Positions 1-64,000 of a DNA stretch of 64,000 nt are shown here, in pieces. Both the position numbers and the translations under genes were made by a program. The stretch covers positions 2,677 through 66,676 of the IMG/VR virus record IMGVR_UViG_3300017971_000041; one strand, written 5' to 3'. The stretch's first letter is position 1, and the number at the start of each line of letters is the position of its first letter. The notes under the pieces are model-generated. The model saw only the letters and a list, made by a program, of their open reading frames with translations, made no database searches and was not told the origin of the DNA. The stretch is from a virus.

Positions 1-2
1 AT

Positions 3-1082
3 ATTTTTGAGAATAACGTCCAACTTGGCACAACCCGCGTGGCTACACTCGCAGATCGGGTTCTTCGGAACAATGAAATTTTCGAGTTGGTTGGTCATGA
101 AGGGAGTTTTAGAAATACCACGGTTAATGGTTCGGTAACAGGTGAGTCTCTGGACCTGGGTGTCATTGATGATCCGGTAAAAGGACGTGCTGAAGCAAAC
201 AGTAAAACGATTCAGGAAAAGACTTGGGATTGGTTTACAGACGATTTTTATACAAGATTTTCAGAATATGCTGGTTTATTACTGATTTTAACTCGCTGGT
301 CGGTTATGGATCTCGCGGCTCGGTTAAAAGAAAGCGAGCGAAATGTTAAAACGGTAACATTCCGAGCTATTGCTCAGGAGGATGAAGAACATCGAGAACG
401 GGGGGAGGCACTTTTCCCCGAACATAAATCGCTTGACTTCCTTAAAAAGCGAAAAAAGAAAATGTCCCTGCATAACTGGGAGGCTTTGTATCAACAGAAC
501 CCAGTATTAAAATCAGGAAACATTTTTAATTCTGACAATTGGAGATGGTACATTCGACTACCAGCTATTCGTTATAAGTTTATCGTCGTTGATACCGCCC
601 AGAAAAAGAATAACTGGAATGACTTTACAGACTTTCAATGCTGGGGTCATGGATATGACAATTGCATTTACTTGCTAGACCATGTCCATGACCGAATAGA
701 AGCACCGGAATTGAGGAAACTGGCTGAAGCGTTTTACCAGAAACACGATACTAAACGAATTGAACCCGACGACCCCCTACTCCGTGGTATTTGGATTGAG
801 GACAAGTCGTCTGGGATCGGGCTAATTCAGGAGCTTCGAAAGAAAAAATTAAAAGTCAATGCAATCCCCCGGTCCGTGGATAAAATTCAGAGAGCATTTG
901 ATACTACTCCTTATATCTCAGCTGGGCAGGTGTTTTTAAACGAAGACGTTAATAAAGTTGGAGTTATACTTGGAGAATCGGTTGTATTTCCAAATGGTCT
1001 TCATGACGACGCAATCGATAATGTAATGAATGCCATCGATGTGGCTTTTATTTCTGGAACCGATCAAATATTTATAGCATAA
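3..1082 (+). CDS. terL: Terminase large subunit, 5'-truncated by the window edge
   Basis: Frame is open from base 3. Walker B-like 'LGVIDDPVK', 'TRWS..DLA', nuclease motifs 'VDTAQK..NDFT', 'IEDKSSG', 'HDDAIDN'. Lies directly before the portal. Confidence 0.9.
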   Translation: MFENNVQLGTTRVATLADRVLRNNEIFELVGHEGSFRNTTVNGSVTGESLDLGVIDDPVKGRAEANSKTIQEKTWDWFTDDFYTRFSEYAGLLLILTRWSVMDLAARLKESERNVKTVTFRAIAQEDEEHRERGEALFPEHKSLDFLKKRKKKMSLHNWEALYQQNPVLKSGNIFNSDNWRWYIRLPAIRYKFIVVDTAQKKNNWNDFTDFQCWGHGYDNCIYLLDHVHDRIEAPELRKLAEAFYQKHDTKRIEPDDPLLRGIWIEDKSSGIGLIQELRKKKLKVNAIPRSVDKIQRAFDTTPYISAGQVFLNEDVNKVGVILGESVVFPNGLHDDAIDNVMNAIDVAFISGTDQIFIA

Positions 1083-1093
1083 TAGGAACTGAC

Positions 1094-2323
1094 ATGCTTA
1101 ATTGGTTAAAAAGAAGATTCGAATCACGAAATATGGCTCGTTCTACGGCAGTAGTTGAGTATTCTGGGCAGGGCAAAAAGAATGCCCCGATTTATAAAAA
1201 TTGGACAATTGCCAAAGCGGTCAAAGAGGGATTCAAATCAAATACTTGGGTATACCGATCCGTGGTTTTAATTACAGATGCGTGTTCGTCGGTTCCTTGG
1301 TCAGTATATAGGGACGACTCATTGTCAGATCCGCTGCCCGATCATGCATTGACTAAGCTTTTAAAAGCTCCGAATCCGAATTTCTCGAAGCAAGATATGT
1401 TTGAGATGTTGGTTAGTTGGTTGGAATTGTCCGGGAACTCATATTTTTATAAAACACAGGTCGATGCAAAAACGGTTGAACTCTGGCCCATCTCTCCAGA
1501 CTTAATTGTTCCTGTTACCCCGGCGAAAGTCGACGAATGGGTTGGGGGATATAAATTAACTCGGGAGAAAAATAAACGGAAAATAACATTTACGGCGGAT
1601 CAAATTATCCATCACAAATACTTTAACCCGGCCGATGCTTTATTGGGGATCGGTCCTCTTGAAATTGCAGGACCAGTAGTCGACATCGACAACGACCAAA
1701 AAGACTTTAACAAGGATGCGGCACAAAACCGTGGTATTATTGACGGCGTGTTTGCTTTCAAAAAAGATATTCCCGATCAAGATACAGCGGATGCACTTCG
1801 GGATCGAATTGAGGAGTCATATAAAAAGAAACGAAAAAATATCGTATTGGGCTCGGAGGCTAAATACATTCGAACGGCGATGACTCCAACTGAAATGGAT
1901 TTTACACAGTCTCGGAAAGATAATCGAGATGAAATTTTTATTACTTTCGGGATTCCACCGGCACTGGGTGGGTCGATGGATGCTTCTACTTACAATAACT
2001 ATCAAGTATCGGAATGGATTTTTTGGACTGCTACCATAATTCCGAAATTGAAAAAAATTGCTGATACTTTTAATTTGGCTTTTCGGGACGAGAAAAAGGA
2101 ACAAGAACAAATTGCTCCGATGCTCAATAAAGTTCCGGCAATACGTCAAATGGTTTCAGAAAAATCCAAAATTGCCGAGCGATTGTCAAAGGCTGGGATC
2201 CCCGTACAACAGATAAATCAGATTCTAGAGCTCGGAGTAAAGAAGTATAAGGGTTGGGATCAGCCATATAGGTCATCGTCGTCTGGTAACAATAAAAACC
2301 CAGACACCACGGAGGGCGAATAA
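1094..2323 (+). CDS. Portal protein, HK97 family
   Basis: 'VYRSV..I', 'L..PNP', 'LELSGNSY', 'LWPI.P', 'IIH..YFNP...GIGPL', 'FGIPP', 'TIIP'. Position after terL. Confidence 0.93.
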   Translation: MLNWLKRRFESRNMARSTAVVEYSGQGKKNAPIYKNWTIAKAVKEGFKSNTWVYRSVVLITDACSSVPWSVYRDDSLSDPLPDHALTKLLKAPNPNFSKQDMFEMLVSWLELSGNSYFYKTQVDAKTVELWPISPDLIVPVTPAKVDEWVGGYKLTREKNKRKITFTADQIIHHKYFNPADALLGIGPLEIAGPVVDIDNDQKDFNKDAAQNRGIIDGVFAFKKDIPDQDTADALRDRIEESYKKKRKNIVLGSEAKYIRTAMTPTEMDFTQSRKDNRDEIFITFGIPPALGGSMDASTYNNYQVSEWIFWTATIIPKLKKIADTFNLAFRDEKKEQEQIAPMLNKVPAIRQMVSEKSKIAERLSKAGIPVQQINQILELGVKKYKGWDQPYRSSSSGNNKNPDTTEGE

Positions 2324-2536
2324 GAGGCCCAGACAAGGGCCCAGACCCAGATTGAGGGTGAGGATGAGGGAAAACCCCAGACTCTGGGTGTTGAAATTGC
2401 TTTAAAACACGAAATTCGAGCTATTGATCAGGAGAAGGAACGTGAAACCCAGGCCCAGAAGGTCCTGTACCCAATTTTTAAACGTTACTTAAAATCAGTT
2501 AAGGACAAAATTGATGGTGTTTTTAAACAAAACCAG

Positions 2537-3343
2537 ATGCCACAATTGCAAAATTCCAATTATGTCAATAGCTTAATCGTTCCAGTCTGGGAAAAATACC
2601 AGACTGATATCGAGGCTGGGTTCAAAAAAATTGCTAATTTTTTTGCTTGGCAGATGGTTTTTGAAGTCCGCGCCTCAAATCCGGGTGCAGGTAAAGATGC
2701 AATAAATAAGGCATTGGGGAGTTTACTTGATGCTTATTTAGAAAAAGAACGTATAATTTTGAAGGAAAAGTCCCACATAGAAGAGACTACTACTGACAAA
2801 ATCGTTGATATTGTTCGAGATGGTGCCAAAGAAAAGAAAACGATCAAAGAAATGCAACAGGCAATTTCAGATTCAGGGACATTTTCACCTGAAAGATCAC
2901 TACGAATTGCTCGTACCATGACCGGTACAGGCGCCTCACTGGGACAATTACACATGGGCGTGGTAACAGGCGCGACTCATAAGTACTGGCGAGCTGCCGG
3001 CCATCAGACGAGGAAGCAACATCTGAAGCGGAACAATGAGAAACGGAAAATTAATGAAACATTTTCAAGGCAGTATGCAGAAAATATCATTGGACCAATG
3101 TATCCTGGAGATCCAAACATATGCGCTTCTGATCGAATCAACTGCCGCTGTTGGTCAACATTCACCATCGAAGGTAAACGTCAAGACGTCCTTGGAAAAC
3201 TTGACCGTGGTGAAATCACAGCTGAAGAGCTTTTAAACGACCTTGGCTTGTTGCCAGTCGATTCCGCTATTGTGGTTGGTACCGAGGCTATTATTGAAAC
3301 AGTAGCAGGCGAAGCATTGGAGGTTGAGGGGGTATCGGAATAA
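2537..3343 (+). CDS. Minor head morphogenesis protein (MuF/SPP1 gp7-like); the coding frame extends upstream to 2324
   Basis: 'RSLRIART', 'HKYW', 'TRKQH', 'MYPGDP...INCRC' motifs typical of MuF-like proteins. Confidence 0.82.
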   Translation: MPQLQNSNYVNSLIVPVWEKYQTDIEAGFKKIANFFAWQMVFEVRASNPGAGKDAINKALGSLLDAYLEKERIILKEKSHIEETTTDKIVDIVRDGAKEKKTIKEMQQAISDSGTFSPERSLRIARTMTGTGASLGQLHMGVVTGATHKYWRAAGHQTRKQHLKRNNEKRKINETFSRQYAENIIGPMYPGDPNICASDRINCRCWSTFTIEGKRQDVLGKLDRGEITAEELLNDLGLLPVDSAIVVGTEAIIETVAGEALEVEGVSE

Positions 3344-3407
3344 AATGAGATCCATAGAACATGATATTGACGATCTTCCAACAGATACAATTTATTAAGG
3401 AGTAAAT

Positions 3408-4634
3408 ATGAAACCTGAATATCGCCAAATCGGCAAAATACACGATTTCCGACAACAAGGGGATGAAGGGTTTGTTGATGCTTATTTGACAACCTGGGGT
3501 TCAATTGATTGGTATAATTCCACGTTTGCAAAGGGAGCATTTGCCGAGAGTTTTCGGACCGTGAAAATGAGGAATTTGTTTAATCATGAAACTCTTATTG
3601 GGAAGGTACTTGAGGCCCGGGAGGACGATATTGGCCCCTTTGTTCGAACTAAAATTAATCTAAAAACGACTGCCGGAAAAGACACATGGGAGCATATTGT
3701 CGCCGAAGACATCGATTGCTTTTCATTTGGGTTCAATGTAATTAAGGATTCTCGTAATAAAGCGGGTGTCCGGGTGTTAGAACAGGTTGAAGTTCTTGAG
3801 TGCGGTCCCGTTGTGTTCGAAGCAAATGGAACGGCCAAAATCGTTGATGTCCGCACAGGAACTCCCTTACGGGGAGACCAAATCGAGTGGAATAAAATGA
3901 CTCTCGAGGAAAGGAGTAAAATGGAAAAAGAAACAGATGCCCAGCCCGATGGGATAAAACAAGACGAAAAATGTGGAGAGGATAAGCGTAATATCGATTA
4001 TGATGTAACCAAAAGGCGAAATGAGTTGGTACGCCGAGGTTCGATCCTCCTTAATTCATTATTCCAGACTCTCGAGGACAATTATTATCCGGCGATTTGG
4101 GGCGAGGGATTAACGGGAGATGATGCGATTGCCAACATGGATCGAGCCATTGCGTCTTTCCACGGCGATTATATCGGATGGGTCCGGGAAATTTTTGTGG
4201 AATTCGGTGTCGACTCAACCGAAGCTCGCACCATCCAGATTGTGCCCAATGCAAACTCGGAATTGGTCAAGGCTTTCAGGTCGGTAGTTAAAGATCTCGA
4301 AGAAAAAGCCATTGCCAGCTCGTTCACGGTTGACGAATTAAGAACCCTCTCCCGTGGTAATTTGTTACCGATTGAAGTCCGTTCAAAACTCACTGAATTG
4401 GGGGAAGAAGTCGAGGGAGCTCACCGTCGTGCTCGAACTGCATTGGTTGAGCAATTATGCGCAGAAATCCGAGCTGGCGGCCTGACGGATGCTGATGTAT
4501 CGAGGATTCAGGCTTTGCTGCCTCAGCCTGTTAAAGATGGTAAGGATCCTGAAGCTGTCGAAAGTGTCTGGGAATCCTTGGATTCCAAATTTCGATCAAT
4601 CCTTTTGGGAACTGAAGAACCCGAAACCAAATAA
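3408..4634 (+). CDS. HK97-family prohead protease with long C-terminal extension
   Basis: 'KGAF..S', 'LFNHE..IG', 'ED..G', 'FSFGF', 'LECGPVVFEAN..A.I..VR'. RBS AAGGAG. Precedes the capsid gene. Confidence 0.88.
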   Translation: MKPEYRQIGKIHDFRQQGDEGFVDAYLTTWGSIDWYNSTFAKGAFAESFRTVKMRNLFNHETLIGKVLEAREDDIGPFVRTKINLKTTAGKDTWEHIVAEDIDCFSFGFNVIKDSRNKAGVRVLEQVEVLECGPVVFEANGTAKIVDVRTGTPLRGDQIEWNKMTLEERSKMEKETDAQPDGIKQDEKCGEDKRNIDYDVTKRRNELVRRGSILLNSLFQTLEDNYYPAIWGEGLTGDDAIANMDRAIASFHGDYIGWVREIFVEFGVDSTEARTIQIVPNANSELVKAFRSVVKDLEEKAIASSFTVDELRTLSRGNLLPIEVRSKLTELGEEVEGAHRRARTALVEQLCAEIRAGGLTDADVSRIQALLPQPVKDGKDPEAVESVWESLDSKFRSILLGTEEPETK

Positions 4635-4681
4635 AGATCAATCCCAAAAAAAATTTATAACAAAAAAGAAGGAGAAACAAC

Positions 4682-5908
4682 ATGGCCACACCCGAAATGA
4701 AAAAGGAATACGACAATTTCCGAACCATTCTGGAGGAATTTCGTACCACAAACGACAAACGCCTGGAAGAAATTGAAGCTCGTAATGGAGAAGTCCTGGC
4801 GGAAACTCGGGAAAAGCTCGAGACCGTCGAGACAAAGCTGAATGAAAGTGCCAAGCACCTGGATGAATTGAGGACCGCGGCGAACCGTCCCAACATTGTA
4901 CTGGGCAGCGAGAACATGACTGCCGAGGAACGGCAAATCCAGGAAGTTCGAAAACGTGCATTCGTGAAATATATTCGCTATGGTCTGGGTGAGGAATCTC
5001 GCCAGCAATTTCAGCCGGAAGAAATTCGTGCCTTGTCTGGGGCTTCCGACGCCGACGGTGGTTTCCTGGTACCCATCGAATTCGAATCCAACATTATCAT
5101 GAAGGCGTACAACATGGCCGAACTTCGTCCCATTTGTAACGTTGGGACAACCGGAAGAGACACCGTAGTATCCGGATCTCTGGCCAAACCCGTGGTTGCC
5201 TGGGGTCGTACCGCTATTGCCGTCTCCCCACAGGATCTCGCCTCTGGCGGGTCCATTTTACATGTTCGTACCATCAAGGGTTTGCTTCCCATGGACAACG
5301 ATACCCTGGAAGATGCCGAAGCGGATATTGTCGGCGAGCTGGAAGACGGTTTCTCACGGGCCATCGCCGAAGCCGAAGACGATGCCTTTGCTGTCGGCGC
5401 GGGTGATGATTCCCCCCATGGCGTTGGGTCCAATTCGACCGTCCAGGCCAATTATGCGGCTTCCGGAGTTGCCGCAGCTTTATCCGATTCCACCCACAAC
5501 GGTGTAGACGCAATCATTTCCGCCTATTTTAAAATCAAGAAAACCTATCGCCGGAACGGCGTATGGGCCATGAACTCCACGACCGAGGGAGCTGTCCGTA
5601 AACTGAAAGATGGTAACGGCCAGTATTTGTGGCAACCGGCCGTCGATGCCGATTCTCCGAATACTCTTCATGGCAAGGTGGTAAAGAATGCCGAAGGCTT
5701 ACCCGACATCGCTGCCGGAGCCTTTCCGATCCTGTTCGGTGACTGGTTCGCCGGCTACAAAATCCGGGACCGCCGTGGAATCCTGGTTCAGCGTCTCGTT
5801 GAAAAATATGCTGAATATGGACAGACTGCCATCCTCGTCTCTAAACGTCTCGCGGGCGGCGTCGTACTGCCGGAAGCATTTTCGTGCGTTAAGATCGCGG
5901 CTTCTTAA
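4682..5908 (+). CDS. Major capsid protein, HK97 fold
   Basis: N-terminal coiled-coil delta domain, 'DGGFLVP', 'LEDA', 'F..G.G...P.G', 'KLKDGNGQYLWQP', 'FGDW', 'RLAGGV'. Strong RBS. Confidence 0.96.
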   Translation: MATPEMKKEYDNFRTILEEFRTTNDKRLEEIEARNGEVLAETREKLETVETKLNESAKHLDELRTAANRPNIVLGSENMTAEERQIQEVRKRAFVKYIRYGLGEESRQQFQPEEIRALSGASDADGGFLVPIEFESNIIMKAYNMAELRPICNVGTTGRDTVVSGSLAKPVVAWGRTAIAVSPQDLASGGSILHVRTIKGLLPMDNDTLEDAEADIVGELEDGFSRAIAEAEDDAFAVGAGDDSPHGVGSNSTVQANYAASGVAAALSDSTHNGVDAIISAYFKIKKTYRRNGVWAMNSTTEGAVRKLKDGNGQYLWQPAVDADSPNTLHGKVVKNAEGLPDIAAGAFPILFGDWFAGYKIRDRRGILVQRLVEKYAEYGQTAILVSKRLAGGVVLPEAFSCVKIAAS

Positions 5909-5929
5909 TTCTCGAATTATCCGGCCCCT

Positions 5930-6016
5930 AAAAGGCGGAGTTGTGAAGCCTCCCACATAATACCCTGTACCTTGATCTCGCGGGTCCTTGGGAAAGGGTT
6001 CTCCGCCTTTTTTTTA
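5930..6016 (+). terminator. Long stem with U-tract after the capsid gene
   Basis: AAAAGGCGGAG (5930-5940) pairs with CTCCGCCTTTT (6001-6011), followed by a T run. Confidence 0.5.
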
Positions 6017-6033
6017 AAAATGAAAGGAATAAC

Positions 6034-6960
6034 ATGTTTTTTCTAAAAACTATAAAGAAATTCTGGTTTGAATTGTTTTTTATTGTATTGGCATTTTTAT
6101 TTTGTATCACCGAAGTCAATGCGCAATTTTACCGTCCACATGTTCGGACTCAGTCGTTGTCAGTTATCGGAGACGCCGCTATTGAGGAAGACAGTTCTGG
6201 CGGAAACCTCGGGGCGAAAAATCAATTGACGGGATTGGTTAATATGGGGCTGGTCGCTGTTGGGACGATGGTTGATGGTAGTGGTGAAACGACTTCGTAC
6301 ATGGATGATACTCCCACAGGTGAGTGGACTGAGGTCGATGCAAATGCAGCGGTTACGTTGACAGCCGATACTTCATATGCTCGAATCGGATCGAAGAGTT
6401 TAAAAATCGCTTTGACCGAAGACGCCGCTGCTGGAGATGGTGCATCTAATGATATTACCAATGATGACCTATCCAGCAATGAGTCCGTAGGTTTTTGGAT
6501 TTATGCTGGTGCGCCGATTACTTCAGGTGATTTTCAGGTAAAGCTTGACGATACCGACGGTACAGATCAAACTTATACAGTTGGCGCCGTAGCTGAGGGA
6601 GTATGGACGTGGATTGAATTAGACGTTTCCGGGTGTGATACGAATTGTGATACCACAGACAAAGTCCAGTTCCTCATGACGACACAAGGCGCGACGAATC
6701 TTGACGCAATTAATATTTATATTGACGGAATGTGGAAATGGGATGCCGATGCCGAAGAAGATTTGGGAACGACTATCGTTGACCACGGTGTGATTGGCGT
6801 CCAAACTGTTGCAACAGCAGCCGGCAGTGCGAACACGCCGGCCGTGAAAACCGAAAACACCGACTATTTTGTCCATTATGCGGCCACCGGAAACGACATG
6901 ATTGTGACCATTACCGATCAATCGGCGAATTCAGGAACCGTGGTAATTATGAAAGAATAG
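6034..6960 (+). CDS. Acidic beta-rich protein with Sec-type signal peptide; carbohydrate-binding-module-like
   Basis: MFFLKTIKK, hydrophobic core, VNA|Q cleavage-like site. 'GSKSLK', 'DLS..ESVGFWIY', 'W.WIELD', 'IYIDG' resemble jelly-roll CBM patterns. Confidence 0.6.
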   Translation: MFFLKTIKKFWFELFFIVLAFLFCITEVNAQFYRPHVRTQSLSVIGDAAIEEDSSGGNLGAKNQLTGLVNMGLVAVGTMVDGSGETTSYMDDTPTGEWTEVDANAAVTLTADTSYARIGSKSLKIALTEDAAAGDGASNDITNDDLSSNESVGFWIYAGAPITSGDFQVKLDDTDGTDQTYTVGAVAEGVWTWIELDVSGCDTNCDTTDKVQFLMTTQGATNLDAINIYIDGMWKWDADAEEDLGTTIVDHGVIGVQTVATAAGSANTPAVKTENTDYFVHYAATGNDMIVTITDQSANSGTVVIMKE

Positions 6961-7015
6961 TTCGGCATTCACAGTAATCGATTTTTAAACGAAATACTAT
7001 AAAAGGAGAAGTATT

Positions 7016-7393
7016 ATGAAGATGGATCCTGGAACTCTATATACGTTCGCTGAAGGCCTCTCAGCGCTGTCTCGCGCGGCCAGTACATATTATACCGCGG
7101 CTGTCGATCATGGTGCGAGCGGGCGAAGCGTCACTTTTTTCCTGTCGTGCGGTACGTTTGCAACTTCCTTGGCGGCAACCGTTCAGTATTCTGCCGACAA
7201 TAGTTCATGGACCGACGAGCCCAATACTACTGCCGGGAACGAAGTCAGTGCCTCTCTTACCACACCTGGAACCGTTCAATTGGATGTTCCCAACCCCCGA
7301 GAACGTTATTCCCGCCTTAAGATCGTTACTGGCGGTACGTGTGTATTCGGGGTAACCTCAGTTTCTGGGCCGAAACACTACGTTGACGCCTAG
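7016..7393 (+). CDS. Putative capsid decoration/cement protein
   Basis: Small S/T/A/G-rich beta protein ('QYSADNSSW.D', 'RYSRL') in the head module with strong RBS. Confidence 0.5.
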   Translation: MKMDPGTLYTFAEGLSALSRAASTYYTAAVDHGASGRSVTFFLSCGTFATSLAATVQYSADNSSWTDEPNTTAGNEVSASLTTPGTVQLDVPNPRERYSRLKIVTGGTCVFGVTSVSGPKHYVDA

Positions 7394-7412
7394 GCGCACA
7401 ATACCATAGCCT

Positions 7413-7438
7413 TGTGCCGGGATTACTATCCCGGCACA
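7413..7438 (+). terminator. Hairpin
   Basis: TGTGCCGGGA...TCCCGGCACA inverted repeat. Confidence 0.45.
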
Positions 7439-7454
7439 TATTTGGAGGACAAAA

Positions 7455-7688
7455 ATGCCGTATAAAATGATCCAAACCGTGGAAGCTGCAATTGATGGTG
7501 TAACTGTTAAGCAATACCGAGAAGGTGAAGTTTACGACAGTTTTGGAAACATGACGGAAATATTCATTGAAAACGAATGGGCTGCCGTCGATAAGCCGAC
7601 AATTGAGCCCGATGAAACGGCTTCACGGGCGCCCAAAGAGACACCGGAAAAAATCAAACCCAAAAAACGAACTATTAAAAAGAAATAG
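7455..7688 (+). CDS. Hypothetical protein (head-neck region)
   Basis: RBS GGAGG; 77 aa with a basic tail. Confidence 0.6.
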   Translation: MPYKMIQTVEAAIDGVTVKQYREGEVYDSFGNMTEIFIENEWAAVDKPTIEPDETASRAPKETPEKIKPKKRTIKKK

Positions 7689-7699
7689 CGGAGAAAACA

Positions 7700-8260
7700 A
7701 TGGCTTGGGAATTGTGTTCATATGATCAATTGAAGGACATCCTTGACCTCGAACAGGCGTTGATCTCTGGATATCCGGATCTCGTTGTTATAAAAGAATT
7801 GGTCGAGTATGCGATTGAGGCTTATTTATTCCGAGATCTCGAGAGTAAAGAACGATCTGAAAGTATTTATATTAATGATACTGCTCGATCAATCATTAGT
7901 CTACGGGCGATTCCGATTACAGATGTATCTTCGATCTCGTTAGTATCCGGCGAAACGACACTGACCTTGGTTGAAAACAGTGATTTTTTAGTTACTGATT
8001 ATGGGTTAAAACTGAGTAGTTTAGCTTCGAATTCAAGGTTGGATATTGTTTATACTGGCGGATATGCTGAGGACGCAATTCCCGAAGCCATCAATCGAGC
8101 AGCAGTTTTACAAACTGTTTTTGAGTTTCAGAACAAGGATCGATTAGGAGCTGAAACGATCTCGACTCAGGCTGGAACTGTAACCCGCCCGGCATTGGAT
8201 TTGCTGCCCCACATAAAACAATTGTTATTAAACTATAAGCATAAATTGTGTCTGATATGA
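7700..8260 (+). CDS. Head-tail adaptor (gp6/gp15-like)
   Basis: 'IEAYL.R.L', 'PI..V.SI', 'YTGGY...IPEAI..A', 'L..YK' pattern and position. Confidence 0.75.
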   Translation: MAWELCSYDQLKDILDLEQALISGYPDLVVIKELVEYAIEAYLFRDLESKERSESIYINDTARSIISLRAIPITDVSSISLVSGETTLTLVENSDFLVTDYGLKLSSLASNSRLDIVYTGGYAEDAIPEAINRAAVLQTVFEFQNKDRLGAETISTQAGTVTRPALDLLPHIKQLLLNYKHKLCLI

Positions 8261-8430
8261 AAGTCGAAAAATTAAAATCGTATTTGAAACAACCAAGCAC
8301 CTGGATCGGGATAGTTGCATTGCTGTCTCTTTTGGGTGTTAAAATAACTCCAGAGATGATTGAAAAATTGCCTCAAGCATGTTTGGTCATGGTCGGGTTA
8401 TATGAAATTATTCGAGACGAGGGAAAATGA
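8257..8430 (+). CDS. Small two-TM holin-like membrane protein
   Basis: 'LKQPSTWIGIVALLSLLGV.ITPE' plus a second hydrophobic segment. ATGA overlaps on both sides. Confidence 0.5.
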   Translation: MKVEKLKSYLKQPSTWIGIVALLSLLGVKITPEMIEKLPQACLVMVGLYEIIRDEGK

Positions 8431-9077
8431 CCAGTGAAACAAAAATAGAGGTCCACGGTGTGGCGGAAGTTCAGTCGTTGATCAATCGCATCCCCGCTGA
8501 ATTGTTTGATGAAGCACGAGATGCTTTTGCTGATGCAGTCCTTAAAGCCCAGGAAAAAACCTCCCGAAATTTACAAGGAGGTCCTTTGTTTACGAGAACG
8601 GGTCTTTTAGCGAGTTCAATTAATGCCGCCGTATCCGACAGGCGTGGTACATTGAAAACGCTAAAAGCTTCGGTCTTCAGTTCATTTATGGTTGGGAGTC
8701 AAGAAGTTCCATATGCGAAAATTCATGAAGTTGGGGGAACGATAACAGCAAAAAACAAATATTTAAAAGTCCCAGGCGGACCGTATTTAAATATTCCGTT
8801 ACCACCAAACAAAACCCCAGCAGGTGTTATGCGAATGACCCCGGCAATGGTTTTCCGATACGGTGGTTTTATTATTAAGTCAAGGAAACAAAATTATATT
8901 GTTATGATGCCTGAAAATCGTGCAAGCAGGACTGTAAAGTCTATTCCAATGTTTGTATTGAAAAAGTCAGTCAATATAAAACCCAGACTCGGTATGCGAA
9001 AAGCAGCAGAGGACCAAATCCCTACGCTACTTGGGCGTCTCCGGGCACTTCAATTTTCAGGAGGAACTCGTGGCTGA
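8427..9077 (+). CDS. Neck/tail completion protein (HK97 gp10-like)
   Basis: 'RTGLLASSI', 'VPYAKIHEVGGTI', 'YLNIPL', 'LKKSV.I.PR'. Confidence 0.65.
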   Translation: MTSETKIEVHGVAEVQSLINRIPAELFDEARDAFADAVLKAQEKTSRNLQGGPLFTRTGLLASSINAAVSDRRGTLKTLKASVFSSFMVGSQEVPYAKIHEVGGTITAKNKYLKVPGGPYLNIPLPPNKTPAGVMRMTPAMVFRYGGFIIKSRKQNYIVMMPENRASRTVKSIPMFVLKKSVNIKPRLGMRKAAEDQIPTLLGRLRALQFSGGTRG

Positions 9078-9576
9078 TACATGCATAAAACAAATATTGG
9101 ACAGCGTTAATACGCATCTGGGTTTTATTACCTTGGCTAATGGGTACCATTACGACATTCAAAAAATCGAACATGAACGAATAAAACCCTTTAATGGGTT
9201 TGATATACCGGCGATAAATTACTGGGAACTTGGTTTCTCGATTGGTGATGCTGGTGAATTGGCATATGGGTATGATAAACGGATTCTTCCAGTTTATTTT
9301 GAGGGCTATAATGCAAAATGGGACGACGGAAAATCAAATATTGAAGCGGACCAATTTGCGGCTGATATTTTAACTTGTTTGTATCGTACCTCGGCTGCTC
9401 CCAAAGTTTCTGATTCGATTAGTCGGAATCTAGGGGATTTGGTGGCTCATACAAAGATCAATCAGGTTCAGTATATCGTGGATGCAAGTGATAAGCCATA
9501 TTGTGGTGTTTTGGTTGTTGTTGAATTCCATTTCTTTGCAAAAATTGGCGACTTGTATAACATTGACAACATTTAA
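9070..9576 (+). CDS. Putative tail terminator
   Basis: GTG start after GGAGG. 'IT.ANGY..D' N-terminus. Position before the tail tube gene. Confidence 0.55.
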   Translation: MADTCIKQILDSVNTHLGFITLANGYHYDIQKIEHERIKPFNGFDIPAINYWELGFSIGDAGELAYGYDKRILPVYFEGYNAKWDDGKSNIEADQFAADILTCLYRTSAAPKVSDSISRNLGDLVAHTKINQVQYIVDASDKPYCGVLVVVEFHFFAKIGDLYNIDNI

Positions 9577-9587
9577 AGGAGATACAA

Positions 9588-10613
9588 ATGGCTACTTCAG
9601 AAAACGCAAAAGTCCAGATTGAATCTGGACAGTCGTTGGTTACTTATGCCCAAATGACCGACAGTGGGGACCAGCAGGTTTTTACCGTTTCCGGGGGTTT
9701 GGTTTGGTCTGGTCGAGCAGGATATGCTCCGGTAGTTCGACCAAATGGTATTGAATCCGGGCGTAACATTTTATCCGCCCATGCCAGCAATGATACAGTC
9801 AGTATTGCCTCGTTTACAGCATTTATCGGGGGAACTCAATATTCAGTTAGTGCAACCTCGGCAACCTTCAGTCGTCCGGCGACAGCTTCAAAAGCACAGG
9901 TCATATCGATGACTTTGGCTTCTGACGGCTCAACCGTCGAAGCCGTTTCAGGTACAATCAGCGCCACTACGGCTTTTTCCGAAACAAGAGGCGCTGCCGG
10001 AGGTCCACCACTCATTCCAGTCAAATCAGTTGAGTTGGGTCAAATCCGCATCACCGCTGCCACACCCGCCGTGGTTGCTTCGACTGAACTGTACCAAGTT
10101 CCTGGCGAACACACAGAACGTTGGGACTATCCGAACTTTTCGATCAATCGGATAGGCGATGGTGAAGCTGCAACCGTGGCTGCTAAAAAGAACGCCCATG
10201 TTGTTTTCGATGACGCAATGGAAGCGAACCATGTTGGTAGCGTGGCCAAGCAGGTGTTTATTCAATATTATACACCGATCTTTTCGAAAGTACAACGTGC
10301 TATCGACTTTACCCCCATTGAGGAGAGCCATTCGGTTAACAGTCAAGAATTTTACGGGGGAACTGTTGCATCGAAAACGTCCTCACTTGGCCAAGGTTCG
10401 TTTACTGCCTTGCTTGACGATGGTGTTCGGGACAACCTGGTTGCTTTGAAAAATCAGCTCCTGACTTTTAAGTTCTTCCCGGATGAAAATAAAACGCCGT
10501 ATGTTCTCACCCAGGGATATCTGGGTCTGGGTCGTACATTCCCGAAGAGCAATCAAAATCAGGCAGCTGCGACGATTTCCGGCGAAACTCAATCGGCGGA
10601 ATTTAATTCTTAA
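9588..10613 (+). CDS. Putative major tail tube protein
   Basis: Strong RBS, S/T/A-rich 341 aa, lies between the terminator and the chaperone/tape measure genes. Confidence 0.55.
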   Translation: MATSENAKVQIESGQSLVTYAQMTDSGDQQVFTVSGGLVWSGRAGYAPVVRPNGIESGRNILSAHASNDTVSIASFTAFIGGTQYSVSATSATFSRPATASKAQVISMTLASDGSTVEAVSGTISATTAFSETRGAAGGPPLIPVKSVELGQIRITAATPAVVASTELYQVPGEHTERWDYPNFSINRIGDGEAATVAAKKNAHVVFDDAMEANHVGSVAKQVFIQYYTPIFSKVQRAIDFTPIEESHSVNSQEFYGGTVASKTSSLGQGSFTALLDDGVRDNLVALKNQLLTFKFFPDENKTPYVLTQGYLGLGRTFPKSNQNQAAATISGETQSAEFNS

Positions 10614-10643
10614 TCTTTAATTTTTAACCGTATTGGAGGAAAC

Positions 10644-12482
10644 ATGCCCGCGAAACAAAAACAAATATTGGTAACAGGATTCCCCAGATCTGGGTTTGGC
10701 AGCTTAGGTCGGATTCTAAAACTCAACAGCATTCATGTGGGCCATGAGACAATTGAAGAACATGGGACTGTCTCATGGTGCCACACTGGGTACGGGAAGC
10801 TGTCATGGCTTGATGAACCAGTTAAAGACGTGCGAGACAATTCTGATATTATTGTCCATCTTGTTCGATTTCCACTAAATGTTATAGCTTCAGCAGGGAC
10901 ATTGACCGTGGAAGTAATTAATTTTATGCGGCAAAATTTAGGGAAACCTGAATTGACCACGGTAACGTTGGCTGATGTAGTTGAATTGTATCTTGATTGG
11001 AATCAACGGATCGAAGACAGTGATCCACATTGTTGCATAAAAATTGAAGACTTGAATGATTCGGCAGCAGTTCGGGGACTGATTGATCGCTTACGGGCTC
11101 CCATGGCAGCGGCCTTTTATCAAGATAAGATCGAAAAGGACTTCAATGCTCGCTCACACCAACAGCTGAATTGGCGTATTTTACGAAACGAATTGCCGAC
11201 TGAATTGTTTGATCGGTTGGTTGCTAAAACGGAATCATATGGGTATCCGATTCCTGAACCAACCACCGTGGCTGTGTGTATCATGGGGAAAAATGAAAAG
11301 CATTACCTCGAATCGTTGGTTAAAAGTATTAAAGAAGTTAGCCAGCCGAAATCAAAATTTTATGACCGGGCTGTGTATCTCGATACCGGTAGCACTGACG
11401 GGTCAGTCGAGTTTATGGAAAAAGCAGGATTCGAGGTTCATCGAACTGAGTGGCAAGACAATTTCTCTCTGCATCGGAATGAGCTTATTGATATTGTCAA
11501 AACTGGATGGATCGTGATGGTTGATTGCGACGAACGATTAGTTGGTCATTTCGGGCTCCTGAAGGGTCTCCTCAGCGATGTTCCCTATGATGTCAATGCT
11601 CTACGAGTTCGTATGGAAGATTTTAAAAATGGCAAGGCCTCGATGGTGTGGAATGTTGAGAAAATATTCCGGGCTGATACGTGCCGCTATGAATCCCGCG
11701 TCCATAATCAATTGAAATTCGAAGGGACCGCGCCCCAATGGATGGATGGGAAAATTGAGCACCATGGCTATGATATTTCAAAAGAAGCTATGGATAAGAA
11801 AATGGCCCGGACCCAAAAATTGCTGGCAATGCGGTTAAACGAAAATCCAGACGACCATGATGTTTATTTTTACATGGCCCAGAACGAATCGTATTTTAAT
11901 AATTATGAGACGGCATTGGGATACGTTGAGAAATATATCGAGGCTTATGCAAATAATTCGAAAATCAATAAATCGATATATCTGATTTATTGCCAGCTTC
12001 TTTATAATCTCGACCGGTTCCAACAACTCGAGGGCGTATATGAATGGTTACTTGTGAATTCCACACATGACCTTGATGTTTATTATCACATGACGGTTTA
12101 TGGGATTTCAAAGCGAAAGAGTCGATGGATAAAGATCGGGACAGAAAATTATATTGAAACCAGTCTCCGTTTCCAGCAATCGCCGGAACTCATGAACTCG
12201 TTCTTTTTTCACTACCTCGGCGATGAGCATTCCATTTTCATTTTGTCGGCAAATACCACGGAATTGTTTCGGTTAGCTGTAGAACGCCATAAGTACTTGC
12301 ACAAACTTAAGTCAATCGTCCCAGAGGGCCATACTTTTGCAGCCAACGTTGACAAACAACTGAAACGATATGGAGTCACTATCGGCTCGAATGTCCAGAC
12401 CGCGAAGTTGAACAAATGGAAAGACAAACCCTACCGTGGTAAGAAAAAATCGAAAAGGGTCCGCCGCGCAAAAAGGCATTAA
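10644..12482 (+). CDS. Sulfotransferase-like domain fused to GT2 glycosyltransferase and TPR region
   Basis: N-terminal 'ILVTGFPRSG' (PAPS-loop-like) and 'HLVRFPL.VI.S'. GT-A motifs 'CIMGKNE', 'LDTGSTDGS', 'W.DNFS.HRN', 'VDCDE', 'VHNQL', 'HHGY'. Helical C-terminus. Confidence 0.8.
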   Translation: MPAKQKQILVTGFPRSGFGSLGRILKLNSIHVGHETIEEHGTVSWCHTGYGKLSWLDEPVKDVRDNSDIIVHLVRFPLNVIASAGTLTVEVINFMRQNLGKPELTTVTLADVVELYLDWNQRIEDSDPHCCIKIEDLNDSAAVRGLIDRLRAPMAAAFYQDKIEKDFNARSHQQLNWRILRNELPTELFDRLVAKTESYGYPIPEPTTVAVCIMGKNEKHYLESLVKSIKEVSQPKSKFYDRAVYLDTGSTDGSVEFMEKAGFEVHRTEWQDNFSLHRNELIDIVKTGWIVMVDCDERLVGHFGLLKGLLSDVPYDVNALRVRMEDFKNGKASMVWNVEKIFRADTCRYESRVHNQLKFEGTAPQWMDGKIEHHGYDISKEAMDKKMARTQKLLAMRLNENPDDHDVYFYMAQNESYFNNYETALGYVEKYIEAYANNSKINKSIYLIYCQLLYNLDRFQQLEGVYEWLLVNSTHDLDVYYHMTVYGISKRKSRWIKIGTENYIETSLRFQQSPELMNSFFFHYLGDEHSIFILSANTTELFRLAVERHKYLHKLKSIVPEGHTFAANVDKQLKRYGVTIGSNVQTAKLNKWKDKPYRGKKKSKRVRRAKRH

Positions 12483-12498
12483 AAATTTTTATTAATTG

Positions 12499-12530
12499 AC
12501 ATATCCCGGAAATATTTTTCCGGGATATGT
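12499..12530. terminator. Inverted repeat between the GT gene and the tail chaperone
   Basis: ACATATCCCGGAAA / TTTCCGGGATATGT. Confidence 0.45.
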
Positions 12531-12545
12531 ATATCGGAGGCAAAA

Positions 12546-13052
12546 ATGGATATTGAAAAATTTCGTACAACGAGTTTTAAGAACCGAGTTGCAAAAATCG
12601 CGGTTCCGGAATTGAAAAATTTTTTCCCAGAAGGCGAAGAACCCGTCTGGGAAGTAAGGGGTGTTTCGGGCCACGAGTACGGTCAAATTCAAGAACGGTT
12701 AAATAATAAGACTTTCACGGTTGAATTTATGAAAGGGATTTCTGATGCAACCGGCCAAAAAGCAGCTGACGCTGTTAAGCGTATGTTAGGCTTTGACGGC
12801 GAGACCCCCAATGATTTGATTCGTCGATTTGACATGTTATTTGTTGCTTCGATAAATCCCGTAATCGAACGGCGAGATGGGATTTTATTGTGTGATGCCT
12901 TCCCAACAGTTTTTTATAAAATCACGAATAAGATTTTGGAATTGACGGGAAAGGGTAAAGATATGGAGGGGCATATGCCCTGTGGGGACGAGAAGACGTC
13001 CAAGCCAGCTGCTGGTACGGATGGAAATTCGGAAAATTCTTGTACGAACTAA
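12546..13052 (+). CDS. Tail assembly chaperone (gpG-like)
   Basis: Immediately upstream of the tape measure; RBS GGAGG; overlapping -1 frame ORF. Confidence 0.65.
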   Translation: MDIEKFRTTSFKNRVAKIAVPELKNFFPEGEEPVWEVRGVSGHEYGQIQERLNNKTFTVEFMKGISDATGQKAADAVKRMLGFDGETPNDLIRRFDMLFVASINPVIERRDGILLCDAFPTVFYKITNKILELTGKGKDMEGHMPCGDEKTSKPAAGTDGNSENSCTN

Positions 13053-13162
13053 GACCAGACATTTTCCCACAGGGCTATTTGACGGACGATGAGCGAATGG
13101 TTTGGTCAATATTCCTTGATGAGCTTGAGCAAATGAGGAAAACAAAACATGGCGGATGTTAA
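12959..13162 (+). CDS. gpT-like -1 frame ORF without its own canonical start (not in the ORF track)
   Basis: Reads YGGAYALWGREDVQASCWYGWKFGKFLYELRPDIFPQGYLTDDERMVWSIFLDELEQMRKTKHGGC*. Fills the gap to the tape measure gene. Confidence 0.55.
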   Translation, partial: RYGGAYALWGREDVQASCWYGWKFGKFLYELRPDIFPQGYLTDDERMVWSIFLDELEQMRKTKHGGC

Positions 13163-15866
13163 AAAGACAATTGAAATTTTATTTACAGCTACGGATCGAG
13201 CAACTTCAGTATTTGATGACGTAGCTAGCGGCATGAGCGATTTAAATTCTAATTTAACCAACATGACTCAGCCGTTTGCTGACATTGCTGCAAGAATTGA
13301 AAAATTGACAGCGGCGTTGGGAGCCTTTGGAGCAGTTGGTCTAGCTTATGCATATAATGAATCGCTAAAATTTCAGTCTGCTCAAATCGAACTGGAAAAA
13401 GTTGTCGGCGACAATCAAGCTCAAATTTTAGCAGCTTCCGACAATGCTCGATTGCTTGGAGCTGAATACGGTAAAATGAGCAGCGAGGTAATCGAGTCGA
13501 CAGCTTCTTTCAAGCAAGCTGGGTTCGATGTCGAGGAAGCCATGACATTATCAAAAAATGCCATGGACTTAGTTATTGCCGGCGGAGTAGGAGCAGCCGA
13601 ATCTTCAGAAATACTGATTTCTATACTCAAAGGCTTTAAAGCTCCTGCTGAAGATGCTGCTCGTGCTATTGACATCATGAACGAAGTAAGCAATAATTAT
13701 GCCACTGACGTTCAACAACTCGGAATTGGTATGGCAGGTATTTCACCAATTGCGAAAACAATGGGCTTTTCAATGGAAGAGACCGCAGGTTTAGTCACGC
13801 CAGTTATTGAAGTCTTTCGATCTGGCTCTGAAGCTGCTATCGCTATGAAGACAGGCCTTTTGAAATTAATCGATGACTCCGCCCCCGTGGAAGCTGCATT
13901 GAAACAGTTGGGCGTAGCTCAGAAAGATGCGAATGGACAGCTAAGGTCTGGTAAAGACATTTTATATGATGTGGCTAAAGCATTCGAATCGGCTAACGAA
14001 AATCAAAAATTATTTTTAACGAAAGAACTCGTCGGTATCGATCAATCAGCACGAATGGTTGAAGTTTTTAACAACCTCACAAAAGCAACCGAAATCACAG
14101 CCACGGCGATGGGAGCCGCGGGTAGTGCAACAGCTGAGGTCGAAAAACGTTTGGCTTCCAGTGAAGTAATTGTTCAACGGACCATCGTTTCTTTTCGAGA
14201 ATTGGCTGTAACGATCGGTAATCAATTTCGAGAAGCTGCTGACGGAGCATTAGAAGGTGCCACTGACATTTTTGATGCTTTAAATGAAGCAGTCGACGAA
14301 GGTGTTTTTGATGAAGTTTTTAATTATATTGAAGCATTCTTCAATAAAATTGGCGACACAATGTCAGACGTAGCAGAACAACTCCCAGAAGCCTTTGAGG
14401 GCATTGAATTTGATGGGTTGATTAATGCTATTGACGACTTGTTTTCGGGCCTTACAGACCTCGTTGAGGGCTTTTTTGGAGGCCTTGACTTGACAACTGC
14501 TGAAGGAATAGAGGCTGCCGTCCAAACCGTGGTCGATTCTATTGAAACTTTAATCCAGTTGGCTGCCGGAATAGCCAAAGCTTGGCAACCATTCATTGAG
14601 GGTCTGGGGGATTTAGTTCGTAACTTTAATGATTCGGGCGAGGAGAGTAAAGAATTAGTCGGCAATATTCTGGGTCTGGGGCAGGCAATAAATTCGATCC
14701 TTGGAATAACAGGTGGTTTTGTTGATTCGGTTCAAGGGATGACTAGTGCATTGACGGCGATGGCATCTGTCAGTGCTGGACATCATTTAGTTCAACTCCT
14801 GGGGTTGTTGACGGGTGGGGTGATTTCAGCTCCAGTAATTGGAGTTACTCTTGGAGTAACAGCAATAGCTGGGGGAGTTGCATATGCTGCGAATGAAGTT
14901 CTGGATTGGGCATTGGGGGAGGAACCAGACGTCCCTGATGCAAATGCAGCTTTTCAAATTGATGTGGGCTATGGAGACGGCACAATTTTTGATCCGACCA
15001 CAGGGGAGATTCGTGATCAAGAAGGGAAAATTTTATACACAATTGGTCTGGACAAGGAATCAGTTGTCGATGTACAAACGCGAACTGAAGAAGTAATTGC
15101 TGCGTTATATGATGATCCAGAAGGTGGGATTGGGATTCCAGCATACATTAATAAACCCGATACTGATTCGTTGACTCAAGCTCTCGATGAATTGGGGGTT
15201 TTAAAAGTCCCTGTTGAGGCTGACACTGAAAAAGCTGAAACCGATTTGCAGCAATTCCGCAGTGAATGGTATAAACAAGATGGGGAATGGATCGAAATAA
15301 AAGTCCCGATTGAGGTCGATACTTCTGCTATTAAAGACGCGAAAGACGACATTGACAAATTGCCCGATTACAAATTGATTAAAATTGAGGCTGAGAATCA
15401 AACCAAAAAAGACATTGCCAGAATAAAAGCTGAAGCTGACATTTTGAAACATGCTTTCGAGTTGAAAGCAGACTTAGACATTGCAAAAATCGAAGCAGAA
15501 GCTGAAAAAATTGAAGCATTAGCTGACTCCGTGGCTAGAACCTTTGAGGATACTGGGCAAGCAATTAGCAGTTTGTTTGGGCAGCTTGATAGTGCTGAAA
15601 ATAATCGAGATCGGTTTGCACTTCAACGGCAAATTGAACGGGAAAACGAACGCCGTGATAAAGCTTTACAATTGCAAGAAGAATTGGTTCGTGCTGAAGT
15701 CGAATTAATGGAAGCCCGGTCAAGACGCCTAGATTCTGGCGATGCACTTTTCACAATTAACGGGGAGGGACTTGAACCCCATCTGGAAATGATTTTTATG
15801 GAAGTGATGCAGTTGCTTCAAAATCGTGCTAATGAAGAAGGGATAAAATTGCTATTGGGGATATAA
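13149..15866 (+). CDS. Tail tape measure protein (TP901-type core)
   Basis: 905 aa, helical A/E-rich. 'QAGF', 'LKGFK', 'MGFSMEETAG', 'SGSEA..AMKTGL..L', 'DANGQLRS'. Confidence 0.92.
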   Translation: MADVKKTIEILFTATDRATSVFDDVASGMSDLNSNLTNMTQPFADIAARIEKLTAALGAFGAVGLAYAYNESLKFQSAQIELEKVVGDNQAQILAASDNARLLGAEYGKMSSEVIESTASFKQAGFDVEEAMTLSKNAMDLVIAGGVGAAESSEILISILKGFKAPAEDAARAIDIMNEVSNNYATDVQQLGIGMAGISPIAKTMGFSMEETAGLVTPVIEVFRSGSEAAIAMKTGLLKLIDDSAPVEAALKQLGVAQKDANGQLRSGKDILYDVAKAFESANENQKLFLTKELVGIDQSARMVEVFNNLTKATEITATAMGAAGSATAEVEKRLASSEVIVQRTIVSFRELAVTIGNQFREAADGALEGATDIFDALNEAVDEGVFDEVFNYIEAFFNKIGDTMSDVAEQLPEAFEGIEFDGLINAIDDLFSGLTDLVEGFFGGLDLTTAEGIEAAVQTVVDSIETLIQLAAGIAKAWQPFIEGLGDLVRNFNDSGEESKELVGNILGLGQAINSILGITGGFVDSVQGMTSALTAMASVSAGHHLVQLLGLLTGGVISAPVIGVTLGVTAIAGGVAYAANEVLDWALGEEPDVPDANAAFQIDVGYGDGTIFDPTTGEIRDQEGKILYTIGLDKESVVDVQTRTEEVIAALYDDPEGGIGIPAYINKPDTDSLTQALDELGVLKVPVEADTEKAETDLQQFRSEWYKQDGEWIEIKVPIEVDTSAIKDAKDDIDKLPDYKLIKIEAENQTKKDIARIKAEADILKHAFELKADLDIAKIEAEAEKIEALADSVARTFEDTGQAISSLFGQLDSAENNRDRFALQRQIERENERRDKALQLQEELVRAEVELMEARSRRLDSGDALFTINGEGLEPHLEMIFMEVMQLLQNRANEEGIKLLLGI

Positions 15867-15867
15867 A

Positions 15868-16209
15868 ATGATTTGTATATCGAGTACCATTGGGAGTGGT
15901 CGTTCGGTACAATTCCAGGAAACAGGCGAGACGATATTATACAATTTAAAAGCCCGTTTGTCTCATTCTGAATTATTAGATGGGACTTCATTCGTCTTAC
16001 ATTCCGGAACGAATGTTGGGGACATGACACCTAACATTTCCGCGGATTATGAACCGACACTCTGGGCAACTTTAAAAGAGATTCATGAAAATGATTCGAC
16101 AGTTTTATTATCATGTAAGGAGGGGCTGTTTTTAGCTTACATCGATTTTCTGTCTTTAAAAGGGACCCAGATCCAAATAACTATGAGGATCCAACAAAGG
16201 GAGACATAA
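15868..16209 (+). CDS. Putative distal tail protein
   Basis: Directly after the tape measure; 'RLSHSELLDG' motif; 113 aa. Confidence 0.45.
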   Translation: MICISSTIGSGRSVQFQETGETILYNLKARLSHSELLDGTSFVLHSGTNVGDMTPNISADYEPTLWATLKEIHENDSTVLLSCKEGLFLAYIDFLSLKGTQIQITMRIQQRET

Positions 16210-17354
16210 TGATAGCCGCCGCGTTGATGTTACGCCCAGATGAGTCTGGGCTAGAAAAATGTTTAAATTCAATAGACCCAATAGCAGACGAAATTGTCGC
16301 TGTTATCACGGGGGAACCGAGCCAAAGAACCAAACAGCTATTGTCACGATTTAATGTACAGTTCAATACCACGGTTTGGCGTGAAGATTATTCATATCAC
16401 AGAAATCAATCTTTCGACATGGTAAGTCCGGAAGCTGATTGGATCTTGCGTATTGACAGCGACGAGGAATTGATTTTACTGGACAAGAACCAACTGATCA
16501 ATACACTCAAAACTGCACCAAAAGAAGTTGATTGTTGTAGATGCAAAATGAAGGACTACCGTGGTAATACCGTCGTGATGGAATTTCCGCAATTGCATTT
16601 CTTTCGCGCAGGAACTGTCCAGTGGCGATATCGAAAACATAATACTCCTATATTTGCTGGAGAAATTATGCATCTCGATTCGTGTGTAACACACCATTAT
16701 GGGTATGATCTTGAGCCGAAAGCCATGGAGGCAAAACGGCAAGAAGCAATTCGGTTGATCAAATTGACGATGCAGGACTATCCCGGTGAGTATCCCGGAG
16801 ATTTTTATCTTTCCCAGATTTATGCACAGGATAAACCCAATGAAGCGATTAAACATCTGGTAAAATACATTGCCGAGAATGAAGATTCACCAGGATTTTT
16901 GAAGGCTGCTTATTCGTCTCTGAATTCCTTGTATGAAAAACTGGGAGAGACTGATAAGGCAATGGAAATTTTAAAAAGAGGTCTGGAGAAATTACCTCTG
17001 GATCTCGATTTAAATTTTCTTTTATGCCATCAATCTGTTCGAGATAACGATTACCAGTCGATGGTTAAAGGTGCGGAGAGATACATTCAAGCATGGAATA
17101 TTTATAAAAAACATGTTGACTTTTATGATCATTTTTGTTATTTTCATACGGATGAACACATTAGATTCGTATTGCATAAACTGGCCATTGCTCGGCTGCA
17201 AGAAGGAATTAGTTACGTTAATCACTTTTTTGGATTTGCGGATACTGATAACATTAATGACATAATGGTAAAAGACTTATCAATCCTTGGCATTGATTGG
17301 GAATGGGACGTCAATTATCCCATCGATGCTCAAAATATCCTAAAAGGAGTTTAA
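16209..17354 (+). CDS. GT2 glycosyltransferase with TPR repeats
   Basis: 'LEKCLNSI..IADEIV.V.TG', 'W.EDYS.HRN.S', 'WILRIDSDE', 'KHN', 'HHYGY', TPR-like helices. Confidence 0.85.
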   Translation: MIAAALMLRPDESGLEKCLNSIDPIADEIVAVITGEPSQRTKQLLSRFNVQFNTTVWREDYSYHRNQSFDMVSPEADWILRIDSDEELILLDKNQLINTLKTAPKEVDCCRCKMKDYRGNTVVMEFPQLHFFRAGTVQWRYRKHNTPIFAGEIMHLDSCVTHHYGYDLEPKAMEAKRQEAIRLIKLTMQDYPGEYPGDFYLSQIYAQDKPNEAIKHLVKYIAENEDSPGFLKAAYSSLNSLYEKLGETDKAMEILKRGLEKLPLDLDLNFLLCHQSVRDNDYQSMVKGAERYIQAWNIYKKHVDFYDHFCYFHTDEHIRFVLHKLAIARLQEGISYVNHFFGFADTDNINDIMVKDLSILGIDWEWDVNYPIDAQNILKGV

Positions 17355-17355
17355 C

Positions 17356-17925
17356 ATGCAAAAATTGCGAATGGGTGTTCGAGTTGATGCCCAATTAATT
17401 AAGAAACGGAAACAAGGCCAAAAAATAAAAATTGCATCCACCTGGACCGTGGAGCATTTGCGTCAAGGGAAACAAATCAACCGAATTTCCGTTGATAATA
17501 TAATGCCGAACCAAGTTATTAACCACGTCCTGGATGGAATTTGGTCCGGTGCGACAACTTATGCCACTTGGTATATTTTGATATTTTCTTCGACCAGTAC
17601 TGCTTATACTCCTGCTTCAACGGATACTTATGCGACTCCGAATTTTACCGAAGCCTCGAGTTACACAGGTAACCGACCGACGTGGCAGGAAGCTGGTGCG
17701 TCGGCAAAGTCCATTACGAATTCTGCTAATAAAGCATCGTTTACTATGAATGGTAATGATGCAGCTATCTACGGATGCGCCCTCGTCAATGTTGCAACTC
17801 CTGGCGACCAAGCTGCTTCAAATGGGATTTTGGGCCCAGTAGCTCATTTTCCGGCTGCAATTACGGGTATTGTTAACAACGATGAAATTAAGGTCTATGT
17901 GACGATTAGTGGCAGTGACGCCTAA
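17356..17925 (+). CDS. Putative tail/virion protein
   Basis: RBS AAGGAG; S/T/A-rich beta protein in the tail module. Confidence 0.55.
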   Translation: MQKLRMGVRVDAQLIKKRKQGQKIKIASTWTVEHLRQGKQINRISVDNIMPNQVINHVLDGIWSGATTYATWYILIFSSTSTAYTPASTDTYATPNFTEASSYTGNRPTWQEAGASAKSITNSANKASFTMNGNDAAIYGCALVNVATPGDQAASNGILGPVAHFPAAITGIVNNDEIKVYVTISGSDA

Positions 17926-18024
17926 GAATGTAGTGGGAGCCCAAAATTTTTTAACTTGTCTGTTTTTAAAATTGTTTTTGGGATAAACGTGGGCTCCCAC
18001 TTTTAATTGATTCGAGATAATATA

Positions 18025-19551
18025 ATGGGATTGAAAAATAATTTAATATCTGTATGGGACCTTGATGGCGACGCTAACGATTCTCATGGGTCGAATGATG
18101 CAACAGCCGGTCCAGGATTAACATATACCACAGGTAAGGTAGGTCAATGCGGTGTGTTTACTAAAGACACCGACGAGACCCTTACAACTGGGTATACGGC
18201 ACCAGCAGCGACTCATTTTTCAGTTTCGTTTTGGGTAAAGTATAATGATTCATCAAATTTAAAAATATACGATACAGACGATTCCGACAATTATCTGAGT
18301 ATCTGGTGTTTTTCTGACGAAATTCGAGCCTCCGCCCATGACAATACTGATCATCTATTTGTCAACGGAGGCGACATAGCCGACGACGCATGGCACCACG
18401 TGGTTGTCGTATACGATAATACCGAAGTCGAGTTAAGGATTTACGTTGATAATTCACTAATTGCTTCCGATGATACGGCAGTGTCTGGGCTCTCAATTAA
18501 CGGTGGGGCTGTGTATTTGGGCAGTGACGGTGGAACTGGCAATCCGTTCGAAGGGAATTTGGATCAAATTGCGATTTGGGATAAGATCATTGATACTGAC
18601 GACATCTCCGAATTATACAACTCAGGAAGTGGATTGGCATACTCTTCGTGGTCATACACTGAAGTGCCAGAAGAATACATTGACGATGAATTCTCCTTGA
18701 CTGAAGGAGCCGACCACAATCATAGAAATGTAGGTGAGGGTCTGGGTCTCTCGGAATCAGTTTCAGCATTGACGTATACTCAGGGAATTTCTGAAGGAAT
18801 CGGTCTTTCAGAGGACATTACCGCGTTAACATATTCCCAGGGAATTTCGGAAGGTCTGGGTTTAAATGATTTAGAAATCGGTGGTCGAGGTTATACAACA
18901 GGAATCGAAGAATCATTAGTTATGTCAGATACACAAGATGGAGAAAATTTTACAGCATGGTACGACAATAATCATTCACGAATCGAATATTATTACACAA
19001 TAGGATTGACGACACGCACACAGCGATGGCAGATAAGTCAAGTTATTCCGGCTAAATCGTTTCAAGCTCGTCGTAGGAGCGGATATCCGTCTTACTTATC
19101 AGTTGTTGTACCATATTCGGTTGAAAATCTCAATTATATCACTGCCCACAATGGCGGGGACCTCGTGGTATTAATGGAAGCTCGAGTCAACGGAGTTGTA
19201 CATTGGTCGGAAGAAATTTCACGAGTGGCTATCGAGGGATATTCGATAAGTGAGGGCGGGACAAATTCTTCAATTACAATCACTGGACATTATACATATC
19301 AGTATGCTCGTGGGTATACTACTTTGTATACAACGTTAAAAAATGTAATGACTCGGACTTTACAACAAAATGGTTTTTTACGTTTTCGGTGTGCGGTTCC
19401 CGATTTTTATTTGTATCCAGGAATGAGAGCATATTACGATGGGTCGTATTTTTACGTTGAGTCAATTTCATATGTGGTTAATTCTAGAACCAGCTACATG
19501 GACGTGACCGAAGGTTCATACATTGTCTATCGTGATGGCGGTGGATTGTAA
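18025..19551 (+). CDS. Tail protein with N-terminal LamG/concanavalin-like domain
   Basis: 'WDLDGDANDSHG', 'FSVSFWVK', 'WHHVVVVYD', 'IYVD', 'F.G.LDQIAIW...I.ELYNSG'. Internal EGLGLSE repeats. Confidence 0.75.
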   Translation: MGLKNNLISVWDLDGDANDSHGSNDATAGPGLTYTTGKVGQCGVFTKDTDETLTTGYTAPAATHFSVSFWVKYNDSSNLKIYDTDDSDNYLSIWCFSDEIRASAHDNTDHLFVNGGDIADDAWHHVVVVYDNTEVELRIYVDNSLIASDDTAVSGLSINGGAVYLGSDGGTGNPFEGNLDQIAIWDKIIDTDDISELYNSGSGLAYSSWSYTEVPEEYIDDEFSLTEGADHNHRNVGEGLGLSESVSALTYTQGISEGIGLSEDITALTYSQGISEGLGLNDLEIGGRGYTTGIEESLVMSDTQDGENFTAWYDNNHSRIEYYYTIGLTTRTQRWQISQVIPAKSFQARRRSGYPSYLSVVVPYSVENLNYITAHNGGDLVVLMEARVNGVVHWSEEISRVAIEGYSISEGGTNSSITITGHYTYQYARGYTTLYTTLKNVMTRTLQQNGFLRFRCAVPDFYLYPGMRAYYDGSYFYVESISYVVNSRTSYMDVTEGSYIVYRDGGGL

Positions 19552-19567
19552 GAAATTTAAGGTGATT

Positions 19568-21283
19568 ATGGGTAAGGGCGAAATAGTAAGCGAAGACGAA
19601 GACGGAAAATATCGAATTAAAATAAAATTTCGTCGAGATCGATACGATGCAGAATTGGAGTATTTGAAACAGCGTATTACTGAAGAGTGGGAAAAATATC
19701 AATTGATGGATCCTGGGGTCGAAAAACAAAAGCAATTAGCCATTTGGACAGCAATGGACAGCCGCCGTGAATTTTTAGAAACTAATTTCCCAGAAGATGA
19801 AGAACGAGATGTTTGGTGTGCTGACTATACGTTGAACATTGCTCCAGGCACCACGGTGGGGACAATTGAAATTCCCGGTGAGTTGAAAGATGTTTTGATT
19901 CGACCTGGTCATGAAGATGCTTATACTTTTGAACCGACTAGAGATGGTCAATTAAATCCCATTTTAAATATTACTCCTTCAGTTAGTTTTTTGTGTTGGG
20001 GATTGTTACCTGGATGGCAAAAATGGATGCCGACATATCGATTCGGGGAAGTTCGTGCAATCGATTATGAAAACGACAAATGCACCGTGGAACTTGAAGA
20101 CACATATTCCGACCCGGTTTACGCCCAGTATTTGGACATTAATCAATCATCATATTTATACAATGTACCGATTGAGTATATGTCATGTAATGCAGCAATA
20201 TTCGAGGAAGATGATGCGGTACTTGTCGAATTTGAGGACCAGGAGTGGGAGAATCCGAAAGTCATCGGGTTTAAACAAAATCCAAAGCCATGTGATATTT
20301 ATATTAAAATCGAATCTGTTAATGGTTTTGAGGGATATAAAAAGTCAGGATCTTATGTTTTCTTATCGCAGCCAAAGACTCAAGAAATGATCGATTGGCG
20401 TGGAATATGGTATGAAGATTTCACAATTATCCGAGAAAAGGATACAATTTCCAACTATTTAGTCGAAGTTGATGCCAATGGAGTAGCATGTATGGCCAGA
20501 GCGGACATGGACGAAGTTGACAATGAGTATGGATTCCACGCGTGGTTCGCTAACGATGACTTGTTTAAGTACATGACAACTGACTATAAAGGGACCTGGC
20601 CGCGTTATCTGTGTAAGCACCGACGAGCTGACACGTGGACTGATCTGCGGCTGGAGTCTGAATATCGAACTGACGAATGGTTGGACTGGGCTGATTCAAA
20701 AGTCGATCCTGTTTCCGGGATCCAACATTCTACAGCCCTCGAATCAATGACTAAACAAGAATTCCAAACGGCCGAGGGTGAAACGGTTAAGGGATATGTG
20801 ATAGCTATAGATGACGTTTACCAGATAAAACGTTATTACGAACGGTCGAGGTCCGGACCGACTCACTTGTGGGCTTTACCAGAAGAACAAGACAATATTT
20901 CAGGATTTATTTCTGACGTAACGGGAATATGGGCTTCAGATGACTATTATACTCTCGGGGCATATGGTCCGGTAGATCGTTATCACTTTCCTACTAATAA
21001 GGGATATCTTTGCCCCTCCCAGATATCTATTGGCGGTTTAATTTATAATCAATATTCGTATAGTTCAGATTATGACGTGGAATATAGTGCGCCGTATATA
21101 AAGTCAGATCGTTACGGAAGAAATCCAGAATTTCCATATTTAAGTGACCCCGATGATCCCCACCACTATGGTAGGACTATCATAGCGAAATACGGAACCC
21201 CCGTGGACCATAAAGCCACTGTTAATTGGGAGATGTACATTTCTTGGGAATTAAAATACGCATTACCTGCAGATTTAACTTAA
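19568..21283 (+). CDS. Tail tip/baseplate protein
   Basis: Likely start MGKGEI at 19568. 'WCADYT', 'GTIEIPGE', 'PGWQKWMPTYRFG', 'VPIEYMSCN..F...D.VLVEF' (OB-like). Confidence 0.6.
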   Translation: MGKGEIVSEDEDGKYRIKIKFRRDRYDAELEYLKQRITEEWEKYQLMDPGVEKQKQLAIWTAMDSRREFLETNFPEDEERDVWCADYTLNIAPGTTVGTIEIPGELKDVLIRPGHEDAYTFEPTRDGQLNPILNITPSVSFLCWGLLPGWQKWMPTYRFGEVRAIDYENDKCTVELEDTYSDPVYAQYLDINQSSYLYNVPIEYMSCNAAIFEEDDAVLVEFEDQEWENPKVIGFKQNPKPCDIYIKIESVNGFEGYKKSGSYVFLSQPKTQEMIDWRGIWYEDFTIIREKDTISNYLVEVDANGVACMARADMDEVDNEYGFHAWFANDDLFKYMTTDYKGTWPRYLCKHRRADTWTDLRLESEYRTDEWLDWADSKVDPVSGIQHSTALESMTKQEFQTAEGETVKGYVIAIDDVYQIKRYYERSRSGPTHLWALPEEQDNISGFISDVTGIWASDDYYTLGAYGPVDRYHFPTNKGYLCPSQISIGGLIYNQYSYSSDYDVEYSAPYIKSDRYGRNPEFPYLSDPDDPHHYGRTIIAKYGTPVDHKATVNWEMYISWELKYALPADLT

Positions 21284-21326
21284 TGCAAACAGCGCTAAGC
21301 GCTAATAACTATACAGGAGGTCTAAA

Positions 21327-21650
21327 ATGGCTTTAGCTTTAACGGAAAGAAGTGGACGGCAACCAACTTGGGAAGGAAAATTTACTGTAGACGATGACAC
21401 TTCCGATTATCTTTTTTTGCCGGCATTATCGGGCAGATACGTGGCGGTAGGTGTTATTCCCGGCGCAAACGGGGGCAAGATTCAGCATACAATTTCTTCG
21501 ATATCGGCTGTTGAAGGTGGTTCAGCTATCTGGTATGATTGGCCCCATGGCATGGTTAGTGCGAATAAAATGGATTATTTGTTAAGCCCTATTACGGCTA
21601 TTCGGTTTGTGGCTTCCGGCGGTGAGGTTGATTTCGAAGTACTGATATAA
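21327..21650 (+). CDS. Hypothetical small beta protein
   Basis: RBS AGGAGG; 107 aa. Confidence 0.65.
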   Translation: MALALTERSGRQPTWEGKFTVDDDTSDYLFLPALSGRYVAVGVIPGANGGKIQHTISSISAVEGGSAIWYDWPHGMVSANKMDYLLSPITAIRFVASGGEVDFEVLI

Positions 21651-21661
21651 GGAGGTTTAAA

Positions 21662-22663
21662 ATGAAAAAGTTTAGTTTGGCCTTGATGTTATTCTTGGCT
21701 CCTTTTACGGCGTCTGCTCAATACGGTGGTTCGCCTTACGGCGGTGGACCTATTAACTTATCTTTAAATCTTCAGACAAATGGTAACTGGATTACTAATG
21801 ACGGCGGGGATGAGGGGATTTACATTGACGCTGACGGAAATGTTGGTATTGGGACAGACAGTCCTACTTCTGTGTTAACTATCGAACCGGATACTGACGA
21901 CATAGCTTTTCAAATTGATGATACTAACGCTAAGATAGCTTGGCAGGATGGTCCCTATCTTTCCACGAGTTCGTTGTATACTGCTGCTTATGATTTTAGT
22001 ACTTCCCACTGGGATGGTTCCGGAGTAGTGACGACTTTATTTTTGGAGGCATCGACTGGGTTTGTCGGCGTTGGGGGGACTTCTCCTGAGTGTGGGCTTC
22101 ATGTAGGTGATGGATCTTCTGAAATCGTTAGTACTACTAACGATTTGTATATCTCGGGCAATGTCGAAGTAGATGGCACCCTATATTCGGACACTAACCT
22201 TTTTGTGGGTGGATATCTTTCTGCAGCCACAATTCGGGCTAAGTCCACAGACATTTCATTGGCCACGGTAGCCGGATCGTCCCTTGTTACGATTAAAGCC
22301 GACGGTAAAGTGGGTATAGGTGCGGCTTCCCCTGTGGCTTTATTAGACGTTAATGGTTCGATAGCTAAAAATATCACTACTCCTGATTTAACGGGCAATA
22401 GCTATACAATAACCGCTACAGATTATGCCGTACTTATTGACGACGACGACGCACAAGTAACAGGCACTGTAGTGATAGCACTCCCCGCCGTGGCTACTAA
22501 TACAGGAAGGGAGTTGGTCATCAAAAAGATAGGAAATAGCTATACCGTTCAGTTAGACGGTAACGGCAGCGAAACCATCGACGAGTCCCTTACTAAAAAT
22601 CTTTCCACTCAATATGATAGCTATACGATTATTTGCAATGGAACGGAATGGTGGATTGAATAA
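21662..22663 (+). CDS. Tail-fibre-like protein with signal peptide
   Basis: MKKFSLALMLFLAPFTASA|Q. Three 'G.VGIG...P...L.V' repeats. C-terminal 'GRELVIKK...LDGNGSETID...L.TQYDS.TI..NG.EWWI'. Confidence 0.7.
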   Translation: MKKFSLALMLFLAPFTASAQYGGSPYGGGPINLSLNLQTNGNWITNDGGDEGIYIDADGNVGIGTDSPTSVLTIEPDTDDIAFQIDDTNAKIAWQDGPYLSTSSLYTAAYDFSTSHWDGSGVVTTLFLEASTGFVGVGGTSPECGLHVGDGSSEIVSTTNDLYISGNVEVDGTLYSDTNLFVGGYLSAATIRAKSTDISLATVAGSSLVTIKADGKVGIGAASPVALLDVNGSIAKNITTPDLTGNSYTITATDYAVLIDDDDAQVTGTVVIALPAVATNTGRELVIKKIGNSYTVQLDGNGSETIDESLTKNLSTQYDSYTIICNGTEWWIE

Positions 22664-22672
22664 GGAGGCGTA

Positions 22673-23266
22673 ATGACTTATACAACTAAAGACGGCATAA
22701 TAGAAAACCCGATGTGGAACGACTTAATAGGATATTTAGCTGGGAAGAATATTGACGTTACTTCTGGCAGGATTGATTATAGTTATCCTAATGGCGCGGT
22801 AGCTTTCCAGAACAATGCTCGCTATGCCGATGAACCAGTAGTTGTTCGTCACCAGATTCACCATGGATTTTACTTTGGATCCGGAGCTGTAGCGCGACCC
22901 CATTTACATTGGCTCCAGCAACATTCTACTAATATCCCCAACTGGCTTTTTGGGTATAGATTAGTAGAAAACGGAGATTCGGCAACTATTGAAACGGACT
23001 TTTCCAACTTTACTTTTTCCGTTCCACAAAGTCATGTTTTTACTTATTCGTCGGGCGTTTTGGCGCAGATAACGAAGTTTACGGAAATAGATATTTCAGA
23101 TTTAAGTCCCAGTGATTTTATAATTACTGTTCTTTTCCGCGATACGACTAACGCCAGTACTTTATTTTCTGATGTAGATCCTTCCAGCCTTGTAGAGTAC
23201 GCTACGGATTTGGATCTTCATCTCAAAATTGATGCGTTGGGAAGCAGGGAGGAGTATACCAAATGA
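22673..23266 (+). CDS. Hypothetical virion-associated beta protein
   Basis: RBS AAGGAGG; 'QIHH', 'PHLHW', 'DLH..IDALGSREEY.K'. Confidence 0.6.
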   Translation: MTYTTKDGIIENPMWNDLIGYLAGKNIDVTSGRIDYSYPNGAVAFQNNARYADEPVVVRHQIHHGFYFGSGAVARPHLHWLQQHSTNIPNWLFGYRLVENGDSATIETDFSNFTFSVPQSHVFTYSSGVLAQITKFTEIDISDLSPSDFIITVLFRDTTNASTLFSDVDPSSLVEYATDLDLHLKIDALGSREEYTK

Positions 23267-23781
23267 AAAAAATAGTATTAGTAGGCTTGGGAGTCGCATG
23301 TCTTGTCTTAGTCATTAGCTTTTTTACTAATGCTACATATATCCAGGGAACGGGTGTTGAAGAAGGCGTCTTTGCTTACATGACGGCTGAGTCCGATACC
23401 ACGTGTACGGCTGCAGAAACGTGGTATGCGATAGCTGGTGCGTTTACTAATTCGCCGATGTCCGGTTTTATTTTTGATACGGACCACATCGAATATAGCG
23501 GTTTGGAACCCGTTTACTTTAAAATTGACTGGTTTTCCACGGTGAGTTCGGGTACAAATGGATCTGTTGGTCATTTTGGCGTTTATCTTAATGGCGTCTT
23601 AGTCGATTCGTCCGTAATGGGTGTTTACATGAAAACAGCGGATGAGCCTTTTTCGGCAGCGGGCACCTGTGTTATCGAACTGGATACTGACGATGAGATC
23701 CAGCTTCGGGTCAAGTCTGATGGAGCTGGGGATGTTTTTACTATTTATCATTTTACTACCACCATCAACCGTTTTTATTAA
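23263..23781 (+). CDS. Protein with N-terminal signal/anchor and C1q/BclA-C-like beta domain
   Basis: MKK plus hydrophobic stretch; 'V.LNG', 'IELDTDDEIQLRV' pattern. Confidence 0.55.
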   Translation: MKKIVLVGLGVACLVLVISFFTNATYIQGTGVEEGVFAYMTAESDTTCTAAETWYAIAGAFTNSPMSGFIFDTDHIEYSGLEPVYFKIDWFSTVSSGTNGSVGHFGVYLNGVLVDSSVMGVYMKTADEPFSAAGTCVIELDTDDEIQLRVKSDGAGDVFTIYHFTTTINRFY

Positions 23782-23802
23782 TCTGAAGCTTGGAGGCTTA
23801 TT

Positions 23803-24132
23803 ATGAAAATCAGTATTCCCCTTATGTTATTGATTTTACTGGTTTTAGAGAGTTGTGTTTTCCATGGAACCCATCGTTCGAATTGCGTTTCAAAAGCATT
23901 TCAAAACGCAACAGCATGGCGAATTAATACGGGCGAAACCGTGTTGATTTCTGAGCAAAAATGGCATGGGCGTAACCACTGGCAAGCAAAAACCCTTTCT
24001 GGAACGTACTTATGTGGGAATGGCTGGCAAGTTACTGTCTGTGAAAACGAAGGTAAAGAATACAATAGCCTTCGGTTAGACGACGCTATGGAAAAATTTT
24101 TAACTTTTAGAGTACCCTATGGGGAGGAGTAA
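23803..24132 (+). CDS. Putative lipoprotein
   Basis: MKISIPLMLLILLVLES|C lipobox-like sequence. Confidence 0.55.
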   Translation: MKISIPLMLLILLVLESCVFHGTHRSNCVSKAFQNATAWRINTGETVLISEQKWHGRNHWQAKTLSGTYLCGNGWQVTVCENEGKEYNSLRLDDAMEKFLTFRVPYGEE

Positions 24133-24135
24133 AAA

Positions 24136-24522
24136 ATGAAACAATTTAAATTACTTATTATATGGTTCCTGGTATTTTTTTCTTTATCTGCGCCTGCGTT
24201 TTCGGATAAATCGGTAACTTTTGATCAGTACTTTCCAGTATTTATCAACAGTCGTGCGGTGGAATTGAATTATGGTTCGTTAGGAGAACCAGATTTAAAA
24301 CTAACCGAAATCATCACGGTCAAAATAAAAGTAAAAGAGCAGAATGGGGTTCCAAGTTATTTTTATAAGAAAAAATGGGATATAAGAGTCAATAATCCTG
24401 ATGGCTTGCCCCAATTACCGTCGGCGTGTAAAACTGCAAATCGGGTAGATTGTGATAAGTGGTTGTATTTAAATACGGCCACAGAAGCGATAAATGTAAA
24501 TTATTCCCCCTCTTTCGAGTAA
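24136..24522 (+). CDS. Secreted hypothetical protein
   Basis: MKQFK, hydrophobic core, AFS|D. One Cys pair. Confidence 0.6.
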   Translation: MKQFKLLIIWFLVFFSLSAPAFSDKSVTFDQYFPVFINSRAVELNYGSLGEPDLKLTEIITVKIKVKEQNGVPSYFYKKKWDIRVNNPDGLPQLPSACKTANRVDCDKWLYLNTATEAINVNYSPSFE

Positions 24523-24548
24523 CTGCCGTGGATTTTAGGAAAATTTTT

Positions 24549-25307
24549 ATGCGTCCTTTACTTATTTTATTTATCAGTTTGACGGTGTCTCCTGCATCGG
24601 CTTTATCTATTTTCTTCGTACCCGGTCCTGATAAAGCCGCCACAGAACACCGGATTTACTGGGAAAGTGGCTCTAATAACGGCTATGCAAGCCTCCAAAT
24701 GCCGAAAACTATCATGGATTTTGGACACTTAGCGGCAGGGAAGTACTTTTTTTGGGTGACAGCGCTTGATAAATATGGAAATGAGTCGGATAAATCAGAA
24801 GTTTTAGAAGTTCGAGTTATTGATGGAAAGACGGAAAACGATTTATTCCCTATTCATATAATCATAAAATCGCCTTCAGAAATAATTATCCACTCGTTAG
24901 GAGTTGATTCTGAAACAAAAGTTTCGAATGGTGACGGGGGGATTTATATTGTGGGTAATCAATATACCACGTTAACCGACATTGCTAATTTTCTTGGATC
25001 CGACATTGGACTTGGGAATATTGAGCTTTGGGTCGAGGTACCAATTGAGACCCTGGCCCAAAGTGTTCCAGACACCTTTCCGAATAGTACGAGTCCGGGC
25101 GGGCAAATGGTCTGGGAAAATTACAATCCTCCGATAATAAAAACCCAGACCCATGCAATCATGAAAGTAGCAGAACGGTTAGGAAAAAATTACAAACCAA
25201 TGTCTTTCGATATATATACTCGTTATCGAACTGAGTTTGGTATTGAAGCAATTTTAACCCAACACGAACTTCTGACTAAATTACAAACGACGGAGATCCG
25301 GGAGTAA
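24549..25307 (+). CDS. Secreted protein with fibronectin type III-like domain
   Basis: Likely start MRPLLILFISLTVSPASA| at 24549. 'L..G.Y.F.VTALD..GNES..S' FN3 signature. Confidence 0.6.
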   Translation: MRPLLILFISLTVSPASALSIFFVPGPDKAATEHRIYWESGSNNGYASLQMPKTIMDFGHLAAGKYFFWVTALDKYGNESDKSEVLEVRVIDGKTENDLFPIHIIIKSPSEIIIHSLGVDSETKVSNGDGGIYIVGNQYTTLTDIANFLGSDIGLGNIELWVEVPIETLAQSVPDTFPNSTSPGGQMVWENYNPPIIKTQTHAIMKVAERLGKNYKPMSFDIYTRYRTEFGIEAILTQHELLTKLQTTEIRE

Positions 25308-25312
25308 AATTT

Positions 25313-25657
25313 ATGGAAAAACACTTGACTCAATGGTTCGAGCAATTCCTGGGAGTTTGTCCTGTTTTTGTTATTGCGTTGTTCGGAGGCTTCGCACGGG
25401 TATTAAATCGAGACGAGTCTAAATCAAAAGCTACTTACGGGGAATACATTGCTGGATTAGTAACAGCTGCCTTTGTTGGGTTAATTGTTCATTGGGTTTC
25501 TGATGCGGTCGGACTCGAGCCTAAAGTCAAATCGATAGCCATAGCACTGGGCGGATATCGCTCAAAGGACGTGCTATCTGTTTTATCAAAACTATTTATC
25601 GAGGTCCTCAATGTAAAATTTTTTAAAAGCCTATTCAACCCCCGGAGTGACAAATGA
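25313..25657 (+). CDS. Holin-like membrane protein
   Basis: 'ALFGGFARVL', 'AAFVGL', 'ALGGY' with three hydrophobic segments, at the end of the tail module. Confidence 0.7.
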   Translation: MEKHLTQWFEQFLGVCPVFVIALFGGFARVLNRDESKSKATYGEYIAGLVTAAFVGLIVHWVSDAVGLEPKVKSIAIALGGYRSKDVLSVLSKLFIEVLNVKFFKSLFNPRSDK

Positions 25658-26163
25658 AAGAATTATCAGAACTGATTTCTATGGACATCAACATTCTGCT
25701 CGGCCACTGGACACTCCTCGTGGTTATCAATCTTGTTTACGTGTCGTGGATTTGGATTACTGTCGATTCGGTTATGGAAAAGACGCCTTCAGAATGCTTG
25801 ATGTTACCCATTATAATGAAACGACAAGATTGCATTACTCGGAAGATTTATTATTTAAAAATTATTCTGTTGGTCCAGCTTGTGTATTTTATGTATTATT
25901 CTCATTGGTTCATATACCAATACTACCACGGGTGTCCATGCACACATGTTTTTCAATTTATGATGCCGGTCCATGAACAATCTCATTTAATTTCAACGGT
26001 ATTTTTTAGATGGGTATTTATTGAGGGAGTCGTTCACTTGTTTTGTTTTCGATTAGCTTATGAAGTTCGAAGGGACCTAAAGAAAACATTTCGTAGTTAC
26101 CGAAAGGGGACAAGATGCAAGTCATGTGACCGCAAGTGCCCCCTGATGACGGTACGGTTATGA
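25654..26163 (+). CDS. Membrane protein
   Basis: About three hydrophobic segments, Cys-rich tail; ATGA-coupled to the holin. Confidence 0.5.
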   Translation: MKELSELISMDINILLGHWTLLVVINLVYVSWIWITVDSVMEKTPSECLMLPIIMKRQDCITRKIYYLKIILLVQLVYFMYYSHWFIYQYYHGCPCTHVFQFMMPVHEQSHLISTVFFRWVFIEGVVHLFCFRLAYEVRRDLKKTFRSYRKGTRCKSCDRKCPLMTVRL

Positions 26164-26167
26164 GGAA

Positions 26168-26392
26168 TTAGTCCACGGATTGGAACAAGGCGTTAGCAAA
26201 TGCCGTGGTAATTTCATGATTATAACCGCGCTCAATGGATGATTCTTTCAGCATTTTTACATTGCCCCGAATAACAAACATCTTATCGAGTGTTCGTTCG
26301 AGTTTCTCCAGCGCGGTGTGTTGGACTGAATCTGTGGGGGCAATCGCTTCATGTAAATCATTAATGAGTTGTTTTGCTTGTACAGAATCCAT
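26168..26392 (-). CDS. Hypothetical protein
   Basis: RBS GGAGG; 74 aa. Confidence 0.65.
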   Translation of the reverse strand: MDSVQAKQLINDLHEAIAPTDSVQHTALEKLERTLDKMFVIRGNVKMLKESSIERGYNHEITTAFANALFQSVD

Positions 26393-26400
26393 TGTTCCTC

Positions 26401-26643
26401 CTATTTCTCGTTTTGAGAGTAAATGCCAATGACTCGAACAATACCTTCGCGGGTGCAGAGGTATTTGTGCAAGTCGATTAAAAATCGTTTCTCAGGTCGA
26501 TCAATCGAGTAAATCTCCGGCTCACCATCGACAGTTACAATAACCACATGTTCGGACATGATGCCCAAAGATTTATCGAAACCGTAATATTCAACATTGT
26601 TGCCAGATTCGTCTTGTACAGTAAATGTTCTCTGGTCGTTCAT
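26401..26643 (-). CDS. Hypothetical protein
   Basis: RBS AAGGAG and its own promoter. Confidence 0.65.
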   Translation of the reverse strand: MNDQRTFTVQDESGNNVEYYGFDKSLGIMSEHVVIVTVDGEPEIYSIDRPEKRFLIDLHKYLCTREGIVRVIGIYSQNEK

Positions 26644-26669
26644 GTAATTCTCCTTTCGTGTTATGGGTA

Positions 26670-26698
26670 TTTATATTCGAAAAAATATTAAATGTCAA
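26670..26698 (-). promoter_or_regulatory. Sigma70-type promoter
   Basis: TTGACA-N17-TATAAA. Confidence 0.7.
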
Positions 26699-26702
26699 CA
26701 GG

Positions 26703-26738
26703 AAAGGTCCCTTTATTGTGAAAGGGACCTTTTTTTTT
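26703..26738. terminator. Intrinsic terminator, possibly bidirectional
   Basis: AAAGGTCCCTTT / AAAGGGACCTTT with T run. Confidence 0.7.
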
Positions 26739-26740
26739 CG

Positions 26741-27109
26741 TTATGCAATCACAGAATATACCCAGCGAAAATTGCTCATTTTGAACATCCAGAATGTTTC
26801 ATGTTCAGACGGGGGCAGTTCATGTCTGTGTTTACGCAGGCGAGCACGGACAGCTTTCGCGGAAATTCCCAGTTGTTCAGCGAGATATTTAGGTGTAAAA
26901 TATACAACCTGTTTTTGTTCCTGTTTTTGTGTTCCTTTAACGTATCCAATTTCTGGATCGAAATTCGGAATCGGACCACCGAGGTCGTTAATGGAGACAT
27001 TAAATTTTTTCATTACTAACGAGAGTTTCGCCATTGCTGCTTTCATTTCTCCCTCAGTTCCAGGTCGGGCAGCAAGATTATATATTGATTGTATCGTTGA
27101 CATGTTCAT
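26741..27109 (-). CDS. DUF2786-like N-terminus plus shared HTH-like C-domain (paralogue 1)
   Basis: 'IYNLAARPGTEGEMKAAMAKL' and 'TPKYLAEQLGISAKAVRARLRK...LP....FWMF'. Confidence 0.75.
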   Translation of the reverse strand: MNMSTIQSIYNLAARPGTEGEMKAAMAKLSLVMKKFNVSINDLGGPIPNFDPEIGYVKGTQKQEQKQVVYFTPKYLAEQLGISAKAVRARLRKHRHELPPSEHETFWMFKMSNFRWVYSVIA

Positions 27110-27147
27110 GTTTTTTCCCCTTAGTGTTTGTTGTTAATCTTGCTTTG

Positions 27148-27176
27148 TTTATAAGAGAGAAAAAGATTTCTGTCAA
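27148..27176 (-). promoter_or_regulatory. Sigma70-type promoter
   Basis: TTGACA-N17-TATAAA. Confidence 0.7.
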
Positions 27177-27189
27177 CAGAAATTCTCGT

Positions 27190-27636
27190 TTATTTTAAAT
27201 GTTGGATAAAAATTTTCATGACGGGTTCTCGATGGGCAGAATCAAATTCCCAGCCTCTGGGTTTTAGTGGTTGGGGGATTGAAGTGCGATTTGAGCGCAG
27301 AATTTGACGTACCTTAGATGGCTTCAATCCAGTTTCTTCAACAATCGTTTTTACATTAAATGTACGGCCGCTAGGGACGAAATCTGGGTCTGGTTTGTAT
27401 GAACCCGATCCAGGCTTCGCCGTCTTTGTTTTTGTATCAGGAGACGGTTTCTGTGTGGGCTCTACGGAAGTATCGATGAAGATAACGAATGTTGAATTTT
27501 CACACAGTATGCGTAACTGTTCAGCTACCTCCGTGGCTTTATCTTCAGTAAATTTATTTTTCCCTTGAACCATGATGGGTTCTTCATCATAGTTGCCCTT
27601 CCGAAGTAATTTGTGGATGGAACAATTCTCAATCAT
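27190..27636 (-). CDS. Shared HTH-like C-domain protein (paralogue 2)
   Basis: 'FNVKTIVEETGLKPSKVRQILRS...IP....GWEF'. Start chosen after AAAGGA. Confidence 0.7.
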   Translation of the reverse strand: MIENCSIHKLLRKGNYDEEPIMVQGKNKFTEDKATEVAEQLRILCENSTFVIFIDTSVEPTQKPSPDTKTKTAKPGSGSYKPDPDFVPSGRTFNVKTIVEETGLKPSKVRQILRSNRTSIPQPLKPRGWEFDSAHREPVMKIFIQHLK

Positions 27637-27813
27637 TGATATTCCTTTCATAATTTACATATTTTCGTTTTGTAGACGTCGTCAGGTCGTCATATTTCAA
27701 CGATCGTTGTTTCACATGTATTATCATATGCATTTTCATTAAACGTTCGATATTCGACGAATCGTGTTGAATTTGACAAAAATGCATAAGAAAATACATG
27801 TAATTTGTAATAT

Positions 27814-28116
27814 TTAACGTGTGGGGTAATATTTCAAGAATTCAAGAAGGAGATCGTTCACTGTTTTTATGCCAGAATGTACCCATAGAGTTATACGCTG
27901 AAGGGCTCCTCCCCCAGTTTCCGGGGATTGCCATAGTTCAAATCGATAATACCTTTCTGTCTTTATTTCTGGTAGCTTACCGTCAATATAATCCCAAAGT
28001 TGTGTTTTATCCGTCTCGATTGGTACCTGAATATTCTCAATCTCGTCATATTGATCAAAATTAATTTGTTTCCCTGCGGCTGGTCCACCGATAAGGTGGT
28101 TATATTTTATTTCCAT
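27814..28116 (-). CDS. Hypothetical protein
   Basis: RBS AAGGAG; 'LIGGP..G' N-terminus common in small phage proteins. Confidence 0.65.
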   Translation of the reverse strand: MEIKYNHLIGGPAAGKQINFDQYDEIENIQVPIETDKTQLWDYIDGKLPEIKTERYYRFELWQSPETGGGALQRITLWVHSGIKTVNDLLLEFLKYYPTR

Positions 28117-28155
28117 ATTTTCTCCTTGTTGGGCGCCCGAAGGCGCCCGTTTCAG

Positions 28156-28359
28156 TTATTTAATAAAATCGATTTCCACGGTTGCATATGACAGTCGGGC
28201 AGCGGCTTTGACACCTCTGATGTAAGAGGAGACATCAGCAGGTTTGTAAAATGTTTCAGTATTTCTGAGAGTGCTTGCGATTCTGGAGGTTGTTACCTCA
28301 AATGTTGCAGTTTCGAGCATTTCGTCGAGGGAGGTTTTTATTTCGATGCGAATTTTCAT
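28156..28359 (-). CDS. Hypothetical protein
   Basis: Start MKIRIE after AAAGGA; promoter upstream. Confidence 0.6.
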   Translation of the reverse strand: MKIRIEIKTSLDEMLETATFEVTTSRIASTLRNTETFYKPADVSSYIRGVKAAARLSYATVEIDFIK

Positions 28360-28395
28360 GATGGTTCCTTTCTGTTTGTTGTTAGTCATGCTTCT

Positions 28396-28424
28396 GTTAT
28401 AAGAGAGAATGATCGGGATGTCAA
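28396..28424 (-). promoter_or_regulatory. Sigma70-type promoter
   Basis: TTGACA-N17-TATAAC. Confidence 0.7.
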
Positions 28425-28456
28425 AGAAAAATGGAAAATTCTTTTCATAAAACCAA

Positions 28457-28481
28457 GGAGCCCCTCCCAATGAGGGGCTCC
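28457..28481 (-). terminator. Hairpin terminator
   Basis: GGAGCCCCTC / GAGGGGCTCC. Confidence 0.6.
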
Positions 28482-28508
28482 CACAACAACAACAACAACA
28501 ACGAAAGG

Positions 28509-28946
28509 CTACATATACCCGTAGCAGGTTGGACCGAAACCCGTCTTAATGCTCTTGGGGACGGTCAGTCGACGGCCACAACGTCCGCAGCGGCCTTCAT
28601 GATAAAAGTGAACGGTCTCGGGGATTTGTTTCGTTTGGCTGTTTTTCAATTTTGAATACACCCATTTAAATGCCTGCATCGAAATTGCTTTTTCCGAGAC
28701 TCGAGATTTTTTCGTAAGACGGAAATTCATATCCCGATCAATGATTCCCATATATGAATAATTTGAATTATTATCAGGGCCAGACAGCAATGAAACGAAC
28801 CAAATTTTATTCGTGAACATGTCAAAATCCCGAGGCTTTGAAATTTTAAAGGTGAAGCGGTTTCTGGTCGACTCGTTCTCAATTGTAAAAATCGATTTGC
28901 CCGCAAGAATAAATGATAGAGCATCGTCCCAGCTAATTTCATTCAT
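28509..28946 (-). CDS. DUF6011-like zinc-ribbon protein
   Basis: 'FILAG...FT', 'L.GPDN...Y.YMG', 'HEGRCGRCGRRLTVP.SI..G.GP.C'. Confidence 0.8.
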   Translation of the reverse strand: MNEISWDDALSFILAGKSIFTIENESTRNRFTFKISKPRDFDMFTNKIWFVSLLSGPDNNSNYSYMGIIDRDMNFRLTKKSRVSEKAISMQAFKWVYSKLKNSQTKQIPETVHFYHEGRCGRCGRRLTVPKSIKTGFGPTCYGYM

Positions 28947-29168
28947 GATGATTCCTTTCAATTAATATCAATTATGTTTAATATTTACATGACATTCATT
29001 AATAAGTCAACAAATATTTTAAAAATATTTCTCCGGACACAACGAAGATACAGACACAAATAATAAATTCTGCAAAGGCCTTGCTTCTAATCGTCTCAAC
29101 ACACCCAACGAAGGCAACTATCCAAGTCGTTATCGCCAGTATGGCAACAGATAATGCAGTCAACTCAA

Positions 29169-29369
29169 TCATCCCTTCCCCCGTGATATTACATCATTAG
29201 AGCCCTCACCGTGGACGAATCGGACTTGGGTCCACGGGATGCGATATAATCCCTGTGATATGTCGTTGGTTTCAATGAACAAGAATTTAGAGTCGGTCAG
29301 GTCGTAGCGGACTCGACCCAAAACTACGATTTCTCTGTCTATGAGTTGGATTGTAAGGGCGCGATTCAT
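29169..29369 (-). CDS. Hypothetical protein
   Basis: 66 aa; ATGA-coupled to the upstream gene. Confidence 0.55.
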   Translation of the reverse strand: MNRALTIQLIDREIVVLGRVRYDLTDSKFLFIETNDISQGLYRIPWTQVRFVHGEGSNDVISRGKG

Positions 29370-29800
29370 GACAAACCCCCTATTGTGTTGGATAACAGGT
29401 GTCCAGTGATGTTTGTTGAGAATGATTCTTCTTTGGAATCTGGGTTCTCATAACAGTCTTGGCATAAAAACCGCAAGCCAGGGCCAACAGGTTTGTGGTT
29501 ACAGCATGAGCATGTTTTCCTGGCTAATGGTTTTTTCGGAACGTCGGCATAATCATTGCGGCAGGACTCACAATTTTGGATATTTAGAACGTCCTTGTCT
29601 TTGTATAAAACGAATATCTTATTACATTTTGCACACGGCTTTTTGATAGCCACGAGTTTTTTGGGTTTCTTGCCGCAAATTTTACAAGGTTGGAAAATTT
29701 TACGTTCTCGCCGTAAATGGTCTCCCCATTGGTGGCAACAGTCGTATTTGTAAAATTTCTCGCCGTTATTAATTTGAAGACGGGCTTTACGAATTGCCAT
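29366..29800 (-). CDS. Cys-rich multi-zinc-finger protein
   Basis: Start MAIRK after AGGAG; several CxxC pairs. Confidence 0.65.
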   Translation of the reverse strand: MAIRKARLQINNGEKFYKYDCCHQWGDHLRRERKIFQPCKICGKKPKKLVAIKKPCAKCNKIFVLYKDKDVLNIQNCESCRNDYADVPKKPLARKTCSCCNHKPVGPGLRFLCQDCYENPDSKEESFSTNITGHLLSNTIGGLS

Positions 29801-30191
29801 TACTTTTCTCCTTTGCTTTTTTGACACACCCAAAGTCGATGTCAGCCAGGGCGGATATGACAGCACATGTTTGGCAAGGTCTCGAGGTCCAGTGATGTGG
29901 GTCCTGTTCGATGGCTTCCAATATTGGAGCAAGACAAAGAGATCTCAACTCAAGGATCGCAGTACGAACTTGGGTCGCAAGGTTAGCAGCTTGGTCCCTC
30001 TCTTCAATTAATGCATTGAATAATTCGATTCCTTCTTCGGGGACATCAGGTAAATTACCTCCCGGCCAAGCAGTTTTCATGATCTCTGTGAACGACCCCC
30101 AAGTCAAAAAATATCCATCAAAATTGTCTAAATCTCCCTTCAGATTCGGACATGCTTCGTAAATTTTGTCCATCAATTCTTGTTCGTTCAT
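29787..30191 (-). CDS. Hypothetical protein
   Basis: 134 aa; 'DPH.W..RPCQTC' motif. Confidence 0.65.
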   Translation of the reverse strand: MNEQELMDKIYEACPNLKGDLDNFDGYFLTWGSFTEIMKTAWPGGNLPDVPEEGIELFNALIEERDQAANLATQVRTAILELRSLCLAPILEAIEQDPHHWTSRPCQTCAVISALADIDFGCVKKAKEKSNGNS

Positions 30192-30391
30192 TACACCCCC
30201 CGCTCAATAGTTAATAAATCCGCGTTCATAGCTGCCTGTAAATATGTCAGGGGAAGGAGCTGATTGTGCCAAAAGACCACATCCGTGGTTGTAACTCGTT
30301 GAACGATCATCAGAATTTGATTGTTTACGCCAGAGATTAAAAGATCTCCTGGTCTCATCTCAGCCAAGTCTCTGATTTTTTGTCTTTGCAT
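30191..30391 (-). CDS. Hypothetical protein
   Basis: Likely start MQRQK after AAAGGA. Confidence 0.55.
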   Translation of the reverse strand: MQRQKIRDLAEMRPGDLLISGVNNQILMIVQRVTTTDVVFWHNQLLPLTYLQAAMNADLLTIERGV

Positions 30392-30603
30392 GTTTGTAGT
30401 TCCTTTCAGAAAATCAAAATTAGTTATCCTACGCAAACAGAAACAGCCAAATTTAAACGTTTACAGTTGCTTGTGCTTGCACCTATCCCGTTTATAGAGT
30501 AGCGTTGAATTTTCGCTATCTGGGGAATTTATCAAAATTCATGCCAATTTTTTTATCGTGCTGAAAGACAAATCTGGCATGAAAATTGCTATTTAATATT
30601 CAC

Positions 30604-30632
30604 GTTATATCTCGAATCGATCCTGATGTCAA
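30604..30632 (-). promoter_or_regulatory. Sigma70-type promoter
   Basis: TTGACA-N17-TATAAC. Confidence 0.65.
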
Positions 30633-30642
30633 TAAAAATCCC

Positions 30643-30671
30643 GGGAGACAGACAAGATTTGTCTGTCTCCC
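30643..30671 (-). terminator. Hairpin terminator
   Basis: GGGAGACAGACAA / TTGTCTGTCTCCC. Confidence 0.65.
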
Positions 30672-30677
30672 AAAATT

Positions 30678-30914
30678 TTATTTCAGGAGCTTTAAATTGG
30701 CAAGGATATTGCTTATAGCCACATCAACTACGACCCGATCCGTCGTTGGAAGAGACCCCGTTCGATCTTCGATTATTTCGAGATTGTCAGAAATTACTGT
30801 AGCGATTTGATTAATCTCGGTTCGGGTTTCAGTGGCTGCCATTTCAATGTCTTCTAATTCAAAATCAGTATACAGTAGATCGATAATTTTTTGGAGCTTG
30901 TTAGTTGTCGTCAT
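30678..30914 (-). CDS. Hypothetical early protein
   Basis: CAA-rich leader, GGAGG, promoter TTGACC-N17-TATAAA at 30960-30988. Confidence 0.7.
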   Translation of the reverse strand: MTTTNKLQKIIDLLYTDFELEDIEMAATETRTEINQIATVISDNLEIIEDRTGSLPTTDRVVVDVAISNILANLKLLK

Positions 30915-30996
30915 GTTGTTTCCTCCGTGTTGTTGTTGTTGTTTTGTTAATCATGATTATTTATACAAGACATCAATAGAAAGGTCAACAGAAATC

Positions 30997-31086
30997 CTAG
31001 CCATGACCAAAATTTTTGAAATGAGCGTTTTTAATGTTGGAATTAAGGATGGTGGCCTGGTTGTTGATGAGTTCGATTCTGTTCAT
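30997..31086 (-). CDS. 29-aa small ORF (MNRIELINNQATILNSNIKNAHFKNFGHG)
   Basis: CAA leader, AAGGAG RBS, promoter TTGACA-N17-TATATA at 31133-31161. Confidence 0.5.
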   Translation of the reverse strand: MNRIELINNQATILNSNIKNAHFKNFGHG

Positions 31087-31431
31087 TTTGTTTCTCCTTG
31101 TTGTTGTTGTTTGTTGTTCATCTTGCTTTATATATATACCACGGGTCCTTTAAGATGTCAAGAAAAATCCCAGATTTTTTTTAAAAATTTCCACGGTCTT
31201 AGCTCTCGAAAATCCGATGCTGTTTGTTTTTAGATAGCTAGCTATCGACATTAAAAACAGGAACCATAAATCAGACCTGGCTGTCTGTACGAGAGATGCC
31301 GTCAACAGCAGCCAGACTCGATATTTAGAACGTATTTCTTTTGTCGATAGCTAGCTATGAACGAGATCTCCAAACATGATTTTTGAGCAACTGAGCAGCA
31401 GAAAAAAACTCTAAAAAATCCGGGGTTTTTC

Positions 31432-31460
31432 TTGACAAACCCAAGCGGCTTTGGTATATA
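31432..31460 (+). promoter_or_regulatory. Sigma70-type promoter
   Basis: TTGACA-N17-TATATA with TG extension. Confidence 0.7.
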
Positions 31461-31503
31461 TCAAGCACAACACACAACAACTTACTAACGAAAGGAACAA
31501 AAC

Positions 31504-31875
31504 ATGAAAAAACAACTAATTCAAAAAATTTACAATCTCGCCGCCGCACCAGGAACTGCAGGAGAAGGATTTGCTGCAATGACAAAATTGGCCGCTCTCC
31601 TCAATAAATACAACTATAACATTAATGATTTCGGCGGCCCGATCCCGGGATTCGACCCGAAAACGGGTCCGACCACCGATGACGCTTCTGATGAAAAATC
31701 CGAAGAAATTCAATATGTTACACCTAAAGAAATTGCTGCAAAAATGGGCATCTCCGCAAAAACTCTCCGCGCCCGTCTTCGCAAACATATCAACGATCTT
31801 CCGATCTCCGAACACGAAAAACGTTGGGTGTTTAAGGCTGAAGATATTGATTTTATTATCAATATCGTCTCCTAA
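31504..31875 (+). CDS. DUF2786-like N-terminus plus shared HTH-like C-domain (paralogue 3)
   Basis: Full-length paralogue of 26741-27109. Confidence 0.8.
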   Translation: MKKQLIQKIYNLAAAPGTAGEGFAAMTKLAALLNKYNYNINDFGGPIPGFDPKTGPTTDDASDEKSEEIQYVTPKEIAAKMGISAKTLRARLRKHINDLPISEHEKRWVFKAEDIDFIINIVS

Positions 31876-31893
31876 TACACAATCACACAACTC

Positions 31894-31920
31894 GCCCCCG
31901 TCGTTCGACGGGGGCTTTTT
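31894..31920 (+). terminator. Intrinsic terminator
   Basis: GCCCCCGTCG-TT-CGACGGGGGC-TTTTT. Confidence 0.8.
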
Positions 31921-32808
31921 CGGGGGTTTTTAGCGTAGCTATGAGACGAGATTGAATGATTGTCCACGGTGGGTAGGATCCCTCGTGTTTGCATTTATGT
32001 TAAAATGTCGGCGGCCTGACAGCGCTTGTTGACCAGTTCCTCAGGAGCTGTAAATCGCGGCATATTGACGAGGGGATAGCTAGCATACCAGGTTGTCGAT
32101 TGTCGTGAAAATGGGTTGCTAAACCGCCGTGGTACGCCCACGCCCGTAAGACAGCTGTACTCCTGAATACCACGGTAGTCGACAGTGTCGTATGCCAGCT
32201 ATCCACCAGGATAATGCATGCTCTGAGGACTCCGTGGTTGACTCACAGGACAATGAGAGCAGAACACCTTCAGACCTCCGTGGTTGTCAGTATTTTTATT
32301 AGTTGAGTATGGCTATCCGCTTTTTCGGTGCTCGTTGTAAATCTTATTTAACAGCGTCAGGGGGGTACAGGCCCTTGAAGGTCCCTCAATGCGCGTATAT
32401 TCGACTCAGATCGGAAATGCATGTTCATGTATTCAATTGATCGGCGCCCGTCAAATACCGTCACTGACAGCGTTATAACAGGCTGGTTGTTCAGCTCGCG
32501 ATATTTGAATGCTAATTGACAATGCATGTTATGATATTCATTGTATGTCGATAGGTCGATATTCGTCAGCTGAGGCTCTGCATTTTTCAATGTCCTGATA
32601 AAAAAAATGATATTGTCGAACGTCATATTATGAGTCTGGGTTTTGTTATTGGATGGTGTCACGAATACGTCTGGGATATCGTTGTGAGAGGAGCCAGATA
32701 GCCGAAAATGGCAATATTGGAGCTGTACTCAATGCTTGCTATTCGGGCTGGTTTTGACCAAAAAAAATCGAGCGAGACATGCGTCTCGCCCGATTTTTGT
32801 GTTGTGTG

Positions 32809-33288
32809 TTAGATGATTTTTTTGATAATTTCAAGCGTATAGCGAATGTTAAAAACCCATCGTCCCTCGATTTCAGTCGGGGGCAATGTTTCGCCGTTGT
32901 CGCGCAATTTGCGCAGTTTGCGTCTGATTGATTTTTGATCGATGCCTGTTTTGTATGCAATGTCTTTCATCGTGAACGTTACAGGCGTGTCAGGTACGAT
33001 TATGACAATGATCGGGCGCGAGGTTAATTCTTCACAATTTGCGGAGACAGGCAGGTCGTTTTCGACGAAGACAGCGTAATCAAACAGGGTCTCGTTATGT
33101 TCGTGAATTAATTCAGGATTTTCAATTTTTGTTTCTGTAATCGTTACGTTCATGTCAGCCTCCAAATGTTTGATTTTTTTAATGATAAGACGTTTCGCCA
33201 TTTTGTTTGATTTGAGTGATTTCAGGCCTGCAATGTTGCGCAGTTCGTTCAGTCGAGTGAAGAGTTCGTTTGTAGTTGCGTTTTTCAT
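32809..33288 (-). CDS. Shared HTH-like C-domain protein (paralogue 4)
   Basis: Start MKNATT after AAAGGA. 'FTMKDIAYKTGIDQKSIRRKLRK...LP...GRWVF'. Promoter at 33349-33377. Confidence 0.75.
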   Translation of the reverse strand: MKNATTNELFTRLNELRNIAGLKSLKSNKMAKRLIIKKIKHLEADMNVTITETKIENPELIHEHNETLFDYAVFVENDLPVSANCEELTSRPIIVIIVPDTPVTFTMKDIAYKTGIDQKSIRRKLRKLRDNGETLPPTEIEGRWVFNIRYTLEIIKKII

Positions 33289-33948
33289 TTTGTTTTCCTT
33301 TCGTTTGAGTTGTTGTTGTTGGTCACGTTTTCTGTTAATCATGCTTCTTTTATAAGAGAGATCGGTCGTGATGTCAAAGAAAATCCTAGATTTTTTTACA
33401 TATTAGGTAAGTTTTTTCAAAATCAGAAATAACGTACTGAATTTGTTGGACAAATCACCCAACTCCAACTGAGGTCCTCAAATCAGCCACGTTGGGAGAT
33501 CGTCCTTATGTGAATAGTACGTATCGTCTACCGCTCCGATCTTCTCGTCTGGCTTGACTCACTCCGCGGAAACGATTCCTATTTTAATGAATAAAAATGC
33601 AGGTATGGCGTTTAAAAAAGCCACGGTGTGAGGGCTCGAAAATGGTGAGTATTTTTATTGTTCGTAGCTGGCATACGGGGGAAAATTAACAGAGCACATT
33701 CGAGCTCTGAGGCGGTTGGACTATTCCATTTTCGTTATTGATTTAAAAGTGGAAGTTTTGTTGGGTAACAATGGAGAAATTCGCCAATGGACACGGTTCA
33801 TTGCGCCGATTTTGAATTCTTACGTCCCGTCTCTTATGCTTGCTATCCACGTCCGTGTGGAGCCGTATGATGCATTAAAACGTCTCTATTTAATGATTCT
33901 AAAAAAACGATTCGCGGACGGGTACGCGAATCGTTTTTTTTTAGAATT

Positions 33949-34284
33949 TTACATAGGTGTCAAGAATGTTGCATGAATACGGTAGAATTTGTTTGTGTGA
34001 GTTCGTATCAATATCAGGTTAGTACGTTTGATATGGTGCACAATTTCGACAAATTCACATGTATGAAATGTGGGAGCATATTCATCGATTTTTGCATCGA
34101 TTATGAACGTTTCAGACGTGTTAATCGGTTGTGCAATCATCAGGAATGACAGGCGTTCGAGTTTGTTGTAGTCAAATAGTGTGTTTTCGAGTTCAAACAG
34201 GCAAGATTTGCAGATAAGTACGTTCATGTGGATTTTCAGGTCGTCGTCGTTGTGGAGATTTTGACAAAAATAACAATGTTTCAT
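33949..34284 (-). CDS. Hypothetical protein with N-terminal CxxC...CxxC
   Basis: Start MKHCYFC after AAAGGA; promoter at 34337-34365. Confidence 0.6.
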   Translation of the reverse strand: MKHCYFCQNLHNDDDLKIHMNVLICKSCLFELENTLFDYNKLERLSFLMIAQPINTSETFIIDAKIDEYAPTFHTCEFVEIVHHIKRTNLILIRTHTNKFYRIHATFLTPM

Positions 34285-34359
34285 TTGATGTCCTTTTGTG
34301 TTATGTTGTTGTTGTTTCCCGTCGTTCATGAGTATATTTTTACCAAATTTTGTTCGTGG

Positions 34360-34425
34360 TGTCAACAGAAAAAATGGATTTAAAAATCTTTTTTAAATCC
34401 ATTTTTTGTCGATTTTCTGTTGACA
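34360..34425. repeat. Inverted repeat joining two back-to-back divergent promoters
   Basis: TGTCAACAGAAAA...TTTTCTGTTGACA enclosing AAAATGGATTTAAAAA / TTTTTAAATCCATTTT. Confidence 0.75.
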
Positions 34426-34494
34426 TCCGCTCTAATTTCTGTTATTTATATATTCATGAACGACAACAATAACACAAAAACAGAAAGGGACAAC

Positions 34495-34773
34495 ATGAAC
34501 GAAAAACGCGATTTACCCGAAATAACTGATCGTGATCTCTGTGAATTATTTATTGATCAATGTGCATTGTTTGACCCCTCACATGTCAAAAACATTATGT
34601 CTCGTCTCGACCGTGAACGTGCGAATTTTCGACAAATTTACGACATCATGGAATCAATCGGATTTGACTCAATGTACGATCATTTCCTCGATTACACTGA
34701 ATTCGATGATCTGTCGATTGACATTGAACATGTTTGCTATAACGCTGTCGAATTATTGATGAAAAAATTGTAA
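34495..34773 (+). CDS. Acidic hypothetical protein
   Basis: Promoter at 34420-34448, RBS, downstream hairpin near 34781-34813. Confidence 0.65.
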   Translation: MNEKRDLPEITDRDLCELFIDQCALFDPSHVKNIMSRLDRERANFRQIYDIMESIGFDSMYDHFLDYTEFDDLSIDIEHVCYNAVELLMKKL

Positions 34774-34830
34774 CGATAACAAAAAATGCGATGTCTTCAC
34801 GAATCGCATTTTTGGCGGAAAATTTAGAAT

Positions 34831-34905
34831 TTTTGGAATAGAGATTGCATCGGAGAAATGGAATAGAAATTGCCGGAGAGTTTTGGAATAGAAATTGCAT
34901 CGGGC
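34831..34905 (+). repeat. Three direct repeats at 25-bp period
   Basis: GGAATAGARATTGC at 34835, 34860 and 34885. Confidence 0.75.
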
Positions 34906-34946
34906 TTTTTTGTTGACAAGAAAAAATAAAAATGGTAAAATTAACT

Positions 34947-35000
34947 AACACTCCGAGTAGAATTGACTTCTCCTTAAGTCAGTGTCTGTACTTCTTTTTT
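34947..35000 (+). ncRNA. Candidate small RNA of about 55 nt with a CUCCUU loop
   Basis: Promoter TTGACA-N17-TAAAAT at 34913-34941; no ORF; stem TGACTT/AAGTCA around CTCCTT; ends in T6. Confidence 0.5.
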
Positions 35001-35272
35001 GACATGGATAGCAAGCGATCTGATGTTCTATAAACTCGTTATGTACGCAATATAGACCGCCCTCTGATCGAAATTTCCCAGACATCAATGACATTTAATC
35101 TCCATTTTCGTAATTTTAAATCAGGCCGTTAAATAGCGAATTTTCAACCTGGATAGCTAGCTATCCGTGTATTGTAAACGTGCTATATTTGCTGAATAAA
35201 CCAGATCTGGGGCGAGATTTAAGAGACATCACACAGAAAAATCTCGCCCCAGAATTTATAATCCTTCTACGA

Positions 35273-35674
35273 TCAATTCAAAGAGTTGATGTCTGTATTT
35301 CTTACTATTAGCCACGGTCTTTGCAAGCGTCTGGCAGCTGTTGCAGTCAGTAACCAACTCGCTGTAGCCAGCGACCAGTTCGTGATGCATCGTGCATTTT
35401 TCGACGTTAAGACGTTCACAACAGTGCCTTCTGACGACTTTCTGTACAACGAAGCAACCTCCTCGTGGTTAGTATACATGTCCCCGGCATGTAAATATTG
35501 TTCCGGAGAAATTAAAGTATCGATTTGATCATAAGGAATCAGGACGTCAATGTCCGAAATCCCCTCGACATAATCTCCAAATACAAAAGATCCGGTTATT
35601 TTTCCTGACATAAGAAATTTTACAGGAAGACATTTTTTATCTTGTATTGCTCGTTTGATTTTTTGGGATATCAT
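35273..35674 (-). CDS. Pol-beta-superfamily nucleotidyltransferase-like small protein, possibly frameshifted
   Basis: 'ITGSFVFG......SDIDVL' motif. Confidence 0.6.
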   Translation of the reverse strand: MISQKIKRAIQDKKCLPVKFLMSGKITGSFVFGDYVEGISDIDVLIPYDQIDTLISPEQYLHAGDMYTNHEEVASLYRKSSEGTVVNVLTSKNARCITNWSLATASWLLTATAARRLQRPWLIVRNTDINSLN

Positions 35675-36045
35675 GATTTGTCTCCTTTGATTCCAATGTA
35701 ATATCCGTGTTTCCTCGGGGTCTTACGGATCAGTTTTGGTCTGGACATAACAGCTTGGTATTTCAGAGAAACTTTGTACTCAAAATATTCCCGGGTCTGG
35801 GTCCAACCACGGGTGTTGGGTCTTTTAGGTGGTCGAGATAGTTCGACGTCCATGGCACCAATGAAGCTGTCAATGGCTGCTATCAAACGTATATCATTAA
35901 CCCGTATCGTGTTGACCGCTTTTTCAAATGCCTTTATTTCTTGTTCCAGTTTGATCTGTTCTTCGATCATTTTGCGTAGAGTTGCGGCAGCAGTGACAAG
36001 AGAGAGACCTTTCCCGGATTTAAATTTCAGAACTTGGTTGTCCAT
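35671..36045 (-). CDS. Hypothetical protein
   Basis: RBS AGGAG; coiled-coil N-terminus. Confidence 0.65.
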   Translation of the reverse strand: MDNQVLKFKSGKGLSLVTAAATLRKMIEEQIKLEQEIKAFEKAVNTIRVNDIRLIAAIDSFIGAMDVELSRPPKRPNTRGWTQTREYFEYKVSLKYQAVMSRPKLIRKTPRKHGYYIGIKGDKS

Positions 36046-36053
36046 GTTTTCTC

Positions 36054-36629
36054 CTATATTTTACTGTACAGTTTCAGAATGCATTCACGGGTTGCTCGAA
36101 CATCGACCAATGCATCATGAGCCCCCTCGAGGTCTACCTTCAGTACATTACAAACCGTTTGCAATTTATAATTTGGGAAAATGAATTCTTGTCTCCGGAG
36201 TTCATACATCAAACAAATCTGCCGTAAATCCAAGAAAGCAGAGCGGATGAATGAGAACCAATATGGGTCGTTATTTTTCAAAAAGAACGAGCTGATGAAT
36301 TGACAATCAAAATCAACATTTTGACCACACAAGACAAATTTGTCGTTTCGGTTATATGGGTCCACATATTGAGATAAGAATTTCTTGAACTCGTAGTATA
36401 CTTCATCCCCGGGCGCGAAACCTTCCATATCTTGTTTTGCAATGCCATGGACAGCCAATGATTTGTCGGTAATCGAATCAAAATTGAAGGGCCGGATATT
36501 CCGTATAAACTCGAACACTGACGACTCCCCATTGACAATAATTTCGGCAAGAGCAGCCACTTGGATGACGTCATTTTCTTTAGGATCCAACCCCGTGGTT
36601 TCTGTATCCATCCACAAAAATTTAAACAT
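36054..36629 (-). CDS. DEDDh 3'-5' exonuclease
   Basis: 'DTETTGL', 'GQNVDFD', 'AHDALVDV'. Confidence 0.92.
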   Translation of the reverse strand: MFKFLWMDTETTGLDPKENDVIQVAALAEIIVNGESSVFEFIRNIRPFNFDSITDKSLAVHGIAKQDMEGFAPGDEVYYEFKKFLSQYVDPYNRNDKFVLCGQNVDFDCQFISSFFLKNNDPYWFSFIRSAFLDLRQICLMYELRRQEFIFPNYKLQTVCNVLKVDLEGAHDALVDVRATRECILKLYSKI

Positions 36630-36630
36630 A

Positions 36631-36960
36631 TTAGCGCCTCCTATAATAAAGTTTTTCGGTAGAAAGTAAATAGTTGTAAAATCGAACTAAGAAAATTTCT
36701 CGGGTTGGGATTCGTCCCCAGTATAATTGAAGCTTTTTTAATTTGTTGATTTCTCGAGTCAGGTTACCCCGCTCAGGGCCCTCGCACGTTGGTTCTCCAC
36801 GTTTTATGATACAGAACTCATATACCAAGAGGAAGTACTCATTCATTGTATTTTTCATCGTGTTAAGGTCCTGAAAGCGGATATCCCGTTCAACGATCTC
36901 GAGGACAAATCGCTTGAAATCCTGCAATGTACAATTGATTTTTTGTCCATTTATTATCAT
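36631..36960 (-). CDS. Hypothetical protein
   Basis: 109 aa, coupled to the ligase. Confidence 0.55.
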   Translation of the reverse strand: MIINGQKINCTLQDFKRFVLEIVERDIRFQDLNTMKNTMNEYFLLVYEFCIIKRGEPTCEGPERGNLTREINKLKKLQLYWGRIPTREIFLVRFYNYLLSTEKLYYRRR

Positions 36961-38150
36961 TTATCCCATCGCCATCCCTTAAATCGTGGTTGTCGGAGTG
37001 AGCCTTTTTTCGTTTCTTCTTTATACTCGATTGTAGCAACTACGCCCATGAATCGATCTTTGTTTTCCCAAATGTATGAACGGACCAGGGTTTTTTCATT
37101 GCCTAAAAGGACCGACTTAAATCCCGTCCCAACCCGAACTTCTCGATTTTTATACTGGACGACAATACCCCCGAGCGACCCTTCGTTTGCCCCCGTCCCC
37201 TCGTAGAACCCGATAACTCGACAATCAACGGATTTTATCGGGACTCGCCTTTGCCAATCATAACCACGTTTGTCTTTGTACAGTGAATTTGGATCATAGA
37301 TTACGATTCCTTCCTCTCCATCATTAACACTCTGGGCGAAAAATAAATCGAGCTCCTTAAATGAATTAATCGGGTAGTGAGGAATGAGTTGGATGTGACT
37401 TGAACCCAACACTCCCGTCTCGAAATGTTCAGCTAATATGTTATAACGTTCGGCCTTTATAGCCTCCACGGATGGGATGTCAAAGACATTCAAAATCGCG
37501 GTTGGAAGTTGTTGGTGGTTGCGAATCAATCCCGAGGCGGAATCGAAGTGGTGGCCTGGGACTGTAATCTCGGCGTCGAGTTCGTATGGATACGATTCCA
37601 ATGCTTCAAGCAAATGGTCGACTCCAAGGACTTCATGGCCAGACCGTGTTACGAGCTTTCCCCCTATGTATCTTCCTCGGACTCCGTCTTTTTTGACTGC
37701 AGCCAGGACCGGGATTTTTGTGCGTTTTTTCTTATACGATTTTAAAAGCATTACCGAGGGCTTTTTTGACCCATCGAAAGTCAATGGAATGAGGCCGGGG
37801 AAAACGGTATTAATTGTCCGAATTCCAATACCAGCCCGGAGATCTCTGTCGATAATACGCTTTGCCAACTCACATGTCGGTCCGTCCATTGCTTGCAAAC
37901 ATTGCCGGACTTTCATTTCAGCTTCGGCCCCAGATAATTCCCTCGTGGATAATAAATCGAGCATTTGAAAAAACGAATCCTCGAGAATGTTTACGGAGCC
38001 AGCCCCTCTGATGTCAGGAGCTGTGATAAAATATTTTTTAAAAGGATTGTATGTATATTCTAAGATCTCCCGTAGGTGATGATTTTTATTTAAAATTTCT
38101 TGTTTCTTATGGCCGGATGCACGACTGATACAATCAATGATCTCTAACAC
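36957..38150 (-). CDS. ATP-dependent DNA ligase
   Basis: 'KKDGVR' motif I, 'LDAEI', 'VFDI', 'EGIV', OB domain 'VGTGF', 'SLRQPRF...RWDK'. Confidence 0.93.
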   Translation of the reverse strand: MLEIIDCISRASGHKKQEILNKNHHLREILEYTYNPFKKYFITAPDIRGAGSVNILEDSFFQMLDLLSTRELSGAEAEMKVRQCLQAMDGPTCELAKRIIDRDLRAGIGIRTINTVFPGLIPLTFDGSKKPSVMLLKSYKKKRTKIPVLAAVKKDGVRGRYIGGKLVTRSGHEVLGVDHLLEALESYPYELDAEITVPGHHFDSASGLIRNHQQLPTAILNVFDIPSVEAIKAERYNILAEHFETGVLGSSHIQLIPHYPINSFKELDLFFAQSVNDGEEGIVIYDPNSLYKDKRGYDWQRRVPIKSVDCRVIGFYEGTGANEGSLGGIVVQYKNREVRVGTGFKSVLLGNEKTLVRSYIWENKDRFMGVVATIEYKEETKKGSLRQPRFKGWRWDK

Positions 38151-38210
38151 AGTTCCCCCTTTCGACTAATGTCATGTATTCTCACGACATTAGTAGAAGT
38201 ATGATTTTTG

Positions 38211-38516
38211 TTATATGAAGCCCAGGTATTCGAACAATTGCTCAGGCGTAAAATCGTAGATCAGATATGTAGCCATAATATAATTTGCCTCGTCGACTGT
38301 CCACAATTGACTATAAAAGTTCAGTTGTGCAGCCAATAATAAGAGATTGTTCGTGTTGATGGATTTTTCCGAATGAGTTGCCAGGACCGCCTTAAAGCGG
38401 TCAATTTGCGAGAGAATGTCAGCGTCGGTAACAATATAACTCTCCATAAAGCAGTGTCGTTCCTTGTCCTTTAAAGCAGTGTAACGTCTTAATTCTTCTA
38501 CGTCCCGAAATTTCAT
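38211..38516 (-). CDS. Hypothetical protein
   Basis: RBS AAGGAGG. Confidence 0.65.
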   Translation of the reverse strand: MKFRDVEELRRYTALKDKERHCFMESYIVTDADILSQIDRFKAVLATHSEKSINTNNLLLLAAQLNFYSQLWTVDEANYIMATYLIYDFTPEQLFEYLGFI

Positions 38517-38531
38517 AATTCCTCCTTGTTG

Positions 38532-38951
38532 TTATATGTCCAAAATTTCAATCAAATCTTTTTCATAGCGACTGTCAAATTTCCATGTTTTGTTAGAAAG
38601 TCGAGGGGGGAGTTCGTAAGATTTTTGTTTCCTCAAAATTTTACGAATTTTTGAAGGTTTCATGTTCAGTTCTATTGCAAGATCAGCAGGTGTTATGATT
38701 CGAATTTTGTTTTCGTGCAATTCACAATTAATTGTTCTTCGACAAAGAATCGTAACAATTCGTGTGATTGAATGATCGGAGAGATTTAAATTTTCGCCGG
38801 TCAAAGAGTCAGCAAAATCACGATAATGAGCAGGACCCTCTTTTGAGATATCAATTTTCTTTTCGGAGCAGGTATCGAGTAAATTTTGATACATAGAATC
38901 GTGTTTTTTATTTATGTAGTTGATGTCGTTTTTAATTTGTGATTTTTGCAT
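38532..38951 (-). CDS. Shared HTH-like C-domain protein (paralogue 5)
   Basis: 'ITPADLAIELNMKPSKIRKILRK...LP...TWKF'. Promoter at 38984-39012. Confidence 0.75.
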   Translation of the reverse strand: MQKSQIKNDINYINKKHDSMYQNLLDTCSEKKIDISKEGPAHYRDFADSLTGENLNLSDHSITRIVTILCRRTINCELHENKIRIITPADLAIELNMKPSKIRKILRKQKSYELPPRLSNKTWKFDSRYEKDLIEILDI

Positions 38952-39082
38952 TGTGTTTCTCCTCGTTGTTAATTGTTACGTTGTTTATAATAGAGAAATC
39001 ACACAATGTCAACAAAAATCTTAGGAAATAAAAGCCAGATTCCGAATCCGGCTTTTATTTCCCCAACAACAACAACGACACA

Positions 39083-39613
39083 TTAAAACAGAGTGAGAAT
39101 ATGGTCCCAATATTCGATCCTGAAGACCCAGCCTCCGGGTTTTTCAGATTCGGGTAGCAAGTCAGATTCGTCTTCCCGGTATTTACGAAGGATTCGGCGA
39201 GTTTTAACCGGAGTTATTTTTAAATGATTAGCAATGTCTTTAACAGTAAAAGTTTCCACGGGGGTGGGATCTGGCTCGACAATCTCGTCCAGGTCGGTCA
39301 ATTCAGCTACCGCCTCTTCGTTCAGGGTATCAGCGAGTTCGATCAATTTTTCAGTCGTCCAGGTTTCCATCGGAGCAAACCAGTAAGTGCCCTCGGCATT
39401 TTTAATAGACGTTATCAGTTCCTCGCGGCAATTTTCAGTAGGGGTCGGTTTTTTGATTGTGGTCAGTTTTGCGGCCAGGACCTCGATTTTTTCGATCATA
39501 ACGGCTTTAGAATATTTACAAGATTTCAGAGGTTTCATTCCTGAAGATTGTCGCAGATTGTTTAGGTGGGCGAATATTTCTTTCGCGGTATTTGTCGTAT
39601 CGATCGTGGTCAT
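39083..39613 (-). CDS. Shared HTH-like C-domain protein (paralogue 6)
   Basis: 'FTVKDIANHLKITPVKTRRILRK...LP...GGWVF'. N-terminus related to paralogue 4. Promoter TTGACA-N17-TATACT at 39658-39686. Confidence 0.78.
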   Translation of the reverse strand: MTTIDTTNTAKEIFAHLNNLRQSSGMKPLKSCKYSKAVMIEKIEVLAAKLTTIKKPTPTENCREELITSIKNAEGTYWFAPMETWTTEKLIELADTLNEEAVAELTDLDEIVEPDPTPVETFTVKDIANHLKITPVKTRRILRKYREDESDLLPESEKPGGWVFRIEYWDHILTLF

Positions 39614-39717
39614 TGTTGCCTCCTGTGTTTGTTGAATTTGTTTCGTTTTGAAGATCCAGTATAAGAGACATTGATTGAGGTGTCAACACAAATCCCGGGT
39701 GTTGACACCTTTTTTTA

Positions 39718-40461
39718 TTATTTTACAATTTTCTTGATAACATCAGTTCGATATTTCATTTCCCATACCCAACGACCCGATTGGATCGGTTGTGGCAATT
39801 CGTTTTTCAATTTACGAATTTTGATTCTGAGTTTTTTCGCGGGGATTCCGAATTCTTTCGAAAGATCTTGGACAGAAAATGTTTCAGATGGGGATTCCAT
39901 GTTCTCATATGGATCGACGACTTTTGGTTTTACAGTTTTTGGATCGGGTGCAGGTTTTTGCGTTTGCGTTTGTGTTTGTTTCTGATGTTTGACCTTTTTA
40001 TTGACAATTGACAGATTCCTGCATCCACAACTTGCACAACGGGAATGAGCGATTTTATGACGAAAACGTTTTGTCAATTTGATTCGATAAGCAAGGGGTT
40101 TTTTACATCCCTCACAGACAACAACGTAATTAAAGGTAGGCCCGTCTCCAGCATTCGTCGTTCGGGTAGGCTCGGCCCCAATTCGTTTAGCAATTTGTTT
40201 CCAAACGTGGTCATGAGCAGAATAGCCACGGGTTTTGACGTCAATCATGTGAGCAATTTCATGCAAAATTACGTCTTCAAATTCTGGTTTTGGGAAGGTT
40301 CCTATGACGTGCGAGAATCTGACCTCGAGGACCTCTTTTGTGTCGCGAATGTATTTGACAGCGCCCATAGTTCTTTGTGCATTCGTCAAAATTATTGGGA
40401 TATTTTCAAATCCATGCATTTTCATCATTTTGCGGGCAGTGTAAGCAATGTCAGTCATCAT
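39718..40461 (-). CDS. SprT-like zinc metalloprotease fused to the shared HTH-like C-domain (paralogue 7)
   Basis: 'ILHEIAH...H...WK.IA..IGA.P', CxxC...CxxC, 'FSVQDLSKEFGIPAKKLRIKIRK...LP...GRWVW'. Promoter at 40502-40530. Confidence 0.85.
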   Translation of the reverse strand: MMTDIAYTARKMMKMHGFENIPIILTNAQRTMGAVKYIRDTKEVLEVRFSHVIGTFPKPEFEDVILHEIAHMIDVKTRGYSAHDHVWKQIAKRIGAEPTRTTNAGDGPTFNYVVVCEGCKKPLAYRIKLTKRFRHKIAHSRCASCGCRNLSIVNKKVKHQKQTQTQTQKPAPDPKTVKPKVVDPYENMESPSETFSVQDLSKEFGIPAKKLRIKIRKLKNELPQPIQSGRWVWEMKYRTDVIKKIVK

Positions 40462-40719
40462 TTTCTCCTTTGTTGTTGTGTTCTATGTTGTTGTTATGAA
40501 GAACATATGAGAAAATGATTTAAATGTCAACAAAAAATCTAGATTTTATAGAAAAATTTTATTCCTTATTATAACATGATATTTTACGAATGTAGACAGT
40601 GTCAGATGATCAAAATTCAACGATCATATCGACACGCATATAATGACATGTATCGAAAATTATCGTTGAATTTTGACGAGCTCATGAACCACATTATTTT
40701 CATCAATAAAATCAATATG

Positions 40720-40989
40720 TTATTGTTTATCCAGAGACAGGAATGCCATAATTTCGTTTAATTCTCTGGCATTGCGTAGCAAATTGAGTCGACCCCTCAG
40801 TCTTTGAACCATAGCAAACCGTTGGCGGGACTTCAATTCCACATATAGTAACTCCCGTACCTCGTCCTCTTGCATGAATTTTAATCCTACATGGATCTTT
40901 TTCCAGTTCGACAAGCGGTCCAGTATTTCAATAAATCTGGGCTTCGACATTTCTATATTATCAAATAATTCAGTTACAAAAGTTCCCAT
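40720..40989 (-). CDS. Hypothetical protein
   Basis: 89 aa, downstream of the polymerase. Confidence 0.6.
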   Translation of the reverse strand: MGTFVTELFDNIEMSKPRFIEILDRLSNWKKIHVGLKFMQEDEVRELLYVELKSRQRFAMVQRLRGRLNLLRNARELNEIMAFLSLDKQ

Positions 40990-40998
40990 TGTATTTAC

Positions 40999-42987
40999 CT
41001 ATTTTTTATATCGTTTTGTTTCGAATCCAGCCGCCTTAAGTGGAAAACCAGTGTATACTTCGTCTCGATTACACATGATTTTATTGACTTCATCAATCGA
41101 GACCCCTCCATCAATCGGGGTTTCAATCACGACTTCGTCGTGGACAGTCAAGATTATTTTGTGTCCGAGTCTTTCGAGATCCAAGACAGCTTCCATCAAT
41201 ATCTCCCGACACATTGCTTGAGTTGCATTTTCAGCCAATCGACCAGGAGTCAATGACACCCGTCTCCAACTGTTTTTTGAAGTCATCCCCAGGTGTGTTA
41301 CAGATTGAGTCCAACCCCAAGGCGCCTTTACTTCCTCCACCCGTGGTTTATAATATGCTAGGGCTTTCCCGTTGGGGAGAATCAAAAAAAGAAATCCTTG
41401 ATGGCTCATAAATTGGATGTATCCAAATGAGGTCAAGGTACCTTGATTGATGATTGCGTCTTCAGCTGCGTCTTTGAGACCATACCAGAATTCTTTTACA
41501 TGATAATATTTTTCACGGAAAATATCGATTGTTCGTTTTGCTCCAGCCATGTCAAGATTGAAGCCTCTCATTAAACAATCCTCGAGGAATTTCTTGGCCC
41601 CCATCCCATATCCGCACCCGAGAATTGTAAGCTTCCCGTGTCGTCTCATTTCGGAATCCTTTGGGATTTGATCATAGGACAAGTCGTAAAGTGAAGTCGC
41701 CATATCTGTATACAAACACAATCCGTTTTCAATTTTCCGCAATGCATCTTCTTGTCCGGCTAACCAAAACAAACCACGGTTTTCGACTTGTGAGTAATCA
41801 GACACAACAAATTTATATCCAGGAGGAGCGGTGATAGAGGGGCGTATCAACGCGGAACATGCATATAAGAAGTCAGGAAAGACACCCATCAAATCGACCA
41901 ACGAATCATTTTTAAACATTTCAATGGCTTTCTCGATATCCATTGATTTGATTTCAGCTCGAGGCAAGTTTTGAGGCTGCAATAAACGGCCTCCCTCCCG
42001 CCCCGTGGTAGCTCGATGGTATTTAAGACAATCACGGATTCGCCCGTCGAAACACACAGCTTGCTGTAGTTTGGGGAATTTTTTAATCGAACTTTTCCCA
42101 GCTGTTTTTCGAATTTCAAGTAACGTTTTAACGCCCGGAAAATTATCAATCTCTGGATCTTCGAGACTTTTTGTAACAGTGTCAGCAGTCAAGTCTGGCA
42201 ATTCATATCCCTGCGATTCGCACCATTGGAGGATTTTTGCTCGTTGATTAATTGTTTGGACTTTATTGCCAGTTATGATTCCGACCATCGCCGTAACATC
42301 TTCGAGATATTCCTCGGTTCGATTAACCACGGCATCGATTAATTCGAGATCAATCGGAATTCCGCGTTCATTTTTTCGGACGGTATGGCGCCAAATTTCG
42401 AGTTCATTACCAACGTAGCCCCAGGGAAGTTTGGTGAGGATGGCACGTTCGGCTTCCACGTCCTGGATGCAGTAGTCGTACATTTCTTGATAAAGGTCCG
42501 GAAATAGTTCCTTTGTCCATCGAATGTACGGGTTTTTCTTTGATGGTTTTTGTGGTTTCGACAATTTCTGAATTAAATATGATCCCCGTTTGTCTTTTTG
42601 GATTGCCAATTTCAGGACCTCACCACATTTGTCAAGAGCCAACGGGAGAGCGAATGCCGAAGCAATTGCTTGTGTGTCACGGTATTGGTTGAAGGGAATT
42701 TTCGGCCAAGCGAATTTTCTCATGCAAACATAATTCCAAAGATATCGCTCGAAGGCAACATTCCAGCCATATACCAAGTATCCGGCCTCGATTCGCTCAA
42801 ACAAGTCAACCGGCGGTGGAAGGTCTGGGTGCCAGAGTCTGGGTTCTTCATCATTGAAAGCATATGCCAGACAGATGATGTCAGTTGAGGGATCCATTGC
42901 ATATCGACCCGACCCAACAACTTTAATGTCAGCTTTCGAATATGACTCAAAGTCCATGTTTATTCGGGGGCTTTTATCGTCTTCCAT
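40999..42987 (-). CDS. DNA polymerase family A with 3'-5' exonuclease domain
   Basis: 'DFESYS', 'NVAFER', 'YCIQDV', 'TGREGG..LQPQNLPR', motif A 'DYSQVENR', motif B 'R.HGK..ILG.GYGMG', motif C 'VHDE'. Confidence 0.96.
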   Translation of the reverse strand: MEDDKSPRINMDFESYSKADIKVVGSGRYAMDPSTDIICLAYAFNDEEPRLWHPDLPPPVDLFERIEAGYLVYGWNVAFERYLWNYVCMRKFAWPKIPFNQYRDTQAIASAFALPLALDKCGEVLKLAIQKDKRGSYLIQKLSKPQKPSKKNPYIRWTKELFPDLYQEMYDYCIQDVEAERAILTKLPWGYVGNELEIWRHTVRKNERGIPIDLELIDAVVNRTEEYLEDVTAMVGIITGNKVQTINQRAKILQWCESQGYELPDLTADTVTKSLEDPEIDNFPGVKTLLEIRKTAGKSSIKKFPKLQQAVCFDGRIRDCLKYHRATTGREGGRLLQPQNLPRAEIKSMDIEKAIEMFKNDSLVDLMGVFPDFLYACSALIRPSITAPPGYKFVVSDYSQVENRGLFWLAGQEDALRKIENGLCLYTDMATSLYDLSYDQIPKDSEMRRHGKLTILGCGYGMGAKKFLEDCLMRGFNLDMAGAKRTIDIFREKYYHVKEFWYGLKDAAEDAIINQGTLTSFGYIQFMSHQGFLFLILPNGKALAYYKPRVEEVKAPWGWTQSVTHLGMTSKNSWRRVSLTPGRLAENATQAMCREILMEAVLDLERLGHKIILTVHDEVVIETPIDGGVSIDEVNKIMCNRDEVYTGFPLKAAGFETKRYKK

Positions 42988-42989
42988 GT

Positions 42990-43751
42990 TTACTCCTTGT
43001 ATTGAGGAAGGTTTGATGGTAAAGTTTCGTGAATACCTTCGGTTATTTCATGGTTCTTATCGATTTTACCGATTGCCATTACTGAGATTGCTGCCATTTG
43101 CAACAGCCGCTTCTTTAGCTCAATTCGCCAGTGGGGATTTTGTAACGAGATTTGTGAAATCTTATCAAGACGTTTAGCAAATACTCGTCTCATTTCCTCC
43201 AAACCCATCCCGTGGTTCATGTCAGACCAAAGAAATTCTTGGACGGTCCTGGCGGCTTTAATCGTTTTAGCGATTGCTAATTCTTCGAGGTCAAGGGCAG
43301 CTTGTGTGTCTTGATATTGGATTTCCTTGATATTAGCTTCCCGGATAAGGGCATCGCGGCAATCGCTGGATAAATAGTGTTTGATATAGTAAATTCGTTT
43401 AATTTTTGTCGTTGATATCAGTTTAATACAATTAATACAAGGTCGTACTGTACAATATAACTCTGTGTTTGTCAACCCTTCTTTTCCACAGGATTTTAAT
43501 CCCTCGATTAAGACATTTACCTCAGCGTGTATTGCCGGACATTTATCAAGGTCTTTTCCTGAATTGTCGCCTTTAGGATTTCGTTTACAGGTTTCACAAT
43601 GGGGGTGACCAGATGGGGGCCCATTGTAACCGGTTGCAACAATTCGACTATCTCGGACCAACAATGCCCCAACCCGACGACTGAGGCACGTTGACCGAGC
43701 GGCAACCAATTTTGTGATTTCCATAAAATAATTTTGGCGGCCGAGTCGCAT
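42990..43751 (-). CDS. dCMP deaminase with a helical C-terminal extension
   Basis: 'RSTC..R.VGA', 'TGYNG', 'HAEVN', 'PCINC'. Confidence 0.9.
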   Translation of the reverse strand: MRLGRQNYFMEITKLVAARSTCLSRRVGALLVRDSRIVATGYNGPPSGHPHCETCKRNPKGDNSGKDLDKCPAIHAEVNVLIEGLKSCGKEGLTNTELYCTVRPCINCIKLISTTKIKRIYYIKHYLSSDCRDALIREANIKEIQYQDTQAALDLEELAIAKTIKAARTVQEFLWSDMNHGMGLEEMRRVFAKRLDKISQISLQNPHWRIELKKRLLQMAAISVMAIGKIDKNHEITEGIHETLPSNLPQYKE

Positions 43752-43754
43752 GAT

Positions 43755-44450
43755 TTAGAATTCTCCTTTGACATGGGCGTGGAAAGTATGTAACGATCCG
43801 ATGTTATGATAAAACCACCCGGGGGTAACGCCAACTTGGTCAGCGATATATTGCATCAATTTGATCGTGGTATATACATCCGATGCATAAAATAAAACAT
43901 AATCACACGATCTCTGGGAATAGATAACGTGTAATTTATTTCCACGGATGAAGAATTGATAAGTCAAAGAGCACGGGACTCGGTCGCGGCCTCCCCAGTT
44001 CATCATGTCTTTGTTCGATTCATACATGGAAATAATTGCCTGGCGAGTATTCGGACGTTCTTTCAATTCCTGAATAACGTACGGAATCTGGGCCTGCCAG
44101 CGTTCGGGATAGGCGTAAGAGAAACAGCCATTGCGGATATAGGGTTTCCAAAAATCCTGTCGAATTTTCCAAGCTTCGCCGGGATTTTTATTGACGATGG
44201 AAAAATCCAGTCGTTCGGCAATTTCTGCATGGACCCAATCAATATCCATGTTCATGTAAGCCAGCAATTCCTCGAGGTCGTTGTACTGTTGAATGCAGTA
44301 GGAATAGCTCATGAGTTCGAGAGTCCGGAAGTCCGGATCGTCGCCGACGTATTTGTCTTGTACGGTATCGGACTGGTATTCGATTCCCATTTCTTTCAAT
44401 TCCCGTGCTAACTCTTTAGCACACTCGATAGTCGATTGATAAACTCTCAT
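43755..44450 (-). CDS. Thymidylate synthase homologue with dCMP-type specificity residue (dCMP hydroxymethylase/methylase-like)
   Basis: 'TRQAI', catalytic 'VPC..TYQF.IR', 'QRSCD......SD' with Asp at the position of E. coli ThyA Asn177, 'IGSLH'. Confidence 0.8.
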   Translation of the reverse strand: MRVYQSTIECAKELARELKEMGIEYQSDTVQDKYVGDDPDFRTLELMSYSYCIQQYNDLEELLAYMNMDIDWVHAEIAERLDFSIVNKNPGEAWKIRQDFWKPYIRNGCFSYAYPERWQAQIPYVIQELKERPNTRQAIISMYESNKDMMNWGGRDRVPCSLTYQFFIRGNKLHVIYSQRSCDYVLFYASDVYTTIKLMQYIADQVGVTPGWFYHNIGSLHTFHAHVKGEF

Positions 44451-44575
44451 TATTTTCCTCCGTTAATAAAATAATAATATGAATAACACGTACCCAATGA
44501 TGAAAATACTTAAAATTGTGTCAGAATTCATGATGTTTCTTTCATAACACACATGGATGTCAGAGTCAATAAATT

Positions 44576-45721
44576 TTATCTGCCAAGGTGTCTCTGGACG
44601 ATTTTATTTTGTTTGGCTAGTCGAACACATGAAGGCCGGTATCTGGGTCTCTCGGTCAAAAATGCATGAAATTGATCGATTAAGAAGCCCGGGAATTCAC
44701 ACGGGATACATCTCCCGGTTTGACGAATTAGCGTCCCATTCATGTTGTGGCGCCAGGTGCCATCGTCTTCAAGTTTTTCGGAATAAAAAATAAAGTCATC
44801 GGGAAAGCCCATGATTCGAGCTCGTTCACGGATCGTTGTTGGTAAGTTCGTTACTGGGTGAATGATCGGGTTGGTACCAATCAGTGTCGGGGAAGGCCCA
44901 TCGTACTTCGGTTTTCGAAAACCGAAATGGAATTTCTGTTCACCACGGTCATTGATATAATGTAGGGGTTTGTTGTCCTTTTTATCCCTGAAGATCTTTT
45001 GTACTTCTCCCCAGTTCATGGGTCCATCACGAAAAACCCGATTCCCAGCACGGGCTGAACTGTGGATTGAATGGAGAATATGGTTCGGCAACCTCCCGTG
45101 GCAGTCCTCAAGGTCCCGGATAACTTCTTTCAATGATTTCCCAATGTTGCGTTCGCCCGGCATGAATTGGTAGCCTAGATCGTGCAAGGAGGCAATAATA
45201 AACAGACGGTTCCGGTTCTTTTGGGAATTACCGTAGTGATAATTCGATACATATTCCACGTCAATGTGGTAATCAGGCAACAGAGATTTGTACAGCTCTG
45301 GCGGATTTGCTTCAAGGGATTTGGGAAGGTTGTCAAAGAAAGCAAACTTCGGTTTAATGACATTAACTATTCGAATCCATTCAAGAAACTCATCGGAGGC
45401 TTTCGATGCATACTCTTTACGTTCTGCCCCTGTTTTGTTGACGAGATTCGAATAGCGTCCACATTTCGGGTGTCCCCCGATAACATCGACCTTTCCAACC
45501 AAATCCTTTTTGATAAAGTCTGGCAGTTCGCTGTCTGATTTGACGAGCCAGGCGCCGGGGAAATTTTCGAGGAAGGTATTTCTGCCGTTTTCATCGAAGT
45601 GATGGCAAAACCCCCGAGGTTCAATGTTCCCATATAATTTATGGCCAGCTCTATGGGCATAAACGAATGGTGACCCGATTCCCGCATATACACCCAACAT
45701 TTTCAAAGGTCTTTCAATCAT
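44576..45721 (-). CDS. Divergent C5-cytosine DNA methyltransferase-like protein
   Basis: Motif I 'YAGIG', IV 'GGHPKCG.YS', VI 'FDNLP', VIII 'Q..RNRLF', IX 'TIRE.ARIMGFPDDF', X 'QTGRCIP'. Confidence 0.75.
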   Translation of the reverse strand: MIERPLKMLGVYAGIGSPFVYAHRAGHKLYGNIEPRGFCHHFDENGRNTFLENFPGAWLVKSDSELPDFIKKDLVGKVDVIGGHPKCGRYSNLVNKTGAERKEYASKASDEFLEWIRIVNVIKPKFAFFDNLPKSLEANPPELYKSLLPDYHIDVEYVSNYHYGNSQKNRNRLFIIASLHDLGYQFMPGERNIGKSLKEVIRDLEDCHGRLPNHILHSIHSSARAGNRVFRDGPMNWGEVQKIFRDKKDNKPLHYINDRGEQKFHFGFRKPKYDGPSPTLIGTNPIIHPVTNLPTTIRERARIMGFPDDFIFYSEKLEDDGTWRHNMNGTLIRQTGRCIPCEFPGFLIDQFHAFLTERPRYRPSCVRLAKQNKIVQRHLGR

Positions 45722-45778
45722 TATATTTTCTCCAAGTAACAAGCATTTAATTCGTTATGGTTCATGGGGGCCTTTTAT

Positions 45779-46405
45779 TTAATAATTCGAATTTTGCCGG
45801 AAAACATTGACCAATGCTTTTTTATGATAAAAAACATACAAAGCTTCCATTGACCCGACATGGTGAAAAATCGTATTCAACAAAGAAACGTAGCCGAGGA
45901 CCATCGAACTCACGAATCGGTTCCAGTCAGTTAACACATGGGTGTTTTTCCACGGTTTGTTTTTAAGGAGATTGCAGGCTATTCCAATGTGATAGGTGGT
46001 ATTCAGCATTTGCAGTGGATCCTTTACCAAGTCAACCGTCGGGCGGGGGGTGTATTTCTCGAAATGGGTCGGTTGGATATCACACAGAATGAGCATTTCG
46101 GTATAGAAGTGCAAGGCGTCAATCAATTCTTCGACCAGATGTACCTTGCTGTGGTCCGCGGCTTCGATGGCTTCGGTAATTTCTTCTGTTACACGCCAGG
46201 CATAGTCTTTGATAATGTATTGCCAAACCGGGTCGTCAATCGAAAACGGCCGACCAACAACGAAACCCAAGCCCAGACCATTGCCTTCCTCAATGCCTTT
46301 ATATTTTTCGTGCAATTCCGCCTGTCTGGCGAAGATTCCTTTAATTTGTTCGAACGGTGTTTTTGGGATGACTAATCCTTTTACGTCTGCGTCGTTGACA
46401 TTCAT
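45779..46405 (-). CDS. All-alpha dimeric dUTPase/MazG-like NTP pyrophosphatase
   Basis: 'EEITEA', 'EELIDALHF', 'KPWK', 'Y..K..VN.FRQ..NY'. Confidence 0.82.
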   Translation of the reverse strand: MNVNDADVKGLVIPKTPFEQIKGIFARQAELHEKYKGIEEGNGLGLGFVVGRPFSIDDPVWQYIIKDYAWRVTEEITEAIEAADHSKVHLVEELIDALHFYTEMLILCDIQPTHFEKYTPRPTVDLVKDPLQMLNTTYHIGIACNLLKNKPWKNTHVLTDWNRFVSSMVLGYVSLLNTIFHHVGSMEALYVFYHKKALVNVFRQNSNY

Positions 46406-46463
46406 GATTTTTCCTCCTATTGCAATTTAATAAGTTTAACATTGTCCACGTCATTGACATGGT

Positions 46464-46976
46464 TTAGGTTTCGTAACCAGCCTCTCTGCATATTCTTTTT
46501 AATCGTATCATAGACAAATTTCGAAAGTCAACAGGAATCACTTTTAAATCAAGAATTGTCGAACAATGGACCATAATATTTTGGTATCGAGTATAAATAT
46601 CAAAGTACCGTTGTCGAACTTGCTCCACGTGTTCTTTGGATTTATGTTCTTTCTGGTTCAAGTAATGCAATTTTGATTCCAGATATTCCCATCCGGGGTT
46701 GCAATATATAATAAAAGGATTTAATTTTTGTAGTGCGTTCCACAGTATTTCGGGTTTGACAAGGATTTTACCACGGAGGGTGCAATATACTTGTTCGGAA
46801 ATACACGGGTGGCGGTCCAAAAGCATGTCCTTCGGAGTATTTTCAATTCGGGCCATAATTTCTTCAGGTGACTTCGGAGGCGCACCGAAATGGTGAATTT
46901 TCAAACCAGTGAATTCCGAAAGATGCCTCCCAACCGTGGTTTTCCCAGACAAATCGGGTCCTTCTAATAATATCAT
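46464..46976 (-). CDS. dNMP kinase (thymidylate-kinase-like)
   Basis: 'ILLEGPDLSGKTT', 'DR...SE.VY...RG'. Confidence 0.85.
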   Translation of the reverse strand: MILLEGPDLSGKTTVGRHLSEFTGLKIHHFGAPPKSPEEIMARIENTPKDMLLDRHPCISEQVYCTLRGKILVKPEILWNALQKLNPFIIYCNPGWEYLESKLHYLNQKEHKSKEHVEQVRQRYFDIYTRYQNIMVHCSTILDLKVIPVDFRNLSMIRLKRICREAGYET

Positions 46977-47014
46977 TTTTTGTCCTTTTTTAGAAATGTA
47001 GAAAAGAGATTTTG

Positions 47015-47034
47015 AAAAAAGCCCCCGAAGGGGC
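47015..47034 (-). terminator. Intrinsic terminator
   Basis: GCCCC-TTCG-GGGGC-TTTTTT on the minus strand. Confidence 0.8.
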
Positions 47035-47066
47035 CTATTTCATAGTAGCGAAGGATCGAGCGGGTA

Positions 47067-47687
47067 TTACTTCGGAGCCAAGCCCATGTCGGCGGATTTG
47101 CCGGTGGCCAAGGACGAAAATACTGGATACAAACGTATCCATTTCTTGGCCGATTTTTTGGTGGTAACTTCGGCAATGGCGTCGGTGAACTCGTCGCTGG
47201 TAGCATCGGGTTTGGAGAAAAAGAGATCCACGATGGTTTTGTTGATTTTGGATCCCTTCGGGCCGCCCTTGCTTTTCTTCGGTCTGGTCGGCATGGCCAA
47301 GTCCATGTCTTCGAGGCGTTTGCGAATCTGCGCAATCACTTTTTTCTCGGTGGCGCCGGTAATGTTTTTGACGGCCTCGGCAATGATCGGTTTGAAACCT
47401 TCGAAGGACAAGTCTTCCTGGGTCAGATCCTCGGCGAGTTCCAGGTTTTCGTCCAAGTATTCGGAAATGTTTTCTCGAATTTCGGCCGGGGATATGACCA
47501 GCCCTTCGCTGATGGTAATGGCGCGGTACAGGCGGACCAGGTTGGAAAATGGGATTCCCTGTTCGAACATTTTGGTTTTGATTTCATCGGGATCTTGTTT
47601 GTTTTCAAAGCCCTGCATGATAACACTTTTGGCATTTTCATATTGGGTTTCCGGGATTCCTTTGATTGTTTGTTTTTCGTTGGACAT
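47067..47687 (-). CDS. Hypothetical helical protein, probably highly expressed
   Basis: Own promoter at 47739-47767, AAGGAGG RBS, own terminator. Confidence 0.75.
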   Translation of the reverse strand: MSNEKQTIKGIPETQYENAKSVIMQGFENKQDPDEIKTKMFEQGIPFSNLVRLYRAITISEGLVISPAEIRENISEYLDENLELAEDLTQEDLSFEGFKPIIAEAVKNITGATEKKVIAQIRKRLEDMDLAMPTRPKKSKGGPKGSKINKTIVDLFFSKPDATSDEFTDAIAEVTTKKSAKKWIRLYPVFSSLATGKSADMGLAPK

Positions 47688-47773
47688 GATGCCTCCTTAA
47701 TTATTTGTTTATGGTATTCGTAATCAATTGTTAAGTTGAATATACCAAATATCATTTAGTGTGTCAACACATT

Positions 47774-47920
47774 TTACCAAATTTTAATGTTTTTTATACG
47801 TTTTATATTCACATGTTTTTTAACGTAATCAACAACCTCCTGGGGATCGTCGCCCCGGAGAACGATGAAATCCGTACGACCTTTGTCGTCAATGTAATCA
47901 ATTTTAAATTCTTTTTCCAT
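47774..47920 (-). CDS. 48-aa small ORF (MEKEFKIDYIDDKGRTDF...)
   Basis: Promoter at 47959-47987 and AAAGGA RBS. Confidence 0.6.
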   Translation of the reverse strand: MEKEFKIDYIDDKGRTDFIVLRGDDPQEVVDYVKKHVNIKRIKNIKIW

Positions 47921-48011
47921 ATTTTCTTCCTTTCTGTTAATGTTGATGTTTATGCTTTAATATAATAGCTAAACAAATCTTTGTCAACAGAAAAAGAATA
48001 AAAATCTAAAA

Positions 48012-48302
48012 TTAATTCCAATCATCGACCCAATAGTACGATCCATCATTAATTAACTGGGTAATTAATTTCCCAGACTCCAACAAAGGAACGCCTTGTC
48101 TGGTTGTATGAATAACCAGAGCTACCATACGTGATACAACGACCTTTTGATGGCAACAAATAAAATATCCGGACCTATTTTTAAACATCCCCAGACGTCC
48201 CATGTTTTGATATGAGTATCGATTTCGATCAGATTTGCTACGTCTGTGGTGTCCCTTGGCCTCGGTTAAAAATATTGTCTGCATTAAATCAGCTCGATCC
48301 AC
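48012..48302 (-). CDS. Hypothetical protein
   Basis: GTG start after AGGAG. Confidence 0.5.
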   Translation of the reverse strand: MDRADLMQTIFLTEAKGHHRRSKSDRNRYSYQNMGRLGMFKNRSGYFICCHQKVVVSRMVALVIHTTRQGVPLLESGKLITQLINDGSYYWVDDWN

Positions 48303-48311
48303 AATTCTCTC

Positions 48312-49946
48312 CTAAGATGGTATGTTTTCTTCTTTAGTTTCGTAGTATTTGGGAGACTTTTCAGGAGTCGCAAATTCAACTTCCTCGATTGACCAATAAC
48401 GCCCCCCGACAAATACTTTTATGCGGGCCGGAATTCGTAACTGACTACGGACTTTATACAATTCATCCACGGTGAGTGGCATCTTTTCAAGGCCTCCTGT
48501 GAAACGGAATAGTGTCCAATTTTTAGCTTTGGTTCGTGCATAGCCCTTGTGGTCGAGACAAATGTATTCAGTAACATAATTCAAACGGCATTTATAAATA
48601 ACTTTTAATGAATTTGGTTTTCCTGGTTTTTTATGGATTTTATAAAACACCTTATCTACATTGAGCCATTTTCGTTTCTTAGCTAAATCATTTTGAATGA
48701 TGTCCACGGTGTCTGCTTTAGTTTTGATTTTTTCTTTAAACACGAATTCGTGACCACAAACTGCACAGAAGCGAGTTAGTGTGTGGGTAATGACCATGCA
48801 TTTTGGACATTGTTTTGTTGGGGCTTTCCCTTTTTGTTTTTTACCTTTTGGTTTGGGAACAATCACATTATTAATAGGACCTAGTCGACTCGTGTTACCG
48901 GCAAAGTCAAGGACTAGACAATGGGTTTTCCCAGGGGCCATTCGCAATCCACGGCCGACCATTTGTACATGCAAGACAGCGCTTTTGGTCGGGCGCAATA
49001 GTACAATCAAATCAATGTTGGGGGCGTCAAACCCGGTGGTTACCATACCGACTGAAACTACACATCTGATTTCTTTGTTTTTAAATTGCTGAATGATTTC
49101 ATCACGATCTCCATTTACCTTTGTATGAAGAGCCCGGGATTTAATCCCCAGAGAATTTAACTCAGCTGTAATGTTTTCACAATGTTCGATATTGATAGCA
49201 AAAACCAACCAGGAATGGTAATTCCATTGGCCAATATCGACTGCCTCCTTAACAGCGGCCTTTGTAATCGAGAGCCGGTCGACCTTCTCAGCTAATTGTT
49301 TTTGATTAAAATCCCCAGCTGTGGTTTTCACCCCCGTGGTATCCAACTCATTTTTTGTTGCTCTGGAAATTAAATTGCATAAATAGCCATCAGTAATCAA
49401 TTTATTAAAGCTTTTAGTCGATGATAAATCATATGATAATTTATCGAATATTCGATCTTTGCCTTTATAAATGTATCCTATACCACGGCGGAATACTGTA
49501 GCTGACAATCCGACACATTTCGAATTAATGGCTGTTAAGAATTTTCGATACATTGACGAGCCCTTTGGTGGGATCTGGTGGCATTCGTCAATGATTGTTA
49601 AATCGAATTTCTTAAATTTGCTTGGGTGTCGGTAAACCGATTGAATTCCGGCAACAGTGATTTTTTGGATGTCTCGAATTTTCAGCCCAGAACTGTATAA
49701 ACCAATTGAAATGCCAGGGAAAAATTCACAAATGGCTTCATGGTTCTGGGTTAAAATTTCTTTTGTGGCAGCCAATACGAGAATATTTTTTTGTGGAAAT
49801 TTTTCCAAAAATTCATAGATGAATTGCCCCATTATAACTGTCTTGCCGGCTCCAGTAGGAACTGCTATTACTGGATTGTACTCTTCGACGTCCTGTAACA
49901 GTGCTTTAACTGCTTCTTGTTGATAATCTCGTGGTTCAAATCTCAT
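48312..49946 (-). CDS. SF2 DEAD/H helicase (RadD/YejH-like) with zinc finger
   Basis: Start MRFEPRDYQ. 'PTGAGKT', 'DECH', 'SAT', 'TTGFDAP', 'QMVGRGLR', CxxC...CxxC. Confidence 0.93.
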   Translation of the reverse strand: MRFEPRDYQQEAVKALLQDVEEYNPVIAVPTGAGKTVIMGQFIYEFLEKFPQKNILVLAATKEILTQNHEAICEFFPGISIGLYSSGLKIRDIQKITVAGIQSVYRHPSKFKKFDLTIIDECHQIPPKGSSMYRKFLTAINSKCVGLSATVFRRGIGYIYKGKDRIFDKLSYDLSSTKSFNKLITDGYLCNLISRATKNELDTTGVKTTAGDFNQKQLAEKVDRLSITKAAVKEAVDIGQWNYHSWLVFAINIEHCENITAELNSLGIKSRALHTKVNGDRDEIIQQFKNKEIRCVVSVGMVTTGFDAPNIDLIVLLRPTKSAVLHVQMVGRGLRMAPGKTHCLVLDFAGNTSRLGPINNVIVPKPKGKKQKGKAPTKQCPKCMVITHTLTRFCAVCGHEFVFKEKIKTKADTVDIIQNDLAKKRKWLNVDKVFYKIHKKPGKPNSLKVIYKCRLNYVTEYICLDHKGYARTKAKNWTLFRFTGGLEKMPLTVDELYKVRSQLRIPARIKVFVGGRYWSIEEVEFATPEKSPKYYETKEENIPS

Positions 49947-49990
49947 AGTTTTCCTCCATTGTGTTAGTATATCATGGAGAGTTAACGTTG

Positions 49991-50395
49991 TCAATAGAAA
50001 AGTTTCCCGGTCAATAAAAACAATAACCGATTCCAAAAGCCCAGATTTTTAATTCGCCGGATAGTTTTTTCGAGATCCGCGATTTCTGTAAGGTTCAAAG
50101 CCTCTTTTATTTTTAATGAATCGACTTCATAACTCAATTGACTTAACGAATGGAGGGGAATATTCAACAATTTATGTACTCGTTCAGTAAAACCAATATA
50201 AACAGGCTCCTTCTGTCCAGCAAAATAAAACGGCTGGGGATAGACCTTTTCAACTTGCGTCTTCGGTTTCGTTGACAAATCTGTGATATGGTTTGAAGTC
50301 AAATAGGGAGCTATGGTTTTGGTCAATACTTCGGTTCCAGCCACATTGTGAGTCTCTATTGTTTTGATATCAGTAATTATAATTGCTTTTTTCAT
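49991..50395 (-). CDS. Hypothetical protein
   Basis: 134 aa. Confidence 0.55.
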   Translation of the reverse strand: MKKAIIITDIKTIETHNVAGTEVLTKTIAPYLTSNHITDLSTKPKTQVEKVYPQPFYFAGQKEPVYIGFTERVHKLLNIPLHSLSQLSYEVDSLKIKEALNLTEIADLEKTIRRIKNLGFWNRLLFLLTGKLFY

Positions 50396-50442
50396 AATAC
50401 CCCCGTAATTAATGACGGGATGTTGAGTCCCATCGTTTGGAT

Positions 50443-51213
50443 TTATTTTCTCACAGCAATTTCATTATTGGTAACGGCTTCCGACAATTCGAAAGTATAA
50501 TCATACAGATGCAGGCCCTTCGAGGTTGCAATGATTTGTCCGTTGTCGACTCCGATTTCCGAGGCACAAATTTGCTTTAACATTTCGATTATGGCCAAGT
50601 TTGCTGGAAACCCAGACCATAAATCCCAGGACCGGAAATAAGGAAAGAAATGCAATGCTCCATCCTGAATCCGAGTATCGATATGGCGTAAGCATGGCGG
50701 ATCGACCAAGCTCATGTCCGAAGGTTTGGCAATTTGTAGGACCATTTGGTTGTTTCGAGGCCCAAACGCCTTATACGTCCGAATCATGTAATCGACTTGA
50801 TTTAACAAAACACATGGATTTGATCGTAAAGAGGTGAAAATACCACGGAGGAGGTCGATGTTAGTTTCTCGAACTTCCGTGGTGATATCTTGTGCATATA
50901 AACGGTTTCCATAAGTATATGCTTCGTTGTCATCTATGTCAGGAGTCAAAAGGTATTGGGAATATCCCTCGACATAGCCTTCTTGAACGGGGTCCGGCAG
51001 TCCCAAAACGGGGTTCAGTTGAGGCAACATGGGATTGTCCCACGGACGTCGGATGTGGATAGTTACGAAATCCAGCTCGAGTCGTTTGCTTAAAGCAAAG
51101 GATCCTTTATCAATGTTAAATGTTCGGCCTTCGGTAACAGCAGCATATACTGCTTGGAACCAAGCATCGGAGATTGTTACTGCATCAATTGAAATAGGCT
51201 TAAGTACGTCCAT
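50443..51213 (-). CDS. Thymidylate synthase (dUMP-type)
   Basis: 'YTYG.R', 'DPPCLR', 'FRSWDLWSGFPAN' with Asn at the specificity position, 'LHLY'. Confidence 0.88.
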   Translation of the reverse strand: MDVLKPISIDAVTISDAWFQAVYAAVTEGRTFNIDKGSFALSKRLELDFVTIHIRRPWDNPMLPQLNPVLGLPDPVQEGYVEGYSQYLLTPDIDDNEAYTYGNRLYAQDITTEVRETNIDLLRGIFTSLRSNPCVLLNQVDYMIRTYKAFGPRNNQMVLQIAKPSDMSLVDPPCLRHIDTRIQDGALHFFPYFRSWDLWSGFPANLAIIEMLKQICASEIGVDNGQIIATSKGLHLYDYTFELSEAVTNNEIAVRK

Positions 51214-51656
51214 TATCTTCCTTTCTGGGGCTTGTCAATTGGTCCCTTTTTGCCTTCTGAAATCGGACCATTGTTAAAATCGGGGGCGGCAATTCGGGGG
51301 ACATCCTCAATTTCGATCACCCGGGAAATATCCATCCAGGCCGAGTCAATGAGCTTTCCTTCCCTTGCTTGGGGGGTTACAAGGGCCTGGATACATCCCG
51401 ATAAATCAAATGAGATCGAGGTAACGATTCCCCTAAAACCAGTTACTTTATCTCGTACGGGCTTACCCAACATGGATATATGAGTCATGGTGTTCTCCTT
51501 TCGTATGGTAAATTGATTTTCGTTCAGCCAACTATGGAATTCTTTAGCTGTGTAATAACATTTGTCTGGGTCTCGAATGCACAGATGTCCTTCATCGTAC
51601 TCGATCAGGGCCTGGCATTTGACGTCTTTACAAAATTCGTATTTTTGATATCTCAT
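51213..51656 (-). CDS. Hypothetical protein; may be two genes (internal RBS and ATG at 51488)
   Basis: Cys-rich N-half; C-half 'LG..VRD.VTGF.G.V......GC' common in phage proteins. Confidence 0.6.
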   Translation of the reverse strand: MRYQKYEFCKDVKCQALIEYDEGHLCIRDPDKCYYTAKEFHSWLNENQFTIRKENTMTHISMLGKPVRDKVTGFRGIVTSISFDLSGCIQALVTPQAREGKLIDSAWMDISRVIEIEDVPRIAAPDFNNGPISEGKKGPIDKPQKGR

Positions 51657-51664
51657 GTCAACCT

Positions 51665-52192
51665 CTAAAATATTATTTGTTTCATGAACGAAACGGTTCC
51701 TTGGCGTAGATTTCCACGTTCGGGGCGATTCGTGAAAATATAGTCATAATCGAATTCCATTGACAGAATGTCAGCCGTGCAGTCTGGTACCGGTTTATTC
51801 GGATCCCGGACGAGTACGGTTATAAAATCGACTGGACACTTTTGTCGAAGTTTATTGATTTCCTTCGGCTCCCGGACATGTACAAATAAAACGAATGGTT
51901 GTCCGAGGTTCCTGCAAGCCCGGATTTGTTGAAGAGTCTCCTTCAACGGGAAATCACAGTAGTCGATGGAAAGCCACTTCAATGTTTGCCAATGGTTCCT
52001 CAATTCGTCCGTCTTGCCTTCGTCGCCTTCTTTGATTCCGACCATTGCACAAGCTTTTTTAATTGTATCAATGGTCGAATAATTAAAAGACCAAACCCCG
52101 TGGCGGTCCAATAGCTTGCGCAGTTCCTCAACAAAGGTGTCCTTTCCGTGGCCACCTGGGCCATTTACAACAATAACTTTTTGGATTTCCAT
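51665..52192 (-). CDS. P-loop dNMP-kinase-like protein
   Basis: 'VNGPGGHGKDTF', 'FVHVREP.EI', 'YDYIF.N'. Confidence 0.75.
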   Translation of the reverse strand: MEIQKVIVVNGPGGHGKDTFVEELRKLLDRHGVWSFNYSTIDTIKKACAMVGIKEGDEGKTDELRNHWQTLKWLSIDYCDFPLKETLQQIRACRNLGQPFVLFVHVREPKEINKLRQKCPVDFITVLVRDPNKPVPDCTADILSMEFDYDYIFTNRPERGNLRQGTVSFMKQIIF

Positions 52193-52194
52193 GT

Positions 52195-53031
52195 TTACCT
52201 TTTGTATTCGTGTTTAATGGATTTTAACAATTTATAATGTTGACACCCCAGACGTTGTTGATCGGTTACGAGCTGTAAGTCATCGTAATAGGAGCACTTC
52301 CATCGACCCTCAGGATGTAAGTCCAGATAATCACAGGTGCGACAATTACGCTCCACATGAGCATTACCGTGGCAAATTGCATTAGCATCGCAAAATCGGC
52401 ACTCAAACCATGTAGGTTTGAATTTTTTGGGCGGCGGGTCCTCAGATAAAATGATTCGTTCAGCTTTTCGCTCCAGATCCTGAGCATATCCCTTGTCAAG
52501 TTTCACCCGTTCGAAGTACATGGCATCTGTATTTTTATTGACTGCGATGAACATGGCGCGGGTCAATTTCAATTTATACATGTAAATTTGCATTTGGGCA
52601 TAATAAACAGGCTTTGAAACTTTGACACTGCGGGTCTTTGAAATCTCTTTAAAATACTTATCACTCATGGTTTTGTATTCCATAAGGTGTACAGTTTTGG
52701 GAGCTTCAACAATGCCCAGACCCTTGCCATCACAATGACCTTTACAATGCCCAAATCCCAAAACAACTTCAGCTTGGTCATCAAATGTCTGGATTCCGAT
52801 TTTTGCGAGTTCAGCTTCAATCGCCGGCTCTTCGCGGTGTCCACGGTTGAAGAGACGTTTCAGACGTGCGGGAATTTCTCGATTGTAGCACCAACGAAAC
52901 GAATACCAAAGATACCGGTCACATGAATGGCCCAATTTCGAACAGCCCAGATAGGGCCTCAGTTCCCCTGGCTCAGTTAGTTCCTCAATTTTTGCAGCTG
53001 TCGTGTTTTTAAATTTTGTTAATTGTACCAC
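52195..53031 (-). CDS. Cas4-like PD-(D/E)xK nuclease
   Basis: 'YLGCS.LGH.C.R.LWY.FRW', 'GHCDG', 'EYKT', 'YYAQMQ.YM', C-terminal CxxC...C cluster. Confidence 0.85.
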   Translation of the reverse strand: MVQLTKFKNTTAAKIEELTEPGELRPYLGCSKLGHSCDRYLWYSFRWCYNREIPARLKRLFNRGHREEPAIEAELAKIGIQTFDDQAEVVLGFGHCKGHCDGKGLGIVEAPKTVHLMEYKTMSDKYFKEISKTRSVKVSKPVYYAQMQIYMYKLKLTRAMFIAVNKNTDAMYFERVKLDKGYAQDLERKAERIILSEDPPPKKFKPTWFECRFCDANAICHGNAHVERNCRTCDYLDLHPEGRWKCSYYDDLQLVTDQQRLGCQHYKLLKSIKHEYKR

Positions 53032-53033
53032 AA

Positions 53034-53279
53034 TTACCCCCTTAAGCGTTTAATAAATTGCAATATTTCATCCTCGGCTCGGGTATATACTTCAGCCATT
53101 ACCGAATTTGAAACATTCTTTTCTTGAAAATTATAAATCAAATCATATAAAATCCCCCTATATCCAAAATAAAACGTTATGCTAATAGTGCCGGGAAATG
53201 TATCACGTTGGATAAAAAGCTTCAAATGAAGGTCATGTTCGTGCTTCATTTTTTCCATAAATTCAAACATTTGTTTCAT
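53034..53279 (-). CDS. Hypothetical protein
   Basis: Likely start MKQMF after GGAGG. Confidence 0.5.
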   Translation of the reverse strand: MKQMFEFMEKMKHEHDLHLKLFIQRDTFPGTISITFYFGYRGILYDLIYNFQEKNVSNSVMAEVYTRAEDEILQFIKRLRG

Positions 53280-53835
53280 TGTCAAAGGCCTCCAAAGTTT
53301 GGAATATTGATTGTATAATTGTCTCAATGATCGGGATTTGACACATTGTTTTTTCATAATCCGAATCATTATCGATGAAAAACGGCTCCAAAATTATACA
53401 AGGGGCCTTCGTATATTTCAACAAAAACCCACCCCGATCTTCACACGTCCGTGGTTTAGTACCACGGTTGGGGAGTTTGAGGATCTTGACGAGGTTGTTT
53501 TGGAATATTTGTGCGGCTACTTGGCCCAGTCTGGATTTGTGGTAGTACAGAGTTTCGGTGCCTGAGGCCTTAGTATTGAAAGCGTTACAGTGAAAGCTAA
53601 TGATTAATACTGGATCGTAGTAATTGATGTCTGCAGGGAGGTTGGCATACCCATCCCTGAAAATTTCAATCGGAGCGATGGGTAAATTATCATAAATTAT
53701 TCGGTTGACGATTCGGTGAACCAATAAATTATTGTAGGCATACTCGGTCATAAAATAATTCTCGTTAATAGCTCCTTTAGATTGCGCGGAATGTCCAATT
53801 ACTAAAGCAACTTTCGGTCGACATATATTTCCCAT
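53263..53835 (-). CDS. N-acetylmuramoyl-L-alanine amidase (Amidase_3), probable endolysin
   Basis: 'GH....GA....E', 'SFHCNA...ASGTE', 'RG.K', 'P.IILEPFFIDN..D'. Confidence 0.88.
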   Translation of the reverse strand: MGNICRPKVALVIGHSAQSKGAINENYFMTEYAYNNLLVHRIVNRIIYDNLPIAPIEIFRDGYANLPADINYYDPVLIISFHCNAFNTKASGTETLYYHKSRLGQVAAQIFQNNLVKILKLPNRGTKPRTCEDRGGFLLKYTKAPCIILEPFFIDNDSDYEKTMCQIPIIETIIQSIFQTLEAFDNETNV

Positions 53836-53910
53836 TTCTGTCTCCTTAAAGGTCACGAGATTAAATAATTTCGTGAACGTCAACACAATCATGCATTGAC
53901 GTTCATAAAA

Positions 53911-54129
53911 TCATTTAATTCGTTCTGGGTTCAAATCACGAATCTTAAGTTGAGTTGCTCCGTCATATTCTTGACCAACGATTGTTCCGATCTCGTCATA
54001 ACATCGGGGACAAAGTAATCCCCAAGGACCGTGGACAGTTAGAGTATCGAAGAACGATTTTTCTTTATTCAAATTACATTTGCAGATATCACATGTCGGA
54101 TTTTTTCGTAACCATTTTTTCGGACCCAT
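53911..54129 (-). CDS. Small zinc-binding protein
   Basis: 'CDIC', 'GPWG.LCPRC', 'GQ.Y'. Confidence 0.7.
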   Translation of the reverse strand: MGPKKWLRKNPTCDICKCNLNKEKSFFDTLTVHGPWGLLCPRCYDEIGTIVGQEYDGATQLKIRDLNPERIK

Positions 54130-54200
54130 TAATTTTCTCCTTTGTTGTTATTGTTAATGTTAATCATGTTATTGCACAAAAGAGATTTCCGAGTCAACAG

Positions 54201-54500
54201 TTATTTTTCGAAATTACTACCGACAGTTCGGTATATGTAGCATGGTTCGATGTTTTGAAACATGTTATCAACTACAGATTTCCATTGACCTTGACAGTGT
54301 TGTGGCATCCGTTCTGATATTGAGGCAATGATCTCGTACCATTTCCGCATAGCATAACAGGTGCCAATGGTATCTTCACTGAATAAATTGGCAACAGCAA
54401 TTAAACGACCTTGTGGGATCCCAGCCCGTTTAGTTTCCTGGCTGATGAATAGGCGGATCGATTTATAAAGCTCTGGATTTTTTCGGAATTTGTATAGCAT
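54201..54500 (-). CDS. Hypothetical protein
   Basis: 99 aa with AGGA RBS. Confidence 0.55.
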   Translation of the reverse strand: MLYKFRKNPELYKSIRLFISQETKRAGIPQGRLIAVANLFSEDTIGTCYAMRKWYEIIASISERMPQHCQGQWKSVVDNMFQNIEPCYIYRTVGSNFEK

Positions 54501-54550
54501 ATATGTCCTATGGAAAGGCGAGGACGCTAGCCCCCGCCTTTAATACAATG

Positions 54551-55048
54551 TTATTTTTTCATCCACGGTGGGGTTTTTGACTTGCCCTCGGCAGCTGTAG
54601 AAGGTCCGGCAGCCGTCGTGCTTTCGTCGCCCGGTTGGTAGTCGCCGGTATATTTCCCGTATAAGGTGATTTTATTCGATTCCGGATAAGCGGCCGTGGC
54701 TTTTGTTTTTCCGACCTTCAGGCTCATCGGGATCCCATGCAATTCTTCGGAGTCCTCGACTGCGACTTTTTCACAGGCCTGGCAAATGGAATTCATGGTT
54801 TTGTTGGCAATTTGCACGGCGACCGGGTTCGGATTGTCGAGATTGAGCTTGTCGAACAGGATTCGGCCTTTATACTTGCCATCAATAATACGAATCTGGA
54901 GATCCAGATATGATCCGTCGCCGGCTTTCGTCTTTTTCATCTGTGATTTGACAATCATGCCAGCATAGTCTCCTACTGGGATTGCCGAGTAGTCATTCAT
55001 GCCTTCATTATTGTTTTCGGTATTTGCGGGGGTAAACAGTCTTGCCAT
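54551..55048 (-). CDS. DUF669-like ssDNA-binding protein
   Basis: 'IP.G.Y...I', 'YKGR..FD.LNL', 'AVQIA', 'DSEELH..P', C-terminal 'PPW'. Confidence 0.82.
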   Translation of the reverse strand: MARLFTPANTENNNEGMNDYSAIPVGDYAGMIVKSQMKKTKAGDGSYLDLQIRIIDGKYKGRILFDKLNLDNPNPVAVQIANKTMNSICQACEKVAVEDSEELHGIPMSLKVGKTKATAAYPESNKITLYGKYTGDYQPGDESTTAAGPSTAAEGKSKTPPWMKK

Positions 55049-55354
55049 GGTATCCTCCTATAAAAATGTTAGGGTTAGTCCCAGTTTCAAATATAAAAGT
55101 ATGAAAAAAGTCAAAACTACTAAAAATATAATTTCTTCTTCAGTCCACATTATTGATGGCCTCATATATGTTTACTATGGGGCAATTCATGTTAATTAAT
55201 CGATCTTCGTTGATTGTTTCTGGATGCCGCCTTGTTTGTTCAAAGACGGGGAAGGGGGTGGTAATCCCTTCTCCTGTCCCAATGTTCAGTTCGTGACATT
55301 GTGAGTCCATAAAATCCAGTTACTACGTCATGAACTGTTTCCCCGATTTGGAAT

Positions 55355-56149
55355 TTATACTTTTTCTTCCGTTTCATCGGTTTCCTCAATTGTTTCTTTT
55401 TCTTCTCCCGGGAGTGGTGCGTCTGAAGTCGGTTCGGTTTTGCGGCGTTCTTCATTTTCGGCCCTAACTTTCGGCCCAGTCAGAATTTTTTCAAAAATAG
55501 CGGTCAAGTTCGGGGGCTCGATCTCGGCCAATTTGCCGGATCGGTCTTTCCCATCATAACGTAAATCCGCATAAGTTTGCAGGTACCGGTAAACCGTCCC
55601 GTCTTCGGTTTTCCCAAGACGCAGCGGGAAAACCTCGTCGAAGAAGAAGGGCAAGCCGTTAAGCAACTGTTTACCAGGCATGCTCGGCTTATATGACGTA
55701 ACGCCGGAAGCTTCATCGGTGAAAGTAACCTGTTTGGCTGAGAAATAAACATTTTTCCCGTGCAAATCTCTGAAAGCACGAATCATGCCAGACATGGTAT
55801 CAGCCAGTCGGCCATATGCCTGGCGGGGATCGCGTTCTTCTCCCTTAAATTGGGATAACATAACTTCAGCGATTTCTGTAACCGAGTCCAAGCATAACGT
55901 GTAGTATTGTTTGGCTTCGTCGGATCGCTTTGCCCACTCGTAGATTTCGAACACGTCATCCACGGATTTGACTTCGATATACGGGATGTTTTTGTCCTGC
56001 AGAGACAGCAATCCAGATTCTGCGGAAATGATGATTGGTCCGGGGGCGGATGATGCCAGCACCGTTTTTCCGTAGCCGGCGGGCGAAAATACCAGACACT
56101 TGACTCCATTTAGGCCATAATCCTTAGTCGTTTGGATTTTTATTGCCAT
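55355..56149 (-). CDS. AAA_24/Sak4-like phage ATPase
   Basis: Start MAIKI. 'PAGYGKT', 'SAESGLLSL', 'DSVTEIAE', 'DPRQAYG', 'KDRSGKL'. Confidence 0.88.
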   Translation of the reverse strand: MAIKIQTTKDYGLNGVKCLVFSPAGYGKTVLASSAPGPIIISAESGLLSLQDKNIPYIEVKSVDDVFEIYEWAKRSDEAKQYYTLCLDSVTEIAEVMLSQFKGEERDPRQAYGRLADTMSGMIRAFRDLHGKNVYFSAKQVTFTDEASGVTSYKPSMPGKQLLNGLPFFFDEVFPLRLGKTEDGTVYRYLQTYADLRYDGKDRSGKLAEIEPPNLTAIFEKILTGPKVRAENEERRKTEPTSDAPLPGEEKETIEETDETEEKV

Positions 56150-56319
56150 TCTTGATTTCCTCCAATTGGTCTTCGAGTTCTTGACATATTTCAATAATCC
56201 AGGTGCGGGTCGCACAATCAAGGTTACCAAAATGGTGATTGTAATTGTACTCTCTCTGGATTTTACGATTGATTTTATGAAATATTTTTTTACCCATTTT
56301 CTATACCATTGATAGATAT

Positions 56320-56847
56320 TTACTGTTTTTCAGCAACCATTTGCTCGATCAGGTCCAGGCGGCTGTTGAGGTTTTCGAACTGACTGAACAGCTTTCTGAT
56401 GGCTTTTAAGGCGGTATTTCGTGCTTTCGCCGGGTCATTATCGAAATCCATTCTCAAGTATTTGTCATATTCCGACTCGTGGTTTTTCGCCGACTCTACT
56501 TTTTCCCTGCGTTTTTTGGCAACCTCAGCGGCGTCCCTCATTGCTTTCGAAACCTCTTTCATAGCAGCAGTGATCCCAAACGGGTCGAGGTTGTCAAAGC
56601 CAACATTCGTCACGGGGACCGTTTCGCCACAAGTACACCTTTCGATTTTCGAGTTTTTTCCTTCAATCGGCGCCTTGCTGGGAATCGCATCCAGGCTGAT
56701 CTCAATGGTACATTTTTCCTCGGACTCAAAAACCTTGCGACAAGTCACGCGGAGTTCGTCAATTCCCCCGTCAATGAAGAGAGGCTTAACAATTTCATTA
56801 ATTTTGTCGGATAATTCACCCATTTGTTGTTCAATTTTTGCGCTCAT
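56320..56847 (-). CDS. Hypothetical protein
   Basis: RBS AAGGAG. Confidence 0.65.
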   Translation of the reverse strand: MSAKIEQQMGELSDKINEIVKPLFIDGGIDELRVTCRKVFESEEKCTIEISLDAIPSKAPIEGKNSKIERCTCGETVPVTNVGFDNLDPFGITAAMKEVSKAMRDAAEVAKKRREKVESAKNHESEYDKYLRMDFDNDPAKARNTALKAIRKLFSQFENLNSRLDLIEQMVAEKQ

Positions 56848-56881
56848 GATTGCTCCTTTTGTGTTAGTTGGGGGTTATGGA

Positions 56882-57271
56882 TTAAACCTTGATTTTGAGA
56901 GTTGGCATGCCAGGTTTTTCGGTAATCGCCTGCATAAGCAAACAATCGTCCGGCAATTGATTGAAAAATTTAGCCACGAGTTTGGGTTTGAAAGTCAACG
57001 CCTGGTGTTCTGAGTCGGACAGTTCTTTGTAGATGGAAGACAGGACGGCTTCGTCGATGGATTGGTTAATTTTCTTTGTAGCCGTTACTTTCAAGCCAGA
57101 GGAGGACGTGATGGTAGCTGTTTTAAAGTCGGGATCGCCGGTGATGGCTTCGTGCTTTTCGAAAATCTCCTCGCACAATTCCCGACGCATGGTTGCTTCT
57201 TTTTGTTTCAGGATTTTGAATTTTTGGTACAATTCATGCCATTCGAGATATTTGTCTTTGGTTTCATTCAT
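56882..57271 (-). CDS. Hypothetical protein of the phage recombination module
   Basis: RBS AAGGAGG; 'E..MR..LC', 'KP.L....F..L', 'IT.KPG.PTL'. Confidence 0.7.
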   Translation of the reverse strand: MNETKDKYLEWHELYQKFKILKQKEATMRRELCEEIFEKHEAITGDPDFKTATITSSSGLKVTATKKINQSIDEAVLSSIYKELSDSEHQALTFKPKLVAKFFNQLPDDCLLMQAITEKPGMPTLKIKV

Positions 57272-57345
57272 TCGTTTTCCTCCTTATTAAAATTTTGTTT
57301 TCTGGAGTCTCCGGGACAATCAATTTCTGTCTGGGAAAGTCATCT

Positions 57346-57419
57346 TGGTCGGGGGAGGGAGATTCGAACTCCCAACCAAGGCTCCCAAAGCCCTTATGTT
57401 ACCATTACAGCATCCCCCG
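57346..57419 (-). tRNA. tRNA-Pro(UGG) with encoded CCA
   Basis: CGGGGGA/TCCCCCG acceptor stem, AGGGC-TTTGGGA-GCCTT anticodon arm, GGGAG-TTCGAAT-CTCCC T arm, ACCA end. Promoter at 57467-57495. Confidence 0.92.
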
Positions 57420-57503
57420 ATTTTTATTATTCCTTTGACCATTCATTCAGTCATTTGAATAATTAATTTATATACTATTCAAAACGTTATGTCAACATTT
57501 ATT

Positions 57504-57743
57504 TTAACAATGAGGACACTCTGGGCGATCACATCGCAGACACCACGGTGAGGTAATGGGCTCGGGACAATATGTCCTGACCAAGGATCCCATCGTTTCC
57601 TCAAATGAGGCATGCCAGCTGCCTTCGGTATCCTGCCAGATAATCGTGAATTGCGAAGAGATCAATTTATTGCGGGCATTAGCTATCATGGTAGCTTGTT
57701 CTTTCGTACATTTCATCGGTTTGGGTCTATCGAGACAAGACAT
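57504..57743 (-). CDS. Hypothetical protein with Cys-rich C-terminus
   Basis: 79 aa. Confidence 0.55.
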   Translation of the reverse strand: MSCLDRPKPMKCTKEQATMIANARNKLISSQFTIIWQDTEGSWHASFEETMGSLVRTYCPEPITSPWCLRCDRPECPHC

Positions 57744-57744
57744 T

Positions 57745-58014
57745 TTACCCCCTTTTTTGATTTAAAAATTCTTTACGAGCTATACATTCTTCATTGAAAG
57801 CAATTTCAGTCATACATTTTTTGATAAGACCAGATCGATAGGTAACCGTCATTGTCAAAACGTCTTGTTTGAACGGCCCTTCTGGTAATAATTCAGCATG
57901 AAGCAAATTTTGTACATGAGTTTTCGTATGTTTTATTGTTAATCGAAAAGCTTCGATATCGATCCCTTGTAATATTTGGGAATCAGTATATTCTCCGGTC
58001 AGTATTGGTTGCAT
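57745..58014 (-). CDS. Hypothetical protein
   Basis: Promoter at 58044-58072; AAAGGA RBS. Confidence 0.65.
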   Translation of the reverse strand: MQPILTGEYTDSQILQGIDIEAFRLTIKHTKTHVQNLLHAELLPEGPFKQDVLTMTVTYRSGLIKKCMTEIAFNEECIARKEFLNQKRG

Positions 58015-58361
58015 GTCGATCCTTTCTGTTAATGTTTATTCCTGTTATAATAGACTATTTCATACATGTCAATACTTATTTTAACGAATTCTGACTCGTT
58101 CAACATATTGATCTCGATTAGAGCAAAATTTTCGCCATACAGCCCACAAATTTGCTTGCCATTTGTAATGAAAATAATCCTCATGTAGGGCATTCAAACA
58201 CGAAACTTTCCAAATATAAATTACCTCAAATGTTGATTTACACATAACACCTCCCAAAACAGAGACAGCTGACGTAAATAAAACGATCATTATAATAATG
58301 ACATACGACATCATGTAACATTTTTCGTGCAAAATGGGCGCCTTTTACAGCGCCCAGTCAG

Positions 58362-59537
58362 TTATTTGCAGAAAACGCGAGTCAATAAGGTTTCTTTACG
58401 GCCTTTATATTCTTTATGCGCCTTAACAGTTGCTTTACATTTCCAAACGTCTCCGTCTTCGACGTCCAATTCATTTGATGAAAACCAAGTGAATAAGTTT
58501 CCTTCCGGATCCTTGAATTTAACCATCGTACCAATTCCCCATTCAGATTCGGTCGTTCGTGAGTAAAGCACCTGCAGGAGCATATCGTACCTTTCTTTGA
58601 TTTCTCCAAAATGTTGACTAGCCAGTTGTTCTTTTTTGAGTTTTTGTTTTTCAGTATCACGTTGACAGCACCCGATAGCGGACACAAGCAGAGCGATATT
58701 GTCCCAATTTACAAATCCTTCCCCGACAATCATTTTCAAATTTTGGATGTAATTTGAATTGCCGACTTGATGTTCTATCCATTCCGTAGTTTTTACCACG
58801 GATTCGTAGTCCTGCGGAACAATTTGGATTGGGCGTTCGATTTTAATTCCAGGTGTCGAATGCAGATTCTCCTTGAGTGTCGAAGCTGTCGGGACAAGTG
58901 ATTCGTTCATATAAGCAGCTTTCTTAGACACCCATCCGTATTGACGAATGCAGGCAGCGCCCAGGGCCAAAATCTCTCCGATTGAGTATAAACGAGGTGT
59001 TTTAAGCCCACATTGAGTTTCTTCAAAATCATTATTGTTCAAAAATTCGAAAATTGCGGAGTAGTAATTTGCGAGAGCTTTCGGGGATTTGTGTCCAAGG
59101 AAATCCTTCAGACATTGACGTCCGACTTGTAATAAACGCCCATCGTCATGTTGGACAAGGAAAGTGTGCTTACGATTGCGATTCGTTTGGCAATGGTCAC
59201 AACACCTACGTTCTCGATACATTTCAGGAGCCTCGAATCCTGGAATCGATTGAATCATGTTTTTAGTTTCCGTGAAATACTCGAGCTTTGCACACAGAGA
59301 CCAGCCTTCAATTTTAGGAGCAGACCCTTCGACCTCGATGGGGAAATATTTTCTGAAGATTTTTAATCGGACACCGAGTTCATCCTCACCCGTGGTAATT
59401 TCTTCGATGAAGGATTCTCCGACGGTCATTGTAGGGGGCTCAACGTTCAGTTTTTTTGCTCGTTTAACGAGCTTATTGAAAGCCATTTGGAAATCTTCTA
59501 AATTTTGTTCGGGGATATTAAAAATGTTGTCAGGCAT
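58362..59537 (-). CDS. Conserved-looking phage protein with zinc ribbon and C-terminal OB-like domain
   Basis: 'CDHC...R.RK', 'QVG..CLKDFLG', 'D..GN.F.WFSS', 'ATVK.H.EY.G.K.T.LTR'. Promoter at 59577-59605. Confidence 0.75.
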   Translation of the reverse strand: MPDNIFNIPEQNLEDFQMAFNKLVKRAKKLNVEPPTMTVGESFIEEITTGEDELGVRLKIFRKYFPIEVEGSAPKIEGWSLCAKLEYFTETKNMIQSIPGFEAPEMYRERRCCDHCQTNRNRKHTFLVQHDDGRLLQVGRQCLKDFLGHKSPKALANYYSAIFEFLNNNDFEETQCGLKTPRLYSIGEILALGAACIRQYGWVSKKAAYMNESLVPTASTLKENLHSTPGIKIERPIQIVPQDYESVVKTTEWIEHQVGNSNYIQNLKMIVGEGFVNWDNIALLVSAIGCCQRDTEKQKLKKEQLASQHFGEIKERYDMLLQVLYSRTTESEWGIGTMVKFKDPEGNLFTWFSSNELDVEDGDVWKCKATVKAHKEYKGRKETLLTRVFCK

Positions 59538-59613
59538 GTTGTTTCTCCTTGTAGATTATGTTTAAATCATGAGAAGAATTTATATGAAAAATATTCGTTT
59601 GTCAACAGAAATC

Positions 59614-59973
59614 TTACATTTTCCGATAAATCTCGTCCGTTGTAAACATTCGACCTTTTATATAAGAACGTTGAATCATCCCAGTCGATGCAAATCCAAC
59701 GACCAAATACCCGCCTCGATGAGTGCCAAACGAATGGATCTCACCACGGTCAGTTTTACGAATGGTCGCAGCAGAACGCAGCTGGAGCCCTTCGTTGAAT
59801 CCGTCTTTAATCCCGGCCCAGAATAGATCGTGTTGTTTTTTATCCTGTTTTTTATGGATGTATTTAGGGATCGAGACCTTGTTTATGGCCGATGTATAGT
59901 CGAAAGCTTGTTCAGAAAGTTTCAGTCCCTGTCGTAAACCTGATTTATATTCGCGTGTATTTTTCATTTTCAT
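59614..59973 (-). CDS. Hypothetical protein
   Basis: Start MKMKN after AAGGAG; promoter at 59998-60026. Confidence 0.55.
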   Translation of the reverse strand: MKMKNTREYKSGLRQGLKLSEQAFDYTSAINKVSIPKYIHKKQDKKQHDLFWAGIKDGFNEGLQLRSAATIRKTDRGEIHSFGTHRGGYLVVGFASTGMIQRSYIKGRMFTTDEIYRKM

Positions 59974-60040
59974 CTCCTTTGTTTGAATTAGGATTCCTTT
60001 ATATAAGAAGAATTCAAACAAGTCAACAAAAATCCTAGTT

Positions 60041-60319
60041 TTAATCTATGGGTTGTATAATAAATCCGTATTTTTGAACTCGAGCCCGTTCGATCTCTTG
60101 ACGCCGGATTTCCACGGTTAGGGCTTTCCTGTGGGACTCCACAGTGGGTAGCTCTCGGTATGTTTTGCCAGCTGGGTCACTGGTCTCAACGATTCGGCAT
60201 GAGTCGGACGGTTTCCCGTCGTCGTCAATCTGAATTTCCAGGGCTAATCCTAGCGGGTGTAAAAATTGTCGATTTAGTTCTTGCAAATAGCCGTGGTCAA
60301 TAAATAATTGAAAATCCAT
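60041..60319 (-). CDS. Hypothetical phage protein
   Basis: 'GYLQELNRQFLHPLGLAL' motif; promoter at 60340-60368. Confidence 0.7.
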   Translation of the reverse strand: MDFQLFIDHGYLQELNRQFLHPLGLALEIQIDDDGKPSDSCRIVETSDPAGKTYRELPTVESHRKALTVEIRRQEIERARVQKYGFIIQPID

Positions 60320-60397
60320 TATTTTCCTCCTTTACGTTCAATATACATACCTTTATATATAATGTCAACCCGATAAAAATTTCATAAAAAAAAGATG

Positions 60398-60426
60398 TTG
60401 ACATAATCATTTTATTATGGTACATT
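60398..60426 (+). promoter_or_regulatory. Promoter of the primase gene
   Basis: TTGACA-N17-TACATT with TG extension. Confidence 0.7.
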
Positions 60427-60540
60427 TAGCATAACGTTCATGTTCCCGTGAATACTGCAGAGAAACCGCTGGAATTGGCCCCCGGCGGTTTTTCCATTTC
60501 CCGGGGACCTAGACATCAACCAGAAGGCAATAGAAAGGAA

Positions 60541-62967
60541 ATGTCTATGCAAGCCGTATTTGTTGGGAACAGAAACGCAAGTGGCAACCCAAGTGCACTA
60601 TTAAAACGACACACTGTTAATGATTTTTCTGATTTTTGCAAACAATTTTTAGAAACATGTTCAGCTGGGTCAAAAAGCAATACTTACCTAACAATTGCCG
60701 ATAACGTAAGAATAACCCCCGGAAATCCAGATAAACCCAACTCTTACCTTGGAACCGACCATTACCATCGAAACAATCTCTCCCAATTATCCGCTTGGTT
60801 ATTACCGTTCGATGGAGACAATTCAAAATCAAAGCCAGGGTCGTGCATTGACCCAAAGCTTGTTCATGAGACTCTTAAGAGATTAAATCTTACTCACTGC
60901 ATTTATACGACCCATTCGCATATAACCGGCAAACGCAATCGATGGCGTCTTTTTCTGCCTTGCAAATTGAAAGGTCCTAACGAACTAAGAGCCACGGTTG
61001 AAGATTTATACAAAATGTTAGTTCGATATGGGTGTAAAGATTTAGCACCTACCACGGAGAGTAAGACATGGTCACAGCCGTGGTTTCTGCCAACACGGAC
61101 AGATCCCTCTGACGGGCACTTTCAGTACTTTATTTATACCAAAGGTGTTGAATACGTCGCAGTTAAAGGACCCAAACCGAGCAAAGATTCTCATGACCAA
61201 CGTACCGATTTTGACCAGACAGCTTCCGATATTCTCGAAGTAATTAAATATGGCCTTGACGGATTACATCCGGCAATGAATAAATTCATTTATGGAGCGG
61301 TTCGCGATGGACGTCCGCCTGCATGGATTAAAGCTGAATTGCATGTATTGACTTCTGACTATGATCCAGCCGATAAGCGCCTCATGGGTCGTAAGAAAGA
61401 CATTGATCGATTGGTCGATTATGCTTGTAAAAAACATGATGCCAGCTGTGGTATCGATGACGATACTGACTACACAGATTATGAATATGACTGCGAGGAA
61501 ACAGAACTCGGGGACGATGAAAAATCTCCATCCGAACTGGGACACACAATTTTCCCTGATCAAGGGGGACAAATGGAAAAGCTCGTTGAATATGCAATGG
61601 ACTGGATGCTGTTCCCTGATCGAAGCATTGCAACTGTAGCTGCTCATGCGTTGATCTCTGTGCTGGGAGGTCGAGTCTATTCATACGATGAAGAACACGG
61701 GGGAACTGGAATCGTATATACTGCCTTAGTTACCGGGGATTCCACGGTTGGTAAGTCGAATATGAGGAAGTTCTGTGCTCACATGTTTAATAGTTTTTCA
61801 AAATTCAGCCCCGAAGCTTTTCACGACTTTAACGGGGCTTTTTACTATACATCCGTCAAAAACTTTTTGAAAGACTTGGAACGAACGGGCTCTATTATAT
61901 CATTTCGAAGTGAGTCAGGACAAACGGACATGTCACAAGCCGGTGATATGCCGAGAGTTCGGGCTTTTGAACTCGAACTTGCAACCAATTCTGGTATACT
62001 AGGATCTGTATCCGCTGGGGGTCAGAATGACCGAATACGAGCCCTATGTTCACCCGCGGTAACTACGATTCGGGAGTCAGTCGCAGAAATCCAAAACGAA
62101 GCTGACATGATGTTAAAAACATCGATAAATGGGATGGCGGGACGTCGGTCTCATATCATTTTACCCAAACATCGCGGCTACAAAACTAAAAGCAATGTCA
62201 ATATTCCGACACATTTTGTGTCCATGATGACAGAAATGTATGCCCGGGCTACTAAAGAACGTAATGACATTTATCGGTATTTGGCAAAAGATAAATGGAT
62301 CGTTCTTAACTATGAAAAAGATAGCTATTTGGACGAAAAGGAAAATCATTGGATCAAGAAATATAATGAATATGCTGACCACGGGGATGACTATATGCGT
62401 ACCTTCTATGGTCGTTTGTTTGAAAAGGTCCCTGCCTATGCGGGACGTCTCGCTGTTACTGATGACTGGAACCACCCCGTGGTGACAACTGACCATATTG
62501 ATATCGCTGAAAGGTCCCTGTTGGCTGAAGCTAAGGCTTTTCGTAATCGGGAAACCAAAGAAACAACCGGTGATTTGGTGGCTGAACGAATAAGCTCGAT
62601 TATGGCTAACCGGATCCTAACACTAAAATCATTGCGGACTATGACTACTAAGCCGCGAAAAAATGAAACAAAAGCTCAATTTGCTGCCCGGAAACAGAGA
62701 ATAAAACGAGACTTTGAAAAAATGGTTTGTGAAGGTTGCGTTCCTAGAGCACGATTGTTTAATATGTTACAATCCACCGAACATTTTCGGAATTTAAAAG
62801 CTGAACAGAACTACGAATACAAGCTCGATCGATCGCTAAGCAATTTAGGAATCGTGCCCGTCCCCCGGAAATTGGCTGTGGACCGTTACAACTTTTCAAA
62901 AAAAGTCTATACGTGCAACCCTAAAATCATTACTCTCATTGATACCAAGTATAAATTCTGCAAATAA
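60541..62967 (+). CDS. AEP-type primase-polymerase fused to a P-loop helicase-like domain
   Basis: 'LPFDGD', 'YTTHSH', 'RWRLFLP', 'SQPWFLP', Walker A 'GDSTVGKS'. Start after GAAAGGA. Confidence 0.8.
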   Translation: MSMQAVFVGNRNASGNPSALLKRHTVNDFSDFCKQFLETCSAGSKSNTYLTIADNVRITPGNPDKPNSYLGTDHYHRNNLSQLSAWLLPFDGDNSKSKPGSCIDPKLVHETLKRLNLTHCIYTTHSHITGKRNRWRLFLPCKLKGPNELRATVEDLYKMLVRYGCKDLAPTTESKTWSQPWFLPTRTDPSDGHFQYFIYTKGVEYVAVKGPKPSKDSHDQRTDFDQTASDILEVIKYGLDGLHPAMNKFIYGAVRDGRPPAWIKAELHVLTSDYDPADKRLMGRKKDIDRLVDYACKKHDASCGIDDDTDYTDYEYDCEETELGDDEKSPSELGHTIFPDQGGQMEKLVEYAMDWMLFPDRSIATVAAHALISVLGGRVYSYDEEHGGTGIVYTALVTGDSTVGKSNMRKFCAHMFNSFSKFSPEAFHDFNGAFYYTSVKNFLKDLERTGSIISFRSESGQTDMSQAGDMPRVRAFELELATNSGILGSVSAGGQNDRIRALCSPAVTTIRESVAEIQNEADMMLKTSINGMAGRRSHIILPKHRGYKTKSNVNIPTHFVSMMTEMYARATKERNDIYRYLAKDKWIVLNYEKDSYLDEKENHWIKKYNEYADHGDDYMRTFYGRLFEKVPAYAGRLAVTDDWNHPVVTTDHIDIAERSLLAEAKAFRNRETKETTGDLVAERISSIMANRILTLKSLRTMTTKPRKNETKAQFAARKQRIKRDFEKMVCEGCVPRARLFNMLQSTEHFRNLKAEQNYEYKLDRSLSNLGIVPVPRKLAVDRYNFSKKVYTCNPKIITLIDTKYKFCK

Positions 62968-62983
62968 CACACCCCCACGCGAT

Positions 62984-63025
62984 AAAAGGGGACACATTGT
63001 CTTTAGACAGTGTGTCCCCTTTTTT
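62984..63025. terminator. Bidirectional intrinsic terminator
   Basis: AAAAGGGGACAC / GTGTCCCCTTTT. Confidence 0.8.
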
Positions 63026-63855
63026 ATTTCTACTCGAAATTTCCCCTATTTACATGCCTAACAGTTGAATCTGGGTCTGGGTTTTCACGTTGTCGATAGA
63101 AAATTCATGAGTCTGGGTCCGGGTTTCACTGTCGAAGAACGTTGTTTTTGGAGCAAAATAACAAAAAAAAGCGATAAACACGCCATTTTGAATATGTAGA
63201 AAAAATTTCTTAACCGACAAAAATGTAATTTTTCAAAATTCACAAACAATTGTGTAACTATTAAGGACCCAGATTCGTCAAAAAACCCCAGATTTTAAGA
63301 AAATTTGCGTCCAGATCTGGGGTTTTTCAGTCGTCGATATCGCCAGATAAAAAATCTGGGAAATTATAACTCGTTAAAATCATTCAAAATACAAAATCAT
63401 GAAAAAAAGTGCTGACGATTCTCAATGATTTTACATAGTTACCTGATTTGTGCGCGAAACCAATATTTTTGGTACACTATCCGAAAAAACCCATTTGGAC
63501 CGATATTCGTAATAATTTCACATATTTACGAGTCCAATGCTACCAACACAAATTTTGTCGGGTGCGTGTGCGCGCGACGGTGCGCCGCGCGGCGATTTTT
63601 TGTTCGTGCATTTTTTTTTGCCACGGTTGGCATGTAAGTTGCAAGGGGCGTTTGTCAATGCGTTAAAAAAGGTGTTTTGGTATTGTTGGATAATATAAAT
63701 ATATATGTCGAGATATATAACATACTCAAATGATTGAAAATATGATCCAGATAAACCGACAAATGGAATCGACATATGCGCAGGACCATATTGTCAACAG
63801 TTTATCCCATGTGATTTCAACATGTTACACACACAAACCGTGGAATTCCTTATGA

Positions 63856-64000
63856 AATCAATGAGTTGGCGCCAATCGATTTTGAAAACATATATAAAAT
63901 CAATGAGTTAGAGCAGGTAACTTTGAAAACATATATAAATCAATGAGTTACAAATGTTGATTTTGAAAACATATATAAAATCAATGAGTTAGAGCAGGTA
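63856..64000 (+). repeat. Tandem repeats of about 41 bp, each with an IHF consensus site
   Basis: AATCAATGAGTTR at 63856, 63898, 63938, 63979; TTTGAAAACATATATA precedes three of them. Confidence 0.85.

What the first reader, a model, noticed from the sequence alone, without database searches (positions are those of the whole stretch)
118..63843. Genome-wide over-representation of the asymmetric hexamer CCACGG/CCGTGG
Seen: I counted about 100 copies by eye on both strands (e.g. 118, 782, 874, 1260, 1729, 2307, 10906, 10957, 26173, 26203, 31139, 31191, 32127, 32170, 32232, 32278, 53449, 53462, 63621, 63838). That is roughly one per 640 bp, against about 12 expected from base composition at ~40% GC. 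Copies fall in different reading frames and in non-coding DNA. The palindromic siblings CCATGG and CCGCGG do not look similarly enriched. Inference: a selected, evenly dispersed DNA tag. It could be the target of the divergent methyltransferase at 44576, a binding site for the seven-member HTH family (self-DNA marking or compaction), or a host Chi/KOPS-like signal.
Basis: partly seen in the sequence, partly recalled or inferred. Interest (0 to 1): 0.85.

Follow-up and report, generated by a model that had tools for sequence, protein, structure and literature searches.

The report
Evenly spaced CCACGG word, likely priming sites
This uncultured marine phage has written the six-letter word CCACGG into both DNA strands about every 1.3 kb by choosing particular codons, most likely as start signals for its own DNA primase, which would mean the starting points of DNA copying are spelled out in the genome.

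Summary
CCACGG/CCGTGG occurs 101 times (51+/50-), against 21-28 expected under dinucleotide, codon-permutation and synonymous-codon shuffles (z 16-20). It is the most enriched hexamer in the window. It fills 96 of 340 amino-acid contexts that could encode it (19 expected), in four frame/orientation classes, with no one-per-gene effect.

New here: copies of the same orientation keep apart, so strands alternate (67 switches of 100; 50.5 expected).

Related phages over-represent related words: YCCACG and TCCACT. Two cultured phages of different host orders (Vibrio, Cronobacter) carry a distant homologue of this phage's primase-helicase but no methyltransferase or HTH-family homologue. Both show the same signature with one shared word, AGCGGA(A). 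On the complementary strand all these words share G-Y-G-G.

GTG and GTGG are the published template sites of AEP primases (pRN1, phage NrS-1). The window's 839-aa primase models as an AEP domain plus helix bundle.

Best reading (about 0.45): an extended primase initiation site, template 5'-CC|GTGG-3'.

This scan has noted similar words in other phages before. One such reading was later marked as fallen, with no details shown.

The parts
118..63843 (.). 101 copies of CCACGG/CCGTGG (51 on +, 50 on -). Mean spacing is 637 bp overall, about 1.26 kb per strand. The weak extended form on the CCACGG strand is T-W-CCACGG-n-n-G-n-G-G.
   Evidence: Coordinates. Nulls. Flanks against a codon-aware null: at -1, C 1 vs 11.3 and A 51 vs 35.2; at +5, G 44 vs 21.8. 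Spacing and strand alternation.
60448..62967 (+). Primase-helicase, the proposed reader. It has an AEP-like catalytic domain (invariant DxD and SxH), a helical bundle (about residues 255-340 of the ORF) and a P-loop NTPase C-terminal part. The database form starts 33 codons downstream (806 aa).
   Evidence: PHROG 3022 'DNA primase', E 6e-15. No Pfam, NCBIfam or PDB sequence hit. 15 homologues, invariant D90-G-D92 and S125-H126. AF2 pLDDT 74.8. Foldseek top rows are AEP prim-pols at weak E, 0.008-0.17. VIA: S-2L PrimPol Z 6.9, Prim-PolC 6.7, LigD pol 6.6, RepB' 6.5 over residues 1-210; residues 223-305 match helical bundles. The Walker A reading (GDSTVGKS) is mine, from the translation.
55355..56230 (-). 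AAA_24 (Sak4-like) protein. Part of the replication/recombination module shared with the cultured phages that show the same word signature.
   Evidence: Pfam PF13479, E 3.7e-22. 39-43% identical homologues in L141 and L142.
54551..55048 (-). DUF669 protein. Its counterpart in phage HD01's record is annotated as ssDNA-binding protein.
   Evidence: Pfam PF05037, E 1e-15. Shared with L141 and L142.
52195..53031 (-). Cas4-domain (RecB-family) exonuclease. Candidate partner in the rival 'phage-encoded helicase-nuclease' reading.
   Evidence: PHROG 1990, E 2.5e-84. Shared with L141 and L142.
48312..50036 (-). SF2 helicase (ResIII + Helicase_C).
   Evidence: Pfam and PHROG hits. 38-41% identical homologues in L141 and L142.
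44576..45742 (-). Atypical C5-cytosine methyltransferase-like protein (motif IV GHPKCG, motif VI DNL).
   Evidence: Pfam PF00145, E 1.2e-14. Aligns to M.HaeIII. Orthologues at 61-63% keep these motifs. No homologue in L141 or L142.
26744..40461 (.). Seven paralogues sharing a C-terminal MerR-like winged-helix domain: 26744-27133(-), 27190-27651(-), 31504-31875(+), 32809-33342(-), 38532-38951(-), 39083-39613(-), 39718-40461(-, with an SprT-like N-terminus). A rival reader.
   Evidence: blastp and HMM. Model pLDDT 86.7. Weak Foldseek rows: CbpM, pSK1 Par, RacA, CarH, BldC. One copy each in G001 and G038; no convincing copy in 36 other records. None in L141 or L142.
31964..32283 (.). Local cluster of 5 copies in 320 bp of mostly non-coding DNA.
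   Evidence: About 0.7 copies are expected at the mean density. Not significant after allowing for the number of such windows (my estimate).

Best explanation
CCACGG is the duplex footprint of an extended initiation site for the phage's own primase-helicase (60448-62967). That protein looks like an AEP-type primase with a helix-bundle domain fused to a P-loop NTPase.

In this model the single-stranded template reads 5'-CC|GTGG-3'. GTGG is the recognition element. As in pRN1 ORF904 and NrS-1 PrimPol, synthesis would start opposite the first base 5' of it. The primer would then begin GG and continue through the G-rich flank (GGnnGnGG).

A strict 6-7 nt site occurs by chance only every 4.5-6 kb per strand. 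Selection, acting mostly through synonymous codon choice, has raised it to one per about 1.3 kb on each strand and kept same-strand copies apart. That is an Okazaki-fragment-like grid usable whichever strand is the lagging template.

Shown: the excess; DNA-level selection; per-strand regular spacing; a conserved core with drifting flanks in relatives; retention of sites between sister genomes; the same signature in cultured phages that share the primase module but not the methyltransferase or HTH genes; and an AEP-like model of the primase.

For: (1) DNA-level selection. 101 copies vs 21-28 expected. 96 of 340 synonymous contexts are used vs 19.3 expected. Both orientations relative to genes are enriched (39 vs 10.8; 57 vs 12.5). 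Position within genes is uniform and there is no one-per-gene effect (41 genes with no site vs 40.2 expected).

(2) Orientation-specific regular spacing. 67 strand switches of 100 vs 50.5 +/- 5.0 (P 0.0004). Against a null drawn from the possible contexts, 64 vs 49.6 +/- 4.8 (P 0.0014). CV on + is 0.60 vs 1.01 (P 0.0002); on - it is 0.80 vs 0.98 (P 0.06). Median nearest same-strand neighbour is 787 bp vs 309 bp for the opposite strand. CCACGG ranks first of 110 control hexamers for excess switching.

(3) Only the exact unit is selected. Of the 16 CCAC+NN words, only CCACGG is raised (3.6x); the others range 0.49-1.40. ACCACGG is 51 vs 9.8 and CCCACGG 1 vs 3.2. CCACGG....G is 44 vs 6.1.

(4) Relatives. 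Contigs with the same replication module over-represent CCAC-core words. G001: CCACG 93 vs 47.7, TCCACG 39 vs 16.1, CCCACG 37 vs 13.8. L099: TCCACT 19 vs 6.8, TTCCACT 9 vs 0.9. L127, L129, L130, L131 and L098 behave likewise. The best NCCACN z is 5.5-10.3 in the 5 clade loci of 14 kb or more, against a maximum of 4.7 in 64 other loci. Between sister genomes 79-90% identical, sites are retained at 0.45-0.67, against 0.14-0.33 for hexamers of the same GC content.

(5) Homologues of this primase occur in G001 and G002 only, out of 38 related records, and in 0 of 14 near-complete others.

(6) Cultured phages with a distant homologue covering the AEP and bundle region (24-26% identity over residues 76-483). 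Vibrio phage VA-RY-3: AGCGGA 84 vs 18.4, AGCGGAA 48 vs 5.9. Cronobacter phage Ss1: 59 vs 17.3 and 35 vs 6.1. Both carry the word on both strands, with switches 58 vs 40.0 +/- 4.4 and 39 vs 29.1 +/- 3.8 and per-strand CV 0.59-0.72. With the window they share only the primase, AAA_24, DUF669, Cas4 exonuclease and SF2 helicase (plus 47067 in one of them), not the methyltransferase or the HTH domain.

(7) Stenotrophomonas phage Salva: the top 7-mer is TGTGGTC, 37 vs 10.7, with switches 24 vs 17.8 (P 0.02) and per-strand CV 0.63-0.67.

(8) On one strand the words read CC-GTGG-W, C-GTGG-R, A-GTGG-AA, T-GTGG-TC and A-GCGG-AA.

(9) Literature, passages read. pRN1 AEP primase makes primers only on templates with GTG and starts 5' of it (PMC2965215). 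NrS-1 PrimPol: 5'-GTGG-3' and 5'-GTGA-3' are the most efficient sites, with initiation at the first base upstream (PMC8718748). Effective T7 primase sites are larger than GTC and their spacing fits Okazaki sizes of 1-6 kb (PMC8599759).

(10) The AEP-like fold and conserved DxD/SxH motifs of the window protein.
Against: No biochemical or in vivo data exist for this enzyme.

The fold matches are middling (Z 6-7; Foldseek E 0.008 or weaker), a range the tool itself says may mean only a common arrangement. The family profile shows no sequence relationship to the NrS-1 primase (probability 2.3%).

NrS-1 itself, where GTGG is the proven site, shows no enriched GTGG-based word (GTGG 181 vs 173; best NGTGGN z 3.2). 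So AEP priming does not by itself produce such a word.

GTGG alone already occurs 365 times in the window. The enzyme would therefore have to need 6-7 nt, longer than any site documented in the papers I read except the 8-nt NrS-1 site.

Salva and HD01 primases match the window protein only in the C-terminal NTPase part. HD01 has the same module, yet its top word (ACCTGC, 101 vs 40) shows no alternation (37 switches vs 50.4).

Strand alternation is not significant in the sister contigs (L097 31 vs 29.4; L035 15 vs 16.5; L029 14 vs 20.4; L127 15 vs 11.7; L099 11 vs 8.9).

In L099-type and Ss1-type words the first primer base would be a pyrimidine, which is unusual for primases as far as I recall.

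Co-occurrence of the word with the primase is confounded with phylogeny: the methyltransferase orthologue and the HTH domain mark the same clade.

An earlier finding of this scan with the same kind of reading carries the mark 'its bold reading fell'; no details were shown.
Confidence: 0.45

Rival explanations
1. A Chi-like control or loading signal for a tracking helicase-nuclease encoded by the phage itself (SF2 helicase 48312-50036 with Cas4/RecB-family exonuclease 52195-53031, working with the Sak4-like protein and SSB). Each correctly oriented copy would stop degradation or start recombinase loading, so copies are needed in both orientations at regular intervals.
For: Orientation-specific regular spacing is what a one-dimensional tracking enzyme predicts. 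The helicase, exonuclease, AAA_24 and DUF669 genes are, with the primase, the only genes shared with the cultured phages that show the same signature. HD01, Salva and NrS-1 also carry helicase plus RecB-like nuclease. The Ss1-type word begins with AGCGG, which I recall as the Bacillus subtilis AddAB Chi (recalled, from no call). Chi-rich phages are documented (PMC12315714, sections 15 and 18 read).
Against: The helicase is SF2 (ResIII/DEAD), not the SF1 type of RecBCD/AddAB (family assignment of the latter recalled). I know of no sequence-regulated nuclease of this kind in phages. HD01 and NrS-1 have the same genes but no such word. The GTGG core has a direct precedent in primases, not in nucleases.
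Confidence: 0.17
2. Binding sites that tag the genome for the seven-member family of proteins carrying one MerR-like winged-helix domain on different N-terminal modules.
For: Seven paralogues with a conserved second helix, including invariant R29 and R33. Confident small winged-helix model, with weak matches to multi-site DNA binders: RacA, BldC, pSK1 Par. The domain occurs in G001 and G038, which also carry CCAC-core words, and not convincingly in 36 other records. Weak flank preferences extend the site to about 12 bp.
Against: No such domain is found in VA-RY-3 or Ss1, which show the same signature with a related word. Same-orientation copies repel while opposite-orientation copies sit close (23 vs 50 of 101 have such a neighbour within 300 bp), which orientation-blind binding does not predict. 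Only 5 of 101 copies are intergenic. Fold matches have E of 0.046 or weaker.
Confidence: 0.1
3. Target of the atypical C5-methyltransferase-like enzyme at 44576-45742, kept frequent because the mark (or a further modification) protects or labels each strand.
For: A short asymmetric C-rich word is the usual form of a methyltransferase site (general knowledge). Orthologues at 61-63% identity, with a more variable middle region, accompany drifting CCAC-core words. The gene sits in a conserved nucleotide-metabolism operon.
Against: Cognate sites of phage methyltransferases are not known to be enriched (recalled). There is no depletion of deamination products: CTACGG 16 vs 15.7, CCATGG 12 vs 15.7, CCACAG 22 vs 19.7, CCACGA 22 vs 20.8. 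25 loci (of 10 kb or more) with homologues at 41% identity or less show no common pattern. VA-RY-3 and Ss1 have the signature but no homologue. The motif IV proline and motif VI glutamate are replaced, so activity itself is uncertain.
Confidence: 0.08
4. A host-derived signal: the Chi of the unknown host's RecBCD/AddAB, a KOPS-like or uptake-like word, or the host primase's site.
For: [quoted passage not shown] If the genome is circularly permuted, ends fall anywhere, and both orientations would then be useful (my inference; only a 49-nt terminal overlap of the assembly was seen).
Against: There is no polarity or end clustering, unlike LLS (20 of 23 on one strand) and MD8 (32 of 32). The phage has its own Rec-type module, the class that mostly lacks Chi in that paper. 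In the analogous case one word is shared by phages of Vibrio and Cronobacter. The host is unknown: portal relatives in genome bins carry mixed labels.
Confidence: 0.07

Closest known systems
Template recognition sites of helix-bundle AEP primases: pRN1 ORF904 (5'-GTG-3') and phage NrS-1 primase-polymerase (5'-GTGG-3'/5'-GTGA-3', also 5'-TTTGGTTA-3'). PMC2965215 and PMC8718748; passages read.
   Same: The complement of the enriched word contains GTGG. The window encodes a primase whose model looks like an AEP domain plus helical bundle fused to an NTPase. Initiation just 5' of the motif would make the remaining CC, and the G-rich flank, the start of the primer.
   Different: Those sites are 3-4 nt (or a single 8-nt site) defined in vitro. 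No genome-wide enrichment or spacing is described in the passages I read, and NrS-1's own genome shows none. Here the selected unit is 6-7 nt, saturates both strands and is evenly spaced per strand. No sequence similarity to the NrS-1 enzyme was detected.
Extended primase-DNA recognition sequences of phage T7 gp4 (GTC plus flanks). PMC8599759; passages read.
   Same: The idea that the effective site is longer than the core and that its spacing sets Okazaki fragment length (1-6 kb in T7). Flank composition affects primer length.
   Different: T7 gp4 is a zinc-finger/TOPRIM primase, not an AEP (recalled). Enrichment by codon choice is not reported in the passages I read.
Chi-rich phages: P1, lambdoid LLS and Pseudomonas phage MD8. 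PMC12315714; abstract and sections 15 and 18 read.
   Same: A short host-enzyme signal becomes the most frequent word of a phage genome, at one per about 1.9 kb, through selection.
   Different: Chi is strongly one-stranded and clustered near one end, and is typical of phages without their own Rec module. Here the count is 51+/50-, there is no end clustering, and the phage has its own Sak4-like/SSB/exonuclease genes.
Stoperators of cluster A mycobacteriophages (dispersed asymmetric repressor sites; recalled, from no call).
   Same: Dozens of copies of an asymmetric word spread through a phage genome and read by a phage protein.
   Different: As I recall, stoperators are 13 bp, mostly intergenic and oriented with transcription. 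Here the word is 6-7 bp, 96 of 101 copies lie inside ORFs, and both orientations are enriched.
Over-representation of CCWGG in E. coli through Dcm/Vsr very-short-patch repair (recalled, from no call).
   Same: A C5-methyltransferase target that is more frequent than expected.
   Different: That mechanism depletes the T-containing neighbours. No such depletion is seen here, and I found no Vsr-type hit among the 50 ORFs scanned against Pfam. Not all ORFs were scanned.

Membership tests
Primase (AEP, helix-bundle type) recognition/initiation site | The genome encodes an AEP primase with a helix-bundle domain | tested here: inconclusive
   PHROG 'DNA primase'. Invariant DxD and SxH in 15 homologues. 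AEP entries dominate the Foldseek and VIA lists for residues 1-210 but at weak scores (E 0.008 or weaker; Z 5.9-6.9). Residues 223-305 model as a helical bundle. No Pfam, NCBIfam or PDB sequence hit.
Primase (AEP, helix-bundle type) recognition/initiation site | The site contains the GTG/GTGG element known from characterised AEP primases | tested here: met
   CCGTGG (window), CGTGGR (G001), AGTGGAA (L099) and TGTGGTC (Salva) contain it; AGCGGAA (VA-RY-3, Ss1) differs by one transition. Published sites.
Primase (AEP, helix-bundle type) recognition/initiation site | Read on single strands: both strands carry sites, each at replication-scale intervals, independent of genes | tested here: met
   51+/50-; about 1.26 kb per strand. 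Strand alternation and per-strand CV of 0.60 and 0.82. No gene-position effect. Replicated in L141, L142 and L144 but not in the sister contigs.
Primase (AEP, helix-bundle type) recognition/initiation site | Primers start next to the site in vitro or in vivo | not testable with these tools
   Needs a primase assay or nascent-strand 5'-end mapping.
Primase (AEP, helix-bundle type) recognition/initiation site | The word follows the primase across phages, independently of other genes | tested here: inconclusive
   Homologues occur only in G001 and G002 of 38 records. VA-RY-3 and Ss1 share the primase region but not the methyltransferase or HTH. However, four other module genes are shared too. Salva and HD01 match only the NTPase part, and HD01 lacks the signature.
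Chi (RecBCD/AddAB hotspot) accumulated by a phage | Strong strand polarity and clustering towards a genome end | tested here: not met
   51+/50-; 3-10 copies per 4-kb bin. Compare LLS (20 of 23) and MD8 (32 of 32).
Chi (RecBCD/AddAB hotspot) accumulated by a phage | The phage lacks its own recombination module | tested here: not met
   AAA_24 (Sak4-like), DUF669 and a Cas4-domain exonuclease are present.
Chi (RecBCD/AddAB hotspot) accumulated by a phage | The word is the host's Chi (enriched and skewed in the host chromosome, recognised by its enzyme) | not testable with these tools
   The host is unknown.
Cognate site of a phage C5-methyltransferase | The word tracks the enzyme and is modified | tested here: inconclusive
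   It tracks 61-63% orthologues, but this is confounded with the clade. The signature exists without the enzyme in L141 and L142. Modification is not testable here: only contigs were available.
Cognate site of a phage C5-methyltransferase | Deamination/VSP footprint: T-containing neighbours depleted | tested here: not met
   Neighbour ratios 0.76-1.11 for the five possible products.
Dispersed operator/stoperator-type protein binding sites | Mostly intergenic or promoter-associated, with one orientation relative to transcription | tested here: not met
   5 of 101 copies are intergenic. Both orientations are enriched: 3.6x and 4.6x.
KOPS/architecture-imparting polar sequences | Strand skew that switches at a defined point | tested here: not met
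   13+/24- in 1-26163 and 38+/26- beyond. This follows gene orientation and matches the codon-aware null: anti fraction 0.59 observed vs 0.53 expected.

The most novel reading that the evidence does not exclude
The start points of discontinuous DNA synthesis are hard-wired into this phage genome. A strict 6-7 nt initiation site for its AEP-type primase-helicase (template 5'-CC|GTGG-3') has been written into both strands, every ~1.3 kb, by codon choice. Related 'dialects' (CGTGGR, AGTGGAA, TGTGGTC, AGCGGAA) co-evolve with the primase in other phage lineages, whatever their host. Genome sequence and primase specificity would then form a co-adapted pair, readable directly from sequence.
Probability: 0.4. 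Interest if true: 0.85.

Novelty: new variant of a known kind. Interest (0 to 1): 0.7.

Why it matters
If the reading holds, primase specificity could be read from a phage genome alone, as the most over-represented strand-alternating word.

Okazaki-fragment layout would then be partly encoded in the sequence. Synonymous sites in these phages would carry a replication code that constrains codon usage, recombination between phages and genome engineering: recoding could cripple replication.

It would also give a sequence marker that links uncultured phages by replication machinery rather than by host.

Two cultured phages (Vibrio phage VA-RY-3 and Cronobacter phage Ss1, word AGCGGAA) make the idea directly testable at the bench.

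In my four relevant searches I found no paper describing such genome-wide enrichment. The same kind of word has, however, been noted repeatedly by this scan in other phages, so within the scan this is a further case with a new word.

Tried and rejected
**Mutational by-product or VSP repair.** None of the 18 one-mismatch neighbours is depleted beyond ratio 0.61 or enriched beyond 1.31. Rejected.

**Translation-level cause (codon pairs or peptides).** The excess is spread over four frame/orientation classes and survives synonymous shuffling. Rejected.

**One site per gene or per transcript.** 41 genes with no site vs 40.2 expected; position in gene is uniform (KS p 0.50). Rejected.

**Link to the second word CCCAGA.** Nearest-neighbour distances are not shorter than random: median 372 vs 262, and 8 vs 12.5 pairs within 50 bp. 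That word is clustered (CV 1.21) and does not alternate. It is a separate phenomenon.

**Motif-free first 2,676 nt of the genome.** Only 8 possible contexts, 2.2 copies expected. Not notable.

**A 'CYRCGR' family of words tied to the methyltransferase.** I proposed this. It did not hold in the 25 analysed loci carrying homologues at 41% identity or less. Dropped.

**Close relatives.** None were found. The best portal identity outside this genome is 51%. megablast against phages found nothing. The first viral scan gave 2 loci.

**Host inference.** The protein atlas gave only viral or mixed taxa. The genome-contig scan gave 12 bins with mixed labels. One tRNA-Pro was found and not used further. 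The host remains unknown.

**Sequencing runs.** 2 holders, both contigs of sediment/seawater metagenomes, both possibly the source and of nearly equal content. Laid on 44001-64000 they show 2 single-base differences, neither in a CCACGG copy. This gives no information on modification or microdiversity. No RNA holder is listed.

**NrS-1 positive control.** No enriched GTGG word.

**HD01.** It has an enriched word but without alternation.

**hhalign of the primase family profile.**
- Against NrS-1 primase: no match.
- Against Salva and HD01: C-terminal part only.

**Foldseek.** Both models gave no row with E at or below 0.001.

**Literature.** Searches for the word itself returned only primers and SSRs. 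Searches for over-represented phage hexamers or primase-site enrichment returned nothing on point. Supplementary files were not opened; Supplemental Table S3 of PMC12315714 (Chi counts per phage) may bear on the Chi comparison.

**Not used.** Complex prediction, the search of protein representatives and the listing of cluster members.

**ORF set.** The ORF set used for the nulls is a crude longest-ORF call. At least one call is on the wrong strand: 31516-31890(-) should be 31504-31875(+). The dinucleotide null does not depend on it.

Full report
**What is there.** The window is 64,000 of the 66,676 bases of a single-contig phage genome.

- Structural genes: terminase, HK97-type portal, protease and tape measure.
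- Replication genes: family A polymerase, SF2 helicase, ATP-dependent ligase, an 839-aa 'DNA primase' and a C5-methyltransferase-like gene.
- Recombination genes: AAA_24 (Sak4-like), DUF669 and a Cas4-domain exonuclease.
- Nucleotide metabolism: two thymidylate-synthase homologues, a dCMP deaminase and a dUTPase_2-like protein.

Only two public runs hold it, both metagenomes of sediment or seawater. No close relative exists in the collections searched: the best portal identity is 51%.

| Null | Expected |
|---|---|
| Dinucleotide shuffle | 21.3 +/- 4.8 |
| Codon permutation | 21.7 +/- 4.0 |
| Synonymous-codon shuffle (keeps all proteins) | 28.1 +/- 4.4 |

CCACGG is the top hexamer under all of these and under a maximal-order Markov model.

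- The excess is carried by codon choice: 96 of the 340 amino-acid contexts that could spell the word do so, against 19.3 expected.
- For example, 14 of 28 X-His-Gly contexts and 21 of 46 X-Arg-Gly contexts are used.
- Both orientations relative to genes are raised: 39 vs 10.8 and 57 vs 12.5.
- One-mismatch neighbours are neither raised nor clearly depleted.
- Among the 16 words CCAC+NN, only CCACGG is raised.
- Beyond what coding context explains, position -1 avoids C (1 vs 11.3) and prefers A. Positions +3, +5 and +6 prefer G (at +5, 44 vs 21.8; p 6e-7).

**Spacing.**
- Copies are more even than chance: CV 0.78 vs 0.98 for uniform placement, and 0.81 vs 1.05 for random choice among possible contexts.
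- The evenness is a per-strand property. Consecutive copies change strand 67 times out of 100, against 50.5 +/- 5.0 expected (P 0.0004).
- With a null drawn from the possible contexts, it is 64 vs 49.6 (P 0.0014), with CV 0.60 on + (P 0.0002) and 0.80 on - (P 0.06).
- The nearest same-strand copy is at a median of 787 bp; the nearest opposite-strand copy is at 309 bp.
- CCACGG ranks first of 110 equally frequent control hexamers for this alternation.
- There is no one-per-gene effect.
- Same-orientation copies are thus mutually redundant while opposite ones are not. This points to something that reads one strand, or one direction, at a time.

**Relatives.**
- Eighty loci around portal homologues do not share the CCACGG excess. 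Most have top hexamers at z 4-6 under the codon-aware null.
- A sub-group does resemble the window. It shares the window's replication module, with methyltransferase orthologues at 61-63%, polymerase and helicase at 54-56%, and primase at 39-43%.
- G001 (L035+L097, 35.8 kb): CCACG 93 vs 47.7, TCCACG 39 vs 16.1, CCCACG 37 vs 13.8, CCACGG 37 vs 14.2.
- L099: TCCACT 19 vs 6.8 and TTCCACT 9 vs 0.9.
- The short contigs L127, L129, L130, L131 and L098 behave the same way.
- The best NCCACN z is 5.5-10.3 in the five clade loci of 14 kb or more, and at most 4.7 in 64 other loci of 12 kb or more.
- Between sister genomes 79-90% identical, these words are retained at 0.45-0.67, against 0.14-0.33 for hexamers of equal GC content. 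The words are therefore under purifying selection in the relatives too.
- Strand alternation is not significant in these smaller data sets.

**Who reads it.** Three candidate readers mark the same clade, so co-occurrence cannot separate them:
- the methyltransferase orthologue;
- the winged-helix family, with 7 copies in the window, one each in G001 and G038, and none convincing in 36 other records;
- the primase, found in G001 and G002 only, out of 38 records.

**The separating evidence: cultured phages.** tblastn with the primase found nine records.

- Vibrio phage VA-RY-3 and Cronobacter phage Ss1 match over residues 76-483, the predicted catalytic and bundle region.
- They infect hosts of different orders (host names from the records; orders are my knowledge), yet they have the same top word.

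| Phage | AGCGGA | AGCGGAA | Strand switches |
|---|---|---|---|
| VA-RY-3 | 84 vs 18.4 (z 22) | 48 vs 5.9 | 58 vs 40.0 +/- 4.4 |
| Ss1 | 59 vs 17.3 | 35 vs 6.1 | 39 vs 29.1 +/- 3.8 |

- In both, the word is on both strands along the whole genome, with per-strand CV 0.59-0.72.
- With the window they share only the primase, AAA_24, DUF669, the Cas4 exonuclease and the SF2 helicase (plus 47067 in one). They share neither the methyltransferase nor the winged-helix domain.
- Stenotrophomonas phage Salva has TGTGGTC at 37 vs 10.7, with alternation (P 0.02).
- Five of six other enriched words in unrelated loci do not alternate. The exception is a near-palindrome (the palindrome explanation is my inference).

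**The words compared.** Written on one strand they are CC-GTGG-W, C-GTGG-R, A-GTGG-AA, T-GTGG-TC and A-GCGG-AA.

**Mechanism proposed.**
- The pRN1 AEP primase primes only on templates containing GTG, and starts 5' of it (PMC2965215).
- For the phage NrS-1 primase-polymerase, 5'-GTGG-3' and 5'-GTGA-3' are the most efficient sites, with initiation at the first base upstream (PMC8718748).
- The window's primase has invariant DxD and SxH motifs in 15 homologues.
- Its model gives AEP enzymes as the recurrent matches for residues 1-210, followed by a helical bundle.
- With the template read as 5'-CC|GTGG-3', the primer would begin GG and run into the G-rich flank. That would explain why CCAC must be followed by GG, and why +3, +5 and +6 prefer G.
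- A 6-7 nt site is rare by chance, so selection would have to create the grid of about 1.3 kb per strand. That spacing is within Okazaki-fragment range (compare 1-6 kb for T7; PMC8599759).

**Weaknesses.**
- The fold evidence is only middling, and no sequence relation to NrS-1's enzyme is detectable.
- NrS-1's genome shows no enriched word.
- Salva and HD01 match only the NTPase part of the protein, and HD01 lacks the signature.
- Four other genes are shared along with the primase, so a phage-encoded helicase-nuclease reading a Chi-like signal remains a serious rival.
- Nothing here is experimental.

**Relation to known things and to this scan.**
- Chi-rich phages are the closest documented case of a selected genome-wide word. 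They differ in polarity, end clustering and the absence of a phage Rec module.
- I found no paper on genome-wide enrichment of primase sites.
- After reaching this reading, I found that the scan had noted similar strand-regular words in other phages (TGTGGGCA, TGTGGTTA, GAACCAA, TGCGG and others), also read as primase sites.
- Those are unchecked AI notes, not independent support. One of them is marked 'its bold reading fell', without details.

**Verdict.** The best-supported mechanism is an extended initiation site for the phage's own primase (about 0.45).

Noticed in passing
window 598-63360: A second over-represented word, CCCAGA/TCTGGG: 85 vs 43-44 expected. CCAGAC is 69 vs 33 and CCCAGAC 37 vs 12. 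Unlike CCACGG it is clustered (CV 1.21), does not alternate strands (39 switches vs 41.8) and is not placed near CCACGG. It is not enriched in G001 or L029.
   Followed up: partly
L035 and L029 (records G001, G002): These relatives carry their own second word, CTGCGA/TCGCAG: 27 vs 6.5 and 24 vs 6.3, on both strands. It is confined to the structural half (5 vs 6.3 in L097). It is retained in 22 of 33 sites between the two genomes, against 0.33 for same-GC hexamers. No alternation.
   Followed up: partly
L141 (MW900438.1) and L142 (KM058087.1), whole genomes: Vibrio phage VA-RY-3 and Cronobacter phage Ss1 share the heptamer AGCGGAA at 6- to 8-fold excess, on both strands and with strand alternation. 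Because both are cultured, this is a bench-testable case of the same phenomenon.
   Followed up: partly
L144 (MW393850.1, 10001-60000) and L143 (PQ437329.1, 1-50000): Phage Salva: TGTGGTC 37 vs 10.7, with alternation. Phage HD01: ACCTGC 101 vs 40, with fewer strand switches than random (37 vs 50.4), that is, runs on one strand. The HD01 word looks like a different kind of word.
   Followed up: partly
window 42990-46976 and 50443-52192: A conserved nucleotide-metabolism block: dCMP deaminase, a TS homologue (68-73% identical in relatives, the best-kept gene of the module), an atypical C5-methyltransferase-like gene, a dUTPase_2-like gene and a thymidylate-kinase-like gene. It also includes a second TS homologue and a dNMP kinase. 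This suggests a modified pyrimidine in the DNA. I did not determine which one.
   Followed up: partly
window 44576-45742: The methyltransferase-like protein has GHPKCG in place of the usual PC motif IV, and DNL in place of ENV. All four 61-63% orthologues keep these changes exactly, so the protein is a conserved variant and not a decayed gene.
   Followed up: partly
window 31100-32420: A regulatory-looking region with repeated promoter-like units (TTGACA ... TATATAT) and ATAGCTAGCTAT palindromes. It holds a + strand ORF at 31504-31875 with a terminator, which a longest-ORF call misplaces on the - strand. Five CCACGG copies lie within 31964-32283.
   Followed up: partly
window 39718-40461: One winged-helix paralogue carries an SprT-like metalloprotease N-terminus. 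Two others (26744-27133 and 31504-31875) share a different N-terminal module.
   Followed up: no
genome ends (G000 1-123 and last 120 bases); window 63878-63993: The first 49 bases of the genome repeat exactly at its end, and bases 8-123 recur 116 nt long near the end. Short high-depth contigs (43-63x against 11-12x) lie at 63878-63988. This points to a repeat or a circular or terminally redundant assembly.
   Followed up: no
L107, L065: Two more distant relatives over-represent CCWGG-type words (CCTGGA 64 vs 26.3; CCTGGC 42 vs 18.0). No alternation.
   Followed up: no
window 57346-57419: tRNA-Pro (TGG) on the - strand, the only tRNA found.
   Followed up: no

Follow-up and report, generated by a model that had tools for sequence, protein, structure and literature searches.

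A phage gene family with variable N-terminal modules and one shared, predicted winged helix-turn-helix domain

Seven open reading frames (ORFs) of the window, the whole 64,000-nucleotide stretch of viral DNA analyzed, carry a homologous C-terminal domain of about 56 amino acids. They are designated members 1 to 7 (26741, 27190, 31504, 32809, 38532, 39083 and 39718). All seven ORFs were present at these coordinates and the shared motif terminates each of them. Alignment of the seven domains (alignment A1) displayed pairwise identities of 19–45% with R24, R28, P35 and W43 invariant. Each held-out member was recovered by an HMM built from the other six with E-values from 7e-13 to 9e-18, and the top non-family segment among 1,168 six-frame segments had an E-value of at least 0.06. 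In the complete phage genome (66,676-bp virus record) the domain matched exactly seven times. The claim of a sequence-only reading that seven ORFs share one C-terminal domain is thus confirmed by the leave-one-out HMMs and the alignment. The domain signature is K-x-h-R-x-x-L-R-K ... L-P ... W-x-F. The consensus proposed in that reading does end all seven ORFs but is slightly idealized, as member 2 contains LRS and IP instead of LRK and LP. The net charge of the domain lies between +3 and +8 in six members (family median +6) and is 0 in member 6.

Member 1 (26741..27109, minus strand, 122 aa) consists of a DUF2786-like N-terminus, a linker and the winged-helix domain (26744..26917; leave-one-out E 8.9e-18), with a promoter-like site TTGACA-17-TATAAA upstream (27148..27176, minus strand). 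Member 2 (27190..27651, minus strand, 153 aa) has a unique N-terminus joined by a Pro/Thr/Lys-rich linker to its domain (27193..27366; E 7.2e-13); it lacks its own promoter, with ORFs 27814-28116 and 27629-27799 located upstream of it. Member 3 (31504..31875, 123 aa), the only member on the plus strand, combines a DUF2786-like N-terminus, an acidic linker and the C-terminal domain (31699..31872; E 7.3e-17). Its promoter-like site TTGACA-17-TATATA (31432..31460) forms one arm of a quasi-palindromic divergent promoter region (31132-31461), and a terminator-like hairpin with a T-run follows the gene (31894..31915, plus strand). Member 4 is listed as a 177-aa ORF (32809..33342, minus strand). Because the -10 box of its promoter-like site TTGACA-17-TATAAA (33349..33377, minus strand) ends at 33349, the true start is likely the ATG at 33288, giving a protein of 159 aa. 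Its domain is encoded at 32812..32985 (E 2.7e-17), and a terminator-like hairpin (32772..32789, minus strand) followed by a T-run is located 3′ of the gene.

The remaining three members are also encoded on the minus strand. Member 5 (38532..38951, 139 aa) carries a unique N-terminus without low-complexity linker in front of the domain (38535..38708; E 1.1e-12), preceded by the promoter-like site TTGACA-17-TATAAA (38984..39012). Since ORF 38211-38516 comes directly after it, the two are probably bicistronic. Member 6 (39083..39613, 176 aa) comprises an N-module, an acidic helical middle part, a PDPTP linker and the domain whose sequence was modelled (39086..39259); it is flanked by the promoter-like site TTGACA-17-TATACT (39658..39686) and, at its 3′ side, by a terminator-like 19-bp hairpin (39023..39063). 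Member 7 (39718..40461, 247 aa) is composed of an SprT-like metalloprotease with two CxxC motifs, a Gln/Thr/Pro/Lys linker and the domain (39721..39894; E 3.5e-15), with a promoter-like site TTGACA-17-TATGTT at 40502..40530.

In six of the seven members, TTGACA-N17-TAxxxx sites were located 7–44 nt 5′ of the listed ATG, as expected from the proposal that six genes have a strong promoter of their own; member 2 is the exception. The window contains 21 such sites with a 17-nt spacer compared to 0.95 +/- 0.97 in 200 Markov simulations, and none of the 21 falls in the structural arm (1–26 kb). The sites show that the family genes carry promoters of predicted sigma-70 type. Judged by the promoter consensus, the family is probably expressed early. 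A Pro-rich low-complexity linker precedes the domain in five of seven members, in line with the earlier statement that most are joined by linkers; member 5 has none and member 4 only a short one. The proposed modular architecture is borne out, in that the N-termini vary, linkers are flexible and most genes have their own promoter. The family genes behave as independent promoter-gene-terminator cassettes, located in the variable portion of the replication arm. A syntenic relative (contig G002) has a single domain gene compared to seven here, and three members are inserted relative to it between the homologues of ORF 40720-40989 and the ligase gene, which are adjacent in G002.

The N-terminal modules fall into several classes. 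In member 7, the SprT-like domain (aa 27–98; 40168..40383, minus strand) scored 34.3 bits against a cut-off of 25.6 for Pfam PF10263 and contains the HEIAH motif (aa 67–71; 40249-40263), which substantiates the protease assignment. Members 4 and 6 have in common a 36-aa helix-loop-helix N-module of the type ELF..LN.LR (33169..33276, HMM E 7e-16, and 39482..39589, E 3e-21; both minus strand). AF2 predicted helices 10–23 and 36–53 for the module of member 6 (pLDDT 94–97), and this module, too, was borne out, as 22 further proteins elsewhere carry it. The DUF2786-like class held in part: members 1 and 3 resemble DUF2786 (PF10979) at aa 7–39 (26993..27091, minus strand) and aa 6–37 (31519..31614, plus strand), but with 13.6 and 13.0 bits both matches remain below the cut-off of 23.9. 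The two proteins are 49% identical over the full length of member 1. Profile searches with the N-termini of members 2 and 5 returned no family at a significant E-value, consistent with their description as unique.

The AF2 model of the member 6 domain (pLDDT 94.5) consists of strand 3–5, helix 6–13, helix 17–30, strand 45–47 and helix 48–57, a strand-helix-turn-helix-loop/wing-strand-helix topology. The best VIA-align matches were the DNA-binding domain of pSK1 Par (8csh, Z 5.5) and the P1 ParA N-terminus (5.0), and further matches included a MerR regulator (4.8), RacA (5i41, 4.7), BldC (6amk, 4.6) and the RdfS excisionase (4.1). Foldseek placed the RacA-DNA complex first (5i44, TMq 0.66) and also returned GlnR, BldC, HiNmlR, RdfS and Pukovnik Xis. 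Eight of the ten structural neighbours listed from the Atlas were HTH_17/MerR_1 clusters (TM 0.59–0.70). Pfam HTH_17 was matched below its cut-off of 27 bits by two of the seven members (24.1 bits for member 3 and 19.6 bits). Taken together, the domain is predicted to adopt a winged helix-turn-helix fold of the MerR/excisionase (HTH_17-like) class, as the sequence-only reading had supposed.

Searching 1.84 billion representatives revealed 248 with the domain at E<=1e-3. Among the 150 matches listed, 90 contained the full domain, which was C-terminal in 51 (six being the window's own), stand-alone in 34, internal in three and N-terminal in two. Outside this phage the matches listed are confined to metagenomic or viral proteins; in the 83 outside members among them both arginines are invariant and the proline and tryptophan are at least 90% conserved. 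The domain thus recurs elsewhere, either on its own or following partner modules also seen here: the 36-aa N-module in the 22 proteins mentioned and an SprT-like domain in three of the 83 outside members listed. Other viral contigs contain one (G002), four (G003) and two (G004) copies. Judged by these comparisons, the seven genes encode members of an undescribed family, whose known representatives all come from metagenomic and viral sequences. No NCBIfam family and no informative PHROG family matched the domain.

Among known systems, HTH_17 (PF12728) and the excisionases (lambda-type Xis, RdfS, Pukovnik Xis) show the same order of secondary structures and a similar size, together with the sub-threshold HTH_17 scores, the RdfS match, a TMq of 0.50 for Pukovnik Xis and the HTH_17 neighbours in the Atlas. 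In contrast to them, the domain lies below the family cut-off, lacks any HTH_17 match in five of seven members, has its own signature and is appended C-terminally to larger proteins. Unlike an excisionase context, no integrase or other recombination gene was found among 75 ORFs scanned. Alignment with D29 Gp36/excise by hhalign gave a probability of 28.6% over 23 columns. RacA, pSK1 Par and BldC, the best structural matches (Z 5.5–4.6), likewise are small winged helices tied to another module or, as BldC, alone, and serve to anchor DNA or to organize it. RacA and Par carry the winged helix at the N-terminus, ahead of a coiled coil, whereas here it is C-terminal; sequence identity is 14–16%, and these proteins are cellular or plasmid-borne rather than a multi-copy phage family. 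KilA-N, Bro-N, ANT and Rha each combine one DNA-binding module with many partner modules, often in several copies per virus. These mosaic families resemble the present one in domain shuffling but differ in fold; ANT (3/83) and ORF6N (1/83) were marginal Pfam matches at E<=0.01 in the outside members listed. SPRTN combines a protease with a DNA-binding region. Member 7, with its above-threshold SprT-like domain, HExxH and CxxC pairs, parallels this layout, the appendage being a new winged helix. Phage SprT-like proteins are already known (PMC7824862, PMC12363180), and the one of these papers on jumbo phages proposed host proteins, not crosslink repair, as their targets.

We give about an even chance to the interpretation that the domain is a basic DNA-anchoring module carrying varied, early-expressed front ends. 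Several observations count against it. The domain of member 6 has no net charge, and five of seven members gave no HTH_17 match whatever in the Pfam scan. Foldseek returned no match to the model at E <= 1e-3 and VIA-align Z did not exceed 5.5; such weakness would be expected for 58 residues and is not decisive.

Alternatively, some or all members might regulate transcription sequence-specifically through operators of their own, which we regard as unlikely but the strongest of the competing explanations. Phage D29 Gp36, a small MerR-type DNA-binding repressor (PMC12266134), provides a precedent. GGATAGC itself, which had been proposed as a recognition site, is not significantly enriched (7 vs 3.9 expected; 11 of 100 shuffles as high), but it is part of an operator-like 14-bp palindrome, GATAGCTAGCTATC, present in five copies at <=3 mismatches compared to 0.98 expected, all within 31.2–35.2 kb. 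Two copies lie just upstream of the member 3 promoter, between the divergent promoters 31161-31133 and 31432-31460, and the palindrome recurs at 35.0–35.2 kb. Members 3 and 1, which have the same helix RARLRKH, would bind this palindrome and so control the divergent early units. Exposed helix 2 positions vary between paralogues. Moreover, no Pfam HTH family was detected at E<=1e-3 in a 35-ORF subset of the minus-strand arm (mostly small ORFs without a PHROG match), and therefore the family would be the only visible supply of HTH proteins of the phage. Against regulators, phages that differ widely in composition retain the two arginines and the K/R pattern of helix 2, which is easier to reconcile with a common mode of binding than with many distinct operators. 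No dimerization element was found in the members, an SprT fusion is unlike a repressor, and only one family of palindromes turned up against seven proteins.

Less probable still is a protein-binding adaptor that docks the seven front ends not on DNA but on a single conserved protein of the host or the phage, for instance RNA polymerase, a clamp or SSB. Protein-binding representatives of the fold do occur among the structural matches (CbpM-CbpA and the N-terminal domains of CarA and IF2), of which the MerR-like CbpM and CarA domains also count against a DNA anchor, and the fact that a few residues are strictly conserved between unrelated phages could equally reflect a protein target present universally and in conserved form. 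However, the charge of the domain is basic, the conserved residues belong to the helix through which proteins of this fold class contact DNA, and the fused partners, SprT-type proteases and a helix-loop-helix module, are characteristic of proteins that associate with DNA. Furthermore, the 34 stand-alone forms among the 150 matches listed would have nothing to deliver.

It is very improbable that the domain reads a phage-specific mark, either CCACGG/CCCAGA or a modified pyrimidine made by the thymidylate-synthase-like, deaminase and kinase gene products, which would restrict the action of the fused modules to either phage DNA or host DNA. Both words are over-represented here, in both orientations and all frames (CCACGG 101 vs ~21 expected; CCCAGA 85 vs ~23), and the phage encodes two ThyA-like proteins, a dCMP deaminase, a C5-methylase, a dUTPase_2-like protein and kinases. 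CCACGG is also in excess in G002 (18 vs 4.3 in L009, plus 26 in the remaining 28.65 kb), but with a single domain copy, and therefore the number of domain copies does not follow the motif. G003 with four copies (10 vs 10.5) and G004 with two (2 vs 6.5) have no CCACGG excess, and CCCAGA excess is absent from all three contigs. The arginines of the recognition helix do not vary among phages with GC contents of 40–54%. The proposed reading of these words by the domain is not supported, given the lack of enrichment in two of three other contigs and a recognition helix conserved across unrelated phages; no evidence ties the domain to them.

For the DNA-anchoring module, we propose that the domain would bind double-stranded DNA via helix 2 with its invariant R-x3-R and the following loop/wing. 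Its specificity would be low or shared, because helix 2 is conserved between unrelated phages. MerR-like winged helices such as BldC, RacA and Xis bind DNA without an effector domain, and RacA/BldC-type domains do so with few base contacts (PMC5859096). Soon after infection, the domain would anchor the fused front end to DNA, be it the SprT-type metalloprotease, the 36-aa helix-loop-helix module, the DUF2786-like hairpin or one of the two unique N-termini. It is plausible that the domain in this way addresses effectors to DNA, as its basic charge and its SprT and helix-loop-helix partners would fit DNA-related roles.

The seven ORFs that the sequence-only reading had grouped by a common C-terminal domain (26741, 27190, 31504, 32809, 38532, 39083 and 39718; members 1 to 7) were all confirmed at their coordinates, and their final ~56 residues proved alignable with pairwise identities of 19–45%. 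Four positions of the seven-domain alignment, R24, R28, P35 and W43, are invariant. Leave-one-out profiles built from six members recovered the seventh with E-values of 7e-13 to 9e-18; of 1,168 segments from all six frames, the best unrelated one reached only E 0.06. These profiles rule out chance similarity or a low-complexity artefact as the source of the family. The 66,676-bp record carries direct terminal repeats and is rated 100% complete, and the complete genome contains exactly seven domain copies. A Pro-rich low-complexity linker precedes the domain in five of the seven proteins, in keeping with the linkers described earlier for most members. Long antisense ORFs extend over members 1 and 3 (26625–27137 on the + strand and 31516–31890 on the − strand), and longest-ORF gene calling prefers them to the true members.

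The front ends differ between members. Member 7 matches the SprT-like family of Pfam (PF10263) with 34.3 bits (cut-off 25.6) and has an intact HExxH motif (HEIAH, aa 67–71) as well as CxxC motifs at aa 116 and 142. The 36-aa N-terminal module suspected to be common to members 4 and 6 (consensus T-x-K-E-L-x3-L-N-x-L-R-x2-N-G-K-x-P-L-K-S-W-K-E-S-K) is real: 22 outside proteins have it, with linkers to the domain that vary widely in length. The N-termini of members 2 and 5 belong to no significant Pfam or PHROG family and appear unique, as proposed. Less secure is the DUF2786-like class of members 1 and 3. The two share 49% identity from end to end and both match phrog_421 weakly; against DUF2786 (PF10979) they score 13.6 and 13.0 bits, below the cut-off of 23.9, over profile positions 7–39 and 6–37 of 40, and the label denotes a sub-threshold resemblance only.

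By sequence, the C-terminal domain lies outside every curated family, namely those of Pfam and NCBIfam and the informative PHROGs. Members 3 and 1 scored 24.1 and 19.6 bits against Pfam HTH_17 (PF12728) and did not reach its gathering cut-off of 27, while the other five gave no HTH_17 match at E≤1 and only scattered generic HTH matches. Among 83 outside members, four matched HTH_17 at E≤0.01. An NCBIfam scan of 15 family proteins returned nothing except SprT for the SprT fusions, and PHROG matches to the domain were weak throughout. HMM searches of solved-structure sequences with the seven-domain and the family alignment yielded chance-level matches only (best E 0.036), among them ribosomal protein eS25, AtxA and sigma factors. 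An hhalign comparison with Gp36/excise of phage D29 gave a probability of 28.6% over 23 columns; Gp36 is a small MerR-type phage repressor (PMC12266134).

An AlphaFold2 model of the domain, calculated from a family alignment of 49 sequences, has a pLDDT of 94.5 and comprises a strand (residues 3–5), two helices (6–13 and 17–30), a 14-residue loop, a second strand (45–47) and a final helix (48–57). The two invariant arginines are located four residues apart in helix 2 of the model; in MerR-type domains the second helix is the one that recognises DNA. An all-against-representatives structural search returned the DNA-binding domain of pSK1 Par (Z 5.5), the N-terminus of P1 ParA (5.0) and a MerR regulator (4.8), followed by RacA (4.7), BldC (4.6) and the excisionase RdfS (4.1). 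Foldseek placed a RacA-DNA complex at the top (TMq 0.66), ahead of GlnR, BldC, HiNmlR, RdfS and Pukovnik Xis, with no match of the model at E≤1e-3. Moreover, eight of ten neighbors of the Atlas model of member 3 were HTH_17 and/or MerR_1 clusters. As the structural searches are consistent in class, with scores that are necessarily modest at 58 residues, the predicted fold is assigned to the MerR/excisionase class (strand-helix-turn-helix-wing-helix), which upholds the MerR/Xis-like winged helix postulated from sequence. The net charge of the domain is +3 to +8 in six of the seven members (family median +6); member 6 is neutral. In canonical MerR regulators the winged helix is N-terminal and leads into a long dimerising coiled coil and an effector-binding domain. 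In contrast, the domain described here occupies the extreme C-terminus, and the proteins stop 0–3 residues past its last helix. An excisionase identity of the family was rejected; no integrase or other integration/excision family was found at E≤1e-5 among 75 scanned ORFs, all of them in the window (positions 2,677–66,676 of the record).

A wider search with a profile of the domain retrieved 248 proteins at E≤1e-3 from 1.84 billion representative proteins. Among the 150 listed representatives that were re-scanned, at least 90 contain the whole domain: it is C-terminal in at least 51, including six proteins of the window, stands alone in at least 34 (54–91 aa), and is internal in at least three and N-terminal in at least two. 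The remaining 52 re-scored matches in this set were partial or of repeat-type HTH. Both arginines are invariant in the 83 outside members, and the proline and tryptophan are conserved in at least 90%. All relatives are metagenomic or viral, carry no precomputed Pfam domain and are unnamed, annotated as hypothetical protein or, once, as AraC-like DNA-binding protein. Judging from these unnamed relatives and from literature searches, none of them by sequence, the family appears to be undescribed. In tblastn searches of 50,697 isolated phage records, member 6 and the stand-alone relative P0009 matched nothing at E≤0.1. Searching for homologues of member 3 recovered that protein alone, and a related-locus search with the relative P0152 gave no relative. 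Other viral contigs carry one (G002), four (G003) and two (G004) copies, those of G003 again in differing architectures; G001, the sole relative found via the DNA polymerase, has none.

Two partners of the domain recur. The combination of SprT, zinc ribbon and winged helix was found in three outside representatives. For SprT-like proteases of phages, cleavage of host proteins has been proposed (PMC7824862), as has a likeness to SPRTN (PMC12363180). The second partner is the N-terminal module of members 4 and 6. A full-length AlphaFold2 model of member 6 predicts helices at residues 10–23 and 36–53 of this module, separated by a 12-residue loop (pLDDT 94–97). It resembled the N-terminal domain of Rho (1a62) weakly (Z 4.2), among many helical hairpins, and an Atlas feature pointed to a Rho_N cluster (0.78); members 4 and 6 gave no match to Pfam SAP or Rho_N at E≤1. 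Because the Rho match is weak, a SAP/Rho_N-like nature of the predicted helix-extended-loop-helix counts as a lead rather than as a finding. In the outside relative P0062, which has both modules, a short middle stretch matches Pfam DNA_pol_A (E 3e-11; one of the 83 members) and looks like a piece of a polymerase that was captured between the N-terminal module and the winged helix.

PHROG scans of the 75 ORFs identified a tailed phage with two arms. The + strand arm (39–26163) encodes terminase, portal, protease, major head protein, tape measure and holin, and the − strand arm, which runs from ~60.3 kb down to 26.2 kb, encodes replication, recombination and nucleotide functions. These comprise helicase, DNA polymerase A (40999–42987), ATP-dependent ligase (36957–38150) and SSB; an exonuclease and Cas4-type and Sak4-type proteins; and two thymidylate-synthase-like proteins, dCMP deaminase, C5-methylase and kinases. 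The identity of the polymerase to isolated phages does not exceed 33%. A group of genes suggestive of pyrimidine modification occupies 42990–46976 and 50443–52192 and is kept in G002; it consists of the two thymidylate-synthase-like genes, the dCMP deaminase, the C5 cytosine methylase, two nucleotide kinases and a gene for a dUTPase_2/pyrophosphohydrolase-like protein. The − strand also encodes a 150-aa protein (28509–28961) with DUF6011 at its C-terminus (52.4 bits) and a strong match to phrog_20259.

Six of the seven family genes were said to have their own strong promoter, and indeed six of them lie behind a perfect TTGACA box spaced 17 nt from a TATAAA-like −10 box, and these boxes are preceded by a T-rich stretch. 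Sites with this 17-nt spacing occur 21 times in the window compared with 0.95 ± 0.97 in 200 first-order Markov simulations. With spacers of 16–18 nt (TTGACA, TAxxxx), 23 sigma-70-like sites were counted, all within 26.6–60.4 kb and none in the 26-kb structural arm; the late genes are presumably transcribed in a different way. A generic promoter scan of the window displayed no overall excess (44 versus 38.9 ± 7.4). It misses most of the sites because it requires a T at the last −10 position, and the promoter calls rest on direct inspection instead. At member 4 the −10 box ends only 7 nt ahead of the listed ATG, which makes a start at 33288 more likely (159 aa, as in the protein P0003). Hairpin terminators follow members 3, 4 and 6, and hairpins are also located downstream of members 1 and 7. 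Promoters and 3′ hairpins together make the family genes largely self-contained cassettes. We infer from the host-type promoter consensus alone that these genes are early.

Over both arms, the contig G002 (42.9 kb, 71% complete) shares synteny with the window phage, with identities of 53–61% for the polymerase, 71% for a thymidylate-synthase-like protein and 50% for the major head protein. It has one domain gene only, which lies at another locus and encodes a two-module protein. The homologues of 40720–40989 and of the ligase are neighbors in G002, whereas in the window members 5, 6 and 7 and one small ORF lie between them. At least members 5–7 therefore occupy a variable slot. A quick tree of 121 domain sequences was unresolved and favored neither an expansion inside the phage nor independent acquisitions. 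The seven members required six label changes on this tree (shuffled mean 6.9; 56 of 500 shuffles as low), a single origin is compatible with the well-supported branches, and the only supported pairing among the seven joins members 1 and 3 (support 95).

The reading that we favor, at about an even chance of being right, is that the domain would bind duplex DNA via its second helix and the following loop, with low or shared specificity, and would thereby keep its fusion partners attached to DNA. The fold class, the basic charge, the linkers and the nature of the partners argue for it, as does a helix that is invariant across phages of 40–54% GC. Furthermore, published work on the nearest structures points the same way: BldC, RacA and Xis are bare MerR-like winged helices on DNA that make few base contacts (PMC5859096), and Gp36 of D29 is a phage example of a small MerR-type repressor (PMC12266134). 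Under DNA anchoring, member 7 would be a DNA-tethered protease.

That the members are instead sequence-specific regulators seems unlikely for the family as a whole; for members 3 and 1, which have the same helix, it is a serious rival because of an operator-like palindrome and because no other HTH was seen in the subset of ORFs scanned for it. This subset comprised 35 ORFs of the − strand arm, mostly small and without PHROG match, and contained no HTH family at E≤1e-3. Of the GGATAGC palindromes put forward as possible targets, the count in the window is not significant, and what stands is that GGATAGC forms the edge of a 14-bp palindrome, GATAGCTAGCTATC, present in five copies at 0–3 mismatches (0.98 expected). 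All lie within 31.2–35.2 kb (31233–31246, 31346–31359, 32075–32088, 35007–35020 and 35152–35165). Two are inside a quasi-palindromic region between the divergent promoters 31161–31133 and 31432–31460, the latter of which drives member 3, and two are downstream of the + strand promoter 34913–34941. GATAGCTAGCTATC looks like an operator. The quasi-palindrome itself (31132–31461, ~330 bp) has as arms two outward TTGACA-17-TATA promoters that are 76% complementary, and encloses a second inverted repeat of 50 nt. Nearby, the GC-richer segment 31925–32345 is without convincing ORF and contains five CCACGG and a 34-nt inverted repeat; its RNA fold z-scores are −2.9 (− strand) and −1.85 (+ strand), and Rfam returned no family for the non-coding stretch 31850–32450 (best E 0.078).

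Less probable again is a role of the domain as an adaptor that binds protein. Very improbable is a reader of a phage-specific mark, that is, a winged helix telling self from non-self DNA by a modified pyrimidine or CCACGG and steering the protease and early modules to or off phage DNA; if true, the phage would encode an addressing system founded on a single domain. No hexamers of the window are more over-represented than CCACGG/CCGTGG (101 versus ~21 expected) and CCCAGA (85 versus ~23). Both turn up in either orientation and in every reading frame, and their excess is a true DNA-level feature. C precedes CCACGG in only 1 of 101 cases, and a G/T-rich stretch follows. The roughly five-fold excess of CCACGG is common to the phage and G002 (18 versus 4.3 expected in its locus L009; 26 more observed in the remaining 28.65 kb), which speaks for a mark; a CCCAGA excess is absent from G002. 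Nothing, however, ties either excess to the domain as the sequence-only reading had supposed: CCACGG is at or below expectation in G003 (10 versus 10.5) and G004 (2 versus 6.5) despite their four and two domain copies.

The fold and the shuffling of a DNA-binding module among phage proteins are already known. New are a domain family missed by current libraries, its consistent C-terminal placement and two recurrent partners, as well as its occurrence seven times in one 66.7-kb genome, in separate cassettes that bear promoters. The family is compact and searchable, and its relatives are metagenomic. For seven early-region genes that were otherwise blank, there is now a predicted fold together with a DNA-binding hypothesis that can be put to the test. 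A recurrent protein of two modules, with a helix-loop-helix at its N-terminus and a winged helix at its C-terminus, is defined, and the recurrent SprT fusion offers a concrete candidate for a phage protease tethered to DNA. Should the domain turn out to be a generic anchor on DNA, it might find use as a small tag; if it is specific for a sequence or a modification, it would bear on how phages distinguish their own DNA from that of the host.

Follow-up and report, generated by a model that had tools for sequence, protein, structure and literature searches.

A candidate cytosine C5-carboxymethyltransferase within a phage operon for DNA precursors and predicted DNA modification

A complete 66.7 kb phage genome, analysed here through a stretch of 64,000 nt (the window), carries on its minus strand six closely spaced and co-oriented genes running from a nucleotide kinase to a family A DNA polymerase, while a second thymidylate synthase (TS) homologue and a second kinase belong to a separate cassette outside the 42990..46976 interval:

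46464..46976, minus strand: kinA, a dNMP/thymidylate-kinase-like P-loop kinase (PHROG 761, E 4.5e-10; P-loop GPDLSGKT)
45779..46405, minus strand: all-alpha NTP pyrophosphohydrolase of the MazG/HisE/dimeric-dUTPase superfamily (dUTPase_2, PHROG 12184)
44576..45742, minus strand: MTl, a CmoX-like clade member with the C5-cytosine methyltransferase fold (PF00145, E 1.2e-14)
43755..44450, minus strand: TS-Asp, a thymidylate-synthase-fold homologue (PF00303, E 1.2e-17)
42990..43751, minus strand: dCMP/dCTP-family cytidine deaminase (PF00383, E 1.9e-21; PHROG 174, E 2.8e-41)
40999..42987, minus strand: PolA, family A DNA polymerase, the final gene of the operon (PF00476, E 6.1e-18; PHROG 17, E 3.6e-92)
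50443..51213, minus strand: TS-Asn, the second TS homologue (PF00303, E 1.5e-10)
51665..52192, minus strand: kinB, another P-loop protein similar to dNMP kinases, within the TS-Asn cassette (PHROG 139, E 2.8e-6)

The six genes that an earlier note on this DNA had listed as co-oriented are thus all present on one strand with matching families, and a survey of neighbourhoods recovered the same order (kinase, pyrophosphatase, methyltransferase-like gene, TS, deaminase, PolA) in related viral contigs, so that the arrangement is not one of chance. That note's reading of the region as a cytosine-modification operon is partly supported: TS, pyrophosphatase, deaminase and PolA make up a signature already described for contigs with modified cytosine, and the pyrophosphatase family resembles T4 gp56 in its C-terminal part. 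In an eLife 2021 study, TS, PRA-PH and deaminase genes co-occur specifically in cytosine-modified contigs, and a 2024 preprint finds a TS no more than 3 kb away for 104 of 149 deaminases from modified contigs, as against 17 of 277 from unmodified ones (bioRxiv 10.1101/2024.12.05.627091). Which genes are present, their key residues, the conservation of synteny and the co-occurrence statistics are observations; the substrates and products proposed below are all predictions.

In related loci, homologues of kinA occur at the corresponding place in the operon, and the enzyme would phosphorylate modified dCMP. The pyrophosphatase, which 73 of the 80 closest TS-clade loci also carry, matches Pfam dUTPase_2 right at the threshold (23.3 bits, cut-off 22.9, E 8.8e-5), along with PRA-PH (E 0.0025), PHROG 12184 (E 2.6e-15) and the dimeric dUTPase of PDB 1w2y (E 2.6e-4); its family profile aligns with T4 gp56 over only 49 C-terminal columns (hhalign 93%, E 3.4e-7). 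It may serve to clean the dCTP/dUTP pool. The deaminase displays the zinc motifs HAE and PCxxC together with a C-terminal extension of ~100 aa, matches NCBIfam ComEB (E 3.4e-25) and occurs in 57 of the 80 TS-clade loci; its placement next to an Asp177 TS is an arrangement already published (bioRxiv 10.1101/2024.12.05.627091).

Aligned with E. coli ThyA, T4 gp42, Bosa TS and HY126 AfhB, TS-Asp bears Asp at position 177 of the E. coli numbering (QRSCDYVLFYASD), as the earlier note had read it, along with Cys146, Arg143 and Ser147, and it retains Arg166, Ser167 and Asp169 (QRSCD). The rule applied there, by which Asn177 selects dUMP and Asp177 dCMP, agrees with the literature and holds for this protein. 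With its TS fold, catalytic Cys146 and Asp177, TS-Asp is predicted to act on dCMP and to yield a 5-substituted dCMP. Which substituent is added is not predictable, since published work links a hydrophobic residue at 143 with methyl products and an acidic one with hydroxymethyl products, and Arg143 is neither, the T4-type acidic residue being absent. The best PDB match is 9iqu/9iqc, the HY126 dCMP hydroxylase (57 bits, E 1.6e-14), and identity to T4-like enzymes is ~25%; TS-Asp keeps Asp169 rather than the D169N mark of the 5-hydroxy-dCMP synthases and so lacks their signature. It stops ~10 residues past GSLH, as do T4 gp42 and HY126 AfhB, whereas ThyA and Bosa TS extend beyond this point. Of the two marks that we ourselves infer for the Xp12-type family, TS-Asp lacks the ThyA-like C-terminal segment, and no DHFR, adjacent or otherwise, was found by family profile matches within the 64,000-nt window.

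The separate Asn-type TS reported at 50443, a divergent homologue, does carry Asn177 in alignment with ThyA, but it also has Asp143, a residue reported to accompany hydroxymethyl products, and so may not be a plain dTMP synthase; dUMP hydroxymethylase is another possible activity. It matches NCBIfam TIGR03283 with E 1.8e-25, though under the cut-off. Its cassette (49991-52192) extends from a 134-aa ORF (49991-50395) to kinB and separates the helicase gene from the Cas4-like nuclease gene, two genes that are immediate neighbours in one relative (L005).

The probable start codon of MTl is the ATG at 45721; the resulting protein has 381 aa, as does the database copy. Both Pfam and NCBIfam label it a DNA methylase, M.HaeIII is its best match in sequence and fold, and Foldseek with its AF2 model (pLDDT 91) puts M.HaeIII and M.HhaI on top and 8YF3, the CmoX structure, at rank 8 (E 1e-16 to 1e-17); in a PDB sequence search 8YF3 is the second-best match. 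Among 50,697 cultured-phage records no close homologue was found, the best being 24.7% identical. The family is recognisable by the motifs GIGS, GHP[KE]CG, DNL, QxxRxR and QTG[KR]xxP; MTl retains the SAM-binding motifs, QxRxR and the motif IV nucleophile Cys94, the last invariant across 30 aligned sequences, while the canonical PCQ (IV), ENV (VI) and GN (X) are replaced by KC-G, DNL and GR.

In Synechococcus phage S-B43, CmoA, CmoX and CmoY give rise to 5-carboxymethylcytosine and to the glycine amide of that base (Nat Commun 2025, PMC12783734; PDB 8YF3). There, Arg350 of CmoX touches the carboxymethyl group of carboxy-SAM and R350N is dead, while M.MpeI N374K acquires carboxymethyl-transfer activity (PMC12783734). 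In an alignment of the MTl family with a near-identical CmoX orthologue (hhalign 97.8%), QTGRCIP falls opposite VGRMVPP and MTl Arg344 opposite Arg350, placing a basic residue where M.HhaI has Asn304 and M.HaeIII reads GNAVP. Among 124 MTl-family sequences, drawn from partly overlapping sets, this position is basic in 101 (Lys 76, Arg 25), Asn in 3 and unmatched in 20. Combining this residue with the C5-methyltransferase fold and motif IV Cys of CmoX, MTl is predicted to be a candidate DNA cytosine C5-carboxymethyltransferase, and it probably adds a carboxymethyl group to DNA. The previous label of a divergent C5-methyltransferase, correct as to homology (PF00145), is therefore too weak for a protein bearing the carboxy-SAM-selecting residue of CmoX, and the uncharacterised hypermodification suggested with it acquires, through that residue, a concrete candidate chemistry. 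The SPPC motif that served as the filter of the CmoX survey is absent from MTl, which has GHPKCG, and the conserved motif VI Glu that contacts cytosine N4 (PMC12783734) is replaced by an invariant Asp137; among 73 matched family members motif VI reads DNL in 64, ENL in 5, ENV in 3 and DNV in 1. The HPxC and DNL changes are specific to the TS-linked MTl clade.

An Asp177/Arg143 TS lies beside MTl in 50 of 54 MTl loci, three of the other four ending at a contig edge, and all 50 of these homologues have Arg143 and Asp169. Near the archetypal CmoX, sampled as one narrow lineage (>=86% identity), TS occurs in 0 of 80 loci and CmoA in 64 of 80. CmoA was found neither in the window and the complete genome nor in the flanks of 54 and 80 related loci or in five whole related contigs, a control search being positive in 10 of 14 genomes. 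A protein joining GATase and Asn-synthase, i.e., a CmoY-like amide ligase, flanks MTl in 37 of the 54 loci; this type formed the second-largest ligase cluster of the CmoX survey, where it could not be expressed (PMC12783734). Seen from the TS, MTl is present in 20–21 of the 80 closest TS-clade loci, and 57 have in its slot a divergent TS-fold paralogue (Cys, Arg and Asp kept), the two never occurring together. Genes of the MTl operon frequently overlap by a few bases in related loci. Fusions of MTl to N6/N4 DNA methylase domains (three loci) argue that DNA is its substrate, and an intein at one locus argues that the enzyme is needed.

The absence of an adjacent glucosyltransferase was correctly noted before; two GT2 (GT-A type) genes lie further off (10644-12482 and 16209-17354). 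Restriction palindromes are indeed plentiful (GATC, 254 observed versus 265 expected; TCGA, 495 versus 449; GAATTC, 31 occurrences), but a median observed/expected ratio of 0.96 for 6-base palindromes versus 0.99 for all 6-mers makes them weak evidence for the chemical protection once read into them.

We tentatively favor, at a little short of even chances, a phage operon for DNA precursors and DNA modification that works in two layers, with MTl performing a CmoX-like carboxymethylation after replication. Before replication, the pyrophosphatase would turn dCTP (and dUTP) back to the monophosphate, TS-Asp would add a one-carbon group at C5 of dCMP, with hydroxymethyl likelier than methyl, and the kinase would begin the re-phosphorylation towards a product consumed by the neighbouring PolA, while the deaminase might divert part of the (modified) cytidine pool to thymidine-type nucleotides. 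After replication, MTl, whose cofactor pocket has Arg where ordinary methylases have Asn, would attack C6 of a flipped-out DNA cytosine through Cys94 and transfer a carboxymethyl group from carboxy-SAM as in CmoX. Since the phage lacks CmoA, the cofactor must on this scheme be made by the host, which is an assumption; the native CmoA of E. coli suffices for CmoX in vivo (PMC12783734). In many relatives the amidotransferase/Asn-synthetase-type ligase would next amidate the carboxyl group, while for the present phage, without such a ligase, the free acid would be the end product. The acceptor would be either the TS product itself or cytosines that had escaped substitution: were every cytosine replaced in the first layer, no free C5 would remain for a C5-carboxymethyltransferase to modify, so that the two layers are compatible only if replacement is partial or the acceptor is different. 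Against a CmoX-like MTl weigh HPKC and DNL, the missing CmoA and the Foldseek ranking of ordinary methylases above 8YF3.

On a rival reading, which we regard as unlikely, MTl is instead the second step of a single pathway and acts on the TS-made base after incorporation. CmoB O-carboxymethylates the hydroxyl of ho5U in tRNA, and MTl might similarly O-carboxymethylate that of 5-hydroxymethyl- or 5-hydroxycytosine; alternatively, its attack on C6 might activate the base such that the hydroxyl is exchanged for another group. Either would imply a cytosine derivative hitherto undescribed. The dependence of the two genes is asymmetric, TS being nearly constant beside MTl and MTl occasional beside TS, and this, the overlapping genes, the paralogue that excludes MTl from its slot, the confinement of the HPxC/DNL changes to the TS-linked clade and the TS-free, CmoA-bearing archetypal lineage would all fit such a pathway. 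However, that last comparison involves a narrow sample, a C5-methyltransferase fold acting on a 5-substituted cytosine is without known natural precedent, O-alkylation does not require the invariant Cys, the retained Asp169 leaves the 5-hydroxy signature missing, and two protections selected jointly could yield the same co-occurrence.

It is more improbable, in our estimate, that MTl belongs to the ordinary SAM-dependent DNA cytosine-5 methyltransferases and counters restriction, with its operon position chemically meaningless. The database labels, the M.HaeIII match, the retained Cys, QxRxR and SAM-binding motifs, the lack of an encoded CmoA and the N6/N4 fusions, which resemble multi-specific phage methylases, all speak for it; yet motif X Asn gives way to Arg/Lys in nearly the entire family, carboxy-SAM is the cofactor of all characterised enzymes that have a basic residue at this position and SpCmoX refuses SAM (PMC12783734), the amide-ligase neighbours would be senseless with a methyl product, and the TS link is near-obligate. 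We give a quite low probability to a further possibility, that TS-Asp and the deaminase chiefly supply thymidylate (dCMP to 5-methyl-dCMP to 5-methyl-dCTP to dTTP), DNA cytosine being modified only post-replicatively by MTl or, in sister phages, at the nucleotide level by the TS-fold paralogue. The conflict between full replacement and a C5 transferase would vanish, MTl and the paralogue would be explained as alternatives, and the frequent deaminase would fit, as a deaminase encoded beside an Asp177 TS has been shown to prefer 5-methyl-dCTP and such a route is proposed for Xp12-type phages (bioRxiv 10.1101/2024.12.05.627091). The same preprint has Xp12 also incorporating 5-methyl-dCTP; moreover, unlike Bosa, TS-Asp has neither the C-terminal segment nor a nearby DHFR, and the phage already possesses a second, Asn177 TS.

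Among known systems, S-B43 CmoX shares with MTl the fold, the catalytic Cys and the basic residue (Arg350/Arg344), and Asn-synthetase-type amide ligases, including the glutamine-amidotransferase type, also adjoin many MTl relatives. In contrast to it, the MTl clade has GHP[KE]CG for SPPC, DNL for ENV and mostly Lys for Arg, the phage and its relatives are without CmoA, the phage is without an amide ligase, and MTl is constantly accompanied by an Asp177/Arg143 TS together with pyrophosphatase, kinase and deaminase; the term thymidylate synthase has 0 occurrences in the CmoX paper (PMC12783734). The 5-hydroxy-dCMP synthases (RB69 gp48, DLP3 gp80, HY126 AfhB; NAR 2026, PMC13326640; 9IQU/9IQC), the closest solved structure to TS-Asp, have Asp177 and a short C-terminus in common with it, but differ in their diagnostic D169N and in having Glu rather than Arg at 143.

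The T4 hydroxymethylcytosine pathway (gp42 dCMP hydroxymethylase, gp56 dCTPase/dUTPase, gp1 dNMP kinase, cd deaminase, td synthase) is paralleled by the same predicted set of activities: an Asp177 TS without the ThyA C-terminal segment and a second TS homologue, a deaminase, a kinase, and a pyrophosphatase whose family aligns with gp56 in its C-terminal part. It differs in having Asp where TS-Asp has Arg143, and the present phage lacks a T4-type glucosyltransferase and gathers the genes into a single operon that adjoins a family A polymerase and contains a CmoX-like gene. Xp12-type 5-methylcytosine phages likewise place a dCMP-family deaminase, in their case selective for 5mC, immediately after an Asp177 TS and have PolA and a PRA-PH-type pyrophosphatase in the neighbourhood, although in the Xp12-like phage Bosa the TS has Asn143, a long ThyA-like C-terminus and a following DHFR, none of which TS-Asp has. 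The TS/pyrophosphatase/deaminase/PolA core is an already published module of modified-cytosine phages, to which MTl is the new element, and the operon points to a route of cytosine modification not yet described.

The virus record is complete (66,676 bases, with direct terminal repeats) and the window represents nearly all of it; the plus strand encodes a siphovirus-like structural module, the minus strand the replication module. The six-gene minus-strand operon proposed in the earlier note is borne out by family matches and by the recovery of the same gene order in related viral contigs; its genes are consecutive and spaced by 2 to 125 bases.

Genes of the operon
46464-46976, minus strand: P-loop kinase (kinA); PHROG 761, thymidylate kinase
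45779-46405, minus strand: all-alpha NTP pyrophosphatase; dUTPase_2 barely above threshold, PRA-PH, PHROG 12184
44576-45742, minus strand: MTl, C5-methyltransferase homologue; PF00145
43755-44450, minus strand: TS-Asp, thymidylate-synthase (TS) homologue
42990-43751, minus strand: dCMP-type deaminase
40999-42987, minus strand: family A polymerase

A search of 50,697 phage records recovered no near-identical DNA, and the PolA and capsid proteins point to no host, their best matches being only about 30-33% identical and scattered across many phyla. Within the tail module sits a pair of paralogous GT2 (GT-A type) glycosyltransferase genes (10644-12482 and 16209-17354, both on the plus strand, PHROG 13126), of which one includes a TPR repeat. 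Their products could target virion proteins or DNA; phage-DNA-glycosylating GT-A enzymes associated with TS homologues have been described in a preprint.

The core of TS, pyrophosphatase and deaminase is another member of an already described kind. In the accessible text of the MetaGPA study, TS, PRA-PH pyrophosphatase and dCMP deaminase domains co-occur specifically on contigs with deamination-resistant cytosines, and Asp177 (E. coli ThyA numbering) is the best discriminating residue. A 2024 preprint (bioRxiv 10.1101/2024.12.05.627091), in the portion available, counts 104 of 149 deaminases on modified contigs as having a TS no more than 3 kb away, versus 17 of 277 on unmodified contigs, and describes a TS-neighbouring deaminase that favours 5-methyl-dCTP, for which its authors propose dTTP synthesis. 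That the TS and deaminase of the operon only supply thymidylate, leaving MTl as the sole modifier of cytosine, would agree with this proposal but appears distinctly improbable. The pyrophosphatase family aligns over its C-terminal 49 columns with the T4 gp56 dCTPase/dUTPase (hhalign 93%, E 3.4e-7) and has a PDB match to a dimeric dUTPase (E 2.6e-4); plain BLASTP against gp56 gave E 0.078 and phmmer against the PDB gave no match. Thus, the interpretation offered in the earlier note, namely pre-replicative synthesis of 5-methyl- or 5-hydroxymethyl-dCTP with removal of dCTP, stands in part: its T4-like logic is reasonable because of the known module and the gp56 relationship, and its reading of position 177 holds. 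Its counts of common restriction palindromes (GATC, TCGA, GAATTC) are also correct, but they reach only to a lack of avoidance and not to protection; the lowest tetranucleotides in the window are CTAG (0.68) and GGCC (0.76). A Pfam scan of the 81 window ORFs found no domain of the TET/5mYOX route.

The deaminase (42990-43751, minus strand) is extended at its C-terminus by about 100 residues with no family match, a stretch that the 141-166 aa deaminases of two related viral loci, L005 and L099, lack. An ATP-dependent DNA ligase is encoded at 36957-38150 on the minus strand (PF14743 and PF01068), and both domains are named, in the accessible part of the MetaGPA study, among those associated with cytosine-modified contigs.

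When aligned with four enzymes (E. coli ThyA, T4 gp42, the TS from Bosa, an Xp12-like phage, and AfhB, the dCMP hydroxylase of HY126), TS-Asp shows Cys146, Arg166, Ser167, Asp169 and Asp177, which confirms the Asp that had been called at position 177; that this residue selects dCMP is a rule in use in the literature, to the extent of the text available. TS-Asp ends about 10 residues past the GSLH motif, as do gp42 and the HY126 enzyme, whereas ThyA and Bosa TS extend 40 to 70 residues further; the latter is also adjoined by a DHFR, none of which was found in the window. In ThyA, C-terminal closure is required for hydride transfer, and the lack of the ThyA C-terminus thus leads us to lean toward hydroxymethyl rather than methyl as the predicted product. 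At position 143, where, according to the accessible literature, ThyA has a hydrophobic residue and the hydroxymethylases have an acidic one, TS-Asp instead has Arg. The nearest solved structure is that of the HY126 dCMP hydroxylase (9IQU/9IQC, E 1.6e-14); ordinary TS, MilA and T4 dCH are more distant, with E values of about 1e-6 to 1e-8. Despite 9IQU being the nearest structure, membership among the 5-hydroxy-dCMP synthases was rejected, since TS-Asp retains Asp169, unlike those synthases, of which Asn169 is a feature (NAR 2026, PMC13326640).

The window also carries a second nucleotide cassette:

50443-52192, minus strand: kinB (dNMP-kinase-like), a 147-aa protein (PHROG 37639) and a divergent TS homologue

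This second TS homologue (50443-51213) combines Asn177 with Asp143 and has no ThyA-type C-terminus. Under the published rule for position 143, its sequence suggests that it may be a dUMP hydroxymethylase instead of a plain TS, such that thymine may also be modified in this phage. The cassette is missing in the nearest relative, and the helicase and Cas4-like nuclease genes that flank it adjoin each other in L005; hence, it looks like an insertion.

The METHYLTRANSFERASE-like gene of the operon, MTl, has 70 relatives in a collection of 5.8 billion proteins, none with an annotation beyond 'cytosine methylase', and no close homologue in any cultured phage among the 50,697 records, where the best match is 24.7% identical. 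A related-loci search with the single MTl protein returned no relative, the loci being recovered only with an alignment as the query. The fold is that of a standard C5-methyltransferase (AF2 model, pLDDT 91), and the family motifs are GIGS, GHP[KE]CG in place of PPCQ or SPPC, DNL in place of ENV, QxxRxR, and QTG[KR]xxP in place of GN. According to the accessible text of PMC12783734, CmoX of Synechococcus phage S-B43 is also a C5-methyltransferase homologue, which uses carboxy-SAM to generate 5-carboxymethylcytosine: in its structure (8YF3) Asn304 of M.HhaI is replaced by Arg350, which binds the carboxymethyl group, the R350N mutation abolishes activity, the wild-type enzyme does not accept SAM, and an engineered M.MpeI N374K displays the same neomorphic activity. 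This structure is the second-best PDB sequence match of MTl. With a cyanophage CmoX as proxy (matching 8YF3 across all 372 residues, E 1.4e-228), the MTl family was aligned at 97.8% probability, with Arg344 of MTl falling on Arg350; across 124 family sequences from partly overlapping sets, Lys occupies this position 76 times, Arg 25 times and Asn 3 times, with 20 sequences unmatched by the pattern. MTl nonetheless differs from CmoX in failing the SPPC filter of PMC12783734 and in having Asp where CmoX has a conserved Glu.

A 455-residue protein with glutamine-amidotransferase and Asn-synthase domains is encoded in 37 of the 54 MTl-family loci, within the operon in the kinase-pyrophosphatase interval. 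In the available text of PMC12783734, Asn-synthase-type ligases are the amide ligases termed CmoY, and the glutamine-dependent type is the second-largest ligase cluster. As an amide ligase requires a carboxyl group, the MTl family most likely installs one. Neither the window nor its closest relatives, which form the Arg, HPKC subclade, encode the ligase. That MTl is a plain methylase would be in keeping with its standard fold, but alongside the alignment of Arg344 with Arg350 and the ligase of its relatives this appears quite unlikely. The MetaGPA supplement is uninformative on the MTl clade, both for DNA_methylase (6 modified versus 846 unmodified contigs, 'depleted', p 0.40) and for Asn_synthase (6 versus 255 contigs, 'enriched', p 0.059). 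Among the relatives, three loci (L016, L025 and L048) code for an MTl-like protein joined to an N6/N4 DNA methylase domain, and in L056 an intein containing a homing-endonuclease domain splits the protein.

The genomic associations of the two groups can be compared using the top 80 loci from the archetypal cyanophage CmoX lineage, a narrow sample in that each shares at least 86% identity with the query. The carboxy-SAM synthase CmoA is present in 64 of these 80 loci, including all 19 of at least 9 kb, and a CmoY-like gene in 48, while none was matched by any of six TS queries. Conversely, a TS homologue lies in the flanks of 50 of the 54 MTl loci, with Arg143, Asp169 and Asp177 in every one of the 50; among the remaining four, three end at a contig edge near MTl and L058 has flanks without a TS. 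CmoA was not found in the window, the whole genome, the flanks of the 54 MTl-family and 80 closest TS-clade loci, or five whole related contigs (three at least 90% complete), in a search whose control was positive in 10 of 14 genomes. The term 'thymidylate synthase' was not found in the accessible text of the CmoX paper (PMC12783734), and the literature searches made turned up no paper linking CmoX to TS.

Seen from the side of the TS, its clade far exceeds the MTl family, with the Arg-x-Pro-Cys signature occurring in 554 viral stretches. In the 80 closest loci, the pyrophosphatase is found in 73, the deaminase in 57 and MTl in 20 (phmmer) or 21 (clustering), and directly upstream of TS in 57 is a protein of 250-330 aa without a Pfam match:

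Loci L081-L141 (e.g., L099:4645-5469) and L001:7184-7954 (Clostridium phage P21): TS-fold paralogue

Its predicted fold is that of TS (AF2, pLDDT 91.8), the nearest structures being the HY126 dCMP hydroxylase, MilA and T4 dCH; invariant Cys, Arg and Asp residues align with Cys146, Arg166 and Asp177, and its profile gave only chance matches against PDB sequences. MTl and the paralogue co-occur in none of the 80 loci, and only two have neither. The two enzymes, both predicted to attack C6 of cytosine, are thus mutually exclusive upstream of TS and so may be seen as alternative partners of the same Asp177/Arg143 TS. The paralogue version, absent from the window, occurs in Clostridium perfringens phages that have been cultured (E 3.7e-84); nothing on DNA modification appears among the paper records listed for Clostridium phages with this sister module. 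The sister operon of L099 also encodes, at 6842-9397, an 851-aa family A polymerase with an N-terminal extension, the start of which by eye resembles uracil-DNA glycosylase motifs; a UDG-fused polymerase family is reported, in the text available, from phages with modified thymine.

These observations may be accommodated by a two-layer reading, to which we would give a little less than an even chance: a 5-substituted dCTP would be made before replication, and after it a CmoX-like MTl would draw on host carboxy-SAM for carboxymethylation. In the available text of PMC12783734, the CmoA of E. coli is enough for CmoX in vivo. If all cytosines were replaced, C5 would be occupied and MTl would therefore be left without a substrate. 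Three alternatives would offer a way round this conflict: the plain methylase and the thymidylate supply weighed above, and a third in which MTl, or the paralogue in the sister phages, would be a second-step enzyme acting on the base produced by the Asp177/Arg143 TS, and the virion DNA would carry an undescribed cytosine derivative. A candidate is the carboxymethyl ether of 5-hydroxymethyl- or 5-hydroxy-cytosine, a DNA counterpart of tRNA cmo5U; its amidation in relatives would fall to the glutamine-dependent ligase. Such action on the TS product has no known precedent and is on the whole unlikely; yet the asymmetric dependence of MTl on TS, the active-site changes specific to the TS-linked MTl clade and the either/or occurrence of MTl and the paralogue favour it beyond what the absent precedent implies.

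A phage's base modifications determine the restriction and CRISPR defences that it evades, and epigenome sequencing and DNA labelling have repeatedly gained tools from them. The strict either/or of two putative C5-attacking enzymes beside one TS homologue presents a concrete and directly testable puzzle. As a natural base, carboxymethylcytosine was first described in late 2025, according to the accessible text of PMC12783734, from one cyanophage lineage with its own cofactor synthase. The MTl clade would extend this chemistry to phages without CmoA and provide its first link to the nucleotide-level TS route of cytosine replacement: in contrast to archetypal CmoX, the constant partner of MTl is a TS homologue and not CmoA.
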